Positions 1 to 64,000 of a DNA stretch of 64,000 nt are shown here, one piece after another; within the stretch, counting starts at the first letter, position 1; every line of letters starts with the position of its first letter. Source of the DNA: Patescibacteria group bacterium (GTDB lineage: Bacteria > Patescibacteriota > Patescibacteriia > 2-01-FULL-39-33); the NCBI GenBank assembly GCA_041650895.1, contig JBAZKF010000001.1, positions 145,685 through 209,684 of the forward strand. Direction: 5' to 3'. The translations under genes were made by a program, and so were the position numbers. Below the pieces are notes generated by a model that worked only from the letters and a program-made list of their open reading frames with translations, was not told the origin of the DNA and searched no databases.

Positions 1-2108
1 CGCAGTTTGACTTTGCTCCCAATCTCCGGCGGCAAGCCTTCAGCTTCTGCCGGCTCAGTGATTCTCCGAGCGACCAAACAACAGATTTCCTCAAACTCGG
101 CTTCGGTCATCTCGCCGGAGTCAACCAGCGCCTTGAGCTCGTCAAAGCTCATATACTGGCGATCGGGCAACTCAAAACGAGCATCCTCCAAAGTCAAAAC
201 CAACGAACACGAAATACTGTTAGATTCCCAACGCCAATTGTAACGTTGGATCTTCGCGCAATGCGGAGCATGGCGCACGACTATCTGCGGGTCACTGATG
301 ATCGTCGCCATAGTCAGGAGCTTCAATATCTTTGGGAGGTCGAACCGTCCTTTCACGGTGAGGTCGACCGGTTCCCCGACCACTAATTGGCCGGACGACG
401 AACTCGAGATGACCGAACGGTTGCTCAACTGCCTCTGTTCAAACCCATACATGGGATAACTTTCTCGGCCAGTGCTGACTTTGGCGCTAAGACCATCAGA
501 AACCATGTGAAGCTTGTCCAACATGCCGCTAACCACCAGCTCGGCCATTAGGTCATCGTTAATGTCGGGAGATTTGTTCTGTCCCCTGTCATCAGCCGAC
601 AGATATTGCAGTTTGCGCTCTATCTCTTGAACGCGCCGATAATGCTTCAAAGACAGTCCATGGTCAGAGAACGTCTGTGGATCCTTCCGTAAACCGTCTG
701 CGAAACAGCAATAATGATATTGCGCAACCGCGTCAGAAATCCCGACGTAAGGCGGCAACTTTATCCAGCTATCCTTGACCCGCGACTGGATTCCGCCCAC
801 CTCCCTACAAGCAACAATACGACGCATGGCCGGCAACTGGCCGACTTTCTTTGCCAACACTAATGATTTTGCTGAGTTCACAGAAACCGGCCACCGGGAT
901 ATTAATTCACCCAGCGACGACGCCGTGCCATCAGCCATTACTGCTCCCAGAATTCGCAGAGTCCGATAAGACTCGGCCATAGCAGATCTGTTCGGCTGAT
1001 GGAAGAATTCCAACTCCATCACATTAATACCATGGCAGGCCAGGCGTAGGATGAGTTGATCCAGACGAACCCGCTCAATCTCCGCCTTGGGAAAATCTTC
1101 TTGGTCCTCCCAACCGCTATAACAATTGATATATACCCCTTCCGAGTCCCTACCGGCTCGTCCCCTGCGTTGATCGACTTGAGCCTTGGAAATACGGCGT
1201 AGATAAAGCCCCTCTACGCCATCCTTGGTTTCGATGCGCTTTTCCAATTGCGTATCAAGTACCCCGTTAATTCCGGGTACTGTGACCCCGGATTCAGCTA
1301 TATTAGTGGTTACGATAATTTTCGGTTTGCCGTAATCCACAAAAACCAAATCTTGTTCCTCCGGGGGCAAGTCCCCATGGAGGGGTAGAATTACCGCATC
1401 AGTATCAACGCCCATTTGGCGCAATCGATCAATACAATCATAAACTTCCCTTTTACCGGGCTGGAACAACTTGATAGTGCGGCCCTCCTTGACTAACAGT
1501 GCCGCTTCTTCTTCAATTGACCCTGTTGTCATGGGACGATCCACTACCGGAAACAACCTGCCTTCAACGCTCAATACGGGCGCATTGTCAAAATATTCCG
1601 ACAAGCGCTCAGCTTCAAGCGTTGCTGACATAATGACCAAACGAAAATTAGCTCCTTCCTTCAGGCGCTTTTTGGCCCAGGCCACCAAGGCCTCGGTCTC
1701 CACGCCCCACTCATGGACCTCGTCAATAATCAAGACTTCCGGTTGCCAGTCAAAGACGATCTCACGAATCGACTCCGCTCCATCAGTGCTATACAGCAAT
1801 CTGGTATCTGCGGAGCAATTCCGTTCAAATCCGGTACGGTAACCAATTTCCCCGCCTAACTTGCAACCATTCTGTCGCGCCACATAACACGCGACCGAAC
1901 GAGCAAGGAAACGCCGTGGCACAGTGCATACCACTTTGAATCCGGCCCGCCAAAACATTGGCGGTATTAAGGTGGTTTTACCGGAGCCGGTCTTCGCCGT
2001 AATAATAACCACCGGGTTATCCAAAACCAACTCAGTAATCTCTGCTTCACGAGCCGCGACCGGCAGGGTTGATGGATTAACTAAAGAGATCAATATCTTA
2101 TCCTCCAT
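1..2108 (-). CDS. DEAH-box ATP-dependent helicase, HrpA/HrpB-like (C-terminal end runs off the left window edge)
   Basis: Absent from the ORF track because there is no stop in the window. Hand translation of the minus strand from ATG 2108-2106 gives MEDKILISLVNPSTLPVAAREAEITELVLDNPVVIITAKTGSGKTT (Walker A), LIIDEVHEW (DEVH motif II) and VIMSATLE (motif III). The frame was spot-checked open at 1020-1080 and 1-60. The + strand ORFs listed between 7 and 2205 are shadows of this gene. Confidence 0.85.
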   Translation of the reverse strand, partial: MEDKILISLVNPSTLPVAAREAEITELVLDNPVVIITAKTGSGKTTLIPPMFWRAGFKVVCTVPRRFLARSVACYVARQNGCKLGGEIGYRTGFERNCSADTRLLYSTDGAESIREIVFDWQPEVLIIDEVHEWGVETEALVAWAKKRLKEGANFRLVIMSATLEAERLSEYFDNAPVLSVEGRLFPVVDRPMTTGSIEEEAALLVKEGRTIKLFQPGKREVYDCIDRLRQMGVDTDAVILPLHGDLPPEEQDLVFVDYGKPKIIVTTNIAESGVTVPGINGVLDTQLEKRIETKDGVEGLYLRRISKAQVDQRRGRAGRDSEGVYINCYSGWEDQEDFPKAEIERVRLDQLILRLACHGINVMELEFFHQPNRSAMAESYRTLRILGAVMADGTASSLGELISRWPVSVNSAKSLVLAKKVGQLPAMRRIVACREVGGIQSRVKDSWIKLPPYVGISDAVAQYHYCCFADGLRKDPQTFSDHGLSLKHYRRVQEIERKLQYLSADDRGQNKSPDINDDLMAELVVSGMLDKLHMVSDGLSAKVSTGRESYPMYGFEQRQLSNRSVISSSSSGQLVVGEPVDLTVKGRFDLPKILKLLTMATIISDPQIVVRHAPHCAKIQRYNWRWESNSISCSLVLTLEDARFELPDRQYMSFDELKALVDSGEMTEAEFEEICCLVARRITEPAEAEGLPPEIGSKVKL

Positions 2109-2313
2109 TAATCATGAGAGAAATTTGAGTTCTCTCCGACAATGGAGAGAACGACCGTTGGGCCGTCAAATTTTATCTCCCTACTTTAAAGTATTCAATT
2201 TTTAGGTACGCCGCTAACTTTTAAGTTGAGCGGTTAACTCTGACTTTAACCGTCTATACATCCGATTAAAAACAGGCAAAAACCGTTCAAATTAGACATA
2301 AATTCAATATGTA

Positions 2314-2342
2314 ATTATATCACACATTAATTATTTTGTCAA
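2314..2342 (-). promoter_or_regulatory. Consensus sigma70-type promoter driving the helicase gene
   Basis: On the minus strand: TTGACA (2342-2337), a 17-nt spacer, then the extended -10 TGaTATAAT (2322-2314). It lies about 200 nt upstream of the helicase ATG. Confidence 0.6.
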
Positions 2343-2390
2343 GATAGTTATCCACAATATAAAACATGACTTCTGGTGTATGGTTTATAA

Positions 2391-2406
2391 TATCTAAATT
2401 TAGATA
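2391..2406. promoter_or_regulatory. Perfect 16-bp palindrome TATCTAAATTTAGATA (operator-like) upstream of murA
   Basis: Read directly from the sequence. It abuts a TATAAT hexamer (2386-2391) and lies 82 nt upstream of the murA ATG. Confidence 0.35.
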
Positions 2407-2487
2407 AAAAAATATGATAATTTAGCCAATATATTTGCTTTAAATGCTCAATAATGTTATTATTAAACTAATAAATACTTATTTTAT

Positions 2488-3741
2488 ATGGAAAAATACA
2501 TCATCGAAGGCGGGCATAGATTGTCCGGCGAAATTAGCGTCCCCGGCGCCAAGAATCAAGTAGGCAAAATGCTGGCCGCCAGCATCCTCTCCTCCGAACC
2601 ATGCGAGCTGACTAATGTACCGGCGATTGAAGACGTAACGCACATGCTGGAGCTTTTGGAAGATATCGGCGCCAAAATTGAACGGAGCGAAGGCCGCCTA
2701 ATAATTGATCCGTCAGGCGTCAATAAATCAGAACCGTCGGCCGAGCTGGTCAAACGTCTCAGATCTTCGGTTATGCTGGCCGGGCCGCTTCTGGCGCGCT
2801 TCGGCAAAGTGACCATGGCGCATCCCGGAGGCTGCGTCATTGGCAAACGTCCGATTGATATGTTTCTTGCCGGCTTCAAAGCTTTAGGAGCCAAAATTGA
2901 AGAAAACGAAAACCACTACACCCTACACGCCAAAAAATTAATCGGTGCTAAAATCGTCATGCCTTGGATAGCTGTTACCGCCACTGAGTCACTGATGATG
3001 ACTGCAACTTTAGCTGAAGGCGTCACGCAAATCATTAACGCGGCCATGGAACCGGAAATCCCGGCTTTGGCTGATTACCTTAATTCCTGCGGCGCCAAAA
3101 TCACCGGCGCCGGCACGCCAGTTATCACAATTGAAGGTGTAAAAAAAATCAGCGGCGGCAAATGCCAACTAATCCCCGACCGCATTGAAGCGGGAACTTT
3201 CGTCATCATGGGACTTCTGACTGGCAGTGAAATTACAATCACTAATTGCGAGCCCAAGCACTTGGACGTGGTTCTAGCCACACTGGAAAAAGCCGGAGCC
3301 AAATTGGATGTGGGAGAAAATTACATCAAAACCAAACGCAGCAAAGTAAAAGCGGTGGAATTACGCACCCATGAGTATCCGGGTTTTCCTACCGACCTGC
3401 AAGCGCCTTTTACCGTGCTTATGACTCAAGGCGAAGGATTATCTTTGATCCATGAAGTAATTTATGAAGGCCGGCTGTTTTATACCGACAAGCTTAATGC
3501 CATGGGAGCTAACATTATTATGTGCGACCCTCATCGAGTAATTGTCTCCGGGCCGACAACTTTACACGGCAAAAAACTGGAATCGCCTGACCTGCGCGCC
3601 GGTATGGCCTTAGTCTTAGCCGGCCTTGCCGCCCAAGGGAAAACTACGATTGACAATATTTATCAAGTTGAACGAGGCTATCAGGATCCGATCGGCCGCC
3701 TGCGGGCATTAGGCGCCAAAATTGAAAAAATCAAGGAGTAA
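2488..3741 (+). CDS. murA: UDP-N-acetylglucosamine 1-carboxyvinyltransferase
   Basis: 417 aa. The N-terminus MEKYIIEGGHRLSGEISVPGAKNQ and the active-site loop HPGGCVIGKRPID (catalytic Cys) are typical of MurA over its full length. Confidence 0.95.
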   Translation: MEKYIIEGGHRLSGEISVPGAKNQVGKMLAASILSSEPCELTNVPAIEDVTHMLELLEDIGAKIERSEGRLIIDPSGVNKSEPSAELVKRLRSSVMLAGPLLARFGKVTMAHPGGCVIGKRPIDMFLAGFKALGAKIEENENHYTLHAKKLIGAKIVMPWIAVTATESLMMTATLAEGVTQIINAAMEPEIPALADYLNSCGAKITGAGTPVITIEGVKKISGGKCQLIPDRIEAGTFVIMGLLTGSEITITNCEPKHLDVVLATLEKAGAKLDVGENYIKTKRSKVKAVELRTHEYPGFPTDLQAPFTVLMTQGEGLSLIHEVIYEGRLFYTDKLNAMGANIIMCDPHRVIVSGPTTLHGKKLESPDLRAGMALVLAGLAAQGKTTIDNIYQVERGYQDPIGRLRALGAKIEKIKE

Positions 3742-3742
3742 T

Positions 3743-5071
3743 ATGACCTTATTATATCGTCGTATAACTTACATTTCCTTCATTATAATTTTCCTGATTA
3801 TTACGCCTCTTATCATCGCCTATACGGCCGGTTATCGTTATAATTTCAGCAAAGGCCGGGTGCAAAAAACCGGCATCCTGCGCATTACTTCTATTCCTCG
3901 TGGCGCCAACATCTACCTGAATAGCCAAATACAAAACACACAGACTCCGGCCAAAATCCAATATCTGATGCCGGGTGATTACGAGATTAAACTAACCAAA
4001 GAGGGATATTTTGATTGGCAAAAAAAACTGCCGATTACAGAAAATAATACCACCTTCGCTGAAAAAATAATCCTCTGGAAAAAACCAGCGGCAAAAAAAT
4101 TAAACGCCACCACCAGCGTCTCCTCTTGGCTTATTTCACCCGATAAAAACATTATCGCCTTCAGCCAGCTGGACGGATCTATTGGTATTATTGACGTCAA
4201 TTCCGGCTTATTCGGCGAGCTATCAGGCGGTTCACTGGAAATAATCACTAAAATTTCTGATTACGGCGAAGTTAAGTTAATCAGCTACTCCCCAACCGGC
4301 CGTTATCTGATCGCTGAAAGTGGTAAAAGCAACGCTAAAACCTATTTCCTCATCGACGCTTTTTTAAAAAAATACGATAAATTGCCGATAAAAAACTATT
4401 CTGCCATTAAATGGGACAGAAACTCCGACACGCTTTATGCCAACGATAAAACAAGTTTGTGGCAAATTAATGTTTCCAACTCAACAGCCAAACAATTATT
4501 AAAAAGCTTTACCGGCGATTTTTATTTTGATAATCAAAACTTTTACATCTTTAAAAATTCCATTTTAAGCCGAGGCACTCTGACTAATGCTAATATCAGC
4601 GATATAGCAGCTATCACCTGCGATGCTTGCCGAATTGAAACGATTAAAGGCAACCGCCTGTATCTTTTTAACCGGCTCAGCGGCGACTTGCGTATTATTG
4701 ATTTATCCGGCAAAACCAAATCCGCCAGCCTGAAAGCCAAGTCTTTTGATTTTCTAGCTAATAATTCAGCTTTGATTTATAATGATTTTGAACTATCAAT
4801 TTATAACAGCGCCAAAGATGAACCAGAACTTATCACCCGGCTGGGCCAGCCTATTTCCGCCGCCGCCTGGCACCCAACCGGACGCTATATTTTCTTTGTT
4901 ACTGAAGGACAATTAAAAGTCATTGAATTGGATAACCGCGAATTGCGCAATATCATTACTATAATTGACGCCCCTGCTGATTTCATCCAATTGGATCGTG
5001 CCGGCAATAATGTTTATTTCAGCGGGTTAATAGACAAACAGGAAGGCATTTACAAACTGGACATCCAATAA
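3743..5071 (+). CDS. Membrane-anchored PEGA-domain protein with a beta-rich (TolB/WD40-like) C-terminal region
   Basis: The ORF track start (3722) is a TTG inside murA. ATG 3743 is preceded by AAGGAG (3733-3738). It has a TM helix (ITYISFIIIFLIITPLIIAY) and a PEGA-like segment (LRITSIPRGANIYLNS...PGDYEIKLTKEGYFDW). The rest is repetitive and beta-strand rich. Confidence 0.6.
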   Translation: MTLLYRRITYISFIIIFLIITPLIIAYTAGYRYNFSKGRVQKTGILRITSIPRGANIYLNSQIQNTQTPAKIQYLMPGDYEIKLTKEGYFDWQKKLPITENNTTFAEKIILWKKPAAKKLNATTSVSSWLISPDKNIIAFSQLDGSIGIIDVNSGLFGELSGGSLEIITKISDYGEVKLISYSPTGRYLIAESGKSNAKTYFLIDAFLKKYDKLPIKNYSAIKWDRNSDTLYANDKTSLWQINVSNSTAKQLLKSFTGDFYFDNQNFYIFKNSILSRGTLTNANISDIAAITCDACRIETIKGNRLYLFNRLSGDLRIIDLSGKTKSASLKAKSFDFLANNSALIYNDFELSIYNSAKDEPELITRLGQPISAAAWHPTGRYIFFVTEGQLKVIELDNRELRNIITIIDAPADFIQLDRAGNNVYFSGLIDKQEGIYKLDIQ

Positions 5072-5102
5072 TCCCTAAAATCATAAGGCAAATTAATAAT
5101 AA

Positions 5103-5131
5103 ACCGCCACTATTGACAAATGGCGGTTTTT
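5103..5131 (+). terminator. Rho-independent terminator after the PEGA-domain gene
   Basis: Stem ACCGCCA (5103-5109) pairs with TGGCGGT (5121-5127) and is followed by a T run (5127-5131). Confidence 0.6.
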
Positions 5132-5141
5132 GAGTTATCAT
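5113..5141 (+). promoter_or_regulatory. Putative promoter for the deaminase gene, embedded in the terminator loop
   Basis: TTGACA (5113-5118), a 17-nt spacer, then TATCAT (5136-5141). A tandem direct repeat ATCATAGAAC x2 (5137-5146, 5148-5157) follows immediately. Confidence 0.45.
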
Positions 5142-5218
5142 AGAACAATCATAGAACTTTAAAAACAATAAAAAATTGTCTCGGTCAGTGCCTCGACCAA
5201 ACAAGAAGGAGAACCCAG

Positions 5219-5806
5219 ATGGATTCATCGCCAGAATTAGTGGAAGAAATAAAAAGATTCAGAGTGGGATTTGCTTATCTAATGGATGTTATGTATTCAT
5301 GTGCGGCGAAGAGCAATGATCCGGACACGCATATCGGAGCAGTTATAGTTCGACCCGAGTTTAATAAAACTGTTTTAACGGCCGATTTGCGTAGAAGCAT
5401 AGTTTCCACCGGCTGTAATCATTTTCCTCGCAACATAAAAATTACTCCGGCAATGCTGGAGCGCCCGGAAAAACACCTTTGGACTGTTCATGCCGAAACT
5501 GATGCTATTTGTTGCGCCGCCCGTTACGGCGGATCTTTACAGGGTTGCCACCTTTTTACCAATGGCCTGCCCTGCTCCGAATGCGCCAAAGTGATTGTTG
5601 AGAGTGGCATCGCTTCAATTTATATTGACCGAGGCTGGGAATCATTCGGTGATCCCGGTTTCCAGAAGACCTGGGCGGAAAAATTTAGGGTCAGTAGAAT
5701 CATGCTTGATGCGGCCAATATTCCGGTTATTCCTATCCCTTACCTCCATAACATCTGCAGTGAAGTACGAAGAGTGCCACGCTTCAAGCGCGGCCAATGG
5801 TTTTAA
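5219..5806 (+). CDS. dCMP/CMP deaminase family zinc enzyme (ComEB-like)
   Basis: 195 aa with HAETDAI and PCSECAK zinc-binding motifs (HAE...PCxxC). AAGGAG lies upstream of the ATG. Confidence 0.8.
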   Translation: MDSSPELVEEIKRFRVGFAYLMDVMYSCAAKSNDPDTHIGAVIVRPEFNKTVLTADLRRSIVSTGCNHFPRNIKITPAMLERPEKHLWTVHAETDAICCAARYGGSLQGCHLFTNGLPCSECAKVIVESGIASIYIDRGWESFGDPGFQKTWAEKFRVSRIMLDAANIPVIPIPYLHNICSEVRRVPRFKRGQWF

Positions 5807-5843
5807 AAGGATCAATGATCTTAAACCGATAAAGGAAAATACC

Positions 5844-6269
5844 ATGAGAAAATTACTCTTGATAGAATTTGACAAAGAAGCCAGATCGGCGCTAGGACGA
5901 ACACTTGGCGATGCCGGCTACATCGTACACGCCAGCGATATGTCGCGAGCTGAGCTGGGAACAGCCAGGGAAGCGTTACTCGGAGATAAGTTTGACGCCA
6001 TCGTTATTGAGCCGGAAATGCCCTTGGATGAATTGGCTAAGGGCCCGGAAGCGTTGAGCGGGATAAAACTCTTAGCAAAATGGCGAGAACAAGGTCTGAC
6101 CCTGCCACCGATAGTCGCCTTGACCTGGCGCAATTACAGTTATTTTTTTGGCGACGAGAAACTATACCAACACGGCATTGGTTGCGTGGTGGATAAGATT
6201 GGCGGTTCAGATTCATTGCTTAATGCGCTTGAATGCCTGTGGGAGAAAGAAGAAGAGGAATTTGATTGA
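5844..6269 (+). CDS. Stand-alone receiver-like (CheY-fold) domain protein, atypical
   Basis: The ORF track extends it to 5595, overlapping the deaminase. ATG 5844 follows AAAGGA. The sequence is MRKLLLIEFDKEAR...FDAIVIEPEMP...IVALTW...VVDK. The Thr and Lys positions are kept, but the acidic pocket is EFD and Glu replaces the phospho-acceptor Asp. Confidence 0.55.
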   Translation: MRKLLLIEFDKEARSALGRTLGDAGYIVHASDMSRAELGTAREALLGDKFDAIVIEPEMPLDELAKGPEALSGIKLLAKWREQGLTLPPIVALTWRNYSYFFGDEKLYQHGIGCVVDKIGGSDSLLNALECLWEKEEEEFD

Positions 6270-6276
6270 ACAAAAC

Positions 6277-6308
6277 AACGCCCCCTATTAAGGGAGCGTT
6301 TTAATTTT
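6277..6308. terminator. Bidirectional hairpin terminator between convergent genes
   Basis: AACGCCCCC (6277-6285) pairs with GGGAGCGTT (6292-6300), giving a 9-bp stem with one mismatch. It is flanked by an A-rich stretch on the left and a T-rich stretch on the right. Confidence 0.55.
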
Positions 6309-6312
6309 GCCT

Positions 6313-6720
6313 TTAAGTTATTTGCGTTTTAATTTTCTCCGCTAATTCCTGTTGCCGGCCTGGTTCATATTCTTTACCCGGCCAGAGCTTGAGGCCATCA
6401 CCCTCAGACCGGGGCACAATATGAAAATGCACATGGCCGACAACCTGACCTGATGCCCCGCCATTATTAAGCATCAAATTGAAAGCATTGGTTCCGGTGG
6501 CGGATAGAACCGCCGGCGCAATCTTCTGCGCCAAACCCAAAAGCTGGCAAGCGTCATCAGCCGGCAAATCCAGCAAAGTTTCATAATGGGCCTTAGGAAT
6601 GATCAAGGTGTGACCCGGGTTGACCGGCGCAATATCCAAAAAAGCCAAAAACTTATCATCCTCATAAACTTTGGCTGAGGGGATTTCTCCGGCAATGATT
6701 TTACAAAAGATACAGTCCAT
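6313..6720 (-). CDS. HIT family (histidine triad) nucleotide hydrolase
   Basis: 135 aa. MDCIFCKIIAGEIPS at the N-terminus and the histidine triad HVHFHIVPR. Confidence 0.9.
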   Translation of the reverse strand: MDCIFCKIIAGEIPSAKVYEDDKFLAFLDIAPVNPGHTLIIPKAHYETLLDLPADDACQLLGLAQKIAPAVLSATGTNAFNLMLNNGGASGQVVGHVHFHIVPRSEGDGLKLWPGKEYEPGRQQELAEKIKTQIT

Positions 6721-6757
6721 ATGGTTTGATTATAAATTAAAAATAACAAGTTAATGA

Positions 6758-8620
6758 TTATTTGCTGCAAATAATATTATTAGTTGTCTCCTGAAACTCC
6801 TTGGCAGAGACAGCTTCCAAAGACAAAATTATCGGCAAAGACTCTTTGATGCATGGCCTTTCGGGCAAGTCCTTTATTTCTTGCCAGACAACTTGCGCTT
6901 TCTGCCAATCGGCATCGGTTATCACCAAGTCCATGACCGGCCCGGAATAGTAGTTGGCCACAATCAACAAGGAAAGAATAACCACGGCTAATTCCGCCTG
7001 ATGGCGCCTTTTAATAGCCGAGATGATCAACTGGCAAAACAATAAAAGCAAAGGCAGAATGGCAAAAAGCGTCAAACGACGCGCCAAGGAGTGCTCGCCC
7101 GATAAAAATCCCCAGCTAATAAAGTAAGCGCCGAGAGTGATCAGAGAAAAATAAGAGACTAAGCGCCACGCCGCGTCATTGCGTTGCCAGGCGACAATCA
7201 AGGAAACCAAATAAACTAAGATAAAAATTGTAGCCACGGCTAAATCAAAGATTTTGGGCATCAAACCCCACTGCGGCCATAACTTCAAACCGGAATTAAA
7301 ATACCATAAATTGCCGGCGGTCCAGGCCTGATATAAACCGCCTAAATGAAAACTGACTTGCCGGCTGGAAACAAAATCCAGAGCTACCAATCCTATTATC
7401 GCCAACAAAGCCACGATTGCCGACCAATCGCGTTTTCTGGCAGTCAATGTTAATAAACCAAAAATTATCAGCAAAATAAAGGCCAACGAATAATTAAAAT
7501 AATTAAGTGCCGTAAAAGCCAAGGCCAATAAGGCCATTTTATTATTCGGGCGCCTCAAATAGGCCAGCCAAAGCATGACGCCGAAAGCAAAATTGAGCAA
7601 CCCCCAACTTGCCGGCAAACCCTGTCCGCCATAATACTGCCATAAATAAAAACCGGAACTTAAAACGGCTGCCAGCAGGGCAAACTGCCGATTAGGGTAT
7701 AATAACGAAGCAATAACAAAAATAATTAACGGCAAAAATAAAGACCAAAGAAACGGTAAAAGAAAACGATTGAGCTGAAACACATCAATTGAAGTTATCT
7801 TGGAAACAACAGCCTCCAGCGACCATTGGGCGCCATAAGACAACTTGGCCGGATCCGCTAAGGCTTGCGGAACTTTTATTCCACTAACAGCAACGTACCA
7901 GACATCACCGGCCAATAATGTCGGCTGATATTCCAAACCCGATAATAAGCGGTATTCCGATCCAAGATGACGGAAACGATCACCACCAAAACCATTCGGA
8001 TAAACCAATAAATAAGAATGGATTAATAAAGAAAAAATAATAACGGAAAATAATGCCACCGCCAAAGATATGCGACTCTGCGACAAATATAGGGCAGCCA
8101 AAGAGCAGACAAAAACGATTACTAAAAACAACGGACTGAGAGTTTGCCAGGGACTGACTAATCCACTGCTATTTATACCAGCAAAAACAAAATAACCGCC
8201 GATAACAGCCAAGACCAATAGGATAGCGGCATAACCGAAATAAGCGGGCAAAAACGGCTCGCTCGAGTAACTTCCGGCGCCGCAGGCAGGCAATTTAGCA
8301 TAATAAAAATACAAAACAACAATAAAGACTAAAGAGATGATGAAAGCGGCAATAATGAAAATGTTAGAAAAAGACAACCAAGCCGTGAAAATATTAGTTA
8401 CCAACGACAAAATAGCCAAACTAAAAAAAATCCCCAACGCCATGGCCAATTGCCTATTGACGGGCAGGATTCTCAAAAGGACTCTACCTGCGAAGTAAGT
8501 TGAGATAAATAACCAGACAAAGGATAAAATAAGATAGAGAATCATAAATAACAAATCATAAATATCAAATACCGAATAATTCTTTGGCATTTTTGGTTGT
8601 GGCTTCGGCCACTTCGCCAT
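6758..8620 (-). CDS. Large polytopic membrane protein, function unknown (possibly GT-C-like)
   Basis: 620 aa, almost entirely hydrophobic helices (15 or more predicted by eye). AAAGGA lies 8 nt upstream of ATG 8620. It overlaps the tatD 3' end by 56 nt, so the start is uncertain (alternatives 8590 and 8545). Confidence 0.5.
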   Translation of the reverse strand: MAKWPKPQPKMPKNYSVFDIYDLLFMILYLILSFVWLFISTYFAGRVLLRILPVNRQLAMALGIFFSLAILSLVTNIFTAWLSFSNIFIIAAFIISLVFIVVLYFYYAKLPACGAGSYSSEPFLPAYFGYAAILLVLAVIGGYFVFAGINSSGLVSPWQTLSPLFLVIVFVCSLAALYLSQSRISLAVALFSVIIFSLLIHSYLLVYPNGFGGDRFRHLGSEYRLLSGLEYQPTLLAGDVWYVAVSGIKVPQALADPAKLSYGAQWSLEAVVSKITSIDVFQLNRFLLPFLWSLFLPLIIFVIASLLYPNRQFALLAAVLSSGFYLWQYYGGQGLPASWGLLNFAFGVMLWLAYLRRPNNKMALLALAFTALNYFNYSLAFILLIIFGLLTLTARKRDWSAIVALLAIIGLVALDFVSSRQVSFHLGGLYQAWTAGNLWYFNSGLKLWPQWGLMPKIFDLAVATIFILVYLVSLIVAWQRNDAAWRLVSYFSLITLGAYFISWGFLSGEHSLARRLTLFAILPLLLLFCQLIISAIKRRHQAELAVVILSLLIVANYYSGPVMDLVITDADWQKAQVVWQEIKDLPERPCIKESLPIILSLEAVSAKEFQETTNNIICSK

Positions 8621-9440
8621 AAGTCAGATCCTTTAGTTGTGCAACTTTTTTAGCCACAAATTCCACGTATTGCGGAACATTCCTGGCTCCGCGGTGCGGC
8701 TCCGGAGACAGGAAGGGCGCATCGGTTTCAATCAAAATCCTATCAAGCGGCGTCTCCCGAACTATCTGTTGGAGTTCTTCGGATTTTTTCTTGAATGTTA
8801 TAATGCCGGTAAAACCCAAATATAAACCGAGTCGCAAAAATTGCTTGGCTTGTTCGGCATTACCGCCAAAGCAATGCACTACTCCTTTGACTTTCCTATC
8901 GGAGCCAATCTTGTCTTGTAAAATGCGCAAAATATCATCATAGGCATCAGTCGGGTTAGCAACAGAGCCTCGGCTGTGGATAACCAAGGGCAGATTAAGT
9001 TCTTCAGCCAAAGCGATAAAACCACGGAAGGCCTGCTCTTGTTTAATCTTCAATTGCGCGATCTCCGCAACAGAAAATTTACCGAAATAAAAATAATCCA
9101 ATCCGGTTTCGCCGACAGCCACGACTTTCTTGGATGATCGGGCTAACTGGCGGTATTTATTAGCATCAAAATCCTCTTGCGCGGTCTTAAAAGTCTGCGG
9201 TTTGCCTTCAATAATAATAGTTTCTTCCCCCGCTTCAATTAAATGAAGCGGGTGCAATCCGACTACGGCATAAACCCCGCGCGGAAATTTTTCCGCCAAA
9301 TTAATCGCCCGTTCGGAAGTGGAATATTGCGCGCCCACATTCAATAAGGCGTAATTAGACGATAAAAAATCAGCCGCCACTTTAGTGGCGTCATCTCTAA
9401 AGGAAATGAAGTTTAGATGGCAATGAGAGTCTACCAACAT
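8565..9440 (-). CDS. tatD: TatD family metal-dependent hydrolase/DNase
   Basis: 291 aa. MLVDSHCHLNF (HxH), an internal GETGLDY, and ETDAPFL near the C-terminus. Confidence 0.9.
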   Translation of the reverse strand: MLVDSHCHLNFISFRDDATKVAADFLSSNYALLNVGAQYSTSERAINLAEKFPRGVYAVVGLHPLHLIEAGEETIIIEGKPQTFKTAQEDFDANKYRQLARSSKKVVAVGETGLDYFYFGKFSVAEIAQLKIKQEQAFRGFIALAEELNLPLVIHSRGSVANPTDAYDDILRILQDKIGSDRKVKGVVHCFGGNAEQAKQFLRLGLYLGFTGIITFKKKSEELQQIVRETPLDRILIETDAPFLSPEPHRGARNVPQYVEFVAKKVAQLKDLTYGEVAEATTKNAKELFGI

Positions 9441-9443
9441 ACA

Positions 9444-9968
9444 TTAAAATATTGACTGTATTCTATTAAACGCCTCGGGCAAAAGCTTAGTCAGCCAAGT
9501 GGCCGACAAAACCAGCCAATAAGCTATCTGGGAATTGCCCAAAAAATTCTTAACTAAAGAAATATCTGGAGCAATTTTGGCTAAAACGAATATTATAATG
9601 CCGGAAGTCAAAACACCTTCCACTAACCCCAATAGCGCGCCGCCCAGCCGATTCAAAGAACCCAAAAAAGGAATAATGGAAATCAACTTAAAGCCACGAT
9701 CAACCAGATAAAATAATAAAACCGTCAAACGGTTTACTGCAATAAAAACAAATAAGAAGGCAACGATTCTAGCGGCGATAGCATGGCCCATCAGCACCGG
9801 CGTCAGCCAATCGGCTACCGGCATAAAATAATGGCCGGCCACCCAAGTGCCAAAGATCATGCCGACCAAAGCGCCAATCGTGCGTATCAGTCCCATAACA
9901 AAGCCCCACATCACGAAAATTAAAACAATAATAATCAAAATGACGTCGACAAGCGTAAAAACCATCAT
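9444..9968 (-). CDS. cvpA: CvpA family membrane protein
   Basis: 174 aa with four hydrophobic helices. The N-terminus VDVILIIIVLIFVMWGFVMGLIRTIGALVG is typical of CvpA. Confidence 0.75.
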   Translation of the reverse strand: MMVFTLVDVILIIIVLIFVMWGFVMGLIRTIGALVGMIFGTWVAGHYFMPVADWLTPVLMGHAIAARIVAFLFVFIAVNRLTVLLFYLVDRGFKLISIIPFLGSLNRLGGALLGLVEGVLTSGIIIFVLAKIAPDISLVKNFLGNSQIAYWLVLSATWLTKLLPEAFNRIQSIF

Positions 9969-9993
9969 ATAGATAGCTTATGATTAATATTTA

Positions 9994-11490
9994 CTATATC
10001 CTGGGGAATAAGCCAGTGATCTTCTCTACTTTACTCTGGGGCTCCAAAAGACCCCAAACAGTCAAGGTTTTATAATCTTGGCCAAAAAAGCCTGCTTGAC
10101 CCAAGGCGGTCATAATCCTTTCTCCACTTTCCGGCATAATCGGCCAAAGCAAGACACCGACATGACGCAATAACTCCAGTAAGTTATAGATTACTTCTTC
10201 TAATCTTTTAACATCGGTCTTAGCCAGTTCCCAAGGCTTATTTTTTTCCACATAAGCGTCACCCAAAGCGACTAAGCCCTTAACCGCTTCAATGCCGTTA
10301 TCAGGCAGGAAATCACTCATAGCTTGATTATATTGCCCGATGAGCTTTTCAGTTTCCGCTTTCAATTCGTTATCGCGATTCGGCACTAAACCAGCAAAAT
10401 ATTTTTCGGCCATGGCCGTAACGCGGGAAGAAAAATTACCGATACCATTGGCCAAATCTGAATTATACTGAATAACAAACTTATCCGCCTTGATATCTCC
10501 GTCCTGTCCGAACGGAAATTGCGACAGCAACAAATACCTGATAGCGTCAACGCCAAATCCTTTAGCTAATTCTAAGGGGTCAATAATATTACCCAAAGAT
10601 TTGCCCATCTTATGCCCGTCAACCGTAAAGAAACCATGGGCAAAAATAGTCATGGGGGGTTGGATTTCCGCGGCCAATAGCATGGCCGGCCAAAAAATAC
10701 AATGAAACTTAATAATGTCCTTGCCGATAACGTGTACATCAGCCGGCCAAAACTTATCCAGCTTAGCTTCGTCGCCGGAACCATAACCCAAAGCATTAAT
10801 ATAATTACTTAGAGCATCGGCCCAAACATAAGTAACTTGTGTCGGATCCCAAGGCAAAGGTATGCCCCATTTGAGATTTTGACGAGAAATGGAAAAATCA
10901 GACAACTCCTGTTTGAATAAGCCCAGCACTTCTTTCTTTTTGCTGGCAGGCAGGATCCTAATTTTATCCGTATCAATTAATCGCTCTACTTCCGGCAAAT
11001 ACTTCTTCAAATTGAAAAAGTAATTCTTTTCTTCAATAAGCTCCGGCTTGGTTTGGTGCACCGGACATAAACCGCCGACCAAATCCTTTTCTGTCACAAA
11101 AGCCTCACAACCCTTACAATAATAACCCTCATACTTGCCCTCGTAAATCGCTTCGGCCTCTTTTAACCTTAACAGCAGTTTAGTGACGCCATCCTTGTGG
11201 CGGTCGGAAGTAGTGCGAATAAAATCATCATTAGAAATATTAAGCGCGTCCCAAGCGAATTGCCATTTAGCCGCCATAGCGTCGCAGAATTCCTGCGGCG
11301 ATGCATTAGCGGCCGCAGCCGAATCTGACATTTTCTGGCCATGCTCATCCACACCGGTTAGATAGTAAACTTCATCGCCGAGTAAACGATGATAACGTGC
11401 CAGAACATCAGCAGCGATTGTCGGATAAGCCGAGCCGATATGCGGTTCGGCGTTAGAATAATAAATTGGGGTGGTTATGTAAAACTTCAT
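9994..11490 (-). CDS. metG: Methionine--tRNA ligase (short form, no C-terminal dimerisation domain)
   Basis: 498 aa. TTPIYYSNAEPHIGSAY (HIGH region), a CxxC...C knuckle (CKGCEAF...CPVH) and KMGKSLGN (KMSKS). Confidence 0.95.
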   Translation of the reverse strand: MKFYITTPIYYSNAEPHIGSAYPTIAADVLARYHRLLGDEVYYLTGVDEHGQKMSDSAAAANASPQEFCDAMAAKWQFAWDALNISNDDFIRTTSDRHKDGVTKLLLRLKEAEAIYEGKYEGYYCKGCEAFVTEKDLVGGLCPVHQTKPELIEEKNYFFNLKKYLPEVERLIDTDKIRILPASKKKEVLGLFKQELSDFSISRQNLKWGIPLPWDPTQVTYVWADALSNYINALGYGSGDEAKLDKFWPADVHVIGKDIIKFHCIFWPAMLLAAEIQPPMTIFAHGFFTVDGHKMGKSLGNIIDPLELAKGFGVDAIRYLLLSQFPFGQDGDIKADKFVIQYNSDLANGIGNFSSRVTAMAEKYFAGLVPNRDNELKAETEKLIGQYNQAMSDFLPDNGIEAVKGLVALGDAYVEKNKPWELAKTDVKRLEEVIYNLLELLRHVGVLLWPIMPESGERIMTALGQAGFFGQDYKTLTVWGLLEPQSKVEKITGLFPRI

Positions 11491-11554
11491 AAATTAATAT
11501 TTATTTCTTCCATTTTTATAATTCGTAGTTCGTAATTATTGATTCATAATTGGC

Positions 11555-12241
11555 CTACTTTCCTTCCACTACCACAACAAACTCGCCTTTGGTAGTATCG
11601 GACTTTAATTGATCTAAAATTTGCTTGATATTGCCGCGATAAACGGTTTCAAATTTCTTCGTCAGTTCGCGACCCACAACGATTCGCCTGCCATTATCCG
11701 CCCCGGGGGGCATCATCTCGTTTAACTTTTCCAAAGATTTGATAATCCGATGAGTAGATTCATAAAACACTGTCGTCTCTCCACTGTCAATTATTCTTTT
11801 CAGTATTGTCTCCTTGCCTTTCTTATGAGGCAAAAAGCCCAAGAACAGAAAACGATCGGTCGGCAAGCCGGAAATAGACAAAAGGGCGACAATAGCTGAC
11901 GGACCGGGAATAGGGATAATCTCGCACTGACTGCCAAATCTTTTGACTGCCGCTTCCACCAACAAATTGCCCGGATCGGAAATTCCCGGAGTCCCTGCGT
12001 CAGTAATAACCGCCATCTCCCCCGTCTCGGCCAGCTTATCCAACAAAAAATCCACCTTGCCGGCTGAGCTATGCTGGTGATAGGAAACTGTTTTGGTTTT
12101 GATATCGTAAGCCGCTAAAAGCTTGCTGGAAACACGCGTGTCTTCGCAAGCAATCAAAGGCACGGACTTGAGTACCTCCAAAGCCCGGAGAGTTATATCT
12201 TTTAAATTTCCCAGCGGCGTCGCGACAATATAGAGTTTCAT
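11555..12241 (-). CDS. rsmI: 16S rRNA (cytidine1402-2'-O)-methyltransferase
   Basis: 228 aa. MKLYIVATPLGNLKDITLRALEVLKSVPLIACEDTR and the tetrapyrrole-methylase fold motif TDAGTPGISDPG. Confidence 0.9.
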   Translation of the reverse strand: MKLYIVATPLGNLKDITLRALEVLKSVPLIACEDTRVSSKLLAAYDIKTKTVSYHQHSSAGKVDFLLDKLAETGEMAVITDAGTPGISDPGNLLVEAAVKRFGSQCEIIPIPGPSAIVALLSISGLPTDRFLFLGFLPHKKGKETILKRIIDSGETTVFYESTHRIIKSLEKLNEMMPPGADNGRRIVVGRELTKKFETVYRGNIKQILDQLKSDTTKGEFVVVVEGK

Positions 12242-12286
12242 AAAAAAACTATACCATTTTTAAGCAAAAAAAGCAACTTTAATTAT

Positions 12287-12320
12287 AAAACCCGCACGAC
12301 GATATGGCGTACGGGTTTTT
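12287..12320 (-). terminator. Hairpin terminator after the thioredoxin-like gene
   Basis: ACCCGCACG (12290-12298) pairs with CGTACGGGT (12308-12316) with one mismatch. It is flanked by A4 and T5 runs and could act in both directions. Confidence 0.55.
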
Positions 12321-12346
12321 AACTTTTCAATAACTGTAATACCTGT

Positions 12347-13270
12347 TTATTTGGTGGTTGCCGTAGTCTGGGTTGTGGCCGAACCGGAAGCCTTAGTCGC
12401 ATCCGCTTTCACCTCTGTACCGGTCGTCAGATCCTTATAATCTCCCATCAGATCTAAATTAGTGAAGATATAAGTACCGTCATCAGCGACAATTCCCACA
12501 TCCGCCCAAGCCTGAGTGAACACCAGGTACTCGCTGACTTCTCCGCTGATTAATATTGTCGGCGCTTTGGTTATCTTGTACTTCTCAACCAAATCTTTGC
12601 CGGCAGGCGAAGAAATATCTACAGTTTTAGCTCGGTTAGTCGGCACGCCTAAGTTTTCCAAAGCCGTTGCATGAGTCTTGACATCATAACAAGTCTTGCA
12701 AGATTCATCAGTCAAATAAGTAACCAATATTTCTCCTTTGAGTTTATTTAAAGCCAAGTCATAATACGGCGCTAAAATTTTGGTCAAGACAAATTGATTA
12801 TCAACAGTATTACCCAAAGTGCTGGTGAAAAAAGCAGCTAAATCAGGATTTTTGCTAAAATCTGTTTCTACTACGACAGTCGGGACTTTGGTTACTTGTA
12901 ACTTCTTAGCTAACGCCTTGCCTTTACTCCAGGGCCACCAACCATCAACCTTGAGGGTTTCCACATCGGTGATTTTGATGCTTCTGCTTTTTAAAGCGTC
13001 AATAAATAAGCTAGTATCCCAGCATTTATTACCACAATGCGTAGAAGTTAAAACAATCACTTTGGCTTCAGCAATAGGATTAGCCGGTTGGGAATCGTCT
13101 TTCTTTCCGTCCCACACGCCGGATAGCCACAAGACCAACACCAAAATAACAATAATGACTAAAGCAATGGCCAAACCGATTATCAAACCGCGCTTGAAAT
13201 TGCTTTGCCCTTCGCGTTTAGCGCAAACATTCTTGCACCAGTCAGAAATTTTAGAAATAATTTTCTTCAT
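12347..13270 (-). CDS. Membrane-anchored protein with two thioredoxin/glutaredoxin-like repeats and a Thr-rich tail
   Basis: ATG 13270 is preferred over the TTG at 13312, which overlaps the upstream gene. It has a TM anchor (LIIGLAIALVIIVILVLVLWL) and two similar modules carrying CGNKC and CKTC followed by KVPTVVV / KAPTILI. The C-terminal tail is ATKASGSATTQTTATTK. Confidence 0.45.
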   Translation of the reverse strand: MKKIISKISDWCKNVCAKREGQSNFKRGLIIGLAIALVIIVILVLVLWLSGVWDGKKDDSQPANPIAEAKVIVLTSTHCGNKCWDTSLFIDALKSRSIKITDVETLKVDGWWPWSKGKALAKKLQVTKVPTVVVETDFSKNPDLAAFFTSTLGNTVDNQFVLTKILAPYYDLALNKLKGEILVTYLTDESCKTCYDVKTHATALENLGVPTNRAKTVDISSPAGKDLVEKYKITKAPTILISGEVSEYLVFTQAWADVGIVADDGTYIFTNLDLMGDYKDLTTGTEVKADATKASGSATTQTTATTK

Positions 13271-13302
13271 ATTTTTTAACGATAAATATATAATCTGATT
13301 AA

Positions 13303-14454
13303 TTAACAGCAAAATAGCTCATCTGGTGTAGCACCTTCTGGGACTTCGCCGAAAGGATTGCCGTAGTGCTTTAAGTTTTTAAGCATTTTGGCATTAACCT
13401 CGCTAATCTTGCCTTCGGCGGTAAATTTCTCGCGATAAACTCTGGTAATATTCTGCCAATCAATCTTGGCCGGACAGTTGACTGTGCAATTCTGGCACAG
13501 AGTGCAAGTAGAATTAGTTTTATTGTTTGAGACCTTGGGCATGGTCAAAGTCAGATTCCAAGCCGGGCAAAGGTTATAACAAGCTCCACAATGGATACAG
13601 TATAACATACTTTCCAACTCGGTGCCAACTTTTTTATAGGATTGCCCTTCAATCAGAATTACCGCCAAATCCTGAGCTCCTTGCACACCGGTAATTAACT
13701 CGTTTTCAATATCGGCTGTTTGCGACGGTCCGCCAATAAACGACACGTAAGACGTCCAACTCTGACCGGTCCCCCAAACCGCAGCCGCCTTGGCAATTTT
13801 AATCGCGTCGTCATACGAGGCCACGACTTTTTCCACGTTAGCCACAGCAATATGCAGCTTGGGCAAACGAGTGATCAGAGAAATATTGCCTTCGTTCTCA
13901 AGTAGCATGATTTGCCCGTCGGCGGTAACGGCGTTAACGCCGGTCAACCCCACTTCGGCGGATAAGATCTTCTCCCTGATAACAGTTTTCAATTTATTCA
14001 CTAATTCTTTAGGGTTAGCCGGCAAATCAATCCCTTTCTGTTTGAATCTCGCAACGATTTCTTCCACCCGTAAATCAATAGCCGGCAAAACCGGATGATC
14101 GCTGTCACCGCCGATTTGCGAGACAATATAAGCACCCAAATCGGTCTCTGTCAATTTATCGCCCAGGATTTCTTTTAAACTTAATTTATCCAAAGTGTTG
14201 GACTTGCTTTTGACTGCCTGGCTTGAGCCGACTAACTCTTTAATTAATGCGGTAGCGGCAATATTGTCCTTGACCACATAAACCTTAGCGCCGGCTTGCT
14301 CTAATTTGTTCTTGGCCTTTTCTACTAATTCTGCCAGCCTGGCTGCTGCATTTTTTTTCAAATCAAAAATCTGATCGCGCAGCTTCTCCTGATCTTCACG
14401 GCTTAAGGCGGTATCTCGCTTGCTAAGATAATTGTAAACAAAATCGCGATTCAT
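13303..14454 (-). CDS. LutB-like LUD-domain iron-sulfur protein
   Basis: 383 aa. An N-terminal LUD/DUF162-like region is followed by two ferredoxin-type clusters, CIHCGACYNLCP and CTLCQNCTVNCP. Confidence 0.7.
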   Translation of the reverse strand: MNRDFVYNYLSKRDTALSREDQEKLRDQIFDLKKNAAARLAELVEKAKNKLEQAGAKVYVVKDNIAATALIKELVGSSQAVKSKSNTLDKLSLKEILGDKLTETDLGAYIVSQIGGDSDHPVLPAIDLRVEEIVARFKQKGIDLPANPKELVNKLKTVIREKILSAEVGLTGVNAVTADGQIMLLENEGNISLITRLPKLHIAVANVEKVVASYDDAIKIAKAAAVWGTGQSWTSYVSFIGGPSQTADIENELITGVQGAQDLAVILIEGQSYKKVGTELESMLYCIHCGACYNLCPAWNLTLTMPKVSNNKTNSTCTLCQNCTVNCPAKIDWQNITRVYREKFTAEGKISEVNAKMLKNLKHYGNPFGEVPEGATPDELFCC

Positions 14455-14456
14455 AA

Positions 14457-15209
14457 TTATATTTTTCCTAATAGCACTTCGGAAAACTCTACGACTTTAA
14501 TTTTATCGCCCACGCCATTGCGCAAATTATAGGTACACATAGGGCAAGGCGTAACTAAATATTCGGCAGCTGTGTCCACGGCTTGACTCACTCGCTCGGT
14601 TGCGATCTTTTCCGCCAATTCCTTATGATTGGATTGCACTCCCCCGCCCGCTCCGCAACAAAAAGCATGTTCGCGGTTCAGTACCATCTCTTGCAAATCA
14701 ACGCCCAGAAGTTTAAGCAATTCCCGCGGTTCCTCATAAATCCGGCCATGCCGCCCCAAATGGCAGGGATCATGGTAAGTGGCTTTGATTTTTGCTGCCG
14801 GCAAATTCAGTTTCCCACTTTTCAATTTCTTCAGTAGATAAGTAGTCATGTGCTCAACCTCAATATCCCACAAGTCTGACAGAATTTTAGGATATTCATG
14901 GCTGAATACGCGATAGCAAGCCGGACAGCCCGTAATGATTTTTGTAATATTATACTGCTTGAACAATTGCAGATTTTTCTCGGCTAAAGATTCGGCCTCG
15001 GCCTTAAAACCGGCATTAATGGCCGGCGAACCGCAGCAAACCTCCTTATCCGGCAGAACAATGGGATCCTCTCCGCACATTTCCAATAGTTTTTTGTAAT
15101 TATCAAAAATATCCTTAGCCACGTATTTGGTCAGGCAGCCGGGATAATATAAGGTATTGCCGGAAGATTTTAAGACTTTATCTAAAAAAGACATAATTTT
15201 AACTGGCAA
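14457..15209 (-). CDS. LutA/GlpC-like (Fe-S)-binding oxidoreductase with two CCG cysteine-rich domains
   Basis: 250 aa. YYPGCL...CCGSP and YHDPCHLGRH...CCGAGGG are the hallmark CCG motifs. Confidence 0.8.
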   Translation of the reverse strand: MPVKIMSFLDKVLKSSGNTLYYPGCLTKYVAKDIFDNYKKLLEMCGEDPIVLPDKEVCCGSPAINAGFKAEAESLAEKNLQLFKQYNITKIITGCPACYRVFSHEYPKILSDLWDIEVEHMTTYLLKKLKSGKLNLPAAKIKATYHDPCHLGRHGRIYEEPRELLKLLGVDLQEMVLNREHAFCCGAGGGVQSNHKELAEKIATERVSQAVDTAAEYLVTPCPMCTYNLRNGVGDKIKVVEFSEVLLGKI

Positions 15210-15306
15210 TTATGTAAATATCTTATCAAAAATATGTTAATTTGGCAATTTGGCCCTGTAAATTATGAAGTTAAAACCATCCGGCTGGAATTAACAAATT
15301 ATCATC

Positions 15307-15344
15307 AAAATAAAAGCCGCGCGACAACATACGTCATCGCACGG
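15307..15344 (-). terminator. Rho-independent terminator of the orphan gene
   Basis: On the minus strand, CCGUGCGAUGAC / GUUGUCGCGCGG forms a 12-bp stem including G-U pairs (15317-15344), followed by CUUUUAUUUU (15307-15316). Confidence 0.5.
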
Positions 15345-15351
15345 AAAATTC

Positions 15352-15394
15352 AAGGGATTAAGGTTCAGGGATCCAGGGAGCCAAGGATCCAAGG
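15352..15394. repeat. Short imperfect 8-nt-period repeat in the orphan gene 3' UTR
   Basis: AAGGGATT AAGGTTC AGGGATCC AGGGAGCC AAGGATCC AAGG, containing two GGATCC palindromes. Confidence 0.4.
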
Positions 15395-15409
15395 TGTCAG
15401 ATTGTCTAC

Positions 15410-16099
15410 CTACCGGCAAGCAGGCTCGCGGACAACCGCAAAACACCAGTCGCTACTGAAGTTACCCCCGAGCTTATCCATATCCAAACAGCGCCCCAAA
15501 CCAATCATACGAAGACAAGCAAAACCACGGCCGAAGGTAAACTCCAAAATTGAGCCCAAAGCGGCAATGGGAAATAGCCGTTGGAGTCCGGGTTGAGCCG
15601 CGCCCAACGCCAGGAGTTCTTCAATCTGAACGAAACGATAACGATAACCCGCTCCCCGACGCAACAACAAATCATTAACTTCTTTCAATTTGTCGATAAC
15701 CTGTTCGCCATTGTCAAAATTCTGACCAAAACAAAGCAACTCAACTATAATTTTTCGTTTGCCTGGTAGTGATCCCTTAATAATGCGTAACTGCTTGATG
15801 TCCGAATCTTCCCTGTCATAATGGCCAGCATAAATCATCTGTTCAATATTCTGACTAAGATCCACAACCACCTCGTAGCTGTTGACTGTATAAAGCAATA
15901 TAGCTTGCTTTGCAACGGTCTTAGCGTCACACACTTTGGCCATAACCAATTCGGCGATTTGCCGTCGCAGGCCACTGTCCGTCTCAATGAGACGAATCGC
16001 CTCGTCATCACCACCCAAGGACAGAATTTCGTCCGTCAGAGACTTCCAAATTTGCCACATAGTACCCAAGGCGCCCAAAAACTCACTCTTCTTTTTCAT
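15410..16099 (-). CDS. Hypothetical protein (no recognisable motif), independently transcribed
   Basis: ATG 16099 is preceded by GGGAGA and gives 229 aa (MKKKSEFLGALGTMWQIWKSL...). It has its own consensus promoter and its own terminator. The ORF track start at 16177 lies inside the promoter -10 region. Confidence 0.5.
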   Translation of the reverse strand: MKKKSEFLGALGTMWQIWKSLTDEILSLGGDDEAIRLIETDSGLRRQIAELVMAKVCDAKTVAKQAILLYTVNSYEVVVDLSQNIEQMIYAGHYDREDSDIKQLRIIKGSLPGKRKIIVELLCFGQNFDNGEQVIDKLKEVNDLLLRRGAGYRYRFVQIEELLALGAAQPGLQRLFPIAALGSILEFTFGRGFACLRMIGLGRCLDMDKLGGNFSSDWCFAVVREPACR

Positions 16100-16177
16100 G
16101 GTCTTTCTCCCATGCTGCGGCTTACCTCCTACTAGAGAACTATTCTCCAGCCTAAGGCCTACCAATGTACTGCACAC

Positions 16178-16206
16178 ATTATCTCACAATATTAATATTT
16201 TGTCAA
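16178..16206 (-). promoter_or_regulatory. Consensus sigma70-type promoter of the orphan gene
   Basis: On the minus strand: TTGACA (16206-16201), a 17-nt spacer, then the extended -10 TGaGATAAT (16186-16178). It is near-identical to the helicase promoter module. Confidence 0.6.
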
Positions 16207-16256
16207 GATATTTATCCACTTCACTGAGCAAATAATATTTTTATCTAATTTTGAAC

Positions 16257-16293
16257 AAAAAAATACGTTAAATCTGGAGTTTGACGTATTTTT
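16257..16293 (-). terminator. Hairpin terminator after the CcdA-fusion gene
   Basis: AAATACGT (16261-16268) pairs with ACGTATTT (16284-16291) around a 15-nt loop. A and T runs lie on both sides. Confidence 0.55.
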
Positions 16294-16331
16294 AACTGAC
16301 AGCGATAAAAATATAAAAACAACAACTAAAT

Positions 16332-17402
16332 TTAAAACAAAAAGATCAAACTCAGGCCCAATGCCACCAACACTAATCCCATAATGAGCCGTAGCCACTT
16401 GCGTTTAGACGTACGCCAGGATTCCAGCTGTTGGGGCGATACGCCCTTATAAACAATCGCCAGAATAATAAACAAGGGCGCCACAAAAACAACGTTATAA
16501 AACAGCAAATAAACCACCCCGCTCCAATAAGTGGTTTCTTGCGCCAGTAGCGCCAGAATGGCCAAGTAGAATCCGCCAGTGCAAGGCAACTCAAACAGGG
16601 CGACCAAAAATCCTAAAACAATTGCCGCCGGCAAGGAAGCGTGTTTGATATATTTTTCTAATAATGACCTCTTGCCTTCGGGAATAGCCAGAGTGATCCC
16701 CTGGCCGTACCAAAAAAAATCTTTGATATTAATAAGTCCGGCAATAATCGCCAGCCCCGCCGCCAGCCACAAAACATATTTACTAATAACGCTAAGCCAC
16801 TGAAGGGCTGCCAAAAGACCCAGCCCCGCCGCCAAATAAACGACATAAACAGTAATAACATAAGTAATACCGACCTTAAGCATCCGCTTCTTGGCGCCAA
16901 TGGCCAGAAGTGACAGCATCAAAAAGATCATAACCGAAAAGGCGCAGGGATTAATAGAATCAGCCAAGGCCGCCACAGTTACCGCCCAGACAGTCAGCTT
17001 GTGCGGACTATTGGTTGATACGGCAACGGTTTTAGACGAATCATCGCCAATCAAACCCAATTTAACTTTAAAAAAATCAATGATCGGCTGATCCCCGGAC
17101 AAGCACTGGCCCTCAAAATGCAAATAAGGCACGCCGATATCTTCGGGCGGCACGCTCTTTGCCACGCACAAATCATAAAACTCCTTGGCATTTTTGGGAT
17201 TTTGCGATACTTCCTTCTCTATGATGTTGTATTTTTTTAATATATCATATTGATCAAAAAACTCGTGGACCTTAAGGCAATGCGGGCAAGTGGCTGAATA
17301 ATAATAAATATTCTGATCATCACCGACCGGCGAATATTGAGCCAGCGTCAAGGCCGGCCAAAACATTGACAGCAAAACAATCAGATATATGATTTTTTTC
17401 AT
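16332..17402 (-). CDS. Thiol:disulfide interchange fusion: secreted glutaredoxin/thioredoxin-like domain + CcdA/DsbD transmembrane domain
   Basis: ATG 17402 (MKKIIYLIVLLSMFWPALTLA, a signal-like sequence). It has a CPHC redox motif and the DsbD-family TM motifs NPCAFSVMIFL and ELPCTGGFYLA. Confidence 0.8.
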   Translation of the reverse strand: MKKIIYLIVLLSMFWPALTLAQYSPVGDDQNIYYYSATCPHCLKVHEFFDQYDILKKYNIIEKEVSQNPKNAKEFYDLCVAKSVPPEDIGVPYLHFEGQCLSGDQPIIDFFKVKLGLIGDDSSKTVAVSTNSPHKLTVWAVTVAALADSINPCAFSVMIFLMLSLLAIGAKKRMLKVGITYVITVYVVYLAAGLGLLAALQWLSVISKYVLWLAAGLAIIAGLINIKDFFWYGQGITLAIPEGKRSLLEKYIKHASLPAAIVLGFLVALFELPCTGGFYLAILALLAQETTYWSGVVYLLFYNVVFVAPLFIILAIVYKGVSPQQLESWRTSKRKWLRLIMGLVLVALGLSLIFLF

Positions 17403-17433
17403 AGTTTTGTTTGGTGGTATTAGGGGAAAAAGG

Positions 17434-18183
17434 TTACTCAAACAGCACTTTCATAAAGTACATAAAAATCAAAGCCAGGATGAATAGAACATAAGATAGG
17501 ACGGCGCGGGTCAGATTTTTATCCTTATGCAATTCGGGAATCAAATCCGAGGAAGCGATATAAATAAAACCACCGGCAGCAAAAGGCAAAAGCAAGGCGG
17601 AAATCAATTCGCTTTGCCGGTAAAACATCCAGCCCAATAATATGCCGATAAAAGCCATGCAGGCGGAAAGTAGATTATAGAATAAAGCGCGTTTTTTGGT
17701 GAATCCGGAATACAACAGAACGGCAAAATCACCCAGCTCTTGAGGAATCTCATGAAGGATGATTGACAGGGTTACAGGTATGCCCAGAGCCGGACCGCCC
17801 AAAAAAGAAGCGAATATCACCATACCGTCAATCATGTTATGGAAACCGTCACCGATAAGATTGAGCCAACCCAAATGGCTGTGTGTTTCGCATTCTTCAT
17901 TATGGCAATGATGCCAACGCAGAAATCTTTCCAAAACGAAAAAAAGCGAAAAGCCGACTAGGACGGCAATAAAAACATCTAACGAAGGGATAGTTTCCAA
18001 AACTTCAGGCAACAGATGGAAAAAGGCGGCGCCGATCATTGATCCGGCCGCGAAAGATACAAAATAAATCAAAATCTTGTTCAACCGCTTTTCATTAAGA
18101 AACAGACTGAGCGCGCCGGAAAATGACAATAAACTGACAACGGCTACTGCCAAGATTGACCATAAAAGATTTGATACAACCAT
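17434..18183 (-). CDS. ZIP family divalent metal transporter (ZupT-like)
   Basis: 249 aa with 8 hydrophobic segments, a His-rich loop HHCHNEECETHSH, and GDGFHNMIDGM and HEIPQELGDFAVL. Confidence 0.85.
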   Translation of the reverse strand: MVVSNLLWSILAVAVVSLLSFSGALSLFLNEKRLNKILIYFVSFAAGSMIGAAFFHLLPEVLETIPSLDVFIAVLVGFSLFFVLERFLRWHHCHNEECETHSHLGWLNLIGDGFHNMIDGMVIFASFLGGPALGIPVTLSIILHEIPQELGDFAVLLYSGFTKKRALFYNLLSACMAFIGILLGWMFYRQSELISALLLPFAAGGFIYIASSDLIPELHKDKNLTRAVLSYVLFILALIFMYFMKVLFE

Positions 18184-18201
18184 AAGGATAAAATGATAAT
18201 G

Positions 18202-18275
18202 TGGACATTACAGGATTCGAACCTGTGACCTTTCGAATGTGAATCGAACGCTCTAACCAACTGAGCTAAATGTCC
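18202..18275 (-). tRNA. tRNA-Val (anticodon CAC), 74 nt, no encoded CCA
   Basis: The reverse complement folds by hand into a cloverleaf: GGACATT-TA-GCTC-AGTTGGTTA-GAGC-G-TTCGA-TTCACAT-TCGAA-AGGTC-ACAGG-TTCGAAT-CCTGT-AATGTCC-A. Confidence 0.9.
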
Positions 18276-18280
18276 ATTAT

Positions 18281-18351
18281 TGGACCTAGGCGGAATCGAA
18301 CCGCCGCCTCTACAATGCGAATGTAGCGTCGTACCACTAGACTATAGGCCC
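18281..18351 (-). tRNA. tRNA-Ala (anticodon CGC), 71 nt, no encoded CCA
   Basis: The reverse complement is GGGCCTATAGTCTAGTGGTACGACGCTACATTCGCATTGTAGAGGCGGCGGTTCGATTCCGCCTAGGTCCA. The anticodon loop TTCGCAT and the G3:U70 wobble pair (an Ala identity element) are present. The D-arm is short. Confidence 0.85.
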
Positions 18352-18356
18352 TTAAA

Positions 18357-18379
18357 GGGGATGTTTTGGCAACATCCCC
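18357..18379 (-). terminator. Stable hairpin between the SIMPL gene and the tRNA pair (terminator or processing signal)
   Basis: GGGGATGTT (18357-18365) pairs with AACATCCCC (18371-18379), a perfect 9-bp stem with a 5-nt loop. Only a weak U tract (TTTAA) follows on the minus strand. Confidence 0.4.
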
Positions 18380-18387
18380 TGAAAAAT

Positions 18388-19164
18388 TTATTTTAATCTG
18401 TAATTTACATTCATTTCCACTACGATTTCGTAACTGCCGGTCGGAATCGTGGCACCGCCACTACTACTGCCGCCGCCCAGTCCGCCTTTATCGGCATAAT
18501 AAGAAGCGCCTTGTCCCGGACCTTGCACATAATTCTCCCACCAGCCAGTAATCTTTCCTAATTTAACTTCGGCCACAGAAGCCATTTTGATTGCTTTATT
18601 ATTGGCATCACCTAAAGCTTCCACTCTAGCCTGTTGTTTTAAATCATCCACATTGGAAACATCAAAAGAAATTCCCAAAACCTGATTGATGCCGGCCTTA
18701 CTGGCTTCGGCCAAAACCTTACTAACCTTATCCGGGCTGGCTTTGATATCCCTCACCTTAACGGTAATTTGTTGATTAGCGTTATAGCCAGATAAGCTAC
18801 TGGTGTTGTTAATATAATCGTACTGCGGATACAAAGAATAATTCTGTGTAACAATATCTTCCGGCGCTATGCCCAAAGCTTTGATGACCGCAACGATCTT
18901 GGTGATTTTATCATTCAATTGGTTTAGAGCTTCATCCGGCTTAGCTACCTTGTCAATCTGGACGCCCAAAGTGACGATAGCGATATCCGGCTGGTAAGTC
19001 ACCTTACCTTGACCGGTAACGGAAACCGAGTTCTGCGGATAATTGACGATACGATCACGCACGATAGAAACAACGGCCACGGAGGCTAGCGCCAGGATTA
19101 AAATGATGTAAACAGCGATCTTGCCGCCGCCCATTCTCTTAATCGGCTGTGTAATTTGATCCAT
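18388..19164 (-). CDS. SIMPL/DUF541 domain secreted protein
   Basis: 258 aa with an N-terminal TM/signal anchor. VSVTGQGKVTYQPDIAIVTLGV and the C-terminal GSYEIVVEMNVNYRL are typical of the SIMPL (26-kDa periplasmic immunogenic protein) family. Confidence 0.7.
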   Translation of the reverse strand: MDQITQPIKRMGGGKIAVYIILILALASVAVVSIVRDRIVNYPQNSVSVTGQGKVTYQPDIAIVTLGVQIDKVAKPDEALNQLNDKITKIVAVIKALGIAPEDIVTQNYSLYPQYDYINNTSSLSGYNANQQITVKVRDIKASPDKVSKVLAEASKAGINQVLGISFDVSNVDDLKQQARVEALGDANNKAIKMASVAEVKLGKITGWWENYVQGPGQGASYYADKGGLGGGSSSGGATIPTGSYEIVVEMNVNYRLK

Positions 19165-19223
19165 AATTTTTACCCTTCTTTATCACTGTATTATGTTTAA
19201 ATACGGTGAATTTTGTGTTTTTA

Positions 19224-19252
19224 ATTATAATGTAAAATTAAGAAAAAATCAA
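19224..19252 (-). promoter_or_regulatory. Putative promoter of the SIMPL gene (and possibly the tRNA pair)
   Basis: On the minus strand: TTGATT (19252-19247), a 17-nt spacer, then TATAAT (19229-19224). Confidence 0.5.
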
Positions 19253-19257
19253 GCCCC

Positions 19258-20310
19258 CTACCAAAAAACAACTAACCGGACTAACAAGAAATAAGCTTCC
19301 AAAAGCGGATTTGCCACCCAAGACAATAACTTATTCTCTACTTCCTGATTGGTAATCGGACCGACAAACAAACTAAGGATCTCCCGATCAGAAACTCGCC
19401 GTAAATCCTGGATTTTCCGACGCTCGCTCATAATATAACCGAAGTTTTTTATCAGCCACAACCAACCTTTGAACTTTTCCTTAGACCACTCGTTCTTGAT
19501 AGAAAAAGCCGTAATGCCCACTTCCATTATCAGTAACATGGGTGCTAACAAAACTATGGTCGCCAAACGGTAGTTCTTCAGTAAGACAATCCAACGATTG
19601 CGATCCATGTAATAAAACTTGTATCTGGCCTTGGAATAACTGTATTTATGATAAACCACGGAAAGCGGGTCAATAACCACACGATAACCCGATAGCCGTA
19701 AACGCCAACCCAAATCCACATCCTCGTGATACATGAATAATTTTTCATCAAACAAGCCGATTTCCTGAAGCGCCGACAATTTTAACAGTACGGCCGCACC
19801 CGAGGCGTAAGGCAAATCAAACAAAGCCGTATAAGCATGGCTATCCGGCTCGCGGTAATGATCGCAAAAGGCGAAGCCTAAGAATTGGAGGGAATTACCC
19901 AAGCTATTAATCAGGTTCTTCTCCGGATAAAGCAATAGTTTTGATTGCACAGCGGCGATTTTCTCATCGCCGGAAACAGCATTAACCAAGCGCGACAGCC
20001 AATACGGCTCCACAATCGTATCATCATTAAGCAAAACCAGATAATCCGCCTGGTCTTTAGCCCAGGAATAAATCTGGTTATTAGCCGCGGCAAAACCCGC
20101 GTTTCTATCATTGGCGATAACCGTTACTTGCGGCCAAACTTCGGCCAGATATTCTTTGGTTGAATCATGACTGCTGTTATCCACTACCACTACCTGAACC
20201 AACTCGCGCGGATAATTCTGCCGGTTGACGCTATCAAGACAATCAGCGATCTTATGGCGTGAGTTATAGGTAACAATGCCAATGACAACTTTTTTATGAG
20301 GATGAATCAT
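19258..20310 (-). CDS. Glycosyltransferase family 2 (WbbL/rhamnosyltransferase-like) with C-terminal TM segments
   Basis: 350 aa. VVIGIVTYNS, VVVDNSSHDST, the NAGFAAANN motif and the DDD-like LLNDDT. Confidence 0.85.
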   Translation of the reverse strand: MIHPHKKVVIGIVTYNSRHKIADCLDSVNRQNYPRELVQVVVVDNSSHDSTKEYLAEVWPQVTVIANDRNAGFAAANNQIYSWAKDQADYLVLLNDDTIVEPYWLSRLVNAVSGDEKIAAVQSKLLLYPEKNLINSLGNSLQFLGFAFCDHYREPDSHAYTALFDLPYASGAAVLLKLSALQEIGLFDEKLFMYHEDVDLGWRLRLSGYRVVIDPLSVVYHKYSYSKARYKFYYMDRNRWIVLLKNYRLATIVLLAPMLLIMEVGITAFSIKNEWSKEKFKGWLWLIKNFGYIMSERRKIQDLRRVSDREILSLFVGPITNQEVENKLLSWVANPLLEAYFLLVRLVVFW

Positions 20311-20629
20311 CTTTTTCCTTTAAGGCTTCGGCCCGAACGACTTTGGTCAGGTCTTTTTCCAATCTCTCAATGCGCCAAAACAAACGAGATAAAATATAAA
20401 ACAAAAAAACCAAAGCCAAATAAACCACCAAGTCAGAACCGCGGCCCACGCCCACGCGATTGGCGATGTCCACTGTCAACTGAGGCCAAATAACAGCCAG
20501 CCCGGCCAAAAACCACAATAACAACCAGCCGATAAATTGCTTGCCTGGCAATTCTTTGGCACGATACTTGGCTGCCAAACGCAGGACAATAACAGCAATA
20601 ATGATTAAAAGAATAATTTGTATAAGCAT
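20294..20629 (-). CDS. DUF2304 family small membrane protein
   Basis: 111 aa with three helices and ANRVGVGRGSDLVVYLALVFLFY. It sits in the usual GT2-DUF2304-GT2 arrangement. Confidence 0.65.
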   Translation of the reverse strand: MLIQIILLIIIAVIVLRLAAKYRAKELPGKQFIGWLLLWFLAGLAVIWPQLTVDIANRVGVGRGSDLVVYLALVFLFYILSRLFWRIERLEKDLTKVVRAEALKEKDDSSS

Positions 20630-20704
20630 ATTTTGTCTGATGATAATGATTAATTGTTAATTGATAGATAATCAAGGCTACCGGCAAAAACCAACTATTG
20701 ATGA

Positions 20705-21367
20705 CTACTTAATCAGCAAATCCCATAAAATACCAAACGCATTCCAAATGCTTTGGCCTTTCTTGATGGAATAATCGGTATAATGAATTGTTACCGGCAC
20801 TTCACAATATTTGAGTTTGAGACGCTTAATCTCATGCAACACCTCACTGGCATAGGCCTGCCGATCCTGTCCTAAATCCAGAAGTTTTAAAGCTGTTCCG
20901 GCCCAGGCCTGAAAGCCGTTATGCGTATCGGTCAGTTTTAAACCGGTAGTCCAGCAGGTAAAATATAAAGCCAGCTTTTTAGTGATTCTTTTCATTAACG
21001 GCATATTCAAGGCGCGACCCAGATTCCTGGAGCCCAACACCGCGTCATAACCTTCAGCCAATTTAGCGGCCAATAATTTAATCTCTTGCGACTCCATCTG
21101 CCCGTCCGCGTCAAAAAAAACAGCCGCGTCAACGTGGCGGCGAAGAGCATACTCAATTCCGGTTTTAAGCGCCGCTCCCTGGCCACGATTAATTTTGTGC
21201 CGTAAGACATCGGCGCCGGCCGAAGCGGCTAGTTCAGCCGTCGCGTCGCTTGAGCCATCGTCAATAATTACAATCAGAGATTCAGGCTGAGCGGCCTTGA
21301 CTGCCAAAACAACAGAACTGATTTTTTCCGCTTCATTGTAAGCCGGAATAATTATCGCCAATTTCAT
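20705..21367 (-). CDS. Glycosyltransferase family 2, polyprenyl-phosphate sugar synthase (Dpm1/GtrB-like)
   Basis: 220 aa. MKLAIIIPAYNEAEKI, IIDDGSSDAT, NRGQGAALKTG, FFDADGQ. Confidence 0.85.
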   Translation of the reverse strand: MKLAIIIPAYNEAEKISSVVLAVKAAQPESLIVIIDDGSSDATAELAASAGADVLRHKINRGQGAALKTGIEYALRRHVDAAVFFDADGQMESQEIKLLAAKLAEGYDAVLGSRNLGRALNMPLMKRITKKLALYFTCWTTGLKLTDTHNGFQAWAGTALKLLDLGQDRQAYASEVLHEIKRLKLKYCEVPVTIHYTDYSIKKGQSIWNAFGILWDLLIK

Positions 21368-21370
21368 AAG

Positions 21371-22411
21371 CTAAACCATCTTGACGGAACCAAGGGTTGT
21401 TTCCGGACGCCTTATTCCCTTTTGCGCGCTTAAATAATCAATGGTTTTCTGCAAGCCTTCATCCATCAGAATTATCGGGAACCAGCCCAACTTTTCTTTG
21501 ACCAAAGAGATATTGGCTAAAGGCTGAACCTCAAAATGAGCCGGGCGATTTTTAAATTCAATAATTGACTTGGAGTTAGTCAGGGTGATTATTTTTTTAG
21601 CGATTTCATTGATGCTCATTTTCCATTCCGACGCCATATTGACCGGGCCGCTCTCCCCGCTTTCCATTAACTTCATTAAACCGCGGATTAAATCTGTAAT
21701 ATAAAAATAAGAAGCAAATTCGCTTTCGCGGCCGTAGATGGTAATGGTTGTCCCGCTGTAAGCGGCAGAAATCATTTCTGGAATCATTCGACCGTCAGTT
21801 AAGCTTAGACGCGGACCGTAACAATTGAAAATCCTGGCGATTTTGGTATTAAGCTTATGAGCTAAGCGGTAATTATTAACCAAGGCTTCGCCAAAACGCT
21901 TAGCCTCGGCATAGCAGGCGCGGGGGCCAAATTGATCAACCGGGCCGACATAATCTTCTTTGATCGGCATAGGGCCAGTACCGGCACCGTAGACCGCAGG
22001 CGCCGAAGCGAATAAAATTGAAGCTTCGTATTTAACCGCTAAATCCAAAGCATAACGTAAACCAACCGAGTTTACCAACAGTGTCTCCACCGGATGAGCC
22101 ATATAAGCTTTGGGTGATGTCGGGGAAGCCAAAAAATAAATTTCTTGCACTCCCTGAAAAGCGACTTTGAACTCGGCTAATTCCGGACGACTCTCCAATT
22201 CAATAGGATTTATAATATCATGATTAATAAACTTGAAATCAGGATTGGCCAGCAAGTGGGCGATATTGGACTGATCGCCGGTAAGAAAATTATCAAGACA
22301 GATAACCTTAGCGGTTTTGACCAGCTCATCGCAAAGGTTAGAACCGACGAATCCGGCTCCTCCAATGACTAAAATATTCTTTTTATCAAATATCGCCTTT
22401 TTGACGGGCAT
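21371..22411 (-). CDS. NAD-dependent sugar-nucleotide epimerase/dehydratase (UDP-glucuronate decarboxylase/UXS-like SDR)
   Basis: 346 aa. ILVIGGAGFVGSNLCDEL (GxxGxxG), VICLDNFLTGD, and the catalytic YAEAK (YxxxK). Confidence 0.8.
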   Translation of the reverse strand: MPVKKAIFDKKNILVIGGAGFVGSNLCDELVKTAKVICLDNFLTGDQSNIAHLLANPDFKFINHDIINPIELESRPELAEFKVAFQGVQEIYFLASPTSPKAYMAHPVETLLVNSVGLRYALDLAVKYEASILFASAPAVYGAGTGPMPIKEDYVGPVDQFGPRACYAEAKRFGEALVNNYRLAHKLNTKIARIFNCYGPRLSLTDGRMIPEMISAAYSGTTITIYGRESEFASYFYITDLIRGLMKLMESGESGPVNMASEWKMSINEIAKKIITLTNSKSIIEFKNRPAHFEVQPLANISLVKEKLGWFPIILMDEGLQKTIDYLSAQKGIRRPETTLGSVKMV

Positions 22412-22524
22412 ACAGTTAAAAGTTACAAATTACTAATTACTTAATTAATTCAATCAAATACGTTACTGCCTTAATCTAATATTCACTCCCTTATATTATA
22501 CCACAAAATAATAACCCCAGACAA

Positions 22525-22968
22525 CTATCTCTTGAAAGTCCAGAAACGATTTAAACTGAAATTAAAAATAGCGACAATAAACGAAGAGACGGCTTTGGCC
22601 AACAAGTCTGGAATATGCACCAATTCGATCAATAAGCTCAAAAGGCATAAATTCAATGACAAACTTATAATATTGGCAACAAAAAATTTAGCATACTGCC
22701 ATTTCAAACCAGCGCTATGATGACGGAAGGTCCACTTGCGATTCAACTCAAAACTCCAGGTTACAGCCACAGCAAAAGAAATAATGGAAGCGACAAGATA
22801 GTGCAGACCGAATAGGCGGGTCATCAGCCAATAGACGCCCAAATCAACCAAAAAATTAGATGTGCCAACCAGGCAGAATTTGATAAACTGCCGGAACAGT
22901 GACTGTTTGAATAACGGCAACTGATAAATCCTTTCTTTTATCATTTTTAACATAAAAGTCAGAACCAT
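22525..22968 (-). CDS. GtrA family membrane protein
   Basis: FRQFIKFCLVGTSNFLVDLGVYWLM plus four TM helices. ATG 22968 was chosen because the TTG at 22992 lies upstream of the predicted -10 element. Confidence 0.75.
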   Translation of the reverse strand: MVLTFMLKMIKERIYQLPLFKQSLFRQFIKFCLVGTSNFLVDLGVYWLMTRLFGLHYLVASIISFAVAVTWSFELNRKWTFRHHSAGLKWQYAKFFVANIISLSLNLCLLSLLIELVHIPDLLAKAVSSFIVAIFNFSLNRFWTFKR

Positions 22969-22980
22969 TAACTTTATTCC

Positions 22981-23008
22981 ATTATAACACAAATCAAATT
23001 AAGTCAAA
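22981..23008 (-). promoter_or_regulatory. Putative promoter of the GtrA-like gene (divergent pair)
   Basis: On the minus strand: TTTGAC (23008-23003), a 16-nt spacer, then the extended -10 TGtTATAAT (22989-22981). The leader would be very short. Confidence 0.45.
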
Positions 23009-23010
23009 AC

Positions 23011-23039
23011 TTGTTTTTTCTCCTTAAATATGGTATAAA
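23011..23039 (+). promoter_or_regulatory. Putative promoter of the plus-strand glycan operon (23063-29251)
   Basis: TTGTTT (23011-23016), a 17-nt spacer, then the extended -10 TGgTATAAA (23031-23039). Confidence 0.45.
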
Positions 23040-23062
23040 TAGTTCTGTAATTGATTAATATT

Positions 23063-24400
23063 ATGACCAGTTTTATTATAAAAACCAAAAAATTACTTCT
23101 AATTTTAGGCGATATCGGCTGTCTTTATCTGGCGCTCTACCTGACTCTTTGGCTCCGTTACGGCTCGAGTTTCGACGCCAATTCCTGGCAAATCCACTAT
23201 CGCGCCTTGACTTTTATTTTTATTTTGTGGCTATTGGTTTTTTACATCAGTGATTTTTATGATCTAAAAACCAGCTATAATAACTTTTCCTTATTTTCCA
23301 TCTTATCCAAGGCCACAATAATCAACGGCATTATTGCGGTTTTAGCTTTTTATTTTCTAACTCCGTTTTTCCCCGCCATCAAACCGCAGAAAGTCTTGAT
23401 TATTGATTTGGTTATTACCTTCGCTATACTTTTTGCCTGGCGCAAAATTTTTTACGGCTTGATTAAATCGCCACAGATCGCCAACCATCTTTTGGTCATC
23501 GGACAAAAAAACCTAGCCGAAGAATTAATGAGAGAGCTGGCGCGCCGGCCCCAGTTAGGTTATAGAGCGACGCACCTCAACCAAGTTCCGGAAAATCTAA
23601 AAAAATACTGCCTGGACAGCAACATTGACATCGTTATTGCCGATAATAGCCTGCACACTGACGCCGTTACGGCAAAAAAAATCTTTGATTGTTTGTCTTT
23701 GGGCATTGATGTGCATCAACTGACTGACTTCTATGAAATCATTACGCAAAAAGTGCCGGTGGAATCGATTGAACTAGGATGGTTTCTGGAAAATCTAACT
23801 GAGAATTCCAAAAAATCATACGAGATACTCAAGCGTCTGATAGACATACTCCTATCCGGCATCGGCTTAATCGTAACAGCACCTTTCGTACCCCTTATCG
23901 CTCTCATCATTAAATTAGAAAGCCCCGGACCGATTCTCTTCCGACAGATTAGGGTGGGCAAAAACGGCAAAGAGTTTTTAGCCATTAAATTCCGCTCAAT
24001 GATTGAAAATGCAGAAAAAAACGGCGCTCAATGGGCGACAAAGAATGATTCCCGCGTTACCCGTTTCGGACGCCTAATGCGTAAAACCAGATTAGATGAA
24101 ATTCCCCAGTTGCTTAATATCCTCCGTGGCGAAATGTCCCTAATCGGTCCCAGACCGGAACGGCCGGAATTCATCCAGTCTCTCTCGCAGGAAATCCCCT
24201 TCTATAGCGAACGACTCTTAGTTAAGCCGGGTTTAGCCGGCTGGGCACAACTGCTGGGTCCAGCCTATGGCGGTTCCAAAGAAGAAACATTAGAAAAACT
24301 CAAATATGACCTATACTACGTCAAAAACCGCTCTCTGCTTCTTGATTTAAGTATTATTTTAAAGACAATTAGAGTTGTCTTAGGCGGTAGAGGCCAATAA
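23063..24400 (+). CDS. Polyprenyl-phosphate sugar-phosphate transferase (WbaP/EpsB-type priming phosphoglycosyltransferase)
   Basis: ATG 23063. Four or five N-terminal TM helices are followed by a C-terminal bacterial sugar transferase domain with KRLIDILLSGIGLIV...PILFRQIRVGKNGKEF...KFRSM...DEIPQLLNILRGEMSLIGPRP. Confidence 0.9.
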   Translation: MTSFIIKTKKLLLILGDIGCLYLALYLTLWLRYGSSFDANSWQIHYRALTFIFILWLLVFYISDFYDLKTSYNNFSLFSILSKATIINGIIAVLAFYFLTPFFPAIKPQKVLIIDLVITFAILFAWRKIFYGLIKSPQIANHLLVIGQKNLAEELMRELARRPQLGYRATHLNQVPENLKKYCLDSNIDIVIADNSLHTDAVTAKKIFDCLSLGIDVHQLTDFYEIITQKVPVESIELGWFLENLTENSKKSYEILKRLIDILLSGIGLIVTAPFVPLIALIIKLESPGPILFRQIRVGKNGKEFLAIKFRSMIENAEKNGAQWATKNDSRVTRFGRLMRKTRLDEIPQLLNILRGEMSLIGPRPERPEFIQSLSQEIPFYSERLLVKPGLAGWAQLLGPAYGGSKEETLEKLKYDLYYVKNRSLLLDLSIILKTIRVVLGGRGQ

Positions 24401-24413
24401 AACATTTTACTTT

Positions 24414-25292
24414 ATGAATACATTCCCGGCTTTATCAATAATCATCCCTAATTTCAATGATGGCGAAGCCCTTCCCAAAGTCATTGATTCTTTAGTTAAA
24501 GAATTAACCGAAAACCAGATAACCCACGAGATTATCATTGTTAATGACGGCTCGACCGATCAAAGTGGAGAGTTATTAAGATCAGACAATAGAGTGCGGC
24601 TGCTTAATCATCCCTATAACAAGGGCTACGGCGCCAGCTTGAAAACCGGAGCTAAAAATGCTCGCCACGAATGGCTGGCATTCTTTGACGCTGATGGACA
24701 GCATCAAGCCGAGGATATCAAAAAAATGCTTGCTTATACGGAGAACTTTGACTTGATTTCCGGTGAACGAACCGGTTACCAAGGACCCTGGATTCGCCAA
24801 CCCGGGAAAAAATTGATCCACTTATTGGCTATATATTTGTTAGACAAAAAGATAACTGACTTCAACTGCGGTTTAAGAATCATCAAAAAGAAAGATTTTT
24901 TAAGATTTGTCCATATTTTACCTAATGGTTTTTCCTGTTCAACTACAACATTATTCGCTTTTTTAAGGGAAGGATTGAATGTCAAATTCGTGCCAATTCA
25001 AATAAATAAGAGGGAAAGTGGACAAAGCATGGTCAAACCGAAGGAGTTCATAACTTACTTATTCTTAATCTTGCGGCTAATCATGCTTTTTTCACCCTTA
25101 AGGATATTTCTGCCTATCGGCCTATTATTATTTTTATTAGGCGGAAGTTTATTGGCATTTGACGTTATTAATCAGGGCCGGATTAGCGCCAGTACGGTAT
25201 TAGTCTCATTATCTTCAATATTAATATTTTTCTTCGGCCTGATAGCCGACCAGATTTCCGCCCTCCGAAGAGAGATTAATAACCGTCAATAA
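24414..25292 (+). CDS. Glycosyltransferase family 2, GtrB/ArnC-like polyprenyl-phosphate glycosyltransferase (two C-terminal TM helices)
   Basis: 292 aa. LSIIIPNFNDGE, IIVNDGSTDQS, NKGYGASLKTG, FFDADGQH. The C-terminal hydrophobic helices are typical of bactoprenol glycosyltransferases. Confidence 0.85.
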   Translation: MNTFPALSIIIPNFNDGEALPKVIDSLVKELTENQITHEIIIVNDGSTDQSGELLRSDNRVRLLNHPYNKGYGASLKTGAKNARHEWLAFFDADGQHQAEDIKKMLAYTENFDLISGERTGYQGPWIRQPGKKLIHLLAIYLLDKKITDFNCGLRIIKKKDFLRFVHILPNGFSCSTTTLFAFLREGLNVKFVPIQINKRESGQSMVKPKEFITYLFLILRLIMLFSPLRIFLPIGLLLFLLGGSLLAFDVINQGRISASTVLVSLSSILIFFFGLIADQISALRREINNRQ

Positions 25293-25306
25293 AACATCAC
25301 GCATTT

Positions 25307-26011
25307 ATGCCAACCGGAGATCTGCAAGAAAAATTCTGGAGCCAAGACAAATCAGCGCGTCGCTCTCCAGAACATCCCATTGTGAACTATATTTTCAAAG
25401 ATAAAGCGAAAAAAGTAAAAAATATATTGCCGAACGATATTGGCAGTATTCTTGATTGTGGCTGTGGCAACGGCTTTTTCCAAAAAGCCCTATCCGATAT
25501 CTTTCAGATAGAATGTGTGGGGATAGATTATTCAAAAGAAATGATTGATAACAACCCCAATCCGCAAAAAATGGTTGCTTCAGTTACGGCCATACCTTTT
25601 CCGGACAACTCCTTTGATTTAGTAACCTGCAGTGCGTTGCTTCACCATATGAACAAGCAAGAAAGGATTGAAGCCGTAAAAGAAATGTCCAGAGTGGCAA
25701 AAAAATATATTTTCTTATGCGAACCGAACGGAAAAAATCCGGCGGTAGCGGTCTTCTCTCTCCTAAATCGAGAAGAGTTGGGTGGCCTTGATTTTTCCTT
25801 GGGTTACTTAAAAGGATTAGGTAGGGCAGCCGGATTACAGCCGACAAAAGCCTTTATTGACGCCATGGTTCCACCCAATAAAACACCGTTATGGGCTTTC
25901 CCTGTCATACGGTATCTGGACCAAACAAAACTCAATTCGCTTCTAGGATTAGACGCGAATGTGTTATTTGAAAAAATATACTTAAACGATCCGCATAATG
26001 AACGACAATAA
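25307..26011 (+). CDS. Class I SAM-dependent methyltransferase
   Basis: 234 aa. SAM motif I ILDCGCGNGFF and motif post-I/II FDLVTCSALLHHM. Confidence 0.8.
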   Translation: MPTGDLQEKFWSQDKSARRSPEHPIVNYIFKDKAKKVKNILPNDIGSILDCGCGNGFFQKALSDIFQIECVGIDYSKEMIDNNPNPQKMVASVTAIPFPDNSFDLVTCSALLHHMNKQERIEAVKEMSRVAKKYIFLCEPNGKNPAVAVFSLLNREELGGLDFSLGYLKGLGRAAGLQPTKAFIDAMVPPNKTPLWAFPVIRYLDQTKLNSLLGLDANVLFEKIYLNDPHNERQ

Positions 26012-26837
26012 GCCCAAAATTATTCTTTCCTTTGATTTGGAATATTGGCATTCAAGCAAATTTTTGGAAAAATATTTAGCCGGAAAACAGGCTGACACTC
26101 CGCTACTGAACATAACTCTCTTGGAAAAAATTCTATCTCGGCTTAGCGACTATCCGAATGCCAGTGCCACTTTTTTTGTTCTGGCTGATTTAATGGATCG
26201 CTTCCCCGACTTACTGAAAAAAATCAAAGCTAGCGGCCAAGAAATCGCATTGCATGGTCTTAATCACACACCGATAGATCGCTTAAGCCCCGATGAATTC
26301 CAAAGGGATATAACCAAATCAACGGAAATCTTCCAACGTGTAATTAATGAAGCGCCAAAGGGATTCAGGGCGCCTAATTTTTCAATAAACAAAAGCAACA
26401 AATGGGCCTGGGAAACACTGGGGAAAAACGACTTTGTTTATGATTCAAGTTATTTCCCGTTCTCCTCTGATCCGACAGGGTTAACGCCGATCCAACCCTA
26501 CAAATTAATGACTGAAGCCGCACTCTTAGAATATCCCATTTCAACTTTCCGCTGGCTCGGGATCAATTGGCCAATATCGGGCGGTCTTTATTTCCGCCTG
26601 TTGCCTTATCCGATTTTCTCTTACTTGTTAAAGAAAAAAATCTCAAAAAACCAATTAGTGGTGCTTTATTTCCACTTAATGGATTTGGATGAATCAATAC
26701 CAAACATAAAAATCCCTCACTGGCGCAAAACTTTAAAATATTTCGGCGTCAAAAAAAGTTGGAATAAATTCAACCGACTGCTGAATGATTTTTCCGTTGA
26801 GAGCATTGAACAACATAGGATTAACCATGGCCATTAA
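25998..26837 (+). CDS. Polysaccharide deacetylase family protein (NodB-type, resembles the PEP-CTERM-locus subfamily)
   Basis: 279 aa. ILSFDLEYWH (DxE-type metal motif), ATFFVLADL, EIALHGLNH (HxxxH), GFRAPNFSI. Confidence 0.7.
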   Translation: MNDNKPKIILSFDLEYWHSSKFLEKYLAGKQADTPLLNITLLEKILSRLSDYPNASATFFVLADLMDRFPDLLKKIKASGQEIALHGLNHTPIDRLSPDEFQRDITKSTEIFQRVINEAPKGFRAPNFSINKSNKWAWETLGKNDFVYDSSYFPFSSDPTGLTPIQPYKLMTEAALLEYPISTFRWLGINWPISGGLYFRLLPYPIFSYLLKKKISKNQLVVLYFHLMDLDESIPNIKIPHWRKTLKYFGVKKSWNKFNRLLNDFSVESIEQHRINHGH

Positions 26838-27828
26838 AGAGCTGACAAAAGACCAAGAACAAGCTTGGGAAAATTTCTTAAACAATTGCGAAGAATCTAA
26901 CTTCTCCCATAGTCTTAGAATGCGAAAAATTATCCGCGACAATTATGGATTCGCTGATAATTACCTGGTTAGCACCAACGACCGAGGATTAATCGTCGGG
27001 ATTCTGCCGCTTTTTAAGATCAACAAGAAAAAGTCAGTCTCATTGCCCTTCACTGACTCAGCCGGCTTTATCGGCAATGAATCAGCCTTATCGGAATTTG
27101 CTGATTACCTGATGAGACAAACTGCTAAGGATAGCAAGGAATATGAATTACGCCAAGCTGAGGCGAGAAACTTTAGCCAGGCATCGCTAAGCACCGACAA
27201 TATATCTTCGATGATTGATTTAAAAGAAGATTCAGACAACTTATGGAAGAGAATTGATAAAAAAGCCAGAAACCAGGTGCGCAAAGCCGAAAAATACAAT
27301 CCGGAATATTTAAGACAAAAAGAATTATTAGCCGATTTTTACCTGCTCTATCTCAAATCAATGAAACGGCACGGCACGCCAGCCCATAAAGTGACTTTCT
27401 TTGCCAACATAATGGAACAATTTGACGGCATCATCTGCGCCGTTAAATACAATAATCAGACAGTCGCCGCCGCTTTGACTTTTATCCATAAGAATATATT
27501 GCATATTCCTTGGGCGGCCTCTGACAGAAAGTTTAAATCATTAAATTTTAATGACTACCTCTACTGGCGGATGATTTCTGAATCATGCGACAGGGGGCTT
27601 GACGGAGTAGATCTCGGCAGATCGCAAGTTGATTCCCCTGTAGCCAAATTCAAAAATCAATGGGATTGCCGCGATACCGTTCTGCAATACTATTTAATAT
27701 CATCAAAAAGAAAAAATAATAAAGCACCACAAAAATCCGGGTTACGTTATTTAGCAAAGATTTACCGTTTATTGCCATTAAATATCACTGCCCTAATCGG
27801 TCCCCGACTAAGGAAATACCTGCCCTAA
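26827..27828 (+). CDS. FemAB-like / GNAT-fold acyl(aminoacyl)transferase
   Basis: ATG 26827 (MAIKELTKDQEQAWENFL). It has the typical Fem-like layout: W..FL......F.HS, LP.F..., RNQVRKAEK, then a C-terminal FK..W. It is adjacent to the deacetylase, as in exopolysaccharide loci. Confidence 0.6.
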   Translation: MAIKELTKDQEQAWENFLNNCEESNFSHSLRMRKIIRDNYGFADNYLVSTNDRGLIVGILPLFKINKKKSVSLPFTDSAGFIGNESALSEFADYLMRQTAKDSKEYELRQAEARNFSQASLSTDNISSMIDLKEDSDNLWKRIDKKARNQVRKAEKYNPEYLRQKELLADFYLLYLKSMKRHGTPAHKVTFFANIMEQFDGIICAVKYNNQTVAAALTFIHKNILHIPWAASDRKFKSLNFNDYLYWRMISESCDRGLDGVDLGRSQVDSPVAKFKNQWDCRDTVLQYYLISSKRKNNKAPQKSGLRYLAKIYRLLPLNITALIGPRLRKYLP

Positions 27829-27832
27829 AACT

Positions 27833-29251
27833 ATGACAAAAAAAATACTGCTAATTAACCCTGCCCAGTTTCAACCGATCGCCGCCAATCAGCCAGAAAT
27901 CTACGACAAAGAAATAGATTACCTGCCGTCATTGGGAATTTTATATTTGGCTTCCTATTTGAAAAAATTCGGTAATCATGAAATCAAAATTGCGGATTGC
28001 GGCGTAGAAAATATCAGTTACGACGGAATTGGCGATATCGCCAAAGATTTTAAACCGGATATAGTCGGTATAACCGCTTTAACTTTCGTCCTATTAGACG
28101 TCATAGCCATTATTAAAGCGATCAAAACGTCATTTCCCGGGACTTTAATCGTTCTAGGCGGTCCTCATCCGAATTTATACCCCAATGAAACCATTAACCT
28201 GCCCGGAGTGGATTTCATTGTCCTGGGCGAAGGCGAAAAACCGTTTAAGGAGTTGATTGATAATATTGATGATCGCGAAAAATTAAAAACAACACCTGGA
28301 TTGATCTTTAAACTTAATGGAGAAATAATCAACACCGGCCATTGCGAATTAATCAGCAATTTGGACGAATTGCCTTTTCCAGCTCGACAACTGACAAAAT
28401 ATGACAAGTATTTTTCTATCATCGCGCAAAAATCTCCGGTTACCACTATGTTCACTTCTCGCGGCTGTCCTTACCGCTGCCTGTTTTGCGATCGGCCGTA
28501 TTTAGGGAAAATTTTCCGCGCTCGCAGCGCCAAAAACGTCGTTGATGAAATGGCAGAGATTAAAAAAATGGGGATTGAAGAAATCTTCATCTATGACGAC
28601 ACCTTCACCATTAATCGCCAGAGAACTATCGACATTTGCCACGAAGTAATTAACAGAAAATTAGAAATCAATTGGGATATCCGCGCTCGCGTCAATACGG
28701 TTGATGAAGAGGTGCTTCACTGGCTAAAAATAGCCGGCTGCCGGAGAATCCATTTCGGCGTTGAAGCGGGAACTCAAAAGATACTTGATATACTCAAAAA
28801 AGATATCACGCTGGAGATGGTGGAAAAAGTAATCGGCTGGACAAAAAAAGAGGGCATTGAAACCCTCGCCTACTTCATGATCGGCAATCCTTCGGAAACC
28901 TTGGCCGACATTGAACAAACAATAGCATTCGCCAAAAAGATTGATCCGGATTATATTAATGTTTCTATTACCACTCCTTTCCCGGGCACCCAGTTATACG
29001 ATCAGGCTCTGGAAACAGGCATCATCAAAAGCGATGTCTGGAGGGAATTCGCGGCCAACCCTTCAACGCAATTCATTCCGCCGTTATGGACGGAGAATTT
29101 CTCCCGCGACGAGCTGATCGGCTTAATGCGTCAATTCTACGGTTCTTTCTACCGACGCCCCAAATATATCATCAAAAAACTTCTGGCCGTCAAATCCTGG
29201 GGCGAGTTAGTCAGAAAAGCCAAGGCCGGCTGGCAAGTATTAAAATTCTAA
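27833..29251 (+). CDS. B12-binding-domain radical SAM enzyme (class B), paralogue rS1
   Basis: 472 aa. N-terminal VLGGPHPNLYP...VLGEGEKPF (cobalamin-domain signature), SRGCPYRCLFC (CX3CX2C), and C-terminal FYGSFYRRPKYIIKKL. Confidence 0.9.
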   Translation: MTKKILLINPAQFQPIAANQPEIYDKEIDYLPSLGILYLASYLKKFGNHEIKIADCGVENISYDGIGDIAKDFKPDIVGITALTFVLLDVIAIIKAIKTSFPGTLIVLGGPHPNLYPNETINLPGVDFIVLGEGEKPFKELIDNIDDREKLKTTPGLIFKLNGEIINTGHCELISNLDELPFPARQLTKYDKYFSIIAQKSPVTTMFTSRGCPYRCLFCDRPYLGKIFRARSAKNVVDEMAEIKKMGIEEIFIYDDTFTINRQRTIDICHEVINRKLEINWDIRARVNTVDEEVLHWLKIAGCRRIHFGVEAGTQKILDILKKDITLEMVEKVIGWTKKEGIETLAYFMIGNPSETLADIEQTIAFAKKIDPDYINVSITTPFPGTQLYDQALETGIIKSDVWREFAANPSTQFIPPLWTENFSRDELIGLMRQFYGSFYRRPKYIIKKLLAVKSWGELVRKAKAGWQVLKF

Positions 29252-29254
29252 AAC

Positions 29255-30682
29255 CTATTTAAGGACGTTTTTAAAAATGTTAAGTCCCAGCAGAATATCT
29301 TTCAAGTCTGCCAGGGACTTGATTTTTTTTAGCCGATAAATAATATATTTCGGACGTAAATAAAACTTAATAAAGGCTTTGCGTTTTAATTTCAGCAGGG
29401 TATCACTGCTTAAATCGGGCAAATCCATCGGCGGTATATGATTGGAGACTGAACAAAAATCACTCCAATCAAAATCTTTCCTGATGTATCCGCGAGCCTT
29501 TGCTTCTTCATACATGGGAGTTCCCGGATAAGGAATGGCAACAAAAAAGGCTGCTGTGTCCAGATCCAAGCTACAAGCAAAATCAATCGTCTGATTAACC
29601 GTCCAAGGATCTTCGTCAATATAACCAATAATGAATGCTCCGGAAACCAAGATGTCGTTTTTACGGCATAAGTCAACGGCTATTCTAGCTTGTTCCAGTG
29701 TGGCGCCCTTGCACATCTTATCTAAAATTCTCTGCGAGCCCGATTCAAAACCAAAACCGATCCTTTTACAGCCGGCCCGTCTCATTAACTTGAGCATTTC
29801 ATTATTTACCGAATCAACTCTGGCCATAACCACCCAAGAGATATCCAGCTTCCGCCGGATAATCTCTTCACAAAATTCCTTCACTCTATCTTTATTAGCC
29901 GTAAAGAGTTCGTCATGGAAATTAAAAGAAGTAGCCTGGTAATTTTTCATGCATTCTTCAATCTCGGCCAAAACATTACTCACACTCCTAGTACGATAGC
30001 GCCTTTTCCAAACTGATTCCGCCATGCAAAAACCGCAACGATAAGGACAGCCGCGGCCGGATATGATATTAATCGCCTGCCCCGAGTCCGTCGTTCTGGT
30101 CGGCGGCAAGTAATACTTTTCAACCGGCAATAAATCACGAGCCGGGAACGGTATGGTATCAAGATTATCAATCAGCGGGCGGGGTTCTGTTATTAATATT
30201 TCAGCATTATCGCGATAAGCGATGCCTTTAATCACCCCGAAATCGACTTGCTCGGATATTAAGGCGCGGATTAATTCCAAAAAAGTGACTTCCCCTTCGC
30301 CCAAGACGCAAAAATCTATTGCCGGCATACCCCGCATTGTTTCTTCGGCGGCAATTGTCGGATGTGGCCCGCCGACAATGATTTTTATTGCGGGATTAAT
30401 GACTTTTATCCGCCGCGTAATTTCTTTGAGTTGTTTATAGACAGGCGTGGGGAAAGTCAAAGCGATAAATTGCGGCATGATTTCCTTAATCTTTTCATCT
30501 ATCTGATCATAGGACATTTCCAATGCCTCACCGTCAAGAATTGTTATTTCTACTTCCTGTTCATATTGGCGCAAATAAGCCGCCAGATAAGCCAAATTAA
30601 GCGGAGCGGTTTTCCCACCCTGCCCTTCGATACCGTCATAATTAGTGAAAGGCGGATTAATCAATAAAAGTTTATACTTCAT
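29255..30682 (-). CDS. B12-binding-domain radical SAM enzyme (class B), paralogue rS2
   Basis: 475 aa. IVGGPHPTIAA...VLGEGEVTF, GRGCPYRCGFC, C-terminal FIKFYLRPKYIIYRL. Confidence 0.9.
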   Translation of the reverse strand: MKYKLLLINPPFTNYDGIEGQGGKTAPLNLAYLAAYLRQYEQEVEITILDGEALEMSYDQIDEKIKEIMPQFIALTFPTPVYKQLKEITRRIKVINPAIKIIVGGPHPTIAAEETMRGMPAIDFCVLGEGEVTFLELIRALISEQVDFGVIKGIAYRDNAEILITEPRPLIDNLDTIPFPARDLLPVEKYYLPPTRTTDSGQAINIISGRGCPYRCGFCMAESVWKRRYRTRSVSNVLAEIEECMKNYQATSFNFHDELFTANKDRVKEFCEEIIRRKLDISWVVMARVDSVNNEMLKLMRRAGCKRIGFGFESGSQRILDKMCKGATLEQARIAVDLCRKNDILVSGAFIIGYIDEDPWTVNQTIDFACSLDLDTAAFFVAIPYPGTPMYEEAKARGYIRKDFDWSDFCSVSNHIPPMDLPDLSSDTLLKLKRKAFIKFYLRPKYIIYRLKKIKSLADLKDILLGLNIFKNVLK

Positions 30683-31653
30683 AAGTCGGTCTTTTTAAAA
30701 AAATTCTTTACGGGTAAAAAAATAGCAATTAAAATTAATAAATAAGCGAGACTAAACAAATGTACTATGAAACCAGAAATAATAGACGCTTCCTTATTTA
30801 AGCCTAATAGTCCGAAGCTGATAGCCCAACCTGTTTCATAAGTTCCGAAGTCCCACAATCCCTGGATAGGCAAAAAACTTATTAATTGACTAAAAATCAA
30901 ACCCAGAGTTACTTTAAGCCAGTTAAAATCTATATTTAGGGCACGGAAAAAAACTACGATCATTAAAGAAGCGGACGCCAGCCACAAGAACGAAATCAAC
31001 AAATTAGTCAAGTAAACGGGCCAGGAACGAATTGTTTTGACGCTTGTTGCAACCTCTTCCAACTTAGTAGCCAGCTTAGCGCCAAATTGAAATTTAGTCA
31101 ATCTTGCCCAATGCATTAAAATAACAACCGCTTTAACCAGCCAATCAAGGTAGAATAATATGGCAATCGTGGCTAACCCAAGCATAAAACAGCTTAGATA
31201 GATTCTATTAGGCGGAATGTAGCCGGGGTTAAGCAAAATAAAACCGATCAGAAAAGAAAAAGCCACTGCCAAAAGATCAAAAAATCTGGCTACCAACAGG
31301 ACACTAAGCCCTTCTGCTATGGCTACATTCTCACGTTTTTTTATGAAATAAACAAAACTTAACTCACCGCTTCTAAACGGCATTAAATTACAAAAAAAAG
31401 TATAACCCAAAGTAATTTTCAAGGAACTCAAAAAACTTATTTTCTTAGAAAGAATCAAGACTTGCCAGCGCCAAGCCCGCAAACAAACGCCGATAAAATA
31501 AAAAATAAACGCGATTAAAGCGTAAGTCCATGATATATTTGAAATAATATCCCTGGCTTGAGTGAAATCAATCTGAGTTAAAAGCAAACACAATAAAATT
31601 ATGGTTACGGCCAAGGAGATTGTTTTTTTGCGCTTGGTTATCTTTTTCAACAT
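30679..31653 (-). CDS. UPF0104 / lysylphosphatidylglycerol-synthase-TM-region (flippase-like) family membrane protein
   Basis: 324 aa with about 8 TM helices. Includes LRAWRWQVLI and FCNLMPFRSGELSFVYF. Start and stop overlap the neighbouring genes (ATGA, TAATG). Confidence 0.65.
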   Translation of the reverse strand: MLKKITKRKKTISLAVTIILLCLLLTQIDFTQARDIISNISWTYALIAFIFYFIGVCLRAWRWQVLILSKKISFLSSLKITLGYTFFCNLMPFRSGELSFVYFIKKRENVAIAEGLSVLLVARFFDLLAVAFSFLIGFILLNPGYIPPNRIYLSCFMLGLATIAILFYLDWLVKAVVILMHWARLTKFQFGAKLATKLEEVATSVKTIRSWPVYLTNLLISFLWLASASLMIVVFFRALNIDFNWLKVTLGLIFSQLISFLPIQGLWDFGTYETGWAISFGLLGLNKEASIISGFIVHLFSLAYLLILIAIFLPVKNFFKKTDL

Positions 31654-33488
31654 TATTTTATCAAGTTAAGAAACCACATCTTGCCGGGACTGGTTTCAGC
31701 TTCTATTATTCCCGCCTGAGGCCAATCGACAATGTTTATCGCTTGGCTACTGGAGGAAATCTGCCCCGCTAATTCAGCATCATAACCAATTATATATTTT
31801 ACATTATAAACGTCAAAAGCCGACTGAAGTTTTTGCTCCTGCAATAAATGGTTGATAGTATTCGGAGAAAAATAGACAGTTGATACTCCGGTTAAATAAT
31901 TCAACAGAGGATGCAATGACCTATTGCCTACGGCCACCGCCTCTTCCGGTTTGATGGCGACACCCCAAGAACTGATTTGCTCAGCTGAATAAGCAATTTT
32001 CAAATTTATATTATTATCATATCCCCGGCCCCAATAGACATGATTAGCCTGGACTAAGCCATAAATGATTAAAAGAATAATCACCCCGCCGGCCAGCCGA
32101 CTAAATCTCTTTGCAACATAATAATCGCTGATCATCTTAGCTAAGCTCATCAAGCCCAGACTGATAAAAAGAGCAATCACCCAACCCCAATCCATTAAAT
32201 GATTGCGTGAGGCCAGAACGACGTAACTGGAAATAAAAATAGAAAACACCAGCCAACTGACAAAAAGATTGGTTAGATTCTTGTCTCGACGACTCAAGTC
32301 TTTAATACCCAATAACATTAAAATAAAAAACAGTGATCCGCCAATATACTCCAAGGCGAGAAATCGAGAAAGATGCGCCAGCAGATTATTGGATCCGACA
32401 AGAGCCCGCTCCGCCAAATTGATGGGGCGTATGCCGATATTGGCCCCCACCTTAATCAAGTCAATGCTCTTCAATAATCCTCGACCAGCTATGTCGGAAT
32501 TAAATTTGTCTAAAACCGTTTTCTGATCAAAATAAAAAGTATAGGGATCGGGGAAAAGATGGCCGTAAAAATTAAACTCAGACCAATTATTGGTTTGCGT
32601 CTCGCTGGCAAAAAACACCCTGAAATAATCATTATTACCGCTAAAACCGAATATCGCCGGCAACCAGAAAAAAGCTAATATTACAAAAAAAGGAACAAAC
32701 ACCAAACTGATGTTTCCAAGACTGCTTTTGACGGCATTGTTCCTTAAACCGGTTAAGACGGTTTTAAAACGTAACCAAATCAATCGGAAAAAAGACAAAT
32801 CCGTACGGGAATCGATAATAAGGGGTTGCTCTGAGGACTGAAAAATCAACCAAAAAAATAAAACTGGCGGAAATAAGAACATCACTTCCCGCGACAGGCA
32901 AGCTAGCGACAAAAAGACTCCGGACAAAGGCAGAAAAAAATATCTGCCCTTGACTTTACGGCCGATAAAAAACAAAACGCAAAAAACTGAAAAATACAGC
33001 ATCGCGAATTCGTAGGTGCCGATAGTTTGAACCATCTGGGAATTAAACGGCAATAAGATATAAACCAAAGAAAATATTGCGGCTATTTCCCAATCAAACA
33101 AATAAAACACGACGGCCGCAAATAAAACCAAAGCCAATGCCTGAATAATTACGGCAATGACTATTAAAGTGTTGAAATCTGGCAAGCCGATCAACTGAAA
33201 TAATGCAGCATAAGACCAGGTAGTAAACTTATTGCCCTGGGTACTGAGCTGAGCCCGCTGGCTGACTAAAGACGGCGCCAAAACGACATTGCGGCTGTCC
33301 TCCATGCCGTAAACCCCCGTTTGGACAAGATTCCTGGCCAAAATAAAATTCTCCGCTTCGGCCGGTTGGGCAGTACTGCCCTTAAAAAAAACCGGAAAAT
33401 ACCAAAAACCGGCTGCAACAAAAAAAACTACGGGCAATAAAACAAAAAGAATCGAGCTCTTAAACCTAAAATTTGGCTGTTGCGACAT
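31653..33488 (-). CDS. GT-C-like (ArnT/PMT_2-like) polytopic membrane glycosyltransferase, putative
   Basis: 611 aa with more than 12 TM helices. It has an acidic first loop, AEAENFILARNLVQTGVYG, and a C-terminal soluble segment of about 100 aa. Confidence 0.5.
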   Translation of the reverse strand: MSQQPNFRFKSSILFVLLPVVFFVAAGFWYFPVFFKGSTAQPAEAENFILARNLVQTGVYGMEDSRNVVLAPSLVSQRAQLSTQGNKFTTWSYAALFQLIGLPDFNTLIVIAVIIQALALVLFAAVVFYLFDWEIAAIFSLVYILLPFNSQMVQTIGTYEFAMLYFSVFCVLFFIGRKVKGRYFFLPLSGVFLSLACLSREVMFLFPPVLFFWLIFQSSEQPLIIDSRTDLSFFRLIWLRFKTVLTGLRNNAVKSSLGNISLVFVPFFVILAFFWLPAIFGFSGNNDYFRVFFASETQTNNWSEFNFYGHLFPDPYTFYFDQKTVLDKFNSDIAGRGLLKSIDLIKVGANIGIRPINLAERALVGSNNLLAHLSRFLALEYIGGSLFFILMLLGIKDLSRRDKNLTNLFVSWLVFSIFISSYVVLASRNHLMDWGWVIALFISLGLMSLAKMISDYYVAKRFSRLAGGVIILLIIYGLVQANHVYWGRGYDNNINLKIAYSAEQISSWGVAIKPEEAVAVGNRSLHPLLNYLTGVSTVYFSPNTINHLLQEQKLQSAFDVYNVKYIIGYDAELAGQISSSSQAINIVDWPQAGIIEAETSPGKMWFLNLIK

Positions 33489-33497
33489 AATTTAGAG

Positions 33498-34586
33498 TTA
33501 CTTTAAATGAAAATTCCCAAAAACCGCCCTAAACAAATGCCAAGGGCTCATCATAATATTAGGAAGTTGATAACAATAATGAGTACACCAACATTTCTTA
33601 TTCTTAATATCTAACCGTTGCTGTTTCGCAAGGGATGACTGCCAGGCCTTTCTAAAATCATAATCATAATCCCGCAGATTACCTATCTTGGGCAACATTT
33701 CGCAATTATACATATTACCCCAAGCGTCAATAACGGGGAAAAATAAAGCTGAGCGGCAAGGTAGGATTTGTTTTTTTTGCTTCATTATTTTTAATGCTAT
33801 CTTATGGTAATAAGCATAAAACAGCTTATTGGCCAAATCATTGGCCAATGTCTTACTCTTGAATAAAACACGGCTAAGCAATTCCTCATATTGCCCCAAA
33901 TCTACGGGTGCGATTTTTTGCGGGTCAAACGAACCGCGGATTACTTCAATCGTATGATATGTGATGCCGGGATGCTGATCAACAAAATCAATCACCGCGG
34001 CGATATTATCTTGGTTTACATTAGAAATAGTGGTATTAACACTGACCTGCAACAACTCATTAGTCTTAGCGATAGCCGTCAATTTCTCATACGTATCCAA
34101 AAAAAGCTTAAAGTTTCCAGCTATTCCTCTTACCCGATCATGCACCTCTCCGATTCCGTCCAGAGATAGGACTACTTTTAGTTTTATTGGCACGCGAACC
34201 AGTATCCTTTCGACTTGATCCGCTATCTTATCCGGCAAAAGACAATTAGTCGGTATGGCAATTTTTCTAGTGGCGCTGCAACGGTAAAAAATCTCGCAAA
34301 TTTCCGGCAAATCCGGCCGCAAAAACGGTTCACCTCCACCCAAAGTAACGCTTCTTATGTCGCCAATGGTTTGGGTAAATTTTTCTATTTCCGCTAAAGA
34401 AAGCTCCTTAGTTTCCGTGTTTATCACTTGCCAGTTAAAACACATTAGACAACGGGAGTTGCACTTGTTGGTTACTTGAAAAATTAATCCGTAAAGCGGC
34501 CATTCCCTTTTTGATAAAGAATAGAAATAGAACTTGCTTACAGGAAAATATTGTTTAATTATTTTTAATCGTTTAATAAAATCCAT
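33498..34586 (-). CDS. Radical SAM enzyme with Cys-rich SPASM/twitch-like C-terminus (no B12 domain)
   Basis: 362 aa. VTNKCNSRCLMC (CX3CX2C), GGGEPFLRPD, C-terminal LPCRS...YNCE...KKCWCTHYC. Confidence 0.8.
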   Translation of the reverse strand: MDFIKRLKIIKQYFPVSKFYFYSLSKREWPLYGLIFQVTNKCNSRCLMCFNWQVINTETKELSLAEIEKFTQTIGDIRSVTLGGGEPFLRPDLPEICEIFYRCSATRKIAIPTNCLLPDKIADQVERILVRVPIKLKVVLSLDGIGEVHDRVRGIAGNFKLFLDTYEKLTAIAKTNELLQVSVNTTISNVNQDNIAAVIDFVDQHPGITYHTIEVIRGSFDPQKIAPVDLGQYEELLSRVLFKSKTLANDLANKLFYAYYHKIALKIMKQKKQILPCRSALFFPVIDAWGNMYNCEMLPKIGNLRDYDYDFRKAWQSSLAKQQRLDIKNKKCWCTHYCYQLPNIMMSPWHLFRAVFGNFHLK

Positions 34587-34589
34587 AAA

Positions 34590-35546
34590 TTAATCTAGAT
34601 TAAATAACTGCTCTAATTGGTTATTGCTGATCTTTTTTAATCGGCTATTCCTCATTCTGGCATGAAAAATATCAAATGAATTAATAATTATGGAGACAAG
34701 GCTTTTCATAAAGGGCTGGAGATCGGCGGGTTGTCTAAGGCAATGGGCGATATTAAAACGGATATTAAGAGGCAATGATCTGATCAAAAGCAATGCCGGA
34801 TAATTCCTTAGCATAATCAATAGCCGATTACGCATCCACAGGTAGACCGTCCGCTTATTGCCTATTGTCTTATTTACGGTCACGCTCAAACCATGATAGC
34901 TAACGCTGTTTGGCTGATAAACAACTTGATATCCGGCAATATTAACCCTCAACGACAAATCAGTATCTTCATAACCATGATAATATTTTTCGCAGAAACC
35001 ACCGATTTTCTCCAAAACACTGCGCCTGATAATCATGGAAGCGCTACAGGCATAAAGAACCTGCCGACGCTGATTATATTTTGGATCGCTTGATTCTGCG
35101 CCAATACCAATATCATAGCCTTTACCGCGAAACAATATACTACCGCCGGCAGCAGCGATTTTTTCCGGCATACCAGCGAAAAGAATCTTACCTACAGCCT
35201 GGCCGACATTACCATTTGAATCCATTAATCGCACCATCTCAGCCAACCAGGTTTTAGAAAGAACGGCGTCATTATCCATAGTCACTACATATTCAGCTCG
35301 GCCGGAATCAATCCCTTTATTACGCGCCGCCGCCGGACCCAGGTTAGCCTTATTCTCAATAACGGTAATTCCAGGATAGTGCCGTCGAAAATAATCCACT
35401 GAGTCATCCGGAGAATGGTCATCAACCAAAATAATATTATAGTCAATATACGTTGAATCCAACAAAGAGTCAAGGCATTTCGCGGTCAATTCCTTGTTCT
35501 TGTAATTACAAACCACAATATCAATTTTGGGATTAATTTGATTCAT
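34590..35546 (-). CDS. Glycosyltransferase family 2
   Basis: 318 aa. IDIVVCNYKN, ILVDDHSPDDS, NLGPAAARNKG, TMDNDA. Confidence 0.85.
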   Translation of the reverse strand: MNQINPKIDIVVCNYKNKELTAKCLDSLLDSTYIDYNIILVDDHSPDDSVDYFRRHYPGITVIENKANLGPAAARNKGIDSGRAEYVVTMDNDAVLSKTWLAEMVRLMDSNGNVGQAVGKILFAGMPEKIAAAGGSILFRGKGYDIGIGAESSDPKYNQRRQVLYACSASMIIRRSVLEKIGGFCEKYYHGYEDTDLSLRVNIAGYQVVYQPNSVSYHGLSVTVNKTIGNKRTVYLWMRNRLLIMLRNYPALLLIRSLPLNIRFNIAHCLRQPADLQPFMKSLVSIIINSFDIFHARMRNSRLKKISNNQLEQLFNLD

Positions 35547-35550
35547 AAAA

Positions 35551-36975
35551 TTACGACGGTTTCCTGTGACCTTTAAATAATTTAGGAATCGCCCTTAGCA
35601 ATTTTCGCCATAAAACTTGCGGAGCGTATAACAGTAAAAAATACGCCATCTTCAATCTGAATATAGTCGGACTTTTCGGTATCTTAAAAACAGCAGAGTA
35701 TGATTCAGTGGATAAATTAGCTATTTTCCAAGCCTTCAACCGATCCTTAGCGCTAAAATCAGCGGTTTCAAAAATCGGAATAATCTTATCCCCTGTTTTG
35801 GAAAAATGGCGGCCGAGCGCAAAATCATTCAATAATTTACCATTGTTTTTAACCCAGTCCCATAACTCCGTATGAGGATAGGGAATCAAAAAATTCCACT
35901 TAATGCCGCCGTTTAATTTTAATTGATCAAAAAACTTCACTGTTTCCCTGGTATGTCTAAGATTATCACCGGGTAGGCCGACAATAAAAAATCCCGTAAC
36001 TTTGATGCCGCTTCCCATTAATATTTTAGTGGCCCTGACAATATCTTCTAGTTTCTCACCTTTTTTTATCCGATCAAACACTTCAGGCACGCCGCTTTCT
36101 ATGCCTAAGGAGACATGACGGCAACCAGACTCATACATAGCAACGGAAAGTTCTTGGGTAATCCTGTCGGCCCTGACGCCATTGGGGCAGCCCCAGACAA
36201 GCTCCAATTTTTGGCCGGCTAATGACCGGCAAAATTGCAAAGCCCGGTTGATATCCATAGTGAAATTATCATCAACCAGTTCAAAGCTATTTATCAGGTA
36301 TTTCTCCTTGGCCAGAACTAATTCTTTAATAATATTTTCTACACTTCGGGATCTCCAATTGCGCCCACTGACAAATTTAACCGAACAATAAACGCAGTTG
36401 TAAGGACAGCCGCGGCTGGTTAGAAGCGGATAAGGTCGATCTTTAAAATATTCCCGAGGATCCAATTCTGAAAAATGATCATAATCGGGAAAACTTAATT
36501 TATCCAAATCAGTAACAAAAGAATAATGATTAACCCGGCATTCGCCACCGACTCGGTAAACCAACCCGGGAACTTCGTTGATTTGCTTTTTGCCGGATAG
36601 AAAATCAAAAAAAAGCGGCAAGGACTGTTCGGCCTCAAACTGCAAGCCATAATCAATATCGGGATTCGTCTGCAAATATTCCACCCCCAATAAACTGACA
36701 TGGGGTCCGCCGACGATAATTAAACTGTCAATCTTGCCTTTTAATTCGGCAATAAAATCGCCAATTACCGCTACGTTAGTAGACTTTACGGAGAAACCCA
36801 AAACTCTGGGATTAATTGCAATAATAAAATCTTTCAAATGATCAGGCGACCAAGCCAAAAAGTTCAAATCAATAATGTTAAAAGAGAGGCGCCCGGCAAG
36901 CGAACCGCCTAAATAGGCCAAGCCATTATTGATGTATTTATTTGTCCCCCTAACTTCAATAAGCAACAAATCCAT
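35551..36975 (-). CDS. B12-binding-domain radical SAM enzyme (class B), paralogue rS3
   Basis: 474 aa. IVGGPHVSLLG (the GEGE motif is degenerate) and SRGCPYNCVYC. Confidence 0.85.
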   Translation of the reverse strand: MDLLLIEVRGTNKYINNGLAYLGGSLAGRLSFNIIDLNFLAWSPDHLKDFIIAINPRVLGFSVKSTNVAVIGDFIAELKGKIDSLIIVGGPHVSLLGVEYLQTNPDIDYGLQFEAEQSLPLFFDFLSGKKQINEVPGLVYRVGGECRVNHYSFVTDLDKLSFPDYDHFSELDPREYFKDRPYPLLTSRGCPYNCVYCSVKFVSGRNWRSRSVENIIKELVLAKEKYLINSFELVDDNFTMDINRALQFCRSLAGQKLELVWGCPNGVRADRITQELSVAMYESGCRHVSLGIESGVPEVFDRIKKGEKLEDIVRATKILMGSGIKVTGFFIVGLPGDNLRHTRETVKFFDQLKLNGGIKWNFLIPYPHTELWDWVKNNGKLLNDFALGRHFSKTGDKIIPIFETADFSAKDRLKAWKIANLSTESYSAVFKIPKSPTIFRLKMAYFLLLYAPQVLWRKLLRAIPKLFKGHRKPS

Positions 36976-36983
36976 AATAATAA

Positions 36984-38213
36984 TTATTTATCTATAAACT
37001 TATTATACCAGTCAAGAGTTTCAGCCACCTGTTTATCAAGAGAAAATTCCTTTACCACTCTTTGTCTGCCGGCTTGACCAAATTTTTTTGCCAAATCCGG
37101 ATGCTTTAACAGATCAATAATCTTGCCTGCCAGCTCCTCAGTCTTCAATGGGTTGACTATATAACCGGTCTCACCGTCAACTACGATTTCCGAAGTCCCG
37201 CCGAAGCATGTTCCCACGACCGGCTTGCCAGCTGACATGGCTTCAATATTAAACAAATTAAACGGATCAAAATAAATTGATGGCGTAACACAAACTTCCG
37301 CTGAAAAAAAAGCCAAGCCCATTTCCGAACGACTCAGCCAGCCCGTAAATAAAACCTTGTCCGTGAGCTTGGCGGCATTGCTTTTATCCATTAAGTACTC
37401 TGCGTAGCCGGTCATTTCCCCGACTATCATTAGTACCGCATTGTCAACCTCCTTTACCACCTGAATCATGGCTTCAATAATGGCGCTGCCGCCCTTGGCT
37501 TCGCTCAAACGTCCGCCGAACATAATTACTCTTTTGCCGATTAATTTGAATTTTTCCTTAAACGCTTCAATTGCCGAATCGTCCTTCTGCCAATAATCGC
37601 CGGCAATGGCGTTATGAATAGTGGCGGTGTTGGTAATGCCATTCAAAGCCAAGACATCTTTTTGTATATTAGTGATACAAAAAATCTTGTCTATATATTT
37701 GAGATAATGCCTAATCAGAACATTGCGCAAGGGGTTATATCTTTTTTTGGCGTTCCTTAAATTATCCCAGAGAGTGACTTTATAATTACAAGCGCCATTT
37801 TTTAAATTAAGTTTACCGTAATTAAAAAGCATCATATCGTGCGCCGTCAAAAAAACCGCTCGAGAATACCGACTACCGAGAAAAAACGTGTGGTAAGATA
37901 TGTGGCCGTGGACATTATGAAAATGACAAACATCGGGCTTAATCCGACTAATTATCTTTTTAAACTCAAAAATGGTTTGGGGATTGAACAAGCTAAGATA
38001 ACTAATCCAGCGATCCGGATAATGGGCGTAAATCCGATGAACTTCTATACCATCGTAAACCCCCACACCGGCCTGCTGCTTATCCTGAACGCTAGCGATA
38101 ACAAAAACACTATGGCCTAATTTTATTAAACCCTGAGCTAAATTATAAACCACTATGGACGGACCGGTATGCGTTATGGGAGGAAAATCATCAGAAACGA
38201 ATAGTATTTTCAT
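36984..38213 (-). CDS. Glycosyltransferase family 4 (GT-B, Glycos_transf_1)
   Basis: 409 aa. MKILFVSDDFPP...GPSIVVYNLAQGL, C-terminal FNIEAMSAGKPVVGT...EIVVDGETGYIV (EX7E region). Confidence 0.85.
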   Translation of the reverse strand: MKILFVSDDFPPITHTGPSIVVYNLAQGLIKLGHSVFVIASVQDKQQAGVGVYDGIEVHRIYAHYPDRWISYLSLFNPQTIFEFKKIISRIKPDVCHFHNVHGHISYHTFFLGSRYSRAVFLTAHDMMLFNYGKLNLKNGACNYKVTLWDNLRNAKKRYNPLRNVLIRHYLKYIDKIFCITNIQKDVLALNGITNTATIHNAIAGDYWQKDDSAIEAFKEKFKLIGKRVIMFGGRLSEAKGGSAIIEAMIQVVKEVDNAVLMIVGEMTGYAEYLMDKSNAAKLTDKVLFTGWLSRSEMGLAFFSAEVCVTPSIYFDPFNLFNIEAMSAGKPVVGTCFGGTSEIVVDGETGYIVNPLKTEELAGKIIDLLKHPDLAKKFGQAGRQRVVKEFSLDKQVAETLDWYNKFIDK

Positions 38214-38216
38214 AGT

Positions 38217-39551
38217 TTAGTTTAGTTTAGAAAAGTATCCTCTCAAATAAGAAAAATGGGCTACTAAACTGAAAAATGACCAATAAACTATCAATGAGAT
38301 AATGGCATTCAACGGGGAAGTCAACTTCAAAACAAAAAATATCAGAATAAACCCAGAAACAAGATTGACGAGGTTTATAGCAATAGCATAGATATTTTTA
38401 TTGATTGTCCGATAAACTGACCCCAAACCAATCGTAAAACCGGAAAAAATAATGCTTAATGACAGCGGATAAACCAGCTTAATGCTTAAATTAAATTCCG
38501 GGCCATAAACAATTCTAATAAGGTAAGGAGCGACAGCCAAAGACGCTAAGACAATGAAAAAAAATATAAACCCGGCAAAAAGCGACGATTTATAAAAATT
38601 GGCTTTTAGATCTTTAATCCCGGCAACCTTGGCTTTAGGCAACTGCACCTGCAATAAACGACTGATCGGGGTCAGAAAAACATTAGACAAAGCCAAATAA
38701 GCCAAGGCTATTTTCAGGTTAGCCACCTCCGCCGATGAAGCCAAGTAACCAAGGATTAATAAAGGCAGAATATTAAACAAACTAGCGATATTTTTATCCA
38801 CAGCCATGACAAAACCGAAATTAAAGTATTTCTTAATTTTGACCTGATAAAAATTAGATAGAATCTCACCAAACGCTGGTACTAATTCATTGCGACGAGA
38901 AAAATTACGATAGACTAAAATAGAAAAAACCATGGATCCGATAATCGTTAATAAATAACCCCAAACGATTCCGGCTAAGCCAAAACCCATAAAAACAAAA
39001 ATCACCGGTAAAAACACGGCAAAAAATTTATTAATATTCTCTGCAATAGTCAGATATTTTATCTTTCGCATGACTTGAAGCAGGTTCACTAATAAACCAA
39101 AAAATATTTGGAAGATGTAGCCGACGATTATTAATCTGGCTAATTCGCCGATCAAGCGGTTATGATAAAACCACTGGGCTAAGGCGGGAGCTAAAATAAT
39201 AGCGGCCAAGCCGAAAGTAAAGGAGATGATTAAGTTCAATTTAAAAAAATAGGTGATGATATCCTTGATATCCTGACGGCTTCTTCTGGCGTAAGCCTCA
39301 GCCAAAAGCGTCAAAGTAGCATAACCGGTGCCCCAATCCATAAATAACCCGGCAAAGCTGGCTAAAGCAAAAATCAAGGCGTAATCACCGTACGTGCCGA
39401 CGCCCAAAACCCTGGCATAAATAACAGAGGCGATCAGCGACAGACCCAAATCCCAAAAGGAGCCCCATTGCAAAACCAATAGGTCACGAAAAAATTTCAG
39501 CTTCCATAAATATTGCCAACCGGAGATGATTTTTTCTTTAATTACTTTCAT
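38217..39551 (-). CDS. Wzx-type oligosaccharide flippase (MOP/polysaccharide biosynthesis protein family)
   Basis: 444 aa with about 12-14 TM helices. N-terminal IASVIYARVLGVGTYGDYALIFA is typical of PST-family flippases. Confidence 0.7.
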   Translation of the reverse strand: MKVIKEKIISGWQYLWKLKFFRDLLVLQWGSFWDLGLSLIASVIYARVLGVGTYGDYALIFALASFAGLFMDWGTGYATLTLLAEAYARRSRQDIKDIITYFFKLNLIISFTFGLAAIILAPALAQWFYHNRLIGELARLIIVGYIFQIFFGLLVNLLQVMRKIKYLTIAENINKFFAVFLPVIFVFMGFGLAGIVWGYLLTIIGSMVFSILVYRNFSRRNELVPAFGEILSNFYQVKIKKYFNFGFVMAVDKNIASLFNILPLLILGYLASSAEVANLKIALAYLALSNVFLTPISRLLQVQLPKAKVAGIKDLKANFYKSSLFAGFIFFFIVLASLAVAPYLIRIVYGPEFNLSIKLVYPLSLSIIFSGFTIGLGSVYRTINKNIYAIAINLVNLVSGFILIFFVLKLTSPLNAIISLIVYWSFFSLVAHFSYLRGYFSKLN

Positions 39552-39561
39552 TGTTTTAATA

Positions 39562-41058
39562 TTAGAAATTAATCATCTTTTTAATGCAAATCAAAGCTTT
39601 GACTAAGGGTTTAGGAATTTTATTTTTCTTAACGAAAAATAGATGCAAAATAGAAACACCTAAACGCACAATAGGATTCCTGCGATTTTTTATCAAGAAT
39701 TCAATCTGGATCTTCTTAAGTCGGGGAATAAGATAAATAACCTTATTCAAATAGCCTTTATTCAACAAGTGGAACTGTTTCTTTAAGTATGCTTGCCCAT
39801 CGGTCAGATGACCGTCAGCGATGGCTCGACGGTATAATTCCGTGCCAGGATAAAAAGTCAAGGAGAAAAGCGATAAATGAAATGGCTTTCTAATTCGATT
39901 AAGAATGTCAATGGTTAAAAGCAAATCATCCTCGGTCTCGTAAGGATTATCCAAAATTACATCAATAATGACATTTAATCTCCCCCGATATTTATCCAAA
40001 AGCGACATGGCCGTTAAAAATTGGCTGGATTTGGCATGCCTCAGATAGATATCCTGATTTACTCGATCGCTACCGCTCTGCAGACCCATTTGGATCATAT
40101 CTAATCCAGCATCAACTAACAGTTCTAATTTAGCGGCATCAATAGTGGTGGGACTAGCCAAACAGAAAAACGGCAAATCAATCTCTGCCTTATAGCGCCG
40201 ATTAAATTCCCTGATCCAATCCAAATCATTGACAGCAAAGCTGTCATCCATGATTTTAAATGATCGAATAAAAGGGAATTTATTTTTTATCATTTTCATT
40301 TCCGTGACCAATTGATCAACGGAACGTTTTCTCAAAAAAATACCGCTATAGATGTTACGAAAAACAGAATTGCAGCAGTAGGCGCAGGCATGGGGGCAAC
40401 CGCGCGAAGATAATAAACGATGGTCGCCCCGCGCCGCCGGATAATACTGCCGAAAAACACTTTCCGTCATAGGCAGTAATTCGCCCTGATGAATAATGTA
40501 ATGGTCGAAAAAATCATAGTCTGGAAAAGGCAATTCATCAATCGCGCTGATTAGAATTGATTTTCCGCCACTAATAATTTGACTGCCATTCTTATGCCAT
40601 AAGCCGGGAATATTAACGTTCTTATAATTAAGCCAATTATCATTCTCTGTTAATTGCAAAAGGGCCGACTCGCCCTCTCCAACGCAAACCAAGTCGGCGT
40701 AAACCAAACAATTTTCCGGATCAATGGTGGGATGAATTCCGCCCCAAATTACCGGCACGCTTGGAAAATTATCTTTGATTGACTTAGTGATATTTTTTGC
40801 GCGGAAGAAATGGTTGGACATCAAACTCAAACCAATTAAATCTGGTTTATATTTATTGATCAACTCTGCAATCTGTTTTAATTCCTGTTCATTCTCCAAC
40901 TCGCCATAAGGTTTGGCCAAAAATAAAATCGCCACATCCCGGCCGAATTTTTTTAAATAAGAAGAAAGATACCTGACGCCTAAAGCGCTGATATCGGTCG
41001 GAGCCTTTTTGAATTCCTCCACATCCTGCTGATTGAGTGAAATTAACAGAATCTTCAT
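39562..41058 (-). CDS. B12-binding-domain radical SAM enzyme (class B), paralogue rS4
   Basis: 498 aa. IWGGIHPTIDP...CVGEGESAL and SRGCPHACAYC. Confidence 0.9.
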   Translation of the reverse strand: MKILLISLNQQDVEEFKKAPTDISALGVRYLSSYLKKFGRDVAILFLAKPYGELENEQELKQIAELINKYKPDLIGLSLMSNHFFRAKNITKSIKDNFPSVPVIWGGIHPTIDPENCLVYADLVCVGEGESALLQLTENDNWLNYKNVNIPGLWHKNGSQIISGGKSILISAIDELPFPDYDFFDHYIIHQGELLPMTESVFRQYYPAARGDHRLLSSRGCPHACAYCCNSVFRNIYSGIFLRKRSVDQLVTEMKMIKNKFPFIRSFKIMDDSFAVNDLDWIREFNRRYKAEIDLPFFCLASPTTIDAAKLELLVDAGLDMIQMGLQSGSDRVNQDIYLRHAKSSQFLTAMSLLDKYRGRLNVIIDVILDNPYETEDDLLLTIDILNRIRKPFHLSLFSLTFYPGTELYRRAIADGHLTDGQAYLKKQFHLLNKGYLNKVIYLIPRLKKIQIEFLIKNRRNPIVRLGVSILHLFFVKKNKIPKPLVKALICIKKMINF

Positions 41059-41096
41059 GAATATTTAAAAATTATAAAACCGATTTAATGTGTTTA

Positions 41097-41125
41097 ATTA
41101 TAACAGAAAATACACAATTAATCAA
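41097..41125 (-). promoter_or_regulatory. Candidate internal promoter in the only sizeable gap (63 nt) of the minus-strand array
   Basis: On the minus strand: TTGATT (41125-41120, overlapping the GT9 stop), a 17-nt spacer, then the extended -10 TGtTATAAT (41105-41097). A second TATAAT lies at 41076-41071. Confidence 0.4.
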
Positions 41126-42258
41126 TGGCCTATTAATTCTCGGCAAGCAACTAAAACCTGTTCTGGCTTTATAGCCGAGAAGCAAATTTCCACCTCAGCA
41201 ATATCAATGTCACCGTTATACAACATCTTGCATTGTGGCCGGCAAACCCGACGATCAGTGACTAAACGATAATTATTTTCCGGCCGCTGGTTGTTATCGT
41301 CGCAAGGGCCCAGGATATCAACTACGGGGACTGACAGAGCATCGGCGATATATAATAAACCAGTGTCAACGCCAATAAACAAACGGCATTTCTTCAGGTA
41401 GTATGGCAAGATATTCAGATTTTTACCCAAAATCAAATAACTTTCTCCGCCCGCTTCTTGCCTAATTTGCTCTAAGTATTCCTCTTCATCCTTGAGGCCA
41501 AAAATAAAAAAAATCGGTTGATACTCGGCATTTATCTTCTGTATTAATTCAATCCAATAATCTTTAGGCCAGACTTTATAGTCTTTGCCGGATGAAATAA
41601 CGGCACCGAAAATCATTTTATCGTCTAAGGAATTGATATGAAAAAAATCCTCTACTTCCGGGCAAGTCGCGAAGAAAAACAGCTGATTGCTTTTATTCTC
41701 AACGCTGAAACCAGCTTCCCGCAATAATTCAAAATAAAACTCCTTAATTGAGCGGTCAAATTTGTAATCTTTAGTTTTGTAATACGGATAAAGCAGACGT
41801 AATGATCTGCCGTCTAATCGCGTGGCAACCGAATAAGATTTGGCAGCATTTAAAGATAAACCTAAAATGCCGCCCTCAAAATTATTCACTAAATTAAAAT
41901 AAGCTGTAAGCTCAAATCGGCTTAAATATAGCCACTGCTTAAGCAGCCATTTCAGGCTACCTGCCTCCCGCTCATGGACAAAGCCAATTCTCTCATCAAT
42001 AAAGGGATTGCCTTGCCAAATATCCAAAAATTTATTCCTCGCAAAAACAATCAGTTTCGTTCCCTGGTTAGCTTTTTTTAAGGCCTCTAAAACCGGCGTT
42101 AAACAAACCATATCGCCCAATTTGCCCGTATAAAAAACCACTATCGCCCGACCGATTTTTCTCCCCCGATAAAACCGTCCCAATAAGCGTAGCAATAAAG
42201 CCAGAGGCAATAAAAATATTTTTCTGATTGAGTCAAATGAATAAACCCTCATAATCAA
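41122..42258 (-). CDS. Glycosyltransferase family 9 (heptosyltransferase-like)
   Basis: 378 aa. GKLGDMVCLTPVLEALKK and GVDTGLLYIADALSVPVV match the GT9 hallmark motifs. Confidence 0.75.
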   Translation of the reverse strand: MIMRVYSFDSIRKIFLLPLALLLRLLGRFYRGRKIGRAIVVFYTGKLGDMVCLTPVLEALKKANQGTKLIVFARNKFLDIWQGNPFIDERIGFVHEREAGSLKWLLKQWLYLSRFELTAYFNLVNNFEGGILGLSLNAAKSYSVATRLDGRSLRLLYPYYKTKDYKFDRSIKEFYFELLREAGFSVENKSNQLFFFATCPEVEDFFHINSLDDKMIFGAVISSGKDYKVWPKDYWIELIQKINAEYQPIFFIFGLKDEEEYLEQIRQEAGGESYLILGKNLNILPYYLKKCRLFIGVDTGLLYIADALSVPVVDILGPCDDNNQRPENNYRLVTDRRVCRPQCKMLYNGDIDIAEVEICFSAIKPEQVLVACRELIGH

Positions 42259-43670
42259 GAAGTTTTAGTGGTAAACCATTTTATTATATTTTTCCTATTT
42301 TTCCATAGCTTACGCGTTGAGAAAAACGGGTGCGACAAATAATATTCTATTTTGGCTCGCCGGGCGAACTGAAAAATCTTTTCATAGCTTAAATCCGGCT
42401 GCTCAAAAATCGGCACATTAGCGCAGGACACTAATGGAGGATACGATCGTTTTTCTTCATAAAATTCCGCCCAGGAAAAATCATTTGGCAGGGTGCCGAT
42501 TTTTTTGGCCTCCAGCTCAATCGCAGTATGAGGATAAATCATCGTTAGGGTTTGAGTTGTCTCATCAACGCCCAGTTTGTTCTCCAAGTACCGACTCAAA
42601 AAAACAGTCTTCTTGATATCCGCGTAAGTTTCTCCCGGCAAACCATGCATGAAAAATACTTTTAATTTTATCCCCGCCCCCTTGATTATTTTTATAGCCT
42701 CAATCACCTGGCTGACGGTAATGGCCTTCCTGATATTCTTTAAAATTTCATCACTGCCTGACTCCGCCGCCATGGCAATATGCTCGCAACCGGCTCGCTT
42801 CATCCAATCAACCAACTCGGCATCAATATTATTGGCTCGAGCCTCGCACCACCAACTGACCTTTAATTCTCTGGCGATTATCTCCTGGCAAATTTCAATG
42901 ACACGCTGTTTATTCATCGTAAAACAATCATCAAAAAATCCAACGCCATCAAGTTTGTAAGTATTTAGCAGGAACTGTATTTCATCCACGACATTTTTAG
43001 CGCTCCGATAGCGGATGTTATGGCCCCACTGCTCCGCTGTGGAACAATAAACGCAATTATACGGACAGCCGCGACTACTGATAACACTGGTACAAATCTT
43101 CGTTGATAATGGTATAGTCTGGCGATATTCATTAATCGGAAGCAAGTCTCTGGCTGGCAACGGCAAACTGTCTAAATCGGCAATTGCTTGACGGTTGGCA
43201 TTATGGATTATCTCCCCCTGATTATTGCGATAAGATAAACCATTAACGCCAGATAGATCTTCCTTATTCGCAATAGCTTTAATTAATTCTAAAAAGGTCA
43301 ACTCCCCCTCTCCCCTGACAATCATATCAATTGACTTAATATGCTTTAGAGTATCACCGGCGGTCAGTGTTGGATGAGGTCCGCCGGCCACAATCGGCAC
43401 TGCCGGCAGATTGTTTTTAATCAGTTCGGCCAACTCAAAAGCATAAAAACGATTTTGCGTGCCAAACGACAACCCGACAATATCAGCGCCTTGTTCTTCT
43501 AGGATTTCAATAATCTTTTTGTTGTCGTACCTGTTGATAACACTATCAATAATATAAACATCATTAAAACCGTTTTCCCGCAAAACCGCAACTAACCACG
43601 CCAAACCGAGTGGCGGCATGGTTTCTTTTGTTTGATAAAGGGAGGGAGGAAAAATTAAAGCTATTTTCAT
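42255..43670 (-). CDS. B12-binding-domain radical SAM enzyme (class B), paralogue rS5
   Basis: 471 aa. VAGGPHPTLTA...VRGEGELTF and SRGCPYNCVYC. Confidence 0.9.
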   Translation of the reverse strand: MKIALIFPPSLYQTKETMPPLGLAWLVAVLRENGFNDVYIIDSVINRYDNKKIIEILEEQGADIVGLSFGTQNRFYAFELAELIKNNLPAVPIVAGGPHPTLTAGDTLKHIKSIDMIVRGEGELTFLELIKAIANKEDLSGVNGLSYRNNQGEIIHNANRQAIADLDSLPLPARDLLPINEYRQTIPLSTKICTSVISSRGCPYNCVYCSTAEQWGHNIRYRSAKNVVDEIQFLLNTYKLDGVGFFDDCFTMNKQRVIEICQEIIARELKVSWWCEARANNIDAELVDWMKRAGCEHIAMAAESGSDEILKNIRKAITVSQVIEAIKIIKGAGIKLKVFFMHGLPGETYADIKKTVFLSRYLENKLGVDETTQTLTMIYPHTAIELEAKKIGTLPNDFSWAEFYEEKRSYPPLVSCANVPIFEQPDLSYEKIFQFARRAKIEYYLSHPFFSTRKLWKNRKNIIKWFTTKTS

Positions 43671-43671
43671 A

Positions 43672-45021
43672 TTATTTTTTAAAAATCACTTCCTGCCAAA
43701 AAACCGGTTTATACCAATATCCTCGGCCGTATTTAAGGCGATTCTTATAATCCCTTAAGAACAATAAACTCCAAAAAGGCTTCAATTCGGTATTAATCAA
43801 TCCCGCATATTTTTCAATATTATTCCAATGCAACCTTTTACCGGGGAATTTATTTTTTATCCGCTCGAATAAAACGGTTCCAGGATAAGGGATAACGGGC
43901 AAAAATTGTTTAACTTGCAAATTATTTTCGACAATAAAATCTATAGTTTCTTTAATGGTCTGCCGATTTTCTCCCGGTGCGTTCAATAAAACACAATACC
44001 CTCCGGCTACGCCGTTCTCTTTTAAGATATCAATCGCCGATCGTAAATCTGCCGAAGTTATTTTTTTATTAATTTCAATTAAAACCCTGTCACTGGCGGA
44101 CTCCATGCCTAAATTTACATTAATACATCCGGCTCGCTTGACTAAAGGCATAATCCCCCTACTCTTAATGATATCAGTCGCCCGGGCATTGGCGCCCCAA
44201 GAAAACCTGAGGCCTCGATCAATGATAGCTGAACAAATCCTCTCTACCCTGTCGCCATCAATAAAAAATTCCCAGTCCTGAAAAAAAACTGATTTAATTT
44301 GAAAATTATTTATCAAGTACTCAATCTCTTCTATTACTTTTTCAACACTCCTAACAATATAACGTCCGGGCATCATGGCCTTAAGGCAGAAAACACAATT
44401 GTAAGGGCAGCCGCGCGAAGTCATTATGACAGAAAAAGGCTTCTCATAATCATTGCTGGAATATTTATCCATCGGCAACAGATCATAGGCCGGCAAAGGC
44501 AAAACATCCAGATCAATGATTCTCTCACTTGGATTATTCACGATTTTGCCGCCTTGACGATAAGACAAGCCGGAAACTTTCGAAAATGCCTGCTCTGCGG
44601 CCAGGGTAACAATCAAATCAGACGCGGATAATTCTGGCTCACCCCTGATAATAAAATCAACTTGGCAATTATCAAACACCCATTCTGGCATAGTGGTGCC
44701 GTGACTGCCGATCAATATTTTGTACTTAACCTTTACCCGGTCTATAATCTTAAAAATGTTTTCAATATGGGAATTAGGGCACTCCCAGCGGTCAATCGGC
44801 GTAGAGGTAATAATGAAGGCCTCGGGACCGAAATCATTGACTGCCTGGTAAATGGATTCTAACGGCAAATTCAAAACATTGGCATCCAATAATTTGATAT
44901 CGTGGCCGGCCTGCCTTAAAATAGAGGCGATAATAGCCATCGACAACGGCTGCCTGGCCCTGACATTCATAATTGACTTCTTCTCCTGGTTAAAATTAGG
45001 AATTAATAAAAATATTTTCAT
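43672..45021 (-). CDS. B12-binding-domain radical SAM enzyme (class B), paralogue rS6
   Basis: ATG 45021 (MKIFLLIPNF) is preferred. The track start at 45207 would overlap the upstream gene by 173 nt. LIGSHGTTMPE...IRGEPELSA and SRGCPYNCVFC. Confidence 0.85.
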   Translation of the reverse strand: MKIFLLIPNFNQEKKSIMNVRARQPLSMAIIASILRQAGHDIKLLDANVLNLPLESIYQAVNDFGPEAFIITSTPIDRWECPNSHIENIFKIIDRVKVKYKILIGSHGTTMPEWVFDNCQVDFIIRGEPELSASDLIVTLAAEQAFSKVSGLSYRQGGKIVNNPSERIIDLDVLPLPAYDLLPMDKYSSNDYEKPFSVIMTSRGCPYNCVFCLKAMMPGRYIVRSVEKVIEEIEYLINNFQIKSVFFQDWEFFIDGDRVERICSAIIDRGLRFSWGANARATDIIKSRGIMPLVKRAGCINVNLGMESASDRVLIEINKKITSADLRSAIDILKENGVAGGYCVLLNAPGENRQTIKETIDFIVENNLQVKQFLPVIPYPGTVLFERIKNKFPGKRLHWNNIEKYAGLINTELKPFWSLLFLRDYKNRLKYGRGYWYKPVFWQEVIFKK

Positions 45022-45034
45022 TTTATCGATTAAG

Positions 45035-47599
45035 TTAATCATTGATATAAACCGCTTTGCAACATCTGGAACAAATCGGTAACGAATGCTTGAATAAATA
45101 TTGACGGAATTTTTGGTAATCATTGGACAGCCAAATCTCATCAGGAGTCTTATCCAATAAGCTCCCGAAAGATTTTTCAATGATATCGCACCAAACAACT
45201 TCGCCACGCTGATTAATGCGCAACTCGGGCTGCAATAATTTCAAACAAAAAGGCCGGGACGGTTTCTGACCCAAATACTGCGGTAAGTTATGATAATAAT
45301 TCAACGGAGAGAAATTAACAAAACAGCCAGTCTTAAGTCCGTACAATCTGATTTTAGCCAATTTTTTCTTCAACTCTACGGCGTCAGTATCAGGAGGAAA
45401 AATAGGATCCCTAATCTGCGTATTAAGGCGGTAATCGCGGCCCTCTTCCCAGCCAAACTCCCGATTAAAAATACTCTTGGCTTGAGCTACGTCGGCAGAT
45501 GAATAAACTTGCTCAAATAAGACATTAATTGTTGTAATGCCTAATTTTTTAGTGGTATCAATCAATTCAAAAAATTTATCTACATTATCATTAATTAACA
45601 AGGTGGCGAAAATGGTAATAGGAACTTTAGGCATTTTGGCCTGCAAAAGCTTAATGGCCCGCTCCAACCGATCAAAAGTACCCGGTACGCCCCTAATAGC
45701 GTCATGTAACTCCTTGGGACCGTCCAGCGAGGTTAGAATATCAGTCAGATGCTTATAACCCGCTAATTGATCAATATTACGCTCATTAATAAGCGTACAG
45801 TTAGTTTGAAGGATTACCCGTTTACCGAGAGAATCCCAAAAAGCAATAAGCTGCAAAATATCTTGGCGGGCGAATGGTTCGCCGCCGACTAATTTTATTT
45901 CTTCCACCTGGCTGGACATTTTTTTAAACACCTCAAGAATCTGTTCAGCTGACAATTCCTGCTGGCGTAAATTCCTATTCTCTCCTTGATAACACATCTT
46001 ACAACGCAAATTGCATCTGATGGTCGGTTCATAGCCGACTTCATAAACTAGCGGGGACTCGGTTTGAAAAGGCAGAGCCGGCGCTTGAATAAATTTTTTA
46101 ACCCTGATAATCGCCAACCTATTCCGCCGCCAATCATAAAATATTTTTGCCAGCGGAGAGATTATTGGCACGGCTTTTACCGCTTTTTTAAGCTGATGCT
46201 TATTATTTTTCAAATAAGTTAAGAATAATCCGCAATCATAAACTAAAGGCGAAAAGAAAAAGACATAAACCGGCAGGCGATAACGCGCCAAGACAAAGGG
46301 CGAGACCATCAAAGCGGTATACAGAATTATCATCACTGCAAAAATGAAAAATAGCAGTTTATCCCGATCTTTAAAATAAGAATAAATTAAGGCGATAGCC
46401 AAGGCCAGAGAACTAATACCCCATAAAGCAACACCGGCCAAATAAGTTAATAGTTTAAGATTAATCTGTTTGATGAAGTCAAAAATTCCCTGCCAGTTGC
46501 CATTCAAGATAAATCCGGTGATATCCGGTTTAGAAAACTCCCCAGTGCAAGCCGACCACATCTCGAAGTATCCGGGCTGAAAAAAGAAAGGTATTGTCCT
46601 AATCAGATGAACCTTAAGATAGCCGCCCAGATTGCCTAATATATAAGCCTTGGCCGTTTGACTGTAATAATCCAGCTCGCGATTGAATTCAGATAAGCTG
46701 ACTGACAGGCAATCGCCTTGATTGCCGATATTTTTCCCCAGAGCGCTATCGGCTTGCCGGACAATAAGATTATAAGCATCAGCGTAAGGAATTTGTCTCT
46801 GATAAGAGATCAGCGCTGGCAGATTATAAAAATAAATATTAGTATCAAATAGATTGACCAAAGCCGGCCGATTATAAACAACCTTATTCCTAATAATGAT
46901 CGGCGAAATCACCGCAAAAAATACAATCATGAAAGCAACACAACTTAACAAAATCTTGCGCCAACTCAACTTCGCCAATCCGCCGGTCGGTACGAGTTTC
47001 CGAACCAAATAAACTAAAACAAGACCGGCTGGAAATATTAAAAGCAAGGGGGAAGTATTTTGCCTAGCTAATGTTGAAATGCCGAGCCAAAAAGCGCTCA
47101 GCAACAAATCCCTGCTCTTAGCGCTGGAGAAAAATTTCAAAAAATAATATGTGCCGCCTAAAAATAACGGGATGGCCAAATTCTCGCTGACCAACAAAAA
47201 ATTATGCCAAGCCCAATAAGGTTCAATGGCAATCAAAAAAGTAACCAACAAAGAAATCTTCTCGTTAAAAAACAAGCGAACCAGCTTATAGCCGATGATT
47301 AAGGTCACGAAAGCCAAAACTACTTGCGCCAAATAAATCGTCCATTCCCCTCCCAACCAATGCAATAAGACCGAAGTCGTCAAGTAATACAATGGCGGAT
47401 GCCAATCACAGTAATCGTGAAAAATACCCAATAAAACAGAAACAGCCGGCTGAGCCTGGTTATAAAAATTCTGCCAACCGCCTTTATTTAAGCTGGCCTG
47501 CCAAAAAGTGATAAAAATTGAAATACGCACCGCCAGAAAAGCGGCGACAATGACCAGCCATGACCGATATTTAAAAACGATATTTCTTATATTTGACAT
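45035..47599 (-). CDS. Fusion protein: N-terminal GT-C/PMT_2-like polytopic membrane domain + C-terminal radical SAM/SPASM domain
   Basis: 854 aa. Residues 1 to about 480 are roughly 12 TM helices with DWHPPLYYLTTSVLL (a PMT_2-type motif). Residues from about 510 onward contain EPTIRCNLRCKMC (CX3CX2C), VGGEPFARQD, and a SPASM-like tail FCL...GEVVWCD...FGSL...EIW...PICSRCC. Confidence 0.8.
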   Translation of the reverse strand: MSNIRNIVFKYRSWLVIVAAFLAVRISIFITFWQASLNKGGWQNFYNQAQPAVSVLLGIFHDYCDWHPPLYYLTTSVLLHWLGGEWTIYLAQVVLAFVTLIIGYKLVRLFFNEKISLLVTFLIAIEPYWAWHNFLLVSENLAIPLFLGGTYYFLKFFSSAKSRDLLLSAFWLGISTLARQNTSPLLLIFPAGLVLVYLVRKLVPTGGLAKLSWRKILLSCVAFMIVFFAVISPIIIRNKVVYNRPALVNLFDTNIYFYNLPALISYQRQIPYADAYNLIVRQADSALGKNIGNQGDCLSVSLSEFNRELDYYSQTAKAYILGNLGGYLKVHLIRTIPFFFQPGYFEMWSACTGEFSKPDITGFILNGNWQGIFDFIKQINLKLLTYLAGVALWGISSLALAIALIYSYFKDRDKLLFFIFAVMIILYTALMVSPFVLARYRLPVYVFFFSPLVYDCGLFLTYLKNNKHQLKKAVKAVPIISPLAKIFYDWRRNRLAIIRVKKFIQAPALPFQTESPLVYEVGYEPTIRCNLRCKMCYQGENRNLRQQELSAEQILEVFKKMSSQVEEIKLVGGEPFARQDILQLIAFWDSLGKRVILQTNCTLINERNIDQLAGYKHLTDILTSLDGPKELHDAIRGVPGTFDRLERAIKLLQAKMPKVPITIFATLLINDNVDKFFELIDTTKKLGITTINVLFEQVYSSADVAQAKSIFNREFGWEEGRDYRLNTQIRDPIFPPDTDAVELKKKLAKIRLYGLKTGCFVNFSPLNYYHNLPQYLGQKPSRPFCLKLLQPELRINQRGEVVWCDIIEKSFGSLLDKTPDEIWLSNDYQKFRQYLFKHSLPICSRCCKAVYIND

Positions 47600-47610
47600 A
47601 GTATTTTCTG

Positions 47611-49050
47611 TTATTGCTGCTTTTTACCGCTAAGGATCCACTCGCACAGTGCTAGAAATCCTAAAAAATAAATTTTAACGTGTTTCGGGCTTCTTAGACG
47701 TTTCACATAATTAAGGATAATCCGCGGACGAAAATAAAATTTACGGAAAAACAAGCGATTAGAAGCTATAAGTTCCTCCCGCGTCAAGCCGAACGGCACG
47801 AAAACCGGCTCCCATTCGTTCATTTTTTTCCAATCCTTATCAAAAGTCCCATACTGGGAATAATTGCCGCTGATTTCCGAACCGGGCAATGGCGTCATTA
47901 GAGTGCAATGGAATTCGTCAATTTTAAGTGACAGCGCAAAATCGATCGTTTCTTTGATCGTCTCGCGGGTTTCCCCGGGATGGCCCATGATAAAAAACGC
48001 GCCCACATCAATTCCTGCCCCCTTAGTCCAGTTGATAGCGCTTCTAATCTGCTCCTTAGTGGTGTTTTTCTTAATTAATTTTAAAATGTTTTCATTGCCT
48101 GATTCCACGCCATACCAAACCTGCCAACAGCCCGCCTCCTTCATTACTTTAAACATTTCCGGCTCAACCATATCAACGCGGGCTAAGGCTGTCCAGACCA
48201 AATCCAATTTTTTTTCTTTCAGCAGTTCGCAAAATTTGTAAAGACGCGGCTTAAAAACCGTAAAATTATCATCGCGAAACTGAATCTCCCTGATGCCGTA
48301 TTTATAATAAAGCAACAAGACCAGCTCCATCATATATTCCGCAGAATGAGCCGACAGGACGTTGCCATAAACGCTTCTAGTGCAGAATGTGCACTGACCA
48401 GGACAACCTCTTGAAGTAACTAAAGTTGAAGCGGGAAATTTTTTAACCGTATGAACCGGCGGAGAATATTTGACTAAATCGGGCAATAAATCAAAAGCCG
48501 GTTGAGGTAAGGCGTCAAGATCAATAATTCTGGCACGCGGCGCTGTAATAATAAATTCATCCGACACATCAGATTTAAAAATCAATCCATTAACCTGTCT
48601 TAACTGATCCTTGCTCAAGCCGTTTTGAGATAATATCGATAATAACTCAACCAAGGTCCTCTCACCCTCGCCGATAATCCCCAAATCGAATTTGGGATAA
48701 AGCTTCAGGGTTTCTTCCGGCGCCGTGCTCAAATGATGGCCGCCGATCAAAGTGATTATGCCAGGTTTGATCTTTTTAATTTCCCGAGCAACCGCCGCCG
48801 CGTTATCAATAGAGATAGTAACTGCCGTAAAACCAACAATGGCGGGATCGGCTGCCAAGACTCGTTCTGTAGTTGCAACGGTGCCCAAATCCATAATTTC
48901 CGCATCAATAATACTAACCTCATGACCCGCCGCCCTGACGGCAGCCGCCAAATATACCAGTCCCAAAGGAATAGACTCTCCCCCGCTTTTGCTTTTTATC
49001 CCATATCTTTCTTCTAAAGTTAATGGGGGTTGGACTAAAATTATTCTCAT
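47611..49050 (-). CDS. B12-binding-domain radical SAM enzyme (class B), paralogue rS7
   Basis: 479 aa. LIGGHHLSTAP...IIGEGERTL, SRGCPGQCTFC, C-terminal FFRKFYFRPRIILNYV. Confidence 0.9.
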   Translation of the reverse strand: MRIILVQPPLTLEERYGIKSKSGGESIPLGLVYLAAAVRAAGHEVSIIDAEIMDLGTVATTERVLAADPAIVGFTAVTISIDNAAAVAREIKKIKPGIITLIGGHHLSTAPEETLKLYPKFDLGIIGEGERTLVELLSILSQNGLSKDQLRQVNGLIFKSDVSDEFIITAPRARIIDLDALPQPAFDLLPDLVKYSPPVHTVKKFPASTLVTSRGCPGQCTFCTRSVYGNVLSAHSAEYMMELVLLLYYKYGIREIQFRDDNFTVFKPRLYKFCELLKEKKLDLVWTALARVDMVEPEMFKVMKEAGCWQVWYGVESGNENILKLIKKNTTKEQIRSAINWTKGAGIDVGAFFIMGHPGETRETIKETIDFALSLKIDEFHCTLMTPLPGSEISGNYSQYGTFDKDWKKMNEWEPVFVPFGLTREELIASNRLFFRKFYFRPRIILNYVKRLRSPKHVKIYFLGFLALCEWILSGKKQQ

Positions 49051-49068
49051 AATAGAAAATACTAAAAA

Positions 49069-49764
49069 TTAAAAACGATATTTAATCAGGGTCCAAATAG
49101 CAATTAAACCGTCGCGAAGTTTTATCTTTTTACCTTCTTCTTGCGAGCGGGGAATATAGGAAATCGGCACTTCATGAATCTTAACGCCCTGCCGAGAAAT
49201 CTTGGCTGTTATTTCCGGACAGAATTCAAAACCCTTGGCTTCAATATTTATCTTATCCAAAACTTGTTTGCTGACCATTTTATAGCAAGTCGCCTCATCT
49301 GTTATGGCAGTGCCGTAAAGAAAATTAGTCAACCAAGTCAGATAGACTCCACCCAAATAATAAAACCAGCCGGCCTTAGGACTTTTCTTTCTGGTCAATC
49401 CTAAACGCCTAGAACCATAAACCGCTTGAGCGCCGCATTCTTCTGCTTCATTTATCAATCTTTTCAGATCATTGGGATTATATTCTAAATCAGCATCCTG
49501 AACGACAGCATAATCGCCGGTTGACACTTTGTAACCGGCAGCTACGGCCGCGCCCTTGCCTTGATTTTCAGGCAGATGGATAATGATATATTTATCCTGA
49601 TAGCGATCAAGCACTTCTCGGGAATTATCGGTGGAACCGTCATTGACTATAATAATTTCTTTGTTAACGCCTAAATCAGCTTCCGACAATTTTTGTAAAA
49701 TAGCCCCGATGGTTTTTGCTTCGTTGTAGGCCGGAATAACAATGGAAAGTTTATTGATTTTCAT
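49069..49764 (-). CDS. Glycosyltransferase family 2, polyprenyl-phosphate sugar synthase-like (231 aa, paralogue of 57163..57858)
   Basis: LSIVIPAYNEAKTI, IIVNDGSTDNS, NQGKGAAVAAG, VQDADLEYNP, and C-terminal EEGKKIKLRDGLIAIWTLIKY. Confidence 0.85.
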   Translation of the reverse strand: MKINKLSIVIPAYNEAKTIGAILQKLSEADLGVNKEIIIVNDGSTDNSREVLDRYQDKYIIIHLPENQGKGAAVAAGYKVSTGDYAVVQDADLEYNPNDLKRLINEAEECGAQAVYGSRRLGLTRKKSPKAGWFYYLGGVYLTWLTNFLYGTAITDEATCYKMVSKQVLDKINIEAKGFEFCPEITAKISRQGVKIHEVPISYIPRSQEEGKKIKLRDGLIAIWTLIKYRF

Positions 49765-49768
49765 AATA

Positions 49769-50425
49769 TTATTTCTTTTTGCAAACTAAATAATAACCGC
49801 TAGTTAAAATGCCATTTTCCGGCCGGGAATGCCTGATATCGCCGAACTCACTCTTTATCGGCGAAGGCAGCCAAACCAATAATTTAACTAATAAAAATAA
49901 CGGGATTTTCATTAAGCGACCGCCGAATAAATTGGCTTGAAAACCTATTCTTTGTAATAAAGCGGCCAAAGTATCCTTAGTTGACAACTCATTGCGCAAT
50001 TCGATTATTTCCCAGCCGTCACTAAATAAAAACCTTAGGCCATACTTGGTAAAACGATAGTAATCATTGGGAATATCATGAAGAGGAAAAATAAACCTGG
50101 TAGTCAAAAGCAACACTCCGCCTGATTTCAGGACTCTTTTCATCTCGGCGACGGCTAAGTGAGGCGAATGCAAATGCTCCAGCAATTCAGTACATAAAAT
50201 CAGATCGAATTTATCATCGGTAAAAGGCAACTGATGAGCGTCGCCCACCACATCAACATTAATCCCCGGCCGATGGTCAAAACCGATGCGGTTGGGAAAT
50301 AAACTTTTGTAAGAACCGTCACCACAACCCAAATCAAGCACCAATTTTTCCGTTGACTGGTACTGGGCGATGAAAGCATCGATTTTTTTTCTGGTTATTT
50401 TGGCAGTTAGAAATTCTTTAATCAT
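49769..50425 (-). CDS. Class I SAM-dependent methyltransferase
   Basis: 218 aa. VLDLGCGDGSY, FDLILCTELLEHL, LKSGGVLLLTT. Confidence 0.8.
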   Translation of the reverse strand: MIKEFLTAKITRKKIDAFIAQYQSTEKLVLDLGCGDGSYKSLFPNRIGFDHRPGINVDVVGDAHQLPFTDDKFDLILCTELLEHLHSPHLAVAEMKRVLKSGGVLLLTTRFIFPLHDIPNDYYRFTKYGLRFLFSDGWEIIELRNELSTKDTLAALLQRIGFQANLFGGRLMKIPLFLLVKLLVWLPSPIKSEFGDIRHSRPENGILTSGYYLVCKKK

Positions 50426-50434
50426 TTTTGCCGT

Positions 50435-51553
50435 TTATGAATTAATGAAAGAGACGATTTTTTCAGCGCGCTTCTTCCAAGTATATTTTTCCGCATCGCT
50501 CCGGGCGCAACGAGAGATATTCTCGGCTAATTGCCGTTGCGTCAAAGCCCGGTTAATGCCCGCCGCTAAAAGATCAGAATTATCCGGCTCAACTAAAATA
50601 GCATTATTATCATTTAAAATTTCCCTCAAAGAAGGCAAATTAGAAGCGACTATAGGTACGCCACTGGCTAAATATTCAAAAAGTTTAAGCGGTGAAGTAT
50701 AAAATTGCGATATTTTTTCCTGCCCGGAATTAGGCAAAACCAAAACATCAGCGGCCTTCAGATAGAACGGGATTTGCTTATGCGGCTGATGGCCGAGAAT
50801 TAAGACATTAGCGCTATTGACATTTTTTTTCTTAAAAGCTTCAACATCTTCCTTAGTACCGCCGATAAAAACAACCAGGGATTCATTAGACAGATACCGG
50901 GCGGCTTCAGCCAAAACCTGCGCTCCTTTCCAACCATAAAGATGGCCGGTGTAAACAATCAATTTTTTATCCAACGGCAAATTAATTTTTTTCCTGGACT
51001 CCGTGGCGGTAATATTCAGATCAAACTCAGCCAAATCAACGCCATCGGGAGCAATTAATATTTTATCAGCAGCGATTCCGTTGCTGGCCAGAGCGGATTT
51101 AATAAAATCAGTCAGAACAACAATCCGTTGAAAACACCGCCAAAAAAGACGATGATACGATTTGATTGTTGCAGGCAAGGAGTGAAGTTCCAAAAAAGAC
51201 GATTTAAAAAATAAGCCGAACTGTTCTTCGCGTGTATATATAATATCATACTCCCTGAAAGACACGTAGATTCTGCTGGCTAACAAAAAAGTTGCAGTCG
51301 CCAGCCAAAAAGCCAGATTACCAATTGTTTTATCCAAAAAAATCAAATCTAAACAGGGTAATTCGGTAATCTTAAAATTAGCCGGTAAACCGTAATAGTT
51401 GAAGGGATCGGCTTTAAGATTATTAGAACGCCGCGGTACCACCAATTCAACTTGATGACCCAAAACAGAGAAAGTCTCGCACATTTTCATGATTTGCCAG
51501 CCATGAGCCTTCTCGGTCGGTATTCTGATGTTTGCCAAATAAATTATTTTCAT
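50435..51553 (-). CDS. Glycosyltransferase family 4
   Basis: ATG 51553 (MKIIYLANIRIPTEKAHGWQI) forms an ATGA overlap with the upstream stop. C-terminal KLFEYLASGVPIVASN...EILNDNNAILVEP. Confidence 0.85.
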   Translation of the reverse strand: MKIIYLANIRIPTEKAHGWQIMKMCETFSVLGHQVELVVPRRSNNLKADPFNYYGLPANFKITELPCLDLIFLDKTIGNLAFWLATATFLLASRIYVSFREYDIIYTREEQFGLFFKSSFLELHSLPATIKSYHRLFWRCFQRIVVLTDFIKSALASNGIAADKILIAPDGVDLAEFDLNITATESRKKINLPLDKKLIVYTGHLYGWKGAQVLAEAARYLSNESLVVFIGGTKEDVEAFKKKNVNSANVLILGHQPHKQIPFYLKAADVLVLPNSGQEKISQFYTSPLKLFEYLASGVPIVASNLPSLREILNDNNAILVEPDNSDLLAAGINRALTQRQLAENISRCARSDAEKYTWKKRAEKIVSFINS

Positions 51554-53709
51554 TTTTTTGTTTTTACTAAATAACACATTTGATGGCCGAACATATTAGG
51601 CCAAATATCTTTAAGACGAAAACCATTAGACGATTTAAATCTAACAACATCTAGACCCAAATCATTCAGCCAAATCAAAAAATCCTTATGGCTCCAAAAC
51701 CGCAGGTGTTCTGACGGATGTGTCATCCATTGGGTAAAAAATCTTCCTCCAAACATTAAGCCGAAACGATAACGGTAAAAAGCGGAATTAGGAACTGAAA
51801 TTGCCAAATAGTCGGCATTATCTTTTATTTTAGAGATTAAATCCTCGGGATATTTGATGTGTTCCAAAACCTCTGAAATCACAATGTAATCATATCGGTC
51901 GTCCAAATTAAAATCAGCGCTCTCGATATCGGCTTTTACTCCGTCAATGCCGGCTTGCTTTAAGTTATTGATTACTAATCCGGAAATATCCAAACCACTG
52001 ACCCGGCAACCCTTCTTTTCTTTTAATTCATAAGGCAGACGCGAACTGCCACAGCCAAGATCCAGAATTTTAGCTCCGGGCTTAATCCAATCCATAAAAA
52101 TCACTTCCCTTTCCATTAATTTGCTACGCATCTTGAAGCCGCGCTCTGACCAATACTGATCATAATCAAGTTGTTTGGTGATATTTTTGAAATCAGGGCG
52201 ACGCGTACCCTCAAAGAAGAACGATTTCGAGACGCGAGCTATGATTTTGTCAAAATAATACTTAAGCGCGCGCTTGACTTTGAATAATATAAAATCTAAA
52301 CGCTCTTTTTTGTTACCCAACTTAAGCCAGATTTTTGCCAGCTTCAAAAAGTGGGTTAAGCCTCTCTTTTTTACGCCCTCAAATATCTCCTGACGCCAAC
52401 TCTCAAATAATTTTCCCAACTCCTGGGAATCACTGACGCCAGAACGATTGAATTTGTCCTGGCTTTGGAAAAAAGAGAAATTACAATAATCGGAGGTATT
52501 GATACGACCCTTAAAAAAATCATTAAAAAGCTTCGTCCCTGGCAGGGCGGTAAAGATACTGAAAGAATAATGATCAGCTTTGATTTTCTTGGCGAATTCA
52601 AAGGTTTGCCGCATTTCTTCTTTAGTTTCGCCGGGCAGGCCGATCATAAAGCCGGCTTCGCGACGGATGCCGTGTTTCCGGCAAAGTTCCAGGGCTTTTT
52701 CCACATCGGATAATTTTATCCTTTTATTAATGATTTCATCTAAAACGCGCTGATTACCCGATTCAACGCCAAAATCAAGCTGTAAACAGCCACTTTCGGC
52801 CATTAACTTGATGATTTCTTCATTAACCAAATCCACTCGCGATTGAGCCCCCCAATACAGACCGGCTTCCTTCATAATCTGGCAAACCTTCCTAACATGA
52901 TCGTAATTAGCCGTTAAGGTATCATCAGCAAACCAAATTCCTTCAACGCCATATTTATCCCTTAAAAGATAGATTTCTTTTTTGATGTTTTCCAAACTGC
53001 GATAACGCACCTGACGCCCAAAAACCTGATTGCAGGCGCAAAAAGTGCAGCTGTAGGGACAGCCCCGGGAAGCCATAACCATCACCGCTTTCATAGGGAT
53101 GCCTCGGATAATATCGTCCCAGATCTTAGTATAGTAGGTCATATTCACCTTATCATAAGCCGGCAAGCTTAAATCAGTCAGATCCATATACTCCCGCCGT
53201 TCATTGATGACAACTTCATTATTCTGATCCGGCCAGGCGATGCCCTTCACCTTCCTTAGATCGGGCGACTCCTGCTGTAATTCCTTAATTAATTCAAAAG
53301 TAGTTTGTTCGCCTTCGCCGATAATGGCGGCATCAAAGCCGGAATTAACTACGCCAATCGGATCGGCTGTAGCTTGAGGCCCGCCGATAATCGAAAAAAC
53401 TTTGAGTTCTTTTTTAATCCTCTGATTCATTTCCACAGCTTCGGCAATTTCCATGGTCGTGGCAGTAAAACCGATTACTTGCGGCTTAAACTCTAAAACA
53501 GCCTTAATGATCTCCTCCTTGGCTCTTTCACGATTATCGTATTGATAGCCTCTGTCCGCGAATATTTTCCCGTCGATAATCAAATTATCAAAACCATGAT
53601 CCCGCAAATATCCGGAAATATACATCAAACCCAAAGAATAACGATGCTCCTTGAGCCGTTTAGGGGGAAGAATAAAAATCAAATCTTTATCTTGGCTAAT
53701 TTTTATCAT
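51550..53709 (-). CDS. Fusion protein: B12-binding-domain radical SAM (paralogue rS8) + C-terminal class I SAM methyltransferase domain
   Basis: 719 aa. IIGGPQATADP...IIGEGEQTT and SRGCPYSCTFC are followed, from about residue 520, by KILDLGCGSSRLPYEL...YDYIVISEVLEHI (methyltransferase motifs I-III). Confidence 0.85.
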   Translation of the reverse strand: MIKISQDKDLIFILPPKRLKEHRYSLGLMYISGYLRDHGFDNLIIDGKIFADRGYQYDNRERAKEEIIKAVLEFKPQVIGFTATTMEIAEAVEMNQRIKKELKVFSIIGGPQATADPIGVVNSGFDAAIIGEGEQTTFELIKELQQESPDLRKVKGIAWPDQNNEVVINERREYMDLTDLSLPAYDKVNMTYYTKIWDDIIRGIPMKAVMVMASRGCPYSCTFCACNQVFGRQVRYRSLENIKKEIYLLRDKYGVEGIWFADDTLTANYDHVRKVCQIMKEAGLYWGAQSRVDLVNEEIIKLMAESGCLQLDFGVESGNQRVLDEIINKRIKLSDVEKALELCRKHGIRREAGFMIGLPGETKEEMRQTFEFAKKIKADHYSFSIFTALPGTKLFNDFFKGRINTSDYCNFSFFQSQDKFNRSGVSDSQELGKLFESWRQEIFEGVKKRGLTHFLKLAKIWLKLGNKKERLDFILFKVKRALKYYFDKIIARVSKSFFFEGTRRPDFKNITKQLDYDQYWSERGFKMRSKLMEREVIFMDWIKPGAKILDLGCGSSRLPYELKEKKGCRVSGLDISGLVINNLKQAGIDGVKADIESADFNLDDRYDYIVISEVLEHIKYPEDLISKIKDNADYLAISVPNSAFYRYRFGLMFGGRFFTQWMTHPSEHLRFWSHKDFLIWLNDLGLDVVRFKSSNGFRLKDIWPNMFGHQMCYLVKTKK

Positions 53710-54775
53710 ATTTGTTTTTGGGGCCTAATAACTCTTCAATAAGACCGCCATCTAACAATTGTTTGACTAAAATTTCCGGCCGGCATAATCGGCAATAAAT
53801 CTCATAACCATTATCGGCGATTTTTTCATAATTTATTCTACCCTCTTTCAGCGCTAAGATTTTAGACGCCAAATCCTGGGCATCGGCCAAACGGCAAAAA
53901 ACCGCATCTTGGCCGTCCGTAAGCAATTCCCTGATAGCCGAAGAATCACCGGTCAAAACCGGCCGCTTGGCCGCTAAGCCCTCATAAACCTTATTAGGGA
54001 TAACTCTTTTAGCTTTATCAGTATGGCCGAATATACCTAGGCAAACATCAGCCTCCGCCAAATAGCCCCTTAAATTATCAATGGACACGGGCTCTATAAA
54101 ATTAACATTACTGACTTTAAGCCGGCTCGCCAAGTCAATTATTTCCCGGTAAGTCTGACCGTGGCCGATAATATTAAATTTGATATTTTCCCCCTCTAGA
54201 ATTTTCGTCGCTTCAATAATATACTCTATGCCCTGTAAAGGAATAAAACTGCCATGAAAATGAACCAAAAAATAATCTTTTTTCTTAGGAGTAATAGGAA
54301 AAATAACCTTATCATCACAACCGACTAAAACCCGATAAAACTTTTTTCTCTCCAACTTTAATTCTTTTACAAAATAGTCAATCTGGGCATTGGTATCCAA
54401 TAAAATTTTATCCGCCAAACGGCAGGATAACCAATCCAATAACCAGTAATACCTTCCTTTAAGGCTTTGCGCTTTAACGATTTTCCTATCTTCAACCATG
54501 GAATCAAAAAAAGAGTAAAAAGCGTCAAAAACAATCGGTTTAACGGTTAAAAGCCTGGCCAAAATCATGGCCTGAAACCCCGGAAAACCAACGATCATAA
54601 TATCATATTTCTTACGGATTGACCAGTGTTTTTTAATTAAATCCCAATACTTCAACGGCCCTTTGACGCTTGTTCGGCATTCAATCACATCAACGCCGTT
54701 TAACTTAAAACCGCCAAGCAAAATCCTATTGCGGCTATAATCAGGATCATAAATTCCGAAATAACAAATAATCAT
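53696..54775 (-). CDS. Glycosyltransferase family 4-like (GT-B)
   Basis: 359 aa. MIICYFGIYDPDYSRNRILLGG at the N-terminus and C-terminal PNKVYEGLAAKRPVLTGDS...LLTDGQDAVF. Confidence 0.75.
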   Translation of the reverse strand: MIICYFGIYDPDYSRNRILLGGFKLNGVDVIECRTSVKGPLKYWDLIKKHWSIRKKYDIMIVGFPGFQAMILARLLTVKPIVFDAFYSFFDSMVEDRKIVKAQSLKGRYYWLLDWLSCRLADKILLDTNAQIDYFVKELKLERKKFYRVLVGCDDKVIFPITPKKKDYFLVHFHGSFIPLQGIEYIIEATKILEGENIKFNIIGHGQTYREIIDLASRLKVSNVNFIEPVSIDNLRGYLAEADVCLGIFGHTDKAKRVIPNKVYEGLAAKRPVLTGDSSAIRELLTDGQDAVFCRLADAQDLASKILALKEGRINYEKIADNGYEIYCRLCRPEILVKQLLDGGLIEELLGPKNKYDKN

Positions 54776-54779
54776 AATA

Positions 54780-55514
54780 TTATAGTTTGCCGAATTTAAT
54801 CATGGCTCTGAATTGAACCGGGCTGACGGCAGAATCGACGGCATTGCGTTTGAGCAACCATCGGTCGCTCTTAGGTCTGACAACGCCCTTAGCCACAGTC
54901 AAAGCCGCCTTAAAGCCGCTAGCTTTCAGTAACCCAATGATTTGCTGGTTATAGCGACCATAGGGATAGGCAAAATAAGACACCGGTTTGCAATATTCCC
55001 GTTCAATGAAGGCTTTGGACTCGATAATTTCCTGCCTAGCCTCAGTCAAACTGATTTTAGTCAGCTTGGCATGGCTGACGGTGTGGGGTTCAAAATCAAT
55101 CAAACCGGAAGCGGCCATCTCCGAAACCTGATCCTTGTCCAACAATGGCAGATCAATAGACGGCAAACCGGTCGCTAAAAAAATCGTAGCGGGAAAATTA
55201 TATTTTTTCAATAAAGGAAAAGCTATGGAATAATTGTCTGTATAACCGTCATCAAAAGTAATGGCGACTGTCCGAGGTGGAATTTTACCTGCCGTAAGAT
55301 AGTCCAATAATGCAGACAAAGAAACAATATTATATCGCTGTTGTTTCAGATAAGCCAACTGAGCTGAAAAATCCTGGGACTCAACGGTGAAAAATCTGCC
55401 ATTATCGCCTACGGAATGATACATCAAAATAACTGCGCGATTAGGCAGGGCGGGGAGAAAGGCCAGTAAGCTAGATAAAATATTTTTTAAAAAAAACTTA
55501 ATTCTCTTCGCCAT
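54780..55514 (-). CDS. Polysaccharide deacetylase (NodB homology domain)
   Basis: 244 aa. AITFDDGYTDNY (TFDD), FPATIFLATG, EPHTVSHAKL (HxxxH), YFAYPYGRYN. Confidence 0.85.
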   Translation of the reverse strand: MAKRIKFFLKNILSSLLAFLPALPNRAVILMYHSVGDNGRFFTVESQDFSAQLAYLKQQRYNIVSLSALLDYLTAGKIPPRTVAITFDDGYTDNYSIAFPLLKKYNFPATIFLATGLPSIDLPLLDKDQVSEMAASGLIDFEPHTVSHAKLTKISLTEARQEIIESKAFIEREYCKPVSYFAYPYGRYNQQIIGLLKASGFKAALTVAKGVVRPKSDRWLLKRNAVDSAVSPVQFRAMIKFGKL

Positions 55515-56589
55515 AGGCTTTTTTGATATTAACGACTAAATTTTTAATACTATAAGAAGCTACGACAATGCGACGCAACTCAACAGCCATAACCTGCTTC
55601 TCGGATGAATCCAATTCAGACAATTTCTTTATTTTGACCGCCAATTCCCGACTGTCAGCTTTTTCCAATAATAACAAATCTTGGTAGTCGCCCAGGATCA
55701 CGGAAAAAGTTTGATTATAAACTACGGCCGGCACGCCACAGGCCAACGATTCCAAAACCACTTTGTCCAATCCCCCGGTGGGGCACAAGTTAATGCTTAA
55801 ATCGGCTTGCTGATAATAATAAGGCAGGTCCTTATTGGGGATATTGCCTATCCAATCAATATAATCTTCCAGTCGGCGTTTTTTTATTTCCTCTTTCAAT
55901 AAGGCAGCGTATCTCAAACCATCAAGATTCGGCGGTGAGCCGATAAAAGACAAGGTGATATTTTTTATTCCTAATTCATGCACCAAAATATCAACAGCTT
56001 TAATCAATAATAATTGATTTTTTATTTCGCTGATCCGGCCGACGCTGACGATTTGTAATTTATCCTGTCGAGCCGTCGCCCAATCTTTAAGACAGAATTT
56101 ATCAATATCAATGCCATGGCCGACGATTTTCACTTTGGCACTAGCAAGCCGGAAACTTTCGGGCGAGGCGGTAAAAATAATATCAGCCAACAATTCAGCT
56201 AATCTTAATTTAAAATTAACCGCTTTATGCGCATACCAGAGGCCGATAATTTTGCCCTGCAAACGCCAGATCAAACCAGCCAGAATGACATAAACAACAT
56301 TCATGTGAACAAAAACAGCATCATAATCATGGCGAACCAACCATAAATATTTATAAAAACGCCACAAGTAACGCCAACGCGACGGCCTGTCTTCCTTGCC
56401 CAAAGATAAAACCCTGACATTGGCAGGCAAATCATACTTACCTTTATATAGGCAGATAACAGTCACTTGAGAAAAATTATTGGCAAACTCTTTAAGCCAA
56501 TCATGAAAAAATCCCAACAGACCGTCGGCGTCATCCACTTTCTGAGTCAAGATTAATAATTTCAATTTTTTATTTTTTGGCAATGGCAT
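55498..56589 (-). CDS. Glycosyltransferase family 4
   Basis: 363 aa. GT-B C-terminal half with GRISEIKNQ, GGLDKVVLESLACGVPAVV. Confidence 0.8.
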   Translation of the reverse strand: MPLPKNKKLKLLILTQKVDDADGLLGFFHDWLKEFANNFSQVTVICLYKGKYDLPANVRVLSLGKEDRPSRWRYLWRFYKYLWLVRHDYDAVFVHMNVVYVILAGLIWRLQGKIIGLWYAHKAVNFKLRLAELLADIIFTASPESFRLASAKVKIVGHGIDIDKFCLKDWATARQDKLQIVSVGRISEIKNQLLLIKAVDILVHELGIKNITLSFIGSPPNLDGLRYAALLKEEIKKRRLEDYIDWIGNIPNKDLPYYYQQADLSINLCPTGGLDKVVLESLACGVPAVVYNQTFSVILGDYQDLLLLEKADSRELAVKIKKLSELDSSEKQVMAVELRRIVVASYSIKNLVVNIKKAYGEEN

Positions 56590-57172
56590 ATAAATTCAAA
56601 CCTAATTCGAAGCTGCCGCCGGTGATTTTATCGGCCGCAAAGCCGGTGGCGGAAAACTGTTTAAATAATTCCTGTCGACTATAGAACTGCTGATGCTCAC
56701 CGATCTCATCCGGTGAAACTATTTTAAACGCGGCCAATAACGACAGCAGACCCTTAGTTTTTCCCCAGGGAGTCGTCACTATAAGCAACCCGCCGGGAAC
56801 AAGCGCTCGATAAGATTGAGCCAGAATATTTAAAGCCGCGGTTTCATCCAAATGTTCCAAAACTGCCAGCATGGTTACAACATTAAAACAACTGGGACTG
56901 ACCGGCAAATTATCGCCGGTTTTGAATTCGTATTTTTTTAAGCTAACTCCGTCGATCATTCCTTCGCTGACCGATTTATCCAATCCGACTTTGGCCGAAA
57001 ACTTAACCTGCGCCAAAAAATAAGGATAAGAACCGCAGCCGATATCAAGAATAGCTCCCGACCTTAAATCAGCAGGAATCAACCTGTCAACTTTATTAGC
57101 CCGACGCCGGGCCAAGTATTTCTCTAAGACGCCATACCCCCTGGTAGGAGCGGCGGAACCGGTTATTTCCAT
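56570..57172 (-). CDS. Class I SAM-dependent methyltransferase
   Basis: 200 aa. ILDIGCGSYPY, FNVVTMLAVLEHL, LVPGGLLIVTTP. Confidence 0.8.
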   Translation of the reverse strand: MEITGSAAPTRGYGVLEKYLARRRANKVDRLIPADLRSGAILDIGCGSYPYFLAQVKFSAKVGLDKSVSEGMIDGVSLKKYEFKTGDNLPVSPSCFNVVTMLAVLEHLDETAALNILAQSYRALVPGGLLIVTTPWGKTKGLLSLLAAFKIVSPDEIGEHQQFYSRQELFKQFSATGFAADKITGGSFELGLNLYAIAKK

Positions 57173-57858
57173 AAGTTAAACTTAATAATATACCAAATCG
57201 CCGCCAAACCATCTTTCCAGCTTATTTTCTTGCCCTCTTCATAAGTGCGGCCGGCATAAGAAATACCGACTTCATAAATCCGGAATTTACCCCTGGCTAT
57301 CAGGGCGGTAATCTCCGGTTCAACGCCGAATCGATTGGCAGTCAGGCGAGTTTTCAGATAATCAATAACCGGACGATTGAACGCCTTATAGCAAGTCTCC
57401 ATATCTGTTAAGGTCAAATTACTCATAATATTGGAAAAAATAGTCAAAAAAGTATTACCCAGATAATGCCAAAAAAAGAAAACACGGTGAGGTTTGCTGG
57501 TAATGAAACGAGAACCATAAACAACATCAGCCTTGCCGTCAATTATCGGCCCCAATATTTCCTGGTACTCTTGCGGATTGTATTCTAAGTCAGCGTCTTG
57601 AATAATCAATAGATCGCCGGTTGCCACATTAAGGCCACGTTTGATGGCCGAGCCTTTGCCCTCGTTCTTATCCTTTAGAATTACGACGCATTTATCCCGC
57701 GGGCTTGAAATAATATCTCTAGTGCCGTCGGTGGAACCATCATCAATAATAATAATTTCCTTCTCTACGCCGGCAAGCGGCGCTGCCTCCACCTGGCGCA
57801 GTAGTTCCAAGATAGTTTTATGTTCATTATAGACTGGTATGATAACTGACAATTTCAT
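57163..57858 (-). CDS. Glycosyltransferase family 2, polyprenyl-phosphate sugar synthase-like (231 aa, paralogue of 49069..49764)
   Basis: LSVIIPVYNEHKTI, IIIDDGSTDGT, NEGKGSAIKRG, IQDADLEYNP, and C-terminal EEGKKISWKDGLAAIWYIIKF. Confidence 0.85.
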   Translation of the reverse strand: MKLSVIIPVYNEHKTILELLRQVEAAPLAGVEKEIIIIDDGSTDGTRDIISSPRDKCVVILKDKNEGKGSAIKRGLNVATGDLLIIQDADLEYNPQEYQEILGPIIDGKADVVYGSRFITSKPHRVFFFWHYLGNTFLTIFSNIMSNLTLTDMETCYKAFNRPVIDYLKTRLTANRFGVEPEITALIARGKFRIYEVGISYAGRTYEEGKKISWKDGLAAIWYIIKFNLWK

Positions 57859-57873
57859 AAAAATAATTAATAT

Positions 57874-59346
57874 TTAATCGCGTTTAGTATTGATGTCCGG
57901 AGATTTAGGCAAGAAAAAAGAGACTAAAGCCATAAAACCATCAAACAAAATTTTTATATCGTCTAATGATCTAATGCTAAAAATCTTCTTAAGGATGAAT
58001 TTCGGACGAAAATAAAAACTGCGATACATGATTTTATATAAATTCTTTATTTCTTCCGCTGAAAGATTCTCCAATCTCATAACCGGCTTAGCCAAATTAA
58101 AATCATCCCAATTTTCGCTCAACAACAAATCACGTTCCTTGGCCCAATTAAACATGGCCGTGCCGGGAAACGGCGTAGTAATATTGACGATCAGCAAATC
58201 GGGATTTATTTTCTTAACAAAACGGATGTTCTTTTCAATCACTTGGCGACTGTCGCCGGGATTGCCGACCATGAAAGCCAGACGGCATTCTATCCCCGCC
58301 TGCTTAGTCCATTTGACGGCATTGATCACTTGCGGCAAATTGATTTTTTTATTGATATTCTTCAATACGGCCTCATCAACATTTTCCACCCCATACATGA
58401 TCTGATGACAACCGGCGTCTGACATTTTCCGCAACATGGCCTCGTCAACATAATCAACTCGGGCAAAACACGTCCAAGACAAATCCATTTTATTTTTTAT
58501 CAGCAGATCGCACAAGTCAATGACGTTCTGACGAAAAACAGTAAAAGTATCATCATAAAACATGATCTGCCTGATACCGTAATTATCGGCCAAGTATTTT
58601 ATCTCGGCAAAAATCCCGGTGGCCGACTTAAAGATCATCTGATCACCCAAGGTTTTATTGCAGAAAGTGCAACGCCCCGGACAACCTCGGCTAGTCATTA
58701 AACTCATGGCCGGCAACTTCTTATACGAGCCCTTAGCCGGCCGATATTTATCAATCGGCAATAAATCATAAGCCGGCAAAGGCAGATCATCCAAATTGGC
58801 AATCCGCCGACGCGGCGCGTTACGGATTATTTGTTTTTCGCCATTCAATTCTTTCTTATAAACCACGCCGTCAATCTCTTCAATCTTCTTGCCGGATAAT
58901 ATTTCTCCCAAAGTAATCTCCCCTTCGCCGATAACCACCGCATCAACAAATGGTTGATTAATAACCTCATCAGTAACAAAGGTTGCATGAACGCCACCGA
59001 AAATAATCAAAGCATTAGGATAATATAATCGGCAAATTTCCGCCGCCTGATAAGCCTTTTTAATTTGTCCGGTGGTGGCAGTAAAGCCGATCACTCTAAT
59101 ATCCCTGTGATGATCAACAAAATTTTCCTTTAGATAATCGCCGAAGGCCTGGACCGAGGGGCAGGAAACTTCACAATCAATTATCTCTACACTTTGATCC
59201 TGTTGACGGACATAGCCGGCAATGGAAGCCAGCCCCAAAGGAGGGAAATTTGAGTTAATCTCACGCCAAATATTATTCTCATCGCCATAATAATCAGGCG
59301 GAGCGATCAACAAACAATCCAAATTTTTTTGATTATCTTGCGACAT
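57874..59346 (-). CDS. B12-binding-domain radical SAM enzyme (class B), paralogue rS9
   Basis: 490 aa. IFGGVHATFVT...VIGEGEITL, SRGCPGRCTFC, C-terminal MYRSFYFRPKFILKKI. Confidence 0.9.
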   Translation of the reverse strand: MSQDNQKNLDCLLIAPPDYYGDENNIWREINSNFPPLGLASIAGYVRQQDQSVEIIDCEVSCPSVQAFGDYLKENFVDHHRDIRVIGFTATTGQIKKAYQAAEICRLYYPNALIIFGGVHATFVTDEVINQPFVDAVVIGEGEITLGEILSGKKIEEIDGVVYKKELNGEKQIIRNAPRRRIANLDDLPLPAYDLLPIDKYRPAKGSYKKLPAMSLMTSRGCPGRCTFCNKTLGDQMIFKSATGIFAEIKYLADNYGIRQIMFYDDTFTVFRQNVIDLCDLLIKNKMDLSWTCFARVDYVDEAMLRKMSDAGCHQIMYGVENVDEAVLKNINKKINLPQVINAVKWTKQAGIECRLAFMVGNPGDSRQVIEKNIRFVKKINPDLLIVNITTPFPGTAMFNWAKERDLLLSENWDDFNLAKPVMRLENLSAEEIKNLYKIMYRSFYFRPKFILKKIFSIRSLDDIKILFDGFMALVSFFLPKSPDINTKRD

Positions 59347-59351
59347 AGCTT

Positions 59352-61559
59352 TTAAAGGAATCGACTAAAAAACGCTCTGAATCCGTCACTGGTCAACAAC
59401 CATAAATAGTCAACCAAAACAATAACGATAACGACCGCAACCCGACTCGGCCAGCGGTAAAAATATTTTCTTAACCCGTTAACGGCCAACAAGGTTAATA
59501 GCAAAGCCAGGACAAAATACAAACGAGATGACACACCGGTCCAAAGCAAAAACATAAACGACGGCAGAATCAGGCACTTAACCAGGAACCTCTGATCGGC
59601 GGTAAACTCCCGCCATTTAATCAATCCTAACGGCACCAAAAGCCAAGCAGCCAGATAAACGCCGACGATACTCTTAACAACAAAAAACGGCTGATATTCG
59701 GAACCGCTGGGAGCGCTAATGCCCAGTTTATACCAATCCAAATATGAATAATGATAAATGAAATAAACCACGATTTGCCAAGCGATTAAGGGCAAGCCGA
59801 CCGCTAAGGTTGATAAAAATAATTTTTTGAGTTTTTCGGCTCGAGGCAGTTGCGGATGGAAACATATCACCAGATACAGGAAAGCCATACCCAAACTGCT
59901 ATATTCTTTCCATAACATGCCAACAACAACCATCAACGAAGTTAAAAATAAATTAAAGTTGTTAGGCCGTTTATAAAATCTAATGACGCCGATAGCGGCC
60001 AAAACCCAGAATAATTGGGCGCCCGACTCGGTAAACAAATCCAAGCCATACTTAAGTAACGGATAGGAAGAAATATAAATCAACGCTCCCAGAAGCGCCA
60101 TTCCTCTATTTTTAAAAAACAAATAAAATAAAACGTAAACGGCTAAAGCCAAAAAAACATAAAATATAATCGCCTCTATCTCAAAAGCTAACGATAGATT
60201 GCCACCGGTTAAAAACGACAGTCCGGCAATACCCATAGGCCCCAACGGTTTTAAAATTCTGGAAGGAAAACTCTCCGCCATTTGTCCCATAAACAGCTTA
60301 GCCGTTTCCATATACTGATAAGCATCGCCGTTAATGCTAAAACCGACAAAATTGAGCCGAATAAACACGTTCAACGCTACCGCGGTTAAGATTAAAAGAA
60401 TCGGCCAAAAATGATTATTGGTCGACTTGGTCGGCCGGCACTTTTTGTCTATGGCTGTTTGCCAGCTTTTCAGATAAAGCGCCAAATTTTCCTCTCGGCC
60501 GGGCAAAATGTTAATCGCCGATTCGGCCGACTGGCTGAGTTGCCGGCGCAAGCCAATATTCTGAATAATCTTTTTCATGGCGTCAGCTAATTTTTCTTCG
60601 TCGCCAACGGGCGTGATTAATGCGCTGACTCCGTCTTTCAACACCTCACCGGCGCAACCGACATCAGTCATCACTACCGCCAAACCGCAACTGGCGGCTT
60701 CTATTATCACCATCCCCCAACCCTCATAATCAGAACTCAAAACATAACTATCGGCTGAGTTGTAATAATCATAAATATTGTCAGTCCAACCGATCAAAAA
60801 GATTTTATCCTCCAAGCCGGATTCTTTTATTTGTTGGGCGAGTTTGTCTTTTTCCGGACCGCGACCGACTATAAGCAAAACCGCCTCCGGCAATTGCCGG
60901 GCAACCGTGGCGAAAGCTCTGATCAGCAACGGCAGATTTTTCTGTTTTACCAATCGAGCCATAGTCAAAAAAACAGTTTTGCCGACTAAGCGGCCGAAAA
61001 TCTCCGGCTTAGTTTCGCTGAATTGCTTCTCGGGCTTAACATAGACAGGAACAACAACAATTTTATCTTCGGCTATATGCAAATCATTAACCAAAGTATC
61101 CTTTATCCGCTCACTGACTGCGCGCACGCTGTCGGCTCGCTTAATCAGCCAGCGCCCCAGATAATAACGGCAAAAGTTAATAGGATTTTCATTGCGCCAA
61201 TAAGTCGCGCTAAAAAAATCGCCATGTTCCTGAATATTCAAAGCGCTCTTGAATTTCCTAGCCAGCAATAATCCCATCAGCGACAATTCAAAAGGATCTT
61301 GAACCGTTATGACATCATAATTATTCTGGCGGAACAGTTTTTTCGCTAACCGATACATATTGAATAGTGCCGCTAATCGGTTGCCGCCACCCGTGCCGTA
61401 AGCCGTTACTTTTTCTGATAATTTAATTTCTTGCGCTGGCGTAGCGGGCACGATAATATCATAAGCGTCCGTCATAACGCCATACTCAATCAAACGCCGA
61501 GTTACGGGTGATGAGGAAACGAATACGCCTTTATCGGTGCCTAAGTTTAATACTTTCAT
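59352..61559 (-). CDS. Fusion protein: N-terminal GT4 glycosyltransferase + C-terminal polytopic membrane (GT-C-like) domain
   Basis: 735 aa. Residues 1 to about 370 are GT-B (KQKNLPLLIRAF...SDYEGWGMVIIEAASCGLAVVMTDVG). Residues from about 385 onward are about 11 TM helices, starting at NHFWPILLILTAVALNVFIRL...INGDAYQYMETAKL. Confidence 0.8.
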   Translation of the reverse strand: MKVLNLGTDKGVFVSSSPVTRRLIEYGVMTDAYDIIVPATPAQEIKLSEKVTAYGTGGGNRLAALFNMYRLAKKLFRQNNYDVITVQDPFELSLMGLLLARKFKSALNIQEHGDFFSATYWRNENPINFCRYYLGRWLIKRADSVRAVSERIKDTLVNDLHIAEDKIVVVPVYVKPEKQFSETKPEIFGRLVGKTVFLTMARLVKQKNLPLLIRAFATVARQLPEAVLLIVGRGPEKDKLAQQIKESGLEDKIFLIGWTDNIYDYYNSADSYVLSSDYEGWGMVIIEAASCGLAVVMTDVGCAGEVLKDGVSALITPVGDEEKLADAMKKIIQNIGLRRQLSQSAESAINILPGREENLALYLKSWQTAIDKKCRPTKSTNNHFWPILLILTAVALNVFIRLNFVGFSINGDAYQYMETAKLFMGQMAESFPSRILKPLGPMGIAGLSFLTGGNLSLAFEIEAIIFYVFLALAVYVLFYLFFKNRGMALLGALIYISSYPLLKYGLDLFTESGAQLFWVLAAIGVIRFYKRPNNFNLFLTSLMVVVGMLWKEYSSLGMAFLYLVICFHPQLPRAEKLKKLFLSTLAVGLPLIAWQIVVYFIYHYSYLDWYKLGISAPSGSEYQPFFVVKSIVGVYLAAWLLVPLGLIKWREFTADQRFLVKCLILPSFMFLLWTGVSSRLYFVLALLLTLLAVNGLRKYFYRWPSRVAVVIVIVLVDYLWLLTSDGFRAFFSRFL

Positions 61560-61567
61560 CTCAATAA

Positions 61568-63013
61568 TTATTTAGTAATAAATTTCTTGGCCAATTTAAA
61601 TTCCACCGGCCAGAAAAAAAATTTCAATTTCCAACGCAGTTTACATAAACAAATAAAACAGAATTTGAGTAATTTATTGGAAGAGACAGTTGAATTCATC
61701 GCGCTCTTGAATGACAAGGCGCCGAATCTGACATAGGCCTCCATTGATTCCACAAAGTCCTTGTCCTTAACCCAAGGAAAATTCTCTACTGACATGTAGC
61801 TCAACTCGTTCTCTGAAACCTTTTTCCATTCCTCAAGCGACTGCGGTTCCCGCCAGCCGGCCTTGACGCATTCCTCATATAACTCTGATCCGGGGTAGGG
61901 GCGAAACGCTTGAGGGCCCAAAATCTGGACCTCGTCGCTTAAGGCGATTAAGCGATCAATCAACCTCAGGGTTTCCTGCATATCACTCCGCGACTCGCCA
62001 GGCAAACCAATCATGAATGAATACTGAGGTATGATGCCATGCTTGAGGCAGGCCTTAGCGGAAGCGACTATGTCATCGGCGGTAACGTCTTTTTTGATCA
62101 TTTTTAAGATACGGCTACTGCCGGATTCGGCGCCGAAAGACAACAAATAACAGCCGGACTGCTTTAACTTGGCTAAAAGTTCATCATCCACCATCCCCGG
62201 CTTAAGGTAATCGGCGCGAATAGTGGTTTCCCAAGGCAAAACCAGATCTTCCCTAATCATGCCGTCAATGATCGCCTTAGCGCGGCTGATATCCACAAAA
62301 AAGTTCTCGTCCCAAAAACGCAATTTCTTGCCCTGGAAATACTCCTTGGCCTTAATTATCCGTAAATCCTCAAGCACCTGCTCGGTCGTCCGAGCGCGCC
62401 AATGATTTTTCAAAATCGCATTAATGCAAAAAGTACAACGATGCGGACAACCGCGCGAAGTTAGAGAAGGAATCAAATATAGATGCTCTCTGATTTCCTG
62501 AGGCACTAAATCCCAATTAAATAACGGCATGGCTTGGGGTTGATGCAGGGGTTGCGGCTGATTGACAATAACTCTCCCGTCAGCGCAATAAGCGAGGCCT
62601 TTGATTTCTGCCAGGGATCGGCCTCGCGCCAACTGCAACATGGTTTCTTCGCCTTCGCCGATAACTACTATATCAATCAGCGGATTTTTGGCTGTCTGCT
62701 CAATAAAAAAAGTCGGATGCGATCCGCCCCAAACAATTTGGGCGGCGGGATTGATTCTTCTGGCCAACTCGGAGATTTTCAAGGCATTGGAGATCTGCAT
62801 GGTCATAACTGAAACACCGATCAAATCAAAATCCTTAATCGCTTGCTCCAATAAGCTCAAATAATCCTTCTGCCTGACGCCGTCTATCATCTTGACCTCC
62901 ACTCCTTGACTATCTAAGTAGGTGGCAATACTCAACAAACCGACAGAAATAGAGCTGTCGTAATTATCTTTAACTATATTAAATTCGGGATTGATCAGTA
63001 AAACTTTTTTCAT
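61568..63013 (-). CDS. B12-binding-domain radical SAM enzyme (class B), paralogue rS10
   Basis: 481 aa. VWGGSHPTFFI...VIGEGEETM and SRGCPHRCTFC. Confidence 0.9.
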   Translation of the reverse strand: MKKVLLINPEFNIVKDNYDSSISVGLLSIATYLDSQGVEVKMIDGVRQKDYLSLLEQAIKDFDLIGVSVMTMQISNALKISELARRINPAAQIVWGGSHPTFFIEQTAKNPLIDIVVIGEGEETMLQLARGRSLAEIKGLAYCADGRVIVNQPQPLHQPQAMPLFNWDLVPQEIREHLYLIPSLTSRGCPHRCTFCINAILKNHWRARTTEQVLEDLRIIKAKEYFQGKKLRFWDENFFVDISRAKAIIDGMIREDLVLPWETTIRADYLKPGMVDDELLAKLKQSGCYLLSFGAESGSSRILKMIKKDVTADDIVASAKACLKHGIIPQYSFMIGLPGESRSDMQETLRLIDRLIALSDEVQILGPQAFRPYPGSELYEECVKAGWREPQSLEEWKKVSENELSYMSVENFPWVKDKDFVESMEAYVRFGALSFKSAMNSTVSSNKLLKFCFICLCKLRWKLKFFFWPVEFKLAKKFITK

Positions 63014-64000
63014 TGCATTTTTTTCAATAAATCAACGGTTTGATCCACTGTCTGCCGCCAAGAAAAATCTTTCAGCTTGACTGTTGCCGCTTCGGTCAGC
63101 TTTTGAGCCAAAGGACGGTCAGTCAATAGTCGGAAAATCGCTTCAATTAATTGTTTTTGATTATTGTAGTTTACCAGCAAGCCGTTCTGGCCGTCTGTAA
63201 TAACCTCGGGATTGCCGCCGACGTCAGTGGCGATTACCGGCGCCCCGGCTTTTATGGCTTCCAATAATGTATGGGACAGGCCTTCATAATTGGTGTTTAA
63301 AACAAAAACATCGGCGTGACTGAAATATTCCAAAACTTTTTCATGCGGTACGCGATCAAGAAACTTTATTTGCTCGGCCAGTTTCAAAGACTGAGCCAGG
63401 TTCTGCAGATTCTCTAACTCCGGACCATCGCCCAAAACGATCAAATAGGCCCGACCCAAACGCTTGATGATTTCCGGCATCGCCCGGATTAATTGATCCA
63501 CGCCCTTCCATTTGGTTAACCGGCAAGCCGTCATAATTATGGAACCGTCGTTAGGCAGATTAATGGGGGCTGATTTATTAACGCTAACCTCATCGCCAAA
63601 ATCAATCGCATTATATATGACATTTATTTTGGCTAAGTCAACGCCGATCAGCTTGGCCAAATCGCCCATAAAATTGCTGACGGCAATAATCGCATCGGCT
63701 TCCAATAATATCCGGCGGCGACGCGCTTTCATTCTTTCAATTTGTTGATTATAAATATTCTTTTCAAAGTCGGTGATGTAATCGGTTGTCCAGCCGTTAG
63801 CGGTGGCTGTTTCCCAGGCGGCATCGCCGGCAAACCTGACTAAATATTTTTTCTTGGTTATTTTTTTTATCAAATTGGCAAACCAGCCGACACTGTAGAT
63901 ATCGGTTACATAAATCAGGTCGGCGTTAAAAGACAGGAAAAGCATAGCCAAAAAATAATGCAACCGACTGAAAACTTTATTTTTTGCCACTCGATAAACG
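63010..64000 (-). CDS. Glycosyltransferase family 4 (5' end probably beyond the right window edge)
   Basis: The track starts it at GTG 63990, but the frame stays open to position 64000 and the N-terminal Rossmann half looks about 70 aa short. C-terminal NYEGLSHTLLEAIKAGAPVIATDVGGNPEVITDGQNGLLV (EX7E). It has an ATGA overlap with rS10. Confidence 0.75.
   Translation of the reverse strand, partial: VYRVAKNKVFSRLHYFLAMLFLSFNADLIYVTDIYSVGWFANLIKKITKKKYLVRFAGDAAWETATANGWTTDYITDFEKNIYNQQIERMKARRRRILLEADAIIAVSNFMGDLAKLIGVDLAKINVIYNAIDFGDEVSVNKSAPINLPNDGSIIMTACRLTKWKGVDQLIRAMPEIIKRLGRAYLIVLGDGPELENLQNLAQSLKLAEQIKFLDRVPHEKVLEYFSHADVFVLNTNYEGLSHTLLEAIKAGAPVIATDVGGNPEVITDGQNGLLVNYNNQKQLIEAIFRLLTDRPLAQKLTEAATVKLKDFSWRQTVDQTVDLLKKMQ

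What the first reader, a model, noticed from the sequence alone, without database searches (positions are those of the whole stretch)
29255..64000. A 26-gene, ~35-kb co-directional array with pervasive start/stop overlap, and only one gap able to hold a promoter
From the right edge down to 29255, every gene is on the minus strand. Junctions are overlaps or small gaps. Four junctions are ATGA overlaps (63010-63013, 51550-53, 42255-58, 30679-82) and one is TAATG (31653). Four are longer overlaps of 10, 14, 17 and 20 nt, and most gaps are 1-18 nt. The single larger gap (41059-41121, 63 nt) contains a good extended -10 promoter candidate (TTGATT-17-TGtTATAAT). Such packing implies obligate co-expression and probably translational coupling of the rSAM and GT genes.
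Basis: seen in the sequence. Interest (0 to 1): 0.4.

Follow-up and report, generated by a model that had tools for sequence, protein, structure and literature searches.

The report
Tightly packed glycan-synthesis operon, CPR bacterium
This is most of a roughly 37-kb, 29-gene sugar-polymer synthesis operon from an ultrasmall groundwater (Patescibacteria) bacterium; its tight packing and conserved internal promoter are ordinary operon biology, but its twelve radical-SAM enzymes mixed with sugar transferases are unusual.

Summary
There are 26 complete genes plus one cut by the window edge, all on the minus strand. 25 of 26 junctions are 18 nt or less, and a single 63-nt gap carries TTGATT-17-TGtTATAAT. 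One error: 42255-58 is TTGA, not ATGA.

The packing is tighter than in the flank of the same window (median 3.5 vs 31.5 nt, p=4e-5). It is conserved in relatives with 52-90% protein identity.

The gap motif is very probably a real sigma-70 extended -10 promoter. Box, spacing and TG are kept in two relatives. Four other promoters in this window and the array-head promoters of relatives have the same architecture.

The array continues about 2.3 kb past the right edge, to a head promoter inferred from relatives. That gives at least two promoters, so 'one unit' is too strong. Embedded promoters are not excluded; TGGTATAAT at 37010-37002 is a candidate.

Shine-Dalgarno motifs are absent (1 of 26 starts). 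Every start sits in an AU-rich, unstructured window. Coupling is well grounded only at the four -4/-1 overlaps.

The content is a flippase-dependent, lipid-linked glycan pathway: 11-12 glycosyltransferases, 10 B12-radical-SAM paralogs and 2 other radical-SAM enzymes. I found no paper describing such a locus. The operon finding is ordinary; the gene content is moderately novel.

The parts
63010..64000 (-). g27, GT4 glycosyltransferase. Its 5' end is cut off by the window edge.
   Evidence: Pfam Glycos_transf_1 1.7e-43, with the N-terminal GT4 domain truncated. No in-frame stop before the edge. Full-length 383-385 aa orthologs exist in L005 and L006.
61568..63013 (-). g26, B12-binding radical SAM enzyme. 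It is the conserved head-module gene and overlaps g27 by ATGA.
   Evidence: Pfam B12-binding plus Radical_SAM. CPHRCTFC motif. 174 metagenome relatives. The upstream junction overlaps in 44 of 65 relatives. Nearest solved structure is MgmA, 9CCB.
59352..61559 (-). g25, GT4 glycosyltransferase with a C-terminal polytopic membrane domain of unknown family.
   Evidence: Pfam. About 9 hydrophobic segments after residue 380.
57874..59346 (-). g24, B12-binding radical SAM enzyme.
57163..57858 (-). g23, GT2 glycosyltransferase.
56570..57172 (-). g22, class I SAM methyltransferase. Overlaps g23 by 10 nt.
55498..56589 (-). g21, GT1/GT4-type glycosyltransferase. Overlaps g22 by 20 nt.
54780..55514 (-). 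g20, polysaccharide deacetylase. Overlaps g21 by 17 nt.
53696..54775 (-). g19, GT1/GT4-type glycosyltransferase.
51550..53709 (-). g18, B12-radical SAM enzyme fused to a MetW-like SAM methyltransferase. Overlaps g19 by 14 nt.
50435..51553 (-). g17, GT4 glycosyltransferase. ATGA overlap with g18.
49769..50425 (-). g16, class I SAM methyltransferase.
49069..49764 (-). g15, GT2 glycosyltransferase.
47611..49050 (-). g14, B12-binding radical SAM enzyme.
45035..47599 (-). g13, fusion of a membrane GT-C (PMT_2/ArnT-like) domain with a radical SAM/SPASM domain.
   Evidence: Pfam PMT_2 plus Radical_SAM plus SPASM. 8 or more TM segments. Homologs also occur as GT-C alone, as GT2-GT-C, and as GT2-GT-C-rSAM triple fusions.
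43672..45021 (-). g12, B12-binding radical SAM enzyme. Start taken as ATG 45021, giving a 13-nt gap.
   Evidence: The 451-aa ortholog in L002 supports this start.
42255..43670 (-). g11, B12-binding radical SAM enzyme.
41122..42252 (-). g10, GT9 (heptosyltransferase-like) glycosyltransferase. Start ATG 42252, 2 nt after the g11 stop.
41097..41125 (-). P2, an internal sigma-70-type extended -10 promoter: TTGATT-17-TGtTATAAT. The -35 box overlaps the g10 stop codon, and the -10 box ends 38 nt before the g09 ATG.
   Evidence: Conserved in L001 (TTGATT-17-TGtTATAAA) and L002 (TTGATT-17-TGgTATAGT). Same architecture as four other promoters in this window and as array-head promoters in relatives. No RNA structure or Rfam family in the gap.
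39562..41058 (-). g09, B12-binding radical SAM enzyme. First gene downstream of P2.
38217..39551 (-). g08, Wzx-type lipid-linked oligosaccharide flippase.
   Evidence: Pfam Polysacc_synt and Polysacc_synt_3. 11 hydrophobic segments.
36984..38213 (-). g07, GT4 glycosyltransferase.
37002..37010 (-). Candidate embedded promoter P3: an exact TGGTATAAT inside the 3' end of g07, 26 nt before the g06 ATG. It has no good -35 box.
   Evidence: Identical in L001 and degenerate in L002. Synonymous-site conservation here is 12 of 12 but not significant after multiple testing.
35551..36975 (-). g06, B12-binding radical SAM enzyme.
34590..35546 (-). g05, GT2 glycosyltransferase.
33498..34586 (-). g04, radical SAM enzyme without a B12-binding domain.
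31653..33488 (-). g03, a 611-aa polytopic membrane protein with a GT-C fold. It resembles oligosaccharyltransferases and ArnT, and is the candidate final glycan transferase.
   Evidence: No Pfam or PDB sequence hit. Only 10 homologs found. AF2 model pLDDT 74, pTM 0.78. Foldseek matches AglB, PglB, STT3 and ArnT, with E down to 2.5e-7.
30679..31653 (-). g02, LPG_synthase_TM-family membrane protein. TAATG junction with g03.
29255..30682 (-). g01, B12-binding radical SAM enzyme and last gene of the array. ATGA overlap with g02.
29273..29331 (+). Intrinsic terminator of the convergent plus-strand glycan operon (23051-29251). It lies inside the 3' coding end of g01. The two converging stop codons are 3 nt apart.
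   Evidence: Hairpin of -24.4 kcal/mol, z=-3.45, followed by U8.
23051..29251 (+). Convergent partner operon of six genes: initiating phosphoglycosyl transferase (Bac_transf), GT2, methyltransferase, deacetylase, FemAB-like acyltransferase and a tenth B12-radical SAM. It supplies the initiating step the array lacks.
   Evidence: Colinear in L085. Junctions of 13, 14, -14, -11 and 4 nt.

Best explanation
The region is the larger part of a surface-glycan biosynthesis operon of about 29 genes and 37 kb. The organism is a Patescibacteria (CPR) bacterium close to Candidatus Buchananbacteria.

Transcription, part shown and part inferred:
- It enters at a head promoter about 2.3 kb beyond the right edge of the window. 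This is inferred from relatives, where a TTGAnn-18-TGnTATAAT promoter sits in a short divergent intergenic region.
- It enters again at a conserved internal extended -10 promoter, the only element in the single 63-nt gap (41125-41097).
- No terminator precedes the internal promoter. It therefore most likely boosts, or independently drives, the last nine genes: rSAM, Wzx flippase, GT4, rSAM, GT2, rSAM, GT-C transferase, LPG_synthase_TM membrane protein and rSAM.

Translation:
- Genes are translated without Shine-Dalgarno pairing.
- The last ~20 nt of each upstream gene and the first codons of the next form an AU-rich, unstructured window where ribosomes can start.
- At the four -4/-1 overlaps, termination-reinitiation coupling is likely.

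Function, inferred:
- A phosphoglycosyl transferase in the convergent operon primes a polyprenyl-phosphate carrier.
- About ten GT2/GT4/GT9 enzymes extend the glycan.
- Ten B12-dependent and two other radical SAM enzymes, three SAM methyltransferases and a deacetylase tailor it.
- Wzx flips it across the membrane.
- GT-C enzymes (g03 and the N-terminal domain of g13) transfer or decorate it outside the membrane.
For: Layout and junctions. Packing tighter than the flank of the same genome.

Synteny and junction geometry:
- Gene order conserved in relatives at 52-90% protein identity.
- Junction distances conserved (for example -4, -10, -20, -4, -1, -4).

Array continues beyond the edge:
- g27 is truncated.
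- Relatives carry two further genes, then a divergent gene.
- Head promoters in relatives.

Internal promoter:
- Exact motif.
- Of 6 exact TGnTATAAT in the window, 4 sit in intergenic DNA upstream of genes in the right orientation.
- -35 box, 17-nt spacing and TG kept in L001 and L002, while the leader diverges.
- The gap RNA is unstructured (z=-0.03) and matches no Rfam family.
- In REL2 an extra gene is inserted exactly at this boundary.
- Across about 80 loci, strong promoter motifs are roughly 9-fold enriched after gaps of 40-250 nt, against less than 2-fold before tight junctions.

Translation:
- SD-like 4-mers before 1 of 26 starts, against 10% background; 81% A+T upstream.
- 60-nt folding energy at starts -5.0 against -10.1 kcal/mol, p=8e-10.

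Function:
- Pfam and NCBIfam assignments.
- Intact CX3CX2C motif in all 12 rSAM proteins.
- g03 has a GT-C fold.
- GT-rSAM domain fusions in g13 and its homologs.
Against: - There are no transcript data, so both promoters, read-through across the gap and the absence of other start sites are inferences.
- The window's own upstream sequence could not be retrieved. The head is known only from relatives.
- The promoter pattern alone is not rare in 128 kb of sequence: 4 matches against 2.3 expected.
- The L001 version of the -10 box is TATAAA, which lacks the usual final T.
- Comparative scans for embedded regulatory elements had low power, with 2-5 sequences.
- No B12-rSAM reaches any curated family cut-off. 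Chemistry and substrates are unknown.
- No Wzy polymerase or chain-length regulator was found in the window.
- No intrinsic terminator was found at the 3' end of the array.
Confidence: 0.7

Rival explanations
1. This is one obligately co-expressed unit whose only internal promoter-capable site is the 63-nt gap, with general translational coupling of rSAM and GT genes.
For: - 25 of 26 junctions are 18 nt or less.
- Promoter motifs concentrate in gaps across related loci.
- No significant synonymous-site conservation islands lie inside genes.
- Two good-looking embedded motifs are not conserved.
- The g27>g26 overlap is conserved in all close relatives, and the junction overlaps in 68% of 65 relatives.
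Against: - A conserved internal promoter by definition allows separate expression of g09-g01.
- The array's head lies outside the window.
- Only 4 junctions have the -4/-1 geometry for which coupling is experimentally established, and coupling falls off steeply by about 20 nt (PMC10666635).
- No SD motifs exist, and each start is independently accessible.
Confidence: 0.2
2. The array is several overlapping transcription units. Additional promoters are embedded in the AT-rich 3' ends of upstream genes, so tight packing says little about co-expression.
For: - An exact TGGTATAAT lies 26 nt before the g06 start and is identical in the closest relative.
- There are 18 relaxed extended -10 motifs on the coding strand, against 12.4 +/- 3.2 expected and 6 on the antisense strand.
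- Tight junctions across loci show a modest excess of strong motifs in the 100 nt upstream: 0.048 against about 0.027 per gene.
- The 3' ends of genes are 81% A+T.
Against: - The excess is small.
- The best consensus match (31816-31789, 11 of 12) and the motif before g11 are not conserved in relatives.
- 9-mer conservation with REL1 is uninformative at about 80% nucleotide identity.
- No synonymous-site conservation island is significant.
- The AT-richness is equally explained by selection for unstructured translation starts.
Confidence: 0.3
3. The packing is just genome streamlining in an ultrasmall CPR genome. It carries no regulatory meaning specific to this locus.
For: - The source is a Patescibacteria MAG with a 958-kb contig.
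- 67% of same-strand junctions in related loci are below 25 nt.
Against: - Within the same window, housekeeping-side junctions are much looser: median 31.5 against 3.5 nt, Fisher p=4e-5.
- The tight geometry, including specific overlaps, is conserved between genomes.
- The one gap that persists is the one holding a promoter.
Confidence: 0.1
4. The conserved element in the 63-nt gap is not a promoter. It is instead a protein operator, or an RNA element such as an attenuator or a processive-antitermination signal (for example ops/JUMPstart or EAR).
For: - Long polysaccharide operons elsewhere use such elements (own knowledge: RfaH/ops, UpxY, LoaP, EAR).
- The window and L002 also share the spacer sequence.
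Against: - Only the two hexamers, the TG and the 17-nt spacing survive in L001, which is the signature of a promoter.
- The RNA of the gap folds no better than shuffles (z=-0.03).
- No Rfam family matches.
- The ops motif is not found beyond chance, and none lies in a leader.
Confidence: 0.07

Closest known systems
Long polysaccharide and O-antigen/capsule biosynthesis operons (Wzx-dependent loci of Gram-negative and Gram-positive bacteria; B. subtilis eps; Bacteroides capsule loci)
   Same: - Co-directional, tightly packed runs of glycosyltransferase, tailoring and flippase genes.
- A conserved module followed by a variable module across strains.
- An initiating phosphoglycosyl transferase nearby and a Wzx flippase.
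- Internal promoters are common in such operons (own knowledge).
   Different: - About 29 genes in a roughly 1-Mb genome, around 4% of the contig.
- Twelve radical SAM genes, ten with B12-binding domains.
- No RfaH/ops, EAR or other known antitermination element found.
- No Wzy_C or chain-length regulator in the window.
- No Shine-Dalgarno sites.
Lipid-linked oligosaccharide / oligosaccharyltransferase pathways (Campylobacter Pgl with PglB, archaeal Agl with AglB) and ArnT/Gtr-type GT-C decoration systems
   Same: - The g03 model has the GT-C fold. Its best matches are AglB, PglB and STT3, then ArnT.
- The N-terminal domain of g13 is PMT_2/ArnT-like.
- A GtrA-like protein (22525-22992) and GT2 genes are adjacent.
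- GT2-GT-C fusions occur in homologs.
   Different: - Sequence identity is only 11-14% and TM-score about 0.5.
- Catalytic motifs such as WWDYG were not examined.
- The acceptor is unknown.
- In g13 the GT-C domain is fused to a radical SAM/SPASM domain.
Class B (cobalamin-dependent) radical SAM enzymes (MgmA, OxsB, TsrM, GenK, HpnJ, BchE)
   Same: - N-terminal B12-binding domain plus a CX3CX2C radical SAM core in ten paralogs.
- Nearest solved structure is MgmA, 9CCB, at E=5e-25.
- Best sub-threshold family matches are HpnJ and BchE.
   Different: - None reaches a curated family cut-off.
- Paralogs are only 23-36% identical to each other.
- The setting is a glycan locus. The 2026 review of these enzymes (PMC12931638) does not mention that substrate class.
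Translational coupling by termination-reinitiation at ATGA/TAATG overlaps (Huber et al., PMC6728339 and PMC10666635)
   Same: - Three ATGA junctions and one TAATG junction.
- The g27>g26 overlap is conserved in close relatives, and the junction overlaps in most others.
- Such overlaps are reported to be enriched among subunits of complexes (PMC10666635).
   Different: - 22 of 26 junctions are not -4/-1.
- No SD motif lies upstream of the restart codons.
- Each start is in an open AU-rich window that permits de novo initiation.

Membership tests
Operon (polycistronic unit) | Uninterrupted co-directional genes with short intergenic distances | tested here: met
   27 consecutive minus-strand genes. 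25 of 26 junctions are 18 nt or less, tighter than the flank.
Operon (polycistronic unit) | Gene order conserved across genomes | tested here: met
   Colinear in REL1 (L006/L001) and L085. Largely colinear in REL2 and L005.
Operon (polycistronic unit) | Promoter upstream of the first gene | not testable with these tools
   The first genes lie beyond the window edge and the source contig could not be fetched. Relatives have TTGAnn-18-TGnTATAAT at the head.
Operon (polycistronic unit) | No internal terminators; a single transcript | tested here: inconclusive
   Terminator-like hits are only slightly above shuffles (26 vs 19.1 +/- 4.5; 33 vs 23.0 +/- 5.5), and none lies at a junction. Transcripts cannot be tested here.
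Sigma-70 extended -10 promoter | -35 TTGnnn, 17 +/- 1 nt spacer, TGn, TATAAT, at a suitable distance from a start codon | tested here: met
   TTGATT-17-TGt-TATAAT, with the -10 box ending 38 nt before the g09 ATG.
Sigma-70 extended -10 promoter | Conserved boxes and spacing with a diverging leader in relatives | tested here: met
   L001 has TTGATT-17-TGtTATAAA and L002 has TTGATT-17-TGgTATAGT.
Sigma-70 extended -10 promoter | Mapped transcription start | not testable with these tools
   No transcript data are available.
Translational coupling by termination-reinitiation | Stop/start overlap of -4 or -1 nt | tested here: met
   Met at 4 of 26 junctions: 63010-13, 51550-53, 30679-82 and 31653. 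42255-58 is TTGA with the ATG 6 nt downstream.
Translational coupling by termination-reinitiation | Shine-Dalgarno motif upstream of the restart codon (reported as important in E. coli pairs; own knowledge of PMC6728339) | tested here: not met
   SD-like 4-mer before 1 of 26 starts, against 10% background.
Translational coupling by termination-reinitiation | Downstream translation depends on upstream translation | not testable with these tools
   Needs reporter assays. Open start regions make independent initiation possible.
Wzx-dependent lipid-linked glycan pathway | Initiating phosphoglycosyl transferase | tested here: met
   Bac_transf at 5.8e-68, at 23051-24400 in the convergent operon.
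Wzx-dependent lipid-linked glycan pathway | Wzx flippase | tested here: met
   g08 matches Polysacc_synt and Polysacc_synt_3.
Wzx-dependent lipid-linked glycan pathway | Wzy polymerase and chain-length regulator | tested here: not met
   No Wzy_C or Wzz hit among the window proteins scanned. A 746-aa Wzy_C protein lies upstream of the array in relative L006.
Wzx-dependent lipid-linked glycan pathway | Extracytoplasmic transferase or ligase | tested here: inconclusive
   g03 has a GT-C fold resembling AglB, PglB and ArnT at 11-14% identity. Catalytic motifs and acceptor were not established.
Class B cobalamin-dependent radical SAM | B12-binding domain plus CX3CX2C radical SAM core | tested here: met
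   Nine genes in the array plus one in the convergent operon.
Class B cobalamin-dependent radical SAM | Membership of a characterised subfamily (HpnJ, BchE, PhpK, MgmA and others) | tested here: not met
   All NCBIfam scores are far below the curated cut-offs.
RfaH/ops or EAR-type processive antitermination | ops (GGCGGTAGnnTG) or a known antitermination RNA in a leader | tested here: not met
   3 one-mismatch hits against 2.2 expected, none in a leader. No Rfam family found.

The most novel reading that the evidence does not exclude
The locus encodes a 'radical-tailored glycan assembly line' that is widespread in Patescibacteria. Glycosyltransferases and B12-dependent radical SAM enzymes would work as physically coupled pairs on a lipid-linked oligosaccharide.

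Hints for pairing:
- The conserved GT4/rSAM overlap at the array head.
- GT-C-rSAM and GT2-GT-C-rSAM fusion proteins.

The product would be a heavily C-modified surface glycan whose synthesis depends on cobalamin. Whether this bacterium must scavenge cobalamin was not tested. This would be a substrate class not yet described for class B radical SAM enzymes.
Probability: 0.3. Interest if true: 0.65.

Novelty: new variant of a known kind. Interest (0 to 1): 0.35.

Why it matters
As an operon, this is textbook. It mainly shows that CPR bacteria use canonical sigma-70 extended -10 promoters, and SD-free, AU-rich translation starts, in very long operons.

The gene content is more interesting. About 4% of a roughly 1-Mb contig is devoted to one glycan locus with twelve radical SAM enzymes. 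Its head module recurs in at least 174 stretches of metagenome sequence, most of the named ones from groundwater and sediment samples.

If the radical SAM enzymes act on the glycan, this would open a new substrate class for B12-dependent radical chemistry. It would also point to a surface structure likely to be relevant to how these episymbionts interact with hosts.

Tried and rejected
- Fetching the window's own contig to see beyond 64000 failed. Four exact-protein look-ups found nothing, although a 100% identical g03 protein exists in an NCBI MAG.
- Synonymous-site conservation scans for embedded regulatory elements, with 3-5 sequences and pairwise, gave nothing significant.
- The best consensus promoter match in the array (31816-31789, 11 of 12) is not conserved in L085. 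TGGTATAAA before g11 is not conserved either. Both were rejected as chance.
- 9-mer conservation against REL1 proved uninformative.
- A riboswitch, attenuator or known RNA in the gap was rejected. The ops element was rejected.
- No intrinsic terminator lies downstream of g01 on the minus strand (z=+1.9).
- A GC-rich region at 1-2300 was suspected to be a structured RNA. It has no Rfam hit and is a helicase-like ORF running off the left edge.
- Literature searches for B12-rSAM/glycosyltransferase arrays in CPR found nothing relevant. Searches on SD usage in CPR also found nothing.

Full report
OBSERVATION

The ORF map shows only minus-strand long ORFs from 29255 to the right edge. I count 26 complete genes (g01-g26) and a 27th, a GT4 glycosyltransferase at 63010-64000. 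The 27th is cut by the window: there is no in-frame stop before the edge, and its Pfam alignment lacks about 65 N-terminal residues.

Junctions were read base by base.
- Three ATGA overlaps are correct: 63010-13, 51550-53 and 30679-82.
- One TAATG junction is correct (31653).
- There are four longer overlaps (10, 20, 17 and 14 nt).
- Sixteen gaps are 1-18 nt.
- One gap is 63 nt (41059-41121).
The start supported by independent gene calls in a relative is the ATG at 42252, which gives a 2-nt gap.

The gap contains TTGATT(41125-41120)-17 nt-TGt-TATAAT(41102-41097). The -35 box overlaps the g10 stop codon.

IS IT MORE THAN CHANCE?

In the same window, the 26 same-strand junctions left of the array have a median gap of 31.5 nt, with 11 of 26 at 18 nt or less. 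Five of those eleven belong to the convergent glycan operon. The array has a median of 3.5 nt and 25 of 26 (Fisher p=4e-5). So the packing is a property of this locus and not only of a streamlined genome. In about 80 related loci, 67% of same-strand junctions are below 25 nt.

SOURCE AND RELATIVES

A 100% identical g03 protein belongs to an NCBI 'Patescibacteria group bacterium' MAG with a 957,791-bp contig. The closest genomes are Candidatus Buchananbacteria MAGs.

The relatives compared were:
- REL1 (L006 plus L001, one 262-kb contig) together with L085;
- REL2 (L008 plus L002);
- L005.

REL1 with L085 is colinear with the window, and REL2 and L005 largely so, at 52-92% protein identity. Junction geometry is largely conserved: -4, 8, -10, -20, 4, -4, 9, 4, 13, 1, 2, 3, 8, -1 and -4 are identical in REL1 or L085. 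A few junctions drift, for example -14 against 2 and 11 against -13. The one long gap persists at the same place, at 94 nt in REL1 and L085 and 60 nt in REL2.

THE ARRAY IS LONGER THAN THE WINDOW

In L005 and L006, two further genes precede the g27 ortholog: a UDP-glucose dehydrogenase-like gene and another GT4. In L006 these are preceded by a divergent GT4 gene across a 62-nt intergenic region. That region carries TTGAAA-18-TGcTATAAT. L005 carries TTGATT-18-TGaTATAAT.

By this proxy the window's array has about 29 genes, spans about 37 kb, and starts about 2.3 kb beyond position 64000. I could not fetch the window's own upstream sequence.

Across about 50 longer metagenome loci the head is conserved: a divergent GT4, then 2-6 genes, then GT4-B12-rSAM-GT4L. 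The downstream content varies. This resembles the conserved and variable regions of O-antigen and capsule loci.

PROMOTERS

This genome uses canonical extended -10 promoters. Of six exact TGnTATAAT in the 64-kb window, four lie in intergenic DNA upstream of a gene in the right orientation, each with a TTGnnn -35 box:
- 2342-2314;
- about 22533-22495;
- about 23007-22981;
- 41125-41097.

A TGgTATAAA promoter faces the convergent operon.

The gap promoter keeps its -35 box (6 of 6), its 17-nt spacing and its TG in both relatives. In L001 the spacer and leader have diverged and the whole motif has shifted relative to the stop codon. That is the signature of a promoter, not of an RNA element.

Other readings of the gap were tested:
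- The gap RNA folds no better than shuffles (z=-0.03).
- It matches no Rfam family.
- There is no ops motif.
- In REL2 an extra rSAM gene is inserted exactly at this boundary, which fits a module border.
- No terminator-like structure precedes the promoter, so read-through from upstream is expected.

IS IT THE ONLY INTERNAL PROMOTER?

I tested this in four ways.

1. Across about 80 related loci, strong motifs occur at 0.126 per gene in the 100 nt upstream of genes that follow a 40-250-nt gap. Background is about 0.007 per 50-nt bin. Upstream of tight junctions the rate is only 0.048, against about 0.027 expected. Embedded strong promoters are therefore uncommon but not absent.

2. In the window, relaxed extended -10 motifs on the coding strand number 18, against 12.4 +/- 3.2 expected.

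3. The best consensus match (31816-31789) and the motif before g11 are not conserved.

4. An exact TGGTATAAT at 37010-37002 lies 26 nt before the g06 ATG. It is identical in REL1 and sits in a block of 12 of 12 conserved synonymous codons. That block is not significant after multiple testing, and the motif has no -35 box.

Synonymous-site scans found no significant island anywhere, but power was low. My verdict is one well-supported internal promoter, one candidate, and others not excluded.

TERMINATORS

Terminator-like hairpins are only slightly more frequent than in shuffles, and none lies at a junction. No structure follows the g01 stop on the minus strand (z=+1.9).

The convergent plus-strand operon ends 3 nt from g01. 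It has a strong hairpin plus U8 at 29273-29331 (-24.4 kcal/mol, z=-3.45), embedded in the 3' coding end of g01.

TRANSLATION

SD-like 4-mers precede 1 of 26 array starts, against 10% of random coding positions, and 4 of 26 other starts in the window. The 20 nt upstream of starts are 81% A+T, against 59% background.

Sixty-nt windows centred on the starts fold at -5.0 kcal/mol, against -10.1 for the array at large (p=8e-10). The structure minimum runs from -20 to +40.

Each cistron therefore has its own open, SD-independent initiation site, built partly from the 3' end of the preceding gene.

Published reporter work shows that termination-reinitiation coupling needs -4/-1 overlaps or very short distances, and is almost abolished at about 20 nt (PMC10666635; also PMC6728339). 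By that standard coupling is well grounded at four junctions and plausible but weaker elsewhere.

The junction between g26 and its upstream gene overlaps in 44 of 65 relatives, and is -4 in all close ones. The cited paper links such overlaps to subunits of complexes. g13 and its homologs also fuse GT and rSAM domains in one chain. Together these are indirect hints that GT and rSAM enzymes work together.

WHAT THE LOCUS MAKES (INFERRED)

The array holds:
- GT4 x6, GT2 x3 and GT9 x1;
- a GT-C/rSAM-SPASM fusion (g13);
- a GT-C-fold protein with no sequence-family assignment (g03; AF2 pLDDT 74, with Foldseek matches to AglB, PglB, STT3 and ArnT down to E=2.5e-7);
- nine B12-rSAM genes, one of them fused to a MetW-like methyltransferase;
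- one further rSAM gene;
- two stand-alone methyltransferases and a deacetylase;
- a Wzx flippase;
- an LPG_synthase_TM protein.

The convergent operon adds the initiating Bac_transf phosphoglycosyl transferase, a GT2, a methyltransferase, a deacetylase, a FemAB-like acyltransferase and a tenth B12-rSAM. A GtrA-like gene follows.

All twelve rSAM proteins keep the CX3CX2C motif. The B12 paralogs are only 23-36% identical to each other. None reaches a curated NCBIfam cut-off, and the best sub-threshold matches are HpnJ and BchE. The nearest solved structure is the C-methyltransferase MgmA.

The most economical model has four steps:
1. A polyprenyl-phosphate-linked oligosaccharide is assembled and radical-tailored in the cytoplasm.
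2. Wzx flips it across the membrane.
3. GT-C enzymes transfer or decorate it outside the membrane.
4. The acceptor and the chemistry remain unknown.

COMPARISON AND NOVELTY

The operon architecture is a new member of a well-known kind: a long polysaccharide operon with an internal promoter. I found no literature on B12-rSAM/GT arrays in CPR. A 2026 review of B12-rSAM enzymes does not mention glycans. The head-module rSAM has at least 174 relatives in metagenomes. I therefore rate the locus a new variant of a known kind. I rate the finding as written (packing and one promoter) as largely ordinary, with interest 0.35.

LIMITS

- There are no transcript data.
- The head of the array is inferred from relatives.
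- The comparative tests for embedded promoters had low power.
- All enzyme functions are family-level inferences.

Noticed in passing
window 29273-29331 (+), inside g01 (29255-30682, -): The terminator of the convergent plus-strand operon is a strong hairpin (-24.4 kcal/mol, z=-3.45) followed by U8 and flanked by an A-tract. It is embedded in the 3' coding end of the array's last gene. The converging stop codons are only 3 nt apart (29251 and 29255). No terminator was found for the array itself.
   Followed up: partly
window, all gene starts (array and flank): Shine-Dalgarno motifs are essentially absent: 1 of 26 array starts and 4 of 26 others. Starts sit in AU-rich windows (81% A+T) with weak predicted structure. 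I found no paper on SD usage in CPR/Patescibacteria.
   Followed up: partly
window 45035-47599 (-); homologs P0018-P0020, P0024, P0035: g13 fuses a membrane GT-C (PMT_2) domain to a radical SAM/SPASM domain. Homologs occur as GT-C alone (~470 aa), GT2-GT-C (~700 aa), GT-C-rSAM (~850 aa) and GT2-GT-C-rSAM (~1080 aa). This is Rosetta-stone evidence linking glycosyl transfer and radical chemistry.
   Followed up: partly
window 31653-33488 (-): g03 is a 611-aa, roughly 11-TM protein with no Pfam or PDB sequence hit. Only 10 homologs were found among 5.8 billion proteins. It is predicted to have a GT-C fold similar to the oligosaccharyltransferases AglB, PglB and STT3.
   Followed up: yes
L005 1-80; L006 6660-6740; array heads of L008, L022, L029, L040, L080: Directly after the head promoter's -10 box, a leader motif is conserved across distant relatives: TATAAT-ATTAAGGTAT(A)TT, followed by ...AATCAAG. 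The promoter at window ~22533-22495 has a similar TATAATATAAGGGAG. Its function is unknown; it could be the initial transcribed sequence or a regulatory site.
   Followed up: no
L006 7586-7639; L005 930-976: The 47-54-nt gap between the first and second genes of the array in relatives contains three copies of a 9-mer in alternating orientation: CTACGTAAC, GTTACGTAG, GCTACGTAAC. These could form alternative hairpins, which looks like an attenuator or an operator. This region lies outside the window.
   Followed up: no
window 1-2342 (-): A helicase-like ORF of more than 700 aa (TGSGKTT P-loop) runs off the left edge. Its GC content is 51.6%, against about 42% elsewhere, so it may be foreign DNA. 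A near-perfect promoter, TTGACA-17-TGaTATAAT, precedes it at 2342-2314. No Rfam family matches the region.
   Followed up: partly
window 51550-53709 (-): g18 fuses a B12-radical SAM enzyme to a MetW-like class I SAM methyltransferase. Two different methylation chemistries therefore sit in one polypeptide.
   Followed up: no
window 22525-23060: A GtrA-like gene (-) and the Bac_transf-led operon (+) diverge from a short region. It carries back-to-back extended -10 promoters: TGtTATAAT on the minus strand and TTGTTT-17-TGgTATAAA on the plus strand.
   Followed up: partly
window 18201-18351 (-): A tRNA-Val(CAC) and tRNA-Ala(CGC) pair sits inside the minus-strand housekeeping run.
   Followed up: no

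What the first reader, a model, noticed from the sequence alone, without database searches (positions are those of the whole stretch)
45035..47599. Single 854-aa polypeptide fusing a GT-C-type polytopic membrane glycosyltransferase domain to a radical SAM/SPASM domain
The N-terminal ~480 aa is a multi-TM domain with the PMT_2/ArnT-type motif DWHPPLYYL. The C-terminal ~340 aa has CNLRCKMC, a GGEP SAM-binding motif and a SPASM-like auxiliary-cluster tail (C...GEVVWC...FGSL...EIW...CSRCC). GT-C enzymes act on polyprenyl-phosphate-linked sugars at the outer face of the membrane. Radical SAM domains need cytoplasmic reductant and SAM. A covalent fusion therefore implies radical chemistry performed directly on a membrane-embedded (lipid-linked) substrate and coupled to its transfer. 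I am not aware of a characterised example of this domain combination.
Basis: partly seen in the sequence, partly recalled or inferred. Interest (0 to 1): 0.78.

Follow-up and report, generated by a model that had tools for sequence, protein, structure and literature searches.

The report
Membrane glycosyltransferase fused to radical-SAM enzyme
A real but rare single protein from an uncultured groundwater-type (CPR) bacterium joins an outward-facing membrane sugar-transferase to an inward-facing radical-chemistry enzyme, inside a huge cell-surface sugar-polymer gene cluster, which suggests that lipid-carried sugars are chemically remodelled by radical enzymes before being attached outside the cell.

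Summary

The fusion is not an artefact. Orthologues at 45-84% identity on independent contigs are fused, the linker is under purifying selection, and an independent contig is 100% identical across the junction. It is rare: 2-3 of 1.84 billion representative proteins. The commoner states are adjacent separate genes, GT2~GT-C fusions and GT2~GT-C~rSAM triple fusions, always in the order GT2, GT-C, rSAM.

Best reading (inferred): a Gtr/Arn-like module in which GT2 makes a polyprenyl-phosphate sugar, the Twitch rSAM (often with a B12-rSAM) tailors it in the cytoplasm, it is flipped, and GT-C transfers it outside. No characterised example was found. The host operon carries 10 B12-radical-SAM genes.

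The parts
45035..47599 (-). Whole fusion gene: 854 aa plus stop codon, GT-C glycosyltransferase joined to a Twitch-type radical SAM enzyme
   Evidence: ORF list and translation; Pfam; AF2 model with pLDDT 93.5 and pTM 0.83
46205..47599 (-). GT-C domain, aa 1-465. It has 10 TM helices (12-37, 86-108, 113-132, 139-159, 162-178, 185-198, 213-242, 381-409, 412-432, 438-465) and a helical outside domain (aa 243-380)
47384..47419 (-). First outside loop motif H61-x2-C64-D65-W-H-P-P-x-Y-Y (aa 61-72). D65 is the putative catalytic acid/base
   Evidence: H61, C64, D65, W66, H67, P68, P69 and Y71 are invariant in 32/32 homologues; Y72 is 97% conserved
46046..46204 (-). Cytoplasmic linker, aa 466-518. 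It is Lys/Arg-rich and has two helices (467-476, 480-505). It corresponds to the native N-terminus of the stand-alone rSAM proteins
   Evidence: Junction comparison with the split locus L006; dN/dS 0.17; 11 K/R against 1 D/E in aa 466-510
45350..46045 (-). Radical SAM core, aa 519-750, with GGE (572-574) and the conserved residues S624, D626, G627 and R636
45992..46015 (-). CX3CX2C motif (C529, C533, C536) for the SAM-binding [4Fe-4S] cluster
   Evidence: Conserved in 93-94 of 93-95 aligned sequences
45038..45349 (-). Twitch-type auxiliary-cluster tail, aa 751-854. It has a C785-x13-G-x4-C804 hairpin and C843-x2-C846-C847, then 7 residues to the end
   Evidence: Cys conservation. All family members end 5-11 aa after CxxCC. 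The only PDB match of the tail profile is BtrN, E 4.5e-7
49069..49764 (-). GT2, 231 aa, a putative polyprenyl-phosphate sugar synthase. It is the orthologue of the GT2 domain fused to the GT-C in relatives
   Evidence: Pfam/NCBIfam similarity to AglJ, ArnC and PpgS, all below cut-off; 55-60% identity to the GT2 domains of P0008-10, P0014, P0025 and P0028
47611..49050 (-). B12-binding radical SAM gene lying between the GT2 and the fusion; a recurrent companion of the module
   Evidence: Pfam; synteny in L001, L006, L008, L014 and L016
43672..45021 (-). Downstream B12-binding radical SAM gene (true start probably the ATG at 45021)
   Evidence: Pfam; start analysis; orthologues of 449-451 aa
38217..39551 (-). 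Wzx-type flippase of the surrounding glycan operon
   Evidence: Pfam Polysacc_synt and Polysacc_synt_3
30679..31653 (-). Flippase-like membrane protein (LPG_synthase_TM / TIGR00374), a candidate flippase for a lipid-linked sugar
   Evidence: Pfam 111 bits; NCBIfam 53.5 bits against a cut-off of 43.2
22525..22992 (-). GtrA-family small membrane protein, a candidate polyprenyl-P-sugar flippase
   Evidence: Pfam GtrA_DPMS_TM 112.9 bits
23051..24400 (+). Initiating phosphoglycosyl transferase (Bac_transf) of the glycan cluster
   Evidence: Pfam 228 bits

Best explanation
The gene encodes a bifunctional inner-membrane protein that belongs to a three-part glycan-decoration module (GT2, GT-C, Twitch radical SAM). 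The module is embedded in a Wzx-dependent surface-polysaccharide operon of a Buchananbacteria-like Patescibacterium. Proposed mechanism: (1) the small cytoplasmic GT2 (49069-49764) loads a sugar from a nucleotide sugar onto polyprenyl phosphate. (2) At the cytoplasmic face, the C-terminal radical SAM domain uses its SAM cluster and a single Twitch-type auxiliary [4Fe-4S] cluster to abstract a hydrogen atom from that lipid-linked sugar and remodel it. Possible reactions, by analogy with BtrN, HygY, BlsE and DesII, are oxidation, epimerisation, decarboxylation or deoxygenation. The neighbouring B12-radical SAM enzyme may add a further modification such as C-methylation. (3) The modified polyprenyl-P-sugar is flipped. 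(4) The N-terminal GT-C domain, with its invariant Asp65 loop on the outer face, transfers the sugar onto the exported glycan or another acceptor. Fusion tethers the soluble radical enzyme to the membrane beside the enzyme that consumes its product. Shown here: both folds, the conserved catalytic motifs, the predicted topology, the reality and recurrence of the fusion, and the conserved gene order. Inferred: the substrate, the chemistry, the order of steps and the flipping step.

For: Topology. There are 10 TM helices. Predicted inside loops carry 18 K/R against 2 D/E, and outside loops 12 against 14. So the rSAM domain is cytoplasmic and the GT-C loop is outside.

Reality of the fusion. Fused orthologues occur at 84, 81, 52, 51, 48 and 49% identity, and triple fusions at 45-50%, on independent contigs. 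A 100%-identical fragment on a separate JGI contig spans the junction. dN/dS is 0.06 overall and 0.17 in the linker.

Functional linkage. Of 14 loci examined, 12 are fused or immediately adjacent in the order GT2, GT-C, rSAM. All three fusion combinations exist: GT2~GT-C, GT-C~rSAM and GT2~GT-C~rSAM. Fused forms sit in at least 4 places on the GT-C tree.

Glycan rather than peptide context. The operon is tightly packed with GT4/GT2/GT9 genes, Wzx, Bac_transf and deacetylases, and leaves no room for a precursor peptide. More distant members of the same rSAM clade are fused to Wzx, GT4, GT28 and B12-rSAM domains.

Precedent. Three-component GT-C systems are known in which auxiliary enzymes modify the lipid-linked donor (PMC11127046). 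The ArnC/ArnD/ArnT and decaprenyl-P-ribose to arabinose pathways are further precedents (established knowledge).
Against: There is no biochemical evidence for the substrate or the reaction. The GT2 matches polyprenyl-P-sugar synthases (AglJ, ArnC, PpgS) only below the family cut-offs. No flippase is adjacent to the module; the candidates lie 6-25 kb away. The nearest structural neighbours of the rSAM domain include as many peptide-modifying enzymes (SkfB, anSME, SuiB, ChlB) as sugar-modifying ones (BlsE, DesII, BtrN). Some relatives keep the rSAM unlinked from any GT-C (L010, L014, L019; distant Acidobacteriota and Chloroflexota homologues). Distant relatives are fused to cytoplasmic GT4 or to Wzx, which fits a Und-PP-oligosaccharide substrate just as well.
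Confidence: 0.5

Rival explanations
1. Same protein and same pathway, but the radical SAM domain acts on the Und-PP-linked oligosaccharide repeat unit (or on a nucleotide sugar) at the cytoplasmic face, not on the monosaccharide donor of the GT-C. On this reading the fusion only anchors the enzyme in a membrane-bound glycan-assembly complex.
For: Distant clade members are fused to cytoplasmic GT4 and GT28 enzymes and to a Wzx flippase, all of which handle Und-PP-linked intermediates. In several loci the rSAM is not next to a GT-C. The operon has a complete Bac_transf/GT4/Wzx pathway.
Against: Within this subfamily the gene order GT2, GT-C, rSAM is almost invariant. The GT2 that fuses to the GT-C is of the small type resembling polyprenyl-P-sugar synthases. 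The triple fusion GT2~GT-C~rSAM is most simply read as one donor-making, donor-modifying and donor-using unit.
Confidence: 0.28
2. The C-terminal domain is a peptide or protein maturase, as most SPASM/Twitch enzymes are. It would modify a protein substrate, for example the acceptor protein later O-glycosylated by the PMT-like GT-C.
For: The best structural and sequence neighbours include SkfB, anSME, SuiB, CteB and ChlB. PMT_2 is named after protein O-mannosyltransferases.
Against: There is no room for a precursor-peptide gene: gaps are 18 nt or less, apart from one of 63 nt. No RiPP recognition element, protease or transporter is present. All neighbours are glycan-assembly genes. Fusion partners across the clade are glycan enzymes. 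There is no N-terminal peptide-binding domain, because the rSAM core begins about 50 aa after the last TM helix.
Confidence: 0.08
3. The fusion is an artefact, i.e. a frameshift, a missed stop or a chimeric assembly joining two adjacent genes.
For: In relatives the two genes overlap in an A-rich, indel-prone stretch or are separated by a single in-frame stop, so one error could create a fusion.
Against: At least 9 distinct fused proteins at 45-84% identity come from different samples and assemblers. The orthologues at 81% and 84% have exactly the same length. A 100%-identical independent contig spans the junction. The linker is under purifying selection. The AF2 model is confident through the linker, with pLDDT 86-95.
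Confidence: 0.02
4. The radical SAM domain modifies the lipid itself (the polyprenyl carrier or a membrane lipid), as lipid-acting rSAM enzymes such as GDGT-MAS/Tes and HpnH do. The GT-C part would serve mainly as the membrane anchor or lipid-binding module.
For: There are sub-threshold similarities to HpnH (72 bits) and to GDGT-MAS. The domain is permanently membrane-tethered.
Against: These similarities are generic to the SPASM/Twitch subfamily. The GT-C catalytic motif is invariant, which argues for an active transferase. The context is glycan assembly, not lipid synthesis.
Confidence: 0.05

Closest known systems
Three-component extracytoplasmic glycosylation systems (GtrA/GtrB/GtrC; ArnC/ArnD/ArnEF/ArnT; PPPRS + MATE flippase + GT136 with auxiliary epimerase, PMC11127046; the mycobacterial decaprenyl-P-ribose to arabinose pathway)
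   Same: These systems have a cytoplasmic GT2-type polyprenyl-phosphate sugar synthase and a polytopic GT-C that uses the flipped lipid-linked sugar outside. In Arn, DprE1/E2 and the GT136 systems, an auxiliary enzyme modifies the sugar while it is lipid-linked. The window's module has the GT2 and the GT-C, and candidate flippases lie in the same operon.
   Different: Here the auxiliary enzyme is a radical SAM (Twitch) enzyme covalently fused to the GT-C, often accompanied by a B12-radical SAM enzyme. No known system uses radical SAM chemistry at this step. The flippase is not adjacent, and the donor sugar and acceptor are unknown.
Twitch-type radical SAM enzymes acting on carbohydrates (BtrN 2-deoxy-scyllo-inosamine dehydrogenase; BlsE cytosylglucuronate decarboxylase; also HygY and SpeY, from general knowledge)
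   Different: Those enzymes are soluble and act on small soluble antibiotic intermediates. Sequence identity is only 15-20%. This protein has an extra fifth conserved Cys (C847) and is membrane-tethered in a cell-surface glycan operon.
GT-C glycosyltransferases of the PMT_2/ArnT type (Pfam PF13231; solved examples ArnT 5F15, Pmt4 9E61, AglB 3WAJ)
   Same: They share the GT-C fold and an acidic residue in the first outside loop flanked by short juxtamembrane helices. The PMT_2 profile match is above its cut-off.
   Different: There are only 10 TM helices, so the C-terminus is cytoplasmic, and there is no C-terminal periplasmic domain. Instead a helical insertion of about 140 aa sits between TM7 and TM8. 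No sequence-level match to any solved GT-C was found, and identity in structural alignments is 11-13%.
GT2~GT-C fusion proteins of Patescibacteria (for example P0025, annotated 'Glycosyl transferase family 2' in Ca. Falkowbacteria GW2011_GWC2_38_22)
   Same: The GT-C subfamily is the same (38-50% identity), the GT2 is orthologous, and a Twitch rSAM lies adjacent or in the same cluster.
   Different: The fusion partner sits at the N-terminus (the donor synthase) rather than at the C-terminus (the rSAM). These proteins are also uncharacterised.

Membership tests
GT-C fold glycosyltransferases | Polytopic membrane protein (8-13 TM helices) with the conserved N-terminal GT-C helical module | tested here: met
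GT-C fold glycosyltransferases | Conserved acidic catalytic residue in the first extracytoplasmic loop | tested here: met
   D65, within H61-x2-C-D-W-H-P-P-x-Y-Y, is invariant in 32/32 homologues. The loop is predicted to lie outside from the helix count and charge bias.
GT-C fold glycosyltransferases | Uses a polyprenyl-phosphate-linked sugar donor | not testable with these tools
   This is only inferred, from the fold, from conserved outside Arg/Lys residues (R179, K357, R439, R441) and from the linked GT2.
Pfam PMT_2 (PF13231) | Profile score above the curated gathering cut-off | tested here: met
   The target scores 33.4 bits against 26.1. Homologue P0152 scores 54.1 bits.
ArnT (GT83) or protein O-mannosyltransferase (GT39) proper | Sequence-level relatedness to characterised or solved members, and their 13- or 11-TM architecture with an outside C-terminal domain | tested here: not met
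   A profile search of the PDB sequences found no GT-C at E<10. The protein has 10 TM helices, a cytoplasmic C-terminus and no C-terminal outside domain.
Radical SAM superfamily | CX3CX2C cluster motif, GGE SAM-binding motif and partial TIM-barrel core | tested here: met
SPASM domain (two auxiliary [4Fe-4S] clusters) | Seven-Cys motif CX9-15GX4C ... CX2CX5CX3C ... C | tested here: not met
   Only the first half of the motif (C785-x13-G-x4-C804) and CX2CC (843-847) are present. The protein ends 7 aa later, and all 85 family members end 5-11 aa after CxxCC. The Pfam SPASM profile still scores 30.4 bits on the shared part.
Twitch domain (one auxiliary cluster) | Beta-hairpin Cys pair plus a downstream CxxC that ligate a single cluster | tested here: met
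   The tail profile matches only BtrN in the PDB (E 4.5e-7). The hairpin Cys residues and the CxxC are aligned, and the AF2 model shows short strands at 782-809. Actual cluster content cannot be tested with these tools.
Three-component (Gtr/Arn-type) glycan decoration system | Polyprenyl-phosphate sugar synthase (GT2) genetically linked to the GT-C | tested here: inconclusive
   A 231-aa GT2 lies two genes upstream and is fused to the GT-C in relatives. Its matches to AglJ, ArnC and PpgS are all below the family cut-offs.
Three-component (Gtr/Arn-type) glycan decoration system | Dedicated flippase for the lipid-linked monosaccharide | tested here: inconclusive
   A GtrA-family gene (22525-22992) and a flippase-like TIGR00374 gene (30679-31653) are in the cluster but not adjacent to the module.
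RiPP maturase systems built on SPASM/Twitch rSAM enzymes | Adjacent precursor peptide gene and a peptide-recognition domain | tested here: not met
   Intergenic gaps are 18 nt or less (one of 63 nt), and all neighbours are glycan enzymes. There is no N-terminal recognition domain.

The most novel reading that the evidence does not exclude
The fusion, and especially the GT2~GT-C~rSAM triple fusion in relatives, is a self-contained 'make, radically remodel, flip and transfer' machine. On this reading, radical SAM chemistry is performed on a polyprenyl-phosphate-linked monosaccharide at the membrane surface, and the GT-C domain itself (or the fused assembly) passes the modified lipid-linked sugar across the membrane without a separate flippase. 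Together with the 10 B12-radical SAM enzymes of the operon, this would build a hyper-modified (for example multiply C-methylated) surface glycan of a kind not yet described in any bacterium.
Probability: 0.15. Interest if true: 0.85.

Novelty: new variant of a known kind. Interest (0 to 1): 0.6.

Why it matters
Radical SAM enzymes are known to tailor sugars in soluble antibiotic pathways. They are not known to act on lipid-linked sugars during cell-surface glycan assembly. This module is found as two genes, as two kinds of double fusion and as a triple fusion. That gives a clear, testable prediction of such chemistry, and a compact three-protein system to reconstitute. It also marks a whole clade of Twitch-type radical SAM enzymes that is repeatedly fused to glycan machinery (GT-C, GT4, GT28, Wzx). 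Finally, it points to unusually heavy radical tailoring of the envelope glycan in CPR/Patescibacteria, with 12 radical SAM genes in one operon. These are organisms whose surfaces mediate their episymbiotic lifestyle and whose glycans are chemically unknown.

Tried and rejected
- The plus-strand reading of the stated coordinates is full of stops, so the gene is on the minus strand.
- Simple Kyte-Doolittle hydropathy undercounted TM helices. I used the AF2 helices instead.
- A profile search of PDB sequences with the N-domain found nothing. Only structure comparison identified the fold.
- Foldseek with the full model returned only rSAM hits, so the N-domain was modelled separately.
- The genome scan with the patchy full-length alignment A1 failed and was repeated with the C-domain alignment A3.
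- The AFDB50 fold library was unavailable, so I could not check whether UniProt/AFDB holds the architecture.
- Model coordinates are not exposed. I therefore could not measure Cys-Cys distances, a possible C64-C297 disulfide, or the orientation of the rSAM active site.
- The linker helix is not markedly amphipathic (muH 0.30-0.38), so I make no claim about an in-plane membrane helix.
- The hhalign comparison of the 611-aa membrane protein with the GT-C profile was not significant. Only a sub-threshold PMT_2 hit supports it as a second GT-C.
- Seven literature searches found no paper on a GT-C/radical SAM fusion, on radical SAM action on polyprenyl-linked sugars, or on CPR glycan clusters rich in radical SAM genes. 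A 2026 review of lipid-modifying rSAM enzymes has no occurrence of polyprenyl, undecaprenyl, transmembrane or fusion in its main text.
- I rejected the RiPP-maturase and assembly-artefact readings for the reasons given under the rival explanations.
Full report
**1. Observation**

The coordinates 45035..47599 hold one uninterrupted ORF of 854 codons with an ATG start, but on the minus strand. The plus-strand frame is full of stops.

Pfam finds three domains, each above its curated cut-off:
- PMT_2 at residues 67-218 (33.4 bits, cut-off 26.1)
- Radical_SAM at 523-681 (85.1 bits)
- SPASM at 790-846 (30.4 bits, cut-off 21.5)

NCBIfam gives only sub-threshold similarities to AhbD, NirJ, HpnH, sactipeptide maturases and MoaA, so the protein belongs to no named equivalog family. 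The 173-nt overlap with the next gene comes from longest-ORF calling. That gene most probably starts at the ATG at 45021, which matches the 449-451-aa orthologues.

**2. Is the fusion real?**

Yes. A search of 5.8 billion proteins found the following:
- full-length fused homologues at 84% and 81% identity, both exactly 854 aa (the latter annotated 'MAG: radical SAM protein [Candidatus Buchananbacteria bacterium]')
- further fused homologues at 48-52% identity (825-852 aa)
- proteins of about 1,080 aa at 45-50% identity that carry an additional N-terminal GT2 domain

These lie on independent contigs from different samples, within syntenic operons. A 508-aa fragment that is 100% identical and spans the junction sits on a separate 2.1-kb JGI contig. 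Against the 81% orthologue, dN/dS is 0.064 for the whole gene and 0.169 for the linker (aa 455-520), with dS near saturation. The frame across the junction is therefore maintained by selection. An AlphaFold2 model is confident throughout (mean pLDDT 93.5, pTM 0.83; linker blocks 86-95).

**3. How common is the fusion, and how does it arise?**

It is rare. An exhaustive phmmer scan of 1.84 billion 50%-identity representatives gave only two full-length fused representatives (P0152 at 857 aa, and the triple fusion P0010) plus one fragment. Among GTDB species representatives, only two Ca. Buchananbacteria genomes have it.

The dominant forms are:
- a stand-alone rSAM of about 386 aa (>100 clusters at 45-67% identity, mostly Patescibacteria)
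- a stand-alone GT-C of about 470 aa
- a GT2~GT-C fusion of about 700 aa

In split loci the two genes overlap by 4-32 nt in different frames (L006, L013, L016, L035, L037, L038). Otherwise they are separated by 5 nt (L036) or by a single in-frame stop (L017). At the junction the target reads straight from the last TM helix into the Lys-rich native N-terminus of the rSAM (…KNNKHQLKKAVKAVP…AKIFYDWR against L006's MNKKLLKKIIRKIP…AKVFYDWR).

On a neighbour-joining tree of the GT-C domain, fused forms occur in at least four separate places, interleaved with split forms (the tree has no support values). Split relatives are as close to the target as other fused ones. So fusion and fission have happened repeatedly. 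This is the classic signature of proteins that work together.

**4. Anatomy**

Invariant residues cluster on the predicted outside:
- H61, C64, D65, W66, H67, P68, P69 and Y71 in loop 1
- E126/P127
- R179/N181
- N249, T253, N254, N259
- C297
- K357
- R439/R441

D65 is the expected catalytic acid of a GT-C. The basic residues are candidates for binding the donor phosphate (inference).

*Topology.* Predicted inside loops carry 18 K/R against 2 D/E in 78 residues. Outside loops carry 12 against 14 in 203 residues. With an even number of helices, both termini are cytoplasmic.

*C-terminal half (aa 519-854).* C529/C533/C536, GGE (572-574), N600, S624/D626/G627 and R636 are near-invariant. Sequence and structure searches place it in the SPASM/Twitch branch:
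- profile against the PDB: SkfB 4.5e-26, BlsE 9e-19, CteB, anSME, PqqE, GDGT-MAS, MoaA
- Foldseek: the best target coverage is BlsE, at TM 0.70

The auxiliary region has only five near-invariant Cys (785, 804, 843, 846, 847). All 85 aligned family members end 5-11 residues after CxxCC, so the second-cluster motif of a true SPASM is absent. A profile of the tail matches only BtrN in the whole PDB (E 4.5e-7). The hairpin cysteines and the CxxC are aligned. I therefore read it as a Twitch-type domain with one auxiliary cluster. The actual cluster content is untested.

**5. Context**

From about 19.2 kb to the window's end (more than 44 kb) lies a glycan-assembly cluster. From 29255 to the window end it runs as one tightly packed minus-strand operon, with gaps of 18 nt or less apart from one of 63 nt. 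The cluster contains:
- Bac_transf, a GtrA-family protein, an NAD-epimerase and Wzx
- at least seven GT4, six GT2 and one GT9 genes
- two polysaccharide deacetylases, a FemAB-like protein and several SAM methyltransferases
- a flippase-like protein
- 10 B12-binding radical SAM genes (one of them fused to a MetW-like methyltransferase)
- two non-B12 radical SAM genes, including the target

The closest named organisms are Ca. Buchananbacteria.

Around the target, the order GT2(49069)-B12-rSAM(47611)-GT-C~rSAM is conserved in L001, L006 and L016. The core order GT2, GT-C, rSAM recurs in L035, L036 and L038, and L037 has the GT-C/rSAM pair without the GT2. Some of these loci have no B12-rSAM nearby. 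The GT2 domain of every GT2~GT-C or triple fusion is the orthologue (55-60% identity) of the window's GT2 at 49069-49764. That GT2 resembles polyprenyl-phosphate sugar synthases (AglJ 1e-28, ArnC 9e-20, PpgS 5e-16), though below their family cut-offs.

Of 14 loci examined, 12 have GT-C and rSAM fused or immediately adjacent. In the other two they are 5-7 kb apart in the same cluster.

**6. A wider clade tied to glycan assembly**

More distant relatives of the rSAM domain (about 30-33% identity, with the same short tail) are fused to other partners:
- a Wzx-type flippase (P0202)
- GT4 enzymes (P0205, P0282)
- a GT28/MurG-like domain (P0235)
- a B12-rSAM (P0212)

Together with the absence of any precursor-peptide gene, this argues that the clade acts on glycan intermediates, not on peptides.

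**7. Mechanism**

Known three-component systems provide the template. These include GtrABC, ArnC/D/EF/T, the decaprenyl-P-ribose epimerisation pathway and the GT136 systems with auxiliary epimerases (PMC11127046). A GT2 makes a polyprenyl-P-sugar, and an auxiliary enzyme may modify it while it is lipid-linked on the cytoplasmic face. The sugar is then flipped, and a GT-C transfers it outside.

The most economical reading is that the Twitch rSAM, often with a B12-rSAM, is that auxiliary enzyme. Fusion would then simply hold it at the membrane beside the GT-C. By analogy with BtrN, HygY, BlsE and DesII, the chemistry is probably hydrogen-atom abstraction from a sugar carbon, leading to oxidation, epimerisation, decarboxylation or deoxygenation. 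Which of these applies cannot be told from sequence.

I put about 0.5 on this specific model. I put about 0.28 on the variant in which the rSAM acts on the Und-PP-oligosaccharide or a nucleotide sugar, which the GT4 and Wzx fusions in distant relatives suggest. Peptide, lipid and artefact readings get small weights.

**8. Comparison and novelty**

Each half belongs to a known superfamily, and the overall logic matches known three-component systems. New here are a radical SAM enzyme in the donor-tailoring position and its covalent fusion to a GT-C. No characterised example turned up in the PDB, NCBIfam or seven literature searches. I class it as a new variant of a known kind.

The architecture already sits unannotated in public databases, for example as NCBI 'radical SAM protein'. 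The novelty is therefore functional, not a matter of first sighting.

**9. Verdict**

Interest is 0.6. The fusion itself is a rare evolutionary variant of a common gene pair. It does, however, point to an uncharacterised and experimentally tractable kind of chemistry (radical tailoring of lipid-linked sugars), and it sits in an operon with an extraordinary density of radical SAM enzymes.

Noticed in passing
window 27833-63990 (both strands): There is an extraordinary density of radical SAM genes in one glycan cluster. Ten are B12-binding radical SAM genes (27833+, 29255, 35551, 39562, 42255, 43672, 47611, 51550, 57874, 61568) and two are non-B12 rSAM genes, interleaved with GT4/GT2/GT9, Wzx, deacetylases and methyltransferases. 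None reaches any NCBIfam equivalog cut-off. The cluster is syntenic in several Patescibacteria (L001, L003, L004, L006). It suggests a heavily radical-tailored surface glycan in a lineage generally thought unable to make cobalamin.
   Followed up: partly
window 30679-35546 (-): This may be a second, unfused module of the same logic. It comprises a GT2 (34590-35546), a stand-alone rSAM with CX3CX2C, a C-x17-C hairpin and C-terminal Cys residues (33498-34586), and a 611-aa polytopic membrane protein (31653-33488). It ends with a flippase-like TIGR00374/LPG_synthase_TM protein (30679-31653). The membrane protein has only a sub-threshold PMT_2 hit (18.9 bits, cut-off 26.1), and its hhalign comparison with the GT-C profile was not significant.
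   Followed up: partly
window 51550-53709 (-): A 719-aa fusion of a B12-binding radical SAM enzyme with a C-terminal MetW-like class I SAM methyltransferase. It is conserved at the same length in L001 and L003, and in L006 the two parts are separate genes.
   Followed up: no
P0202, P0205, P0235, P0282, P0212: Distant relatives of the Twitch rSAM domain (about 30-33% identity, same short tail) are fused to a Wzx-type flippase, GT4 domains, a GT28/MurG-like domain, or a B12-rSAM. This is a broader set of uncharacterised glycan-machinery/rSAM fusions. Their genomic context was not examined.
   Followed up: partly
window 59352-61559 (-): A 735-aa GT4 whose Pfam domains cover only about residues 49-346. 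The C-terminal ~390 residues have no Pfam match. A 731-aa orthologue is present in L004.
   Followed up: no
L036 6043-8413 and L037 866-3216: In some relatives the GT2, GT-C, Twitch-rSAM trio has no B12-rSAM nearby. It sits beside dTDP-sugar enzymes (RmlC-like, RmlD-like), a DegT aminotransferase and Methyltransf_13/14-type sugar C-methyltransferases. This hints that the modified sugar may be a deoxy or amino hexose.
   Followed up: no
L017 4983-4985; L013, L016, L017 record titles: In L017 the GT-C and rSAM genes are in the same frame, separated by a single stop codon. The MAG is labelled 'uncultured Gammaproteobacteria', and L013 and L016 are labelled 'Saccharibacteria'. These bin labels may not be reliable given the otherwise Parcubacteria-type distribution.
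   Followed up: no
window 45035-45207: The longest ORF of the downstream B12-rSAM gene (GTG at 45207) overlaps the fusion gene by 173 nt. Orthologues and an ATG at 45021 indicate the real start lies 13 nt after the fusion's stop codon.
   Followed up: yes
window 6758-8620 (-), 15410-16177 (-), 12347-13312 (-): Three ORFs outside the glycan cluster (620, 255 and 321 aa) have no significant Pfam match. The 321-aa one has only weak thioredoxin-like hits.
   Followed up: no

Follow-up and report, generated by a model that had tools for sequence, protein, structure and literature searches.

This 64,000-nucleotide stretch of DNA, analysed as a whole and called the window here, probably carries, at somewhat better than even confidence, two distinct, anciently diverged and separately inherited sugar-decoration cassettes, each with a polyprenyl-phosphate (polyprenyl-P) sugar synthase, a B12-binding radical SAM enzyme (B12-rSAM) and a GT-C. 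Cassette A is best read as GT2 49069 with B12-rSAM 47611 and the GT-C of 45035, a protein that also carries a SPASM radical SAM domain, and cassette B as GT2 57163 with B12-rSAM 57874 and the GT-C part of 59352, which also carries a GT4. Both would sit inside one surface-glycan cluster of at least 45 kb in the genome of a tiny, groundwater-type member of the Patescibacteria (Buchananbacteria-like), which is the best reading of the locus, and the GT4, methyltransferase and deacetylase genes around them are best seen as part of a Patescibacteria gene neighbourhood that, though conserved, has been freely shuffled.

Gene content and order

Eight open reading frames had been described in the initial annotation as two four-gene modules (rSAM, GT2, class I methyltransferase and GT4), and their coordinates and common minus strand were confirmed, as were the family assignments in Pfam (B12-binding plus Radical_SAM, Glycos_transf_2, Methyltransf_23/11 and Glycos_transf_1). 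The genes concerned are listed below.

45035..47599, minus strand: PMT_2 GT-C (N-terminal, ~46130-47599) and radical SAM/SPASM (C-terminal); proposed cassette A transferase
47611..49050, minus strand: rSAM_A, B12-binding radical SAM, 479 aa; PF02310 and PF04055 matches; CPGQCTFC
49069..49764, minus strand: GT2_A, polyprenyl-phosphate glycosyltransferase-type GT2, 231 aa; PF00535 match
49769..50425, minus strand: class I SAM methyltransferase, 218 aa; Methyltransf_23/11 match
50435..51577, minus strand: GT4, 380 aa; Glycos_transf_1 match
51550..53709, minus strand: fusion of B12-binding rSAM and MetW-like class I methyltransferase, 719 aa, from Pfam domains
53696..54775, minus strand: GT4-like glycosyltransferase, 359 aa; Glyco_trans_1_4 match
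54780..55514, minus strand: polysaccharide deacetylase with N-terminal hydrophobic segment; Polysacc_deac_1 match; IcaB/PgaB-like
55498..56589, minus strand: GT4, 363 aa; Glycos_transf_1 match
56570..57172, minus strand: class I SAM methyltransferase, 200 aa; Methyltransf_23 match; variable accessory of cassette B
57163..57858, minus strand: GT2_B, polyprenyl-phosphate glycosyltransferase-type GT2, 231 aa; PF00535 match
57874..59346, minus strand: rSAM_B, B12-binding radical SAM, 490 aa; PF02310 and PF04055 matches; CPGRCTFC
59352..61559, minus strand: GT4 (N-terminal half) and PMT_2-like GT-C (C-terminal, ~59352-60449); proposed cassette B transferase
22525..22992, minus strand: GtrA-family small membrane protein; PF04138 GtrA_DPMS_TM, 113 bits; candidate polyprenyl-P-sugar flippase

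The mirrored order of families is real, with GT4-MTase-GT2-rSAM along the strand facing rSAM-GT2-MTase-GT4. In a post hoc test, shuffling the family labels over the cluster's 37 genes gave two four-family runs without overlap in 5.5% of trials and a mirrored arrangement in 0.33%. The mirror was confined to the window and the close relative L001, remoter relatives showing other orders, and it is best read as an outcome of lineage-specific shuffling with no mechanistic meaning.

GT-C (PMT_2-like) domains flank each rSAM, in the N-terminal half of 45035 and in the C-terminal half of 59352. They had been left out of the modules as first drawn. The PMT_2 match of 45035 scored 33-34 bits (cutoff 26.1) beside Radical_SAM and SPASM matches, and the protein has about 7 hydrophobic segments; for the C-terminal domain of 59352, a predicted GT-C, no direct Pfam match was obtained. 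In L002 and L171 the two halves of 45035 are separate adjacent genes after rSAM_A (49-50% and 51-57% identity), so their joining in the window was counted as fusion evidence for the two-cassette reading. In L170 a PMT_2 gene (43% identity) follows rSAM_A.

Conservation in related loci

All related loci were collected with the GT2 as starting point, and a hand tally covered the 11 loci with an orthologous GT2, the window and L001 not counted. Orthologues of the window GT2s and rSAMs (58-80% identity) lie on Falkowbacteria-, Pacebacteria- and Buchananbacteria-like contigs and on metagenome contigs, with GT2_A orthologues (60-65%) in L002, L169, L170, L171 and L172 and GT2_B orthologues (58-80%) across Patescibacteria. 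The most consistent partner of these GT2s in the 11 loci is a PMT_2-type GT-C, which is needed to use a polyprenyl-P-sugar; it was adjacent or one gene off in 8 loci, or in 9 if L087 is counted. In L087 a restriction-modification insertion lies between GT2 and GT-C. The cognate B12-rSAM was adjacent in 5/11 loci and any B12-rSAM in 6/11, a GT4 was within two genes in 8/11, and a class I methyltransferase was nearby in 3/11. No adjacent cognate rSAM was present in L085, L087, L169 and L172, or at the B-type GT2s of L002 and L171, and with about half of the orthologous loci in this state the rSAM is to be regarded as optional. In the wider GT2 family, a B12-rSAM was within 3 kb in only 5 of 69 loci.

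Cassette A was kept in L002, L170 and L171, where the rSAM_A orthologue (70-73% identity) directly follows GT2_A and is accompanied by PMT_2 (43-50%), with or without the SPASM rSAM. Orthologues of rSAM_B adjoin B-type GT2s in L168, in the order 59352-like gene, rSAM_B (78%) and GT2_B (80%), and in L086, in the order PMT_2, GT2_B and rSAM_B (68%). More distant relatives of rSAM_B (43-46%) adjoin GT2s in L071 (GT2, then rSAM, 46%), L088 and L090 (rSAM, GT2, MTase, PMT_2). L088 and L090 each combine a GT2 closer to type A with an rSAM closer to type B, so the pairs did not strictly co-diversify. The cluster motif CPG[QR]C[TV]FC is common to 47611 and 57874 and is shared by GT2-adjacent rSAMs of other loci; the remaining eight paralogues of the window carry CP[YH]xCxFC.

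These loci bear on a possible but rather doubtful alternative, in which the GT2/GT-C pairs would be Gtr/Arn-type decoration systems of the usual kind and the B12-rSAMs beside them would have no functional part in them, their adjacency reflecting dense packing in an rSAM-rich cluster. The targets proposed for such rSAMs were the finished glycan, NDP-sugars for the GT4/GT2 main chain, lipids or a peptide. Of the 37 cluster genes, 10 encode B12-rSAMs, so GT2-rSAM adjacency would be expected fairly often and is not in itself significant inside the window; the loci that have no cognate rSAM, the mismatched types in L088 and L090, and L085, where GT2_B adjoins an rSAM of a different clade, fit this alternative as well. 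Against it, rSAM_A orthologues stand between GT2_A and PMT_2 in the same order in three separate lineages, rSAM_B-clade enzymes abut a GT2 in L086, L168, L071, L088 and L090 despite shuffled surroundings, and the CPG motif marks the GT2-adjacent rSAMs.

It is improbable that the mirrored pattern is simply chance in a glycan cluster where GT2, GT4, MTase and rSAM genes abound. Such a view is helped by the 5.5% of shuffles with two four-family runs, by the post hoc choice of pattern and by an order that is not kept outside near relatives. But the GT2 pair is one specific subfamily, and a cognate-type rSAM and a GT-C flank both GT2s and are reproduced in other genomes, so a real structure is present, other than the one first proposed; for the GT2/rSAM/GT-C trios this cross-genome conservation argues against pure chance.

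Relationship of the paired genes

The initial annotation had proposed that one rSAM-GT2-MTase-GT4 module was duplicated in the locus and rearranged into its mirror image, each copy installing and modifying one sugar. Only two of the four pairs were specific paralogues, the rSAM pair marginally. GT2_A and GT2_B are 44% identical and other GT2s of the window reach 30% or less, and these two are the only clearly specific paralogues among the four pairs. Both are exactly 231 aa with QDADLEYNP, GKG and EEGKKI..DGL.AIW, as had been noticed, but these "identical stretches" are columns invariant throughout the family.

The rSAMs had been called clear closest paralogues. The pair 47611/57874 has the top bit score by a small margin (35.8% identity, 292 bits), but its identity is no higher than that of 27833/57874 (36.4%, 273 bits) or 27833/29255 (36.5%, 271 bits), and the two were not joined in a star-like neighbour-joining tree of the rSAMs. 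The GT2 pair thus exceeds the other paralogues of the locus in identity and the rSAM pair does not; the CPG motif is the sole feature that would lend the latter extra support.

The methyltransferases (27% over 99 aa, E 1e-4) and the GT4s (25% over 192 aa) match at family level only, as initially stated. The methyltransferases are closer, or no less close, to the window paralogue o25307 than to each other, and GT4 50435 scores higher against 63010 (72 bits) than against 55498 (41 bits). When the modules were compared as DNA, co-linear similarity was only residual, at 72% over 144 nt between the two rSAM genes and 79% over 58 nt between the two GT2 genes; the MTase and GT4 pairs showed none.

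Other Patescibacteria repeatedly have GT4s and class I methyltransferases close to these GT2s, in shifting arrangements. GT4 50435 has orthologues (40-66% identity) in L085, L170, L171 and L172, immediately upstream of the GT2 cassette in L170 and L171, and GT4 55498 (30-51%) near these GT2s or GT-Cs in L085, L087, L088, L169 and L172. Orthologues of MTase 49769 are found in L085 (72%), directly followed by the 45035 orthologue, and in L170 (37%). Relatives of MTase 56570 (30-34%) adjoin the GT2 in L089 and L090, and this gene was not found beside GT2_B in any of the six B-type orthologue loci examined (6/6). The GT4-like 53696 is conserved in L085 (70%), L086 (48%) and L170 (46%), the fusion 51550 in L001 (87%) and L085 (81%), and deacetylase 54780, with one hydrophobic segment at residues 12-30, in L085 (51%) and L171 (43%). 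For the positions of the MTase and GT4 genes, chance or shuffling is the best account.

Duplication of the four-gene module is therefore very unlikely, and as a recent event it is already largely refuted, even with a family-level mirror found in only 0.33% of shuffles, a GT2 pair clearly closest among the GT2s, an rSAM pair that tops the bit scores and shares the CPG motif, and GT4 and MTase genes recurring near these GT2s in L169, L170 and L172: neither the MTase pair nor the GT4 pair consists of mutual closest paralogues, the DNA similarity is merely residual, gene order differs in every lineage beyond the near relatives of the window, L085 keeps GT4 50435 and MTase 49769 with GT2_A and rSAM_A absent, and in L168 a different rSAM occupies the place expected for MTase 56570. 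Orthologues elsewhere are closer (58-80%) than the twins in the window (GT2s 44%, rSAMs 36%), or 40-80% against 25-44% when GT2s, rSAMs and GT4s are taken together. In the GT2 tree the GT2_B clade (bootstrap support 100%) and the GT2_A clade are not sisters, and homologues of many other phyla lie between them. These closer orthologues and intervening phyla speak strongly against a local four-gene duplication.

Known systems and the putative pathway

That the 231-aa GT2s are of the polyprenyl-phosphate sugar synthase type, as initially suggested, was borne out by sequence and fold, from which a polyprenyl-phosphate activity would be expected. The best PDB sequence matches of GT2_A are DPMS 5mlz, ArnC and GtrB, and the top 21 Foldseek matches of its AF2 model (pLDDT 85) are all ArnC, GtrB or DPMS, with a TM-score of up to 0.81.

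In three-component polyprenyl-phosphate glycosylation systems (GtrA/GtrB/GtrC, CsbB/GtcA/YfhO and Ppm1/PMT), a sugar is loaded inside and transferred outside the membrane. The window resembles them in a DPMS/GtrB/ArnC-class GT2 beside a multi-pass GT-C and a GtrA-family protein in the same cluster. It differs in that segment prediction gave no transmembrane helix for GT2_A, the window GT2s lacking the C-terminal helices of GtrB, ArnC and archaeal DPMS, in the B12-rSAM gene between GT2 and GT-C, in GT-Cs fused to a GT4 or a SPASM radical SAM, and in a GtrA-like gene 25 kb away. In the ArnC-ArnD-ArnE/F-ArnT pathway for lipid A aminoarabinose, a GT2 makes a lipid-linked monosaccharide that is then modified before flipping and GT-C transfer. 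On-carrier modification is likewise proposed here, and 49069 has its best structural match in ArnC (the TM-score of 0.81), but the Arn modifying enzyme is a deformylase rather than a radical SAM enzyme, and the window GT2s are only ~23-25% identical to ArnC (NCBIfam ArnC 69-71 bits, cutoff 529).

HpnI (GT2), HpnK (deacetylase) and HpnJ (B12-binding rSAM) of the hopanoid cyclitol-ether pathway, together with calditol synthase Cds, offer a precedent for a B12-rSAM acting after a GT2 on a lipid-linked sugar, which the rSAM rearranges (PMC13459092). HpnJ is the best NCBIfam match of rSAM_A and rSAM_B and a deacetylase also occurs in the locus, but at 186 and 219 bits both stay far below the cutoff of 578, the window has no hopanoid genes, and its deacetylase looks extracytoplasmic and is of a different family from HpnK. 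HpnJ/BchE is the best match, far under cutoff, for 9 of the 10 window B12-rSAMs, a generic resemblance with no specific bearing on their chemistry. GenK and GenD1 are cobalamin-dependent radical SAM sugar C-methyltransferases (PMC4340712, PMC5819394). Like them and AprD4, the window rSAMs would be class B-type enzymes acting on sugar carbons, and the closest solved structures of rSAM_A by sequence are AprD4 (6fd2, E 1e-21), 9ccb, OxsB and CysS; the substrates of GenK, GenD1 and AprD4 are soluble aminoglycoside intermediates, and a specific sequence relationship to the window rSAMs is absent. Since AprD4 is a diol dehydratase and not a methylase, methylation by the window rSAMs cannot be assumed.

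The place of a B12-rSAM in such sugar cassettes appears to be undescribed. Two parallel sugar-installing units are a reasonable reading of the initial suggestion that each module installs and modifies one sugar, with the GT-C brought into the module and the biochemistry kept conditional. The TM-less 231-aa GT2 would load one sugar from an NDP-sugar onto polyprenyl phosphate on the cytoplasmic side of the membrane. The adjacent cytoplasmic B12-rSAM may then alter the lipid-linked sugar or its nucleotide precursor, a substrate assignment suggested by conserved adjacency, with C-methylation or an HpnJ-type radical rearrangement as candidate reactions. A flippase would carry the product across the membrane, a role for which GtrA-like 22525, remote from both cassettes, is a candidate. 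The PMT_2-type GT-C, judging from its family, would pass the sugar on to an external acceptor, either a glycan or a protein, and the neighbouring GT4s, class I methyltransferases and deacetylase would build and trim the acceptor glycan.

Gene order and similarity of the two modules

Initially, eight genes had been annotated as one four-gene module (radical SAM enzyme or rSAM, GT2 and GT4 glycosyltransferases, methyltransferase or MTase) present twice in mirrored order through a rearranged duplication. The ORF listing bore out the position and minus strand of all eight, and Pfam and NCBIfam the families. Genes are named by their start coordinates.

47611 (rSAM_A) and 57874 (rSAM_B), minus strand: B12-binding and Radical_SAM domains (Pfam PF02310 and PF04055)
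49069 (GT2_A) and 57163 (GT2_B), minus strand: Glycos_transf_2 (PF00535), 231 aa each
49769 and 56570, minus strand: class I methyltransferases
50435 and 55498, minus strand: Glycos_transf_1 (GT4)

The mirrored order on one strand was real, with the transcription order rSAM-GT2-MTase-GT4 from 59346 to 55498 and GT4-MTase-GT2-rSAM from 51577 to 47611, but the symmetry also takes in the next gene at either end (GT-C, rSAM, GT2 ... GT2, rSAM, GT-C). The eight genes lie in an unbroken minus-strand array in which neighbours overlap briefly (10-28 nt by the ORF listing), and a promoter and terminator scan of 44-64 kb gave counts near the shuffled expectation, with no sign of the modules as separate transcription units. 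Across shuffles of the family labels among the 37 cluster genes, two four-family runs arose at a rate of 5.5% and a mirrored pair at 0.33%; this makes the arrangement nominally unusual, yet it was picked post hoc.

Similarity within each gene pair and to other window proteins (all-against-all BLASTP and semi-global alignments)
Pair; within the pair; for comparison
GT2 49069/57163; 44-45% over 226-230 aa, 188 bits; other GT2s at most 30%, at most 75 bits
rSAM 47611/57874; 35.8%, 292 bits; 27833/57874 36.4%, 273 bits, and 27833/29255 36.5%, 271 bits
MTase 49769/56570; 27% over 99 aa, E 1e-4; both score higher with 25307
GT4 50435/55498; 25% over 192 aa, 41 bits; 50435 with 63010, 72 bits

The closer kinship expected of the GT2 and rSAM pairs relative to the other paralogues was found for the GT2s, but not for the identity of the rSAMs, which had only a small edge in score. 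The GT2 motifs cited in the initial annotation were present, but these are columns invariant family-wide, and 229-235 aa is the normal family length. The neighbour-joining tree of 28 B12-binding rSAMs (100 bootstraps) was star-like and did not join 47611 with 57874, so their sisterhood is undecidable from it; re-rooting may have misplaced some support values, and tight clades alone are quoted. One character unites the two rSAMs, the cluster motif CPG[QR]CTFC (CPGQCTFC in 47611, CPGRCTFC in 57874); the CPG form was also found in the GT2-adjacent rSAMs of related loci in other genomes or contigs (L002, L071, L086, L088, L090, L170 and L171), and the remaining eight paralogues of the window read CP[YH]xCxFC.

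The family of ~230-aa proteins that includes both GT2s is very large (7,924 and at least 8,000 matches at E < 1e-20, one search each) and divides into subfamilies A (49069) and B (57163). Orthologues were at 60-66% identity for 49069, in Portnoy-, Falkow- and Pacebacteria-labelled proteins, and at 62-80% for 57163. Among the matches listed, members from Chloroflexota, Planctomycetota, Bacteroidota, Melainabacteria, Actinomycetota and DPANN archaea were at 39-53% to 49069, and GT2s of other phyla were as close to A as B is; these relatives came from genome and metagenome contig scans with generic patterns (QDADLEY[DN] and similar) and serve as a background survey only. The rSAMs had orthologues at 70-73% (rSAM_A; L002, L170, L171) and 68-78% (rSAM_B; L086, L168). 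Separate orthologues were also found for the GT4s, at 40-66% for 50435 and 30-51% for 55498, and the mutual identity of the two is ~25%.

The claimed pattern is thus correct at the family level, but its reading as a rearranged duplication of a four-gene module is unsupported. Nucleotide similarity did not run through the whole unit: only short co-linear stretches persist between the rSAMs (72% over 144 nt) and between the GT2s (79% over 58 nt), with none detectable between the MTases or between the GT4s. At best two of the four pairs were reciprocal closest paralogues, and orthologues elsewhere were at 58-80% identity against 36-44% within the window. The outgroup-rooted GT2 tree separates clade A (bootstrap 96%) from clade B (bootstrap 100%) by sequences of other phyla, and the two are not sisters.

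Two further contigs carry relatives of these GT2s. In a Deltaproteobacteria MAG (L009, 9962-11420), two GT2s, one A-like (49%) and one B-like (60%), stand in tandem without an adjacent rSAM, so the co-occurrence of the two subfamilies extends beyond Patescibacteria. The homologous proteins P0121/P0242, on a 19,276-bp contig labelled Dehalococcoidia in NCBI, match GT2_B at 93% and 59352 at 88%; this is probably a mis-binned Patescibacteria contig.

Enzymes of the two cassettes

The real units of the locus are two ancient GT2/B12-rSAM/GT-C cassettes, lying among GT4, MTase and deacetylase genes that form a conserved, though shuffled, neighbourhood. Their GT-C partners, borne by the gene beyond each rSAM, had been overlooked in the initial annotation.

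Cassette A: GT2_A (49069), rSAM_A (47611) and the GT-C domain of 45035
Cassette B: GT2_B (57163), rSAM_B (57874) and the GT-C domain of 59352

Against PF00535, 49069 and 57163 scored 123 and 112 bits, with a GT-A fold, a DxD-type motif and QDADLEY invariant in the family alignment. Comparison with PDB sequences and folds covered 49069, for which the top phmmer matches were Pyrococcus furiosus DPMS (5mlz, E 4e-18), ArnC and GtrB, and the top 21 Foldseek matches of its AF2 model (pLDDT 85.4) were all ArnC, GtrB or DPMS (TM-score 0.61-0.81). The best NCBIfam matches of 49069 were AglJ, ArnC and PpgS, and both GT2s stayed below the equivalog cutoffs (for 49069/57163, AglJ 100/112 against 325, ArnC 71/69 against 529, PpgS 59/62 against 370). 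No hydrophobic segment that could form a transmembrane (TM) anchor helix was seen in either GT2 by a hydropathy scan, whereas GtrB, ArnC and archaeal DPMS have C-terminal TM helices. The TM-less ~230-aa GT2 type is matched, for example, by the 226-position PpgS model in NCBIfam, and human DPM1 is also TM-less; lacking TM helices, 49069 is of this DPM1/PpgS-like form. The window GT2s are predicted to be polyisoprenyl-phosphate glycosyltransferases of the DPMS/GtrB/ArnC class.

An intact N-terminal B12-binding domain and a radical SAM core with CxxxCxxC were found in both 47611 and 57874. Their nearest solved relatives by sequence were AprD4 (6fd2, the closest), 9ccb, OxsB and CysS; since AprD4 is named a radical SAM diol-dehydratase in NCBIfam and not a methylase, methylation by 47611 and 57874 cannot be assumed. 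HpnJ, the best NCBIfam match of both 47611 (186 bits) and 57874 (219 bits), fell below the TIGR03471 cutoff of 577.6, and the other window rSAMs score 144-252 bits, so the match is generic. As a specific clue to the chemistry it was ruled out because HpnJ/BchE was the best NCBIfam match for nine of the ten window B12-rSAMs, always far below cutoff; 39562 had no match at threshold. Two other rSAM genes of the window are:

51550-53709: 719-aa protein joining a B12-binding radical SAM domain to a MetW-like class I SAM methyltransferase, a fusion conserved in L001 and L085 (81-87% identity)
43672-45207: rSAM whose longest ORF runs 173 nt into the 3' end of 45035; as the L001 orthologue is annotated with 449 aa, translation probably begins near 45021

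In 45035, the N-terminal half passed the Pfam threshold for PMT_2 (PF13231; 33.4-34.4 bits, cutoff 26.1), and the C-terminal one forms a radical SAM/SPASM domain. One 854-aa protein (45035-47599) thereby joins a membrane GT-C to a cytoplasmic radical SAM/SPASM domain; the halves are encoded by two neighbouring genes in Falkowbacteria (L002, 12191-13585 and 13578-14825) and likewise in L171, which is Rosetta-stone evidence of joint action. For the C-terminal half of 59352 no direct Pfam match was obtained, and its assignment as PMT_2-like is indirect. It shares 32-33% identity over more than 300 aa with stand-alone proteins that pass PMT_2 (L002, L090), its L171 counterpart is called PMT_2 in precomputed annotation, and in its homologue P0254 a GT4 is fused to PMT_2. 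Compared profile to profile with the family of the 45035 N-terminus, it gave 89% probability (E 2e-6), and the two families are bridged by the PMT_2 protein of L086 and the fusion of L169. Multi-pass topology was indicated by hydropathy, with ~7 hydrophobic segments in each GT-C domain. Another protein (31653-33488, 611 aa, ~10 hydrophobic segments), with only a sub-threshold PMT_2 match (18.9 bits), may be a third GT-C of the cluster.

Neighbourhoods in related loci

The window belongs to a Buchananbacteria-like genome of the Patescibacteria. Its gene order was retained exactly in L001, a relative at 79-91% amino-acid identity, and differed in nearly all lineages compared.

Gene arrangement in related loci
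L002-L004 (Falkowbacteria): GT2_B, PMT_2 (32% to the 59352 C-terminus), GT2_A, rSAM_A, PMT_2 (49% to the 45035 N-terminus), SPASM rSAM (51% to the 45035 C-terminus)
L171: the same six-gene arrangement, with a 50435-like GT4 ahead
L170: 53696-like GT4, 49769-like MTase, 50435-like GT4, GT2_A, rSAM_A, PMT_2
L086: PMT, PMT_2, GT2_B, rSAM_B, GT4
L168: 59352-like, rSAM_B, GT2_B, then another B12-rSAM at the place of window MTase 56570
L085 (second Buchananbacteria): GT2_B, rSAM of another clade, orthologues of 55498, 54780, 53696, 51550, 50435 and 49769, directly followed by a 45035 orthologue; without GT2_A or rSAM_A
L090: rSAM_B-like, GT2, 56570-like MTase, PMT_2
L088: GT2, rSAM_B-like, rSAM, GT-C, 55498-like GT4
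L087 (without B12-rSAM): GT2_B, restriction-modification insertion, PMT_2, GT4
L169 (without B12-rSAM): GT4+PMT_2 fusion, GT2_A, 55498-like GT4, MTase
L172 (without B12-rSAM): SPASM rSAM, GT2_A, 55498-like GT4, MTase

Neighbours were counted by hand for 11 orthologous GT2 genes in related loci, the window and L001 excluded. A PMT_2-type GT-C was adjacent or one gene away in 8 of the 11 (9 with the interrupted L087), and a GT4 within two genes in 8; the cognate B12-rSAM was adjacent in 5, any B12-rSAM in 6, and a class I MTase was near in 3. Within this shuffled neighbourhood the mirror order is incidental, lineage-specific and of little consequence. In the wider GT2 family, 69 loci among the matches listed had 3 kb or more of flanking sequence at both ends, and a B12-rSAM lay within 3 kb in only 5 of them, so the rSAM coupling appears specific to genomes of Patescibacteria, DPANN and the groundwater Elusimicrobia type. 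In L088 (8001-10098) and L090 (3298-5378), the GT2 has its closer match in type A (52-53%) and the adjoining rSAM in rSAM_B (43-46%), so GT2 type and rSAM type are not strictly co-inherited.

Insertions were seen in two of these neighbourhoods. An N6_N4_Mtase and RE_EcoO109I pair with two small ORFs (L087, 10743-13084) separates GT2_B from the PMT_2 gene. In the Falkowbacteria glycan cluster (L002, 6754-8163, also L003 and L004), a GT4 gene (5778-6749 and 7047-7397) is interrupted by a GIY-YIG gene, and HTH and Fic genes come after it; this looks like a selfish-element insertion.

In the window, 19258-63990 forms a single continuous glycan cluster of at least 45 kb, with ten B12-binding radical SAM genes, two SPASM rSAMs, a sugar epimerase/dehydratase, two deacetylases and the following genes:

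23051: polyprenyl glycosylphosphotransferase
38217: Wzx-type flippase
22525: GtrA-family protein

The deacetylase 54780 is disfavoured as an ArnD analogue, its N-terminal hydrophobic segment and IcaB/PgaB-likeness suggesting action outside the membrane. 59352 is identical to P0241, encoded on a 957,791-bp contig. With this 0.96-Mb contig taken as the genome size, the cluster occupies ~5% of a minimal, probably symbiotic genome, a share that would be given to radical chemistry on surface glycans. To our knowledge, such organisms are usually unable to make cobalamin.

A proposed route of sugar tailoring

Beyond the observed enzyme classes and conserved adjacency, a route can be proposed in which each GT2 would load a sugar onto polyprenyl phosphate at the inner membrane face, the adjacent cytoplasmic B12-rSAM would modify the carrier-bound sugar, a flippase would take it across the membrane, and the flanking GT-C would attach it to an external glycan or protein acceptor. 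The two cassettes could then give two different modified sugars. Candidate chemistries for the rSAMs are C-methylation, as for GenK and GenD1 (PMC4340712, PMC5819394), or rearrangement. The logic would be similar to that of ArnC/ArnD/ArnT, where the sugar is modified on the carrier, and to that of HpnI/HpnK/HpnJ and of calditol synthase, in which a sugar already bound to lipid is rearranged by a radical SAM enzyme (PMC13459092).

As the main alternative, the rSAMs could credibly act on another substrate within this rSAM-rich cluster: half of the orthologous GT2 loci lack a cognate rSAM, and every related locus was found via its GT2.

No description of a GT2/B12-rSAM/GT-C association was found in the literature searched (radical SAM with Patescibacteria/CPR, glycosyltransferases or polyprenyl phosphate), and the cassette seems to be a so far undescribed version of a known type of pathway. 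It is possible, though rather doubtful, that Patescibacteria and some DPANN and groundwater Elusimicrobia share an undescribed variant of polyprenyl-phosphate decoration, in which a dedicated B12-rSAM marked by CPG[QR]C[TV]FC modifies the lipid-carried sugar between a DPMS-like GT2 and a GT-C; C-methylated or carbocyclic surface sugars would then result in organisms unable to make B12.

The point of interest is the recurrent trio of polyprenyl-phosphate sugar synthase, B12-type radical SAM enzyme and GT-C, and not the mirrored duplication. Should the rSAMs have lipid-linked sugars as their substrates, a well-known pathway would gain a new tailoring step. This would also open a concrete way into the cell-surface chemistry of bacteria of the candidate phyla radiation and their dependence on external cobalamin.
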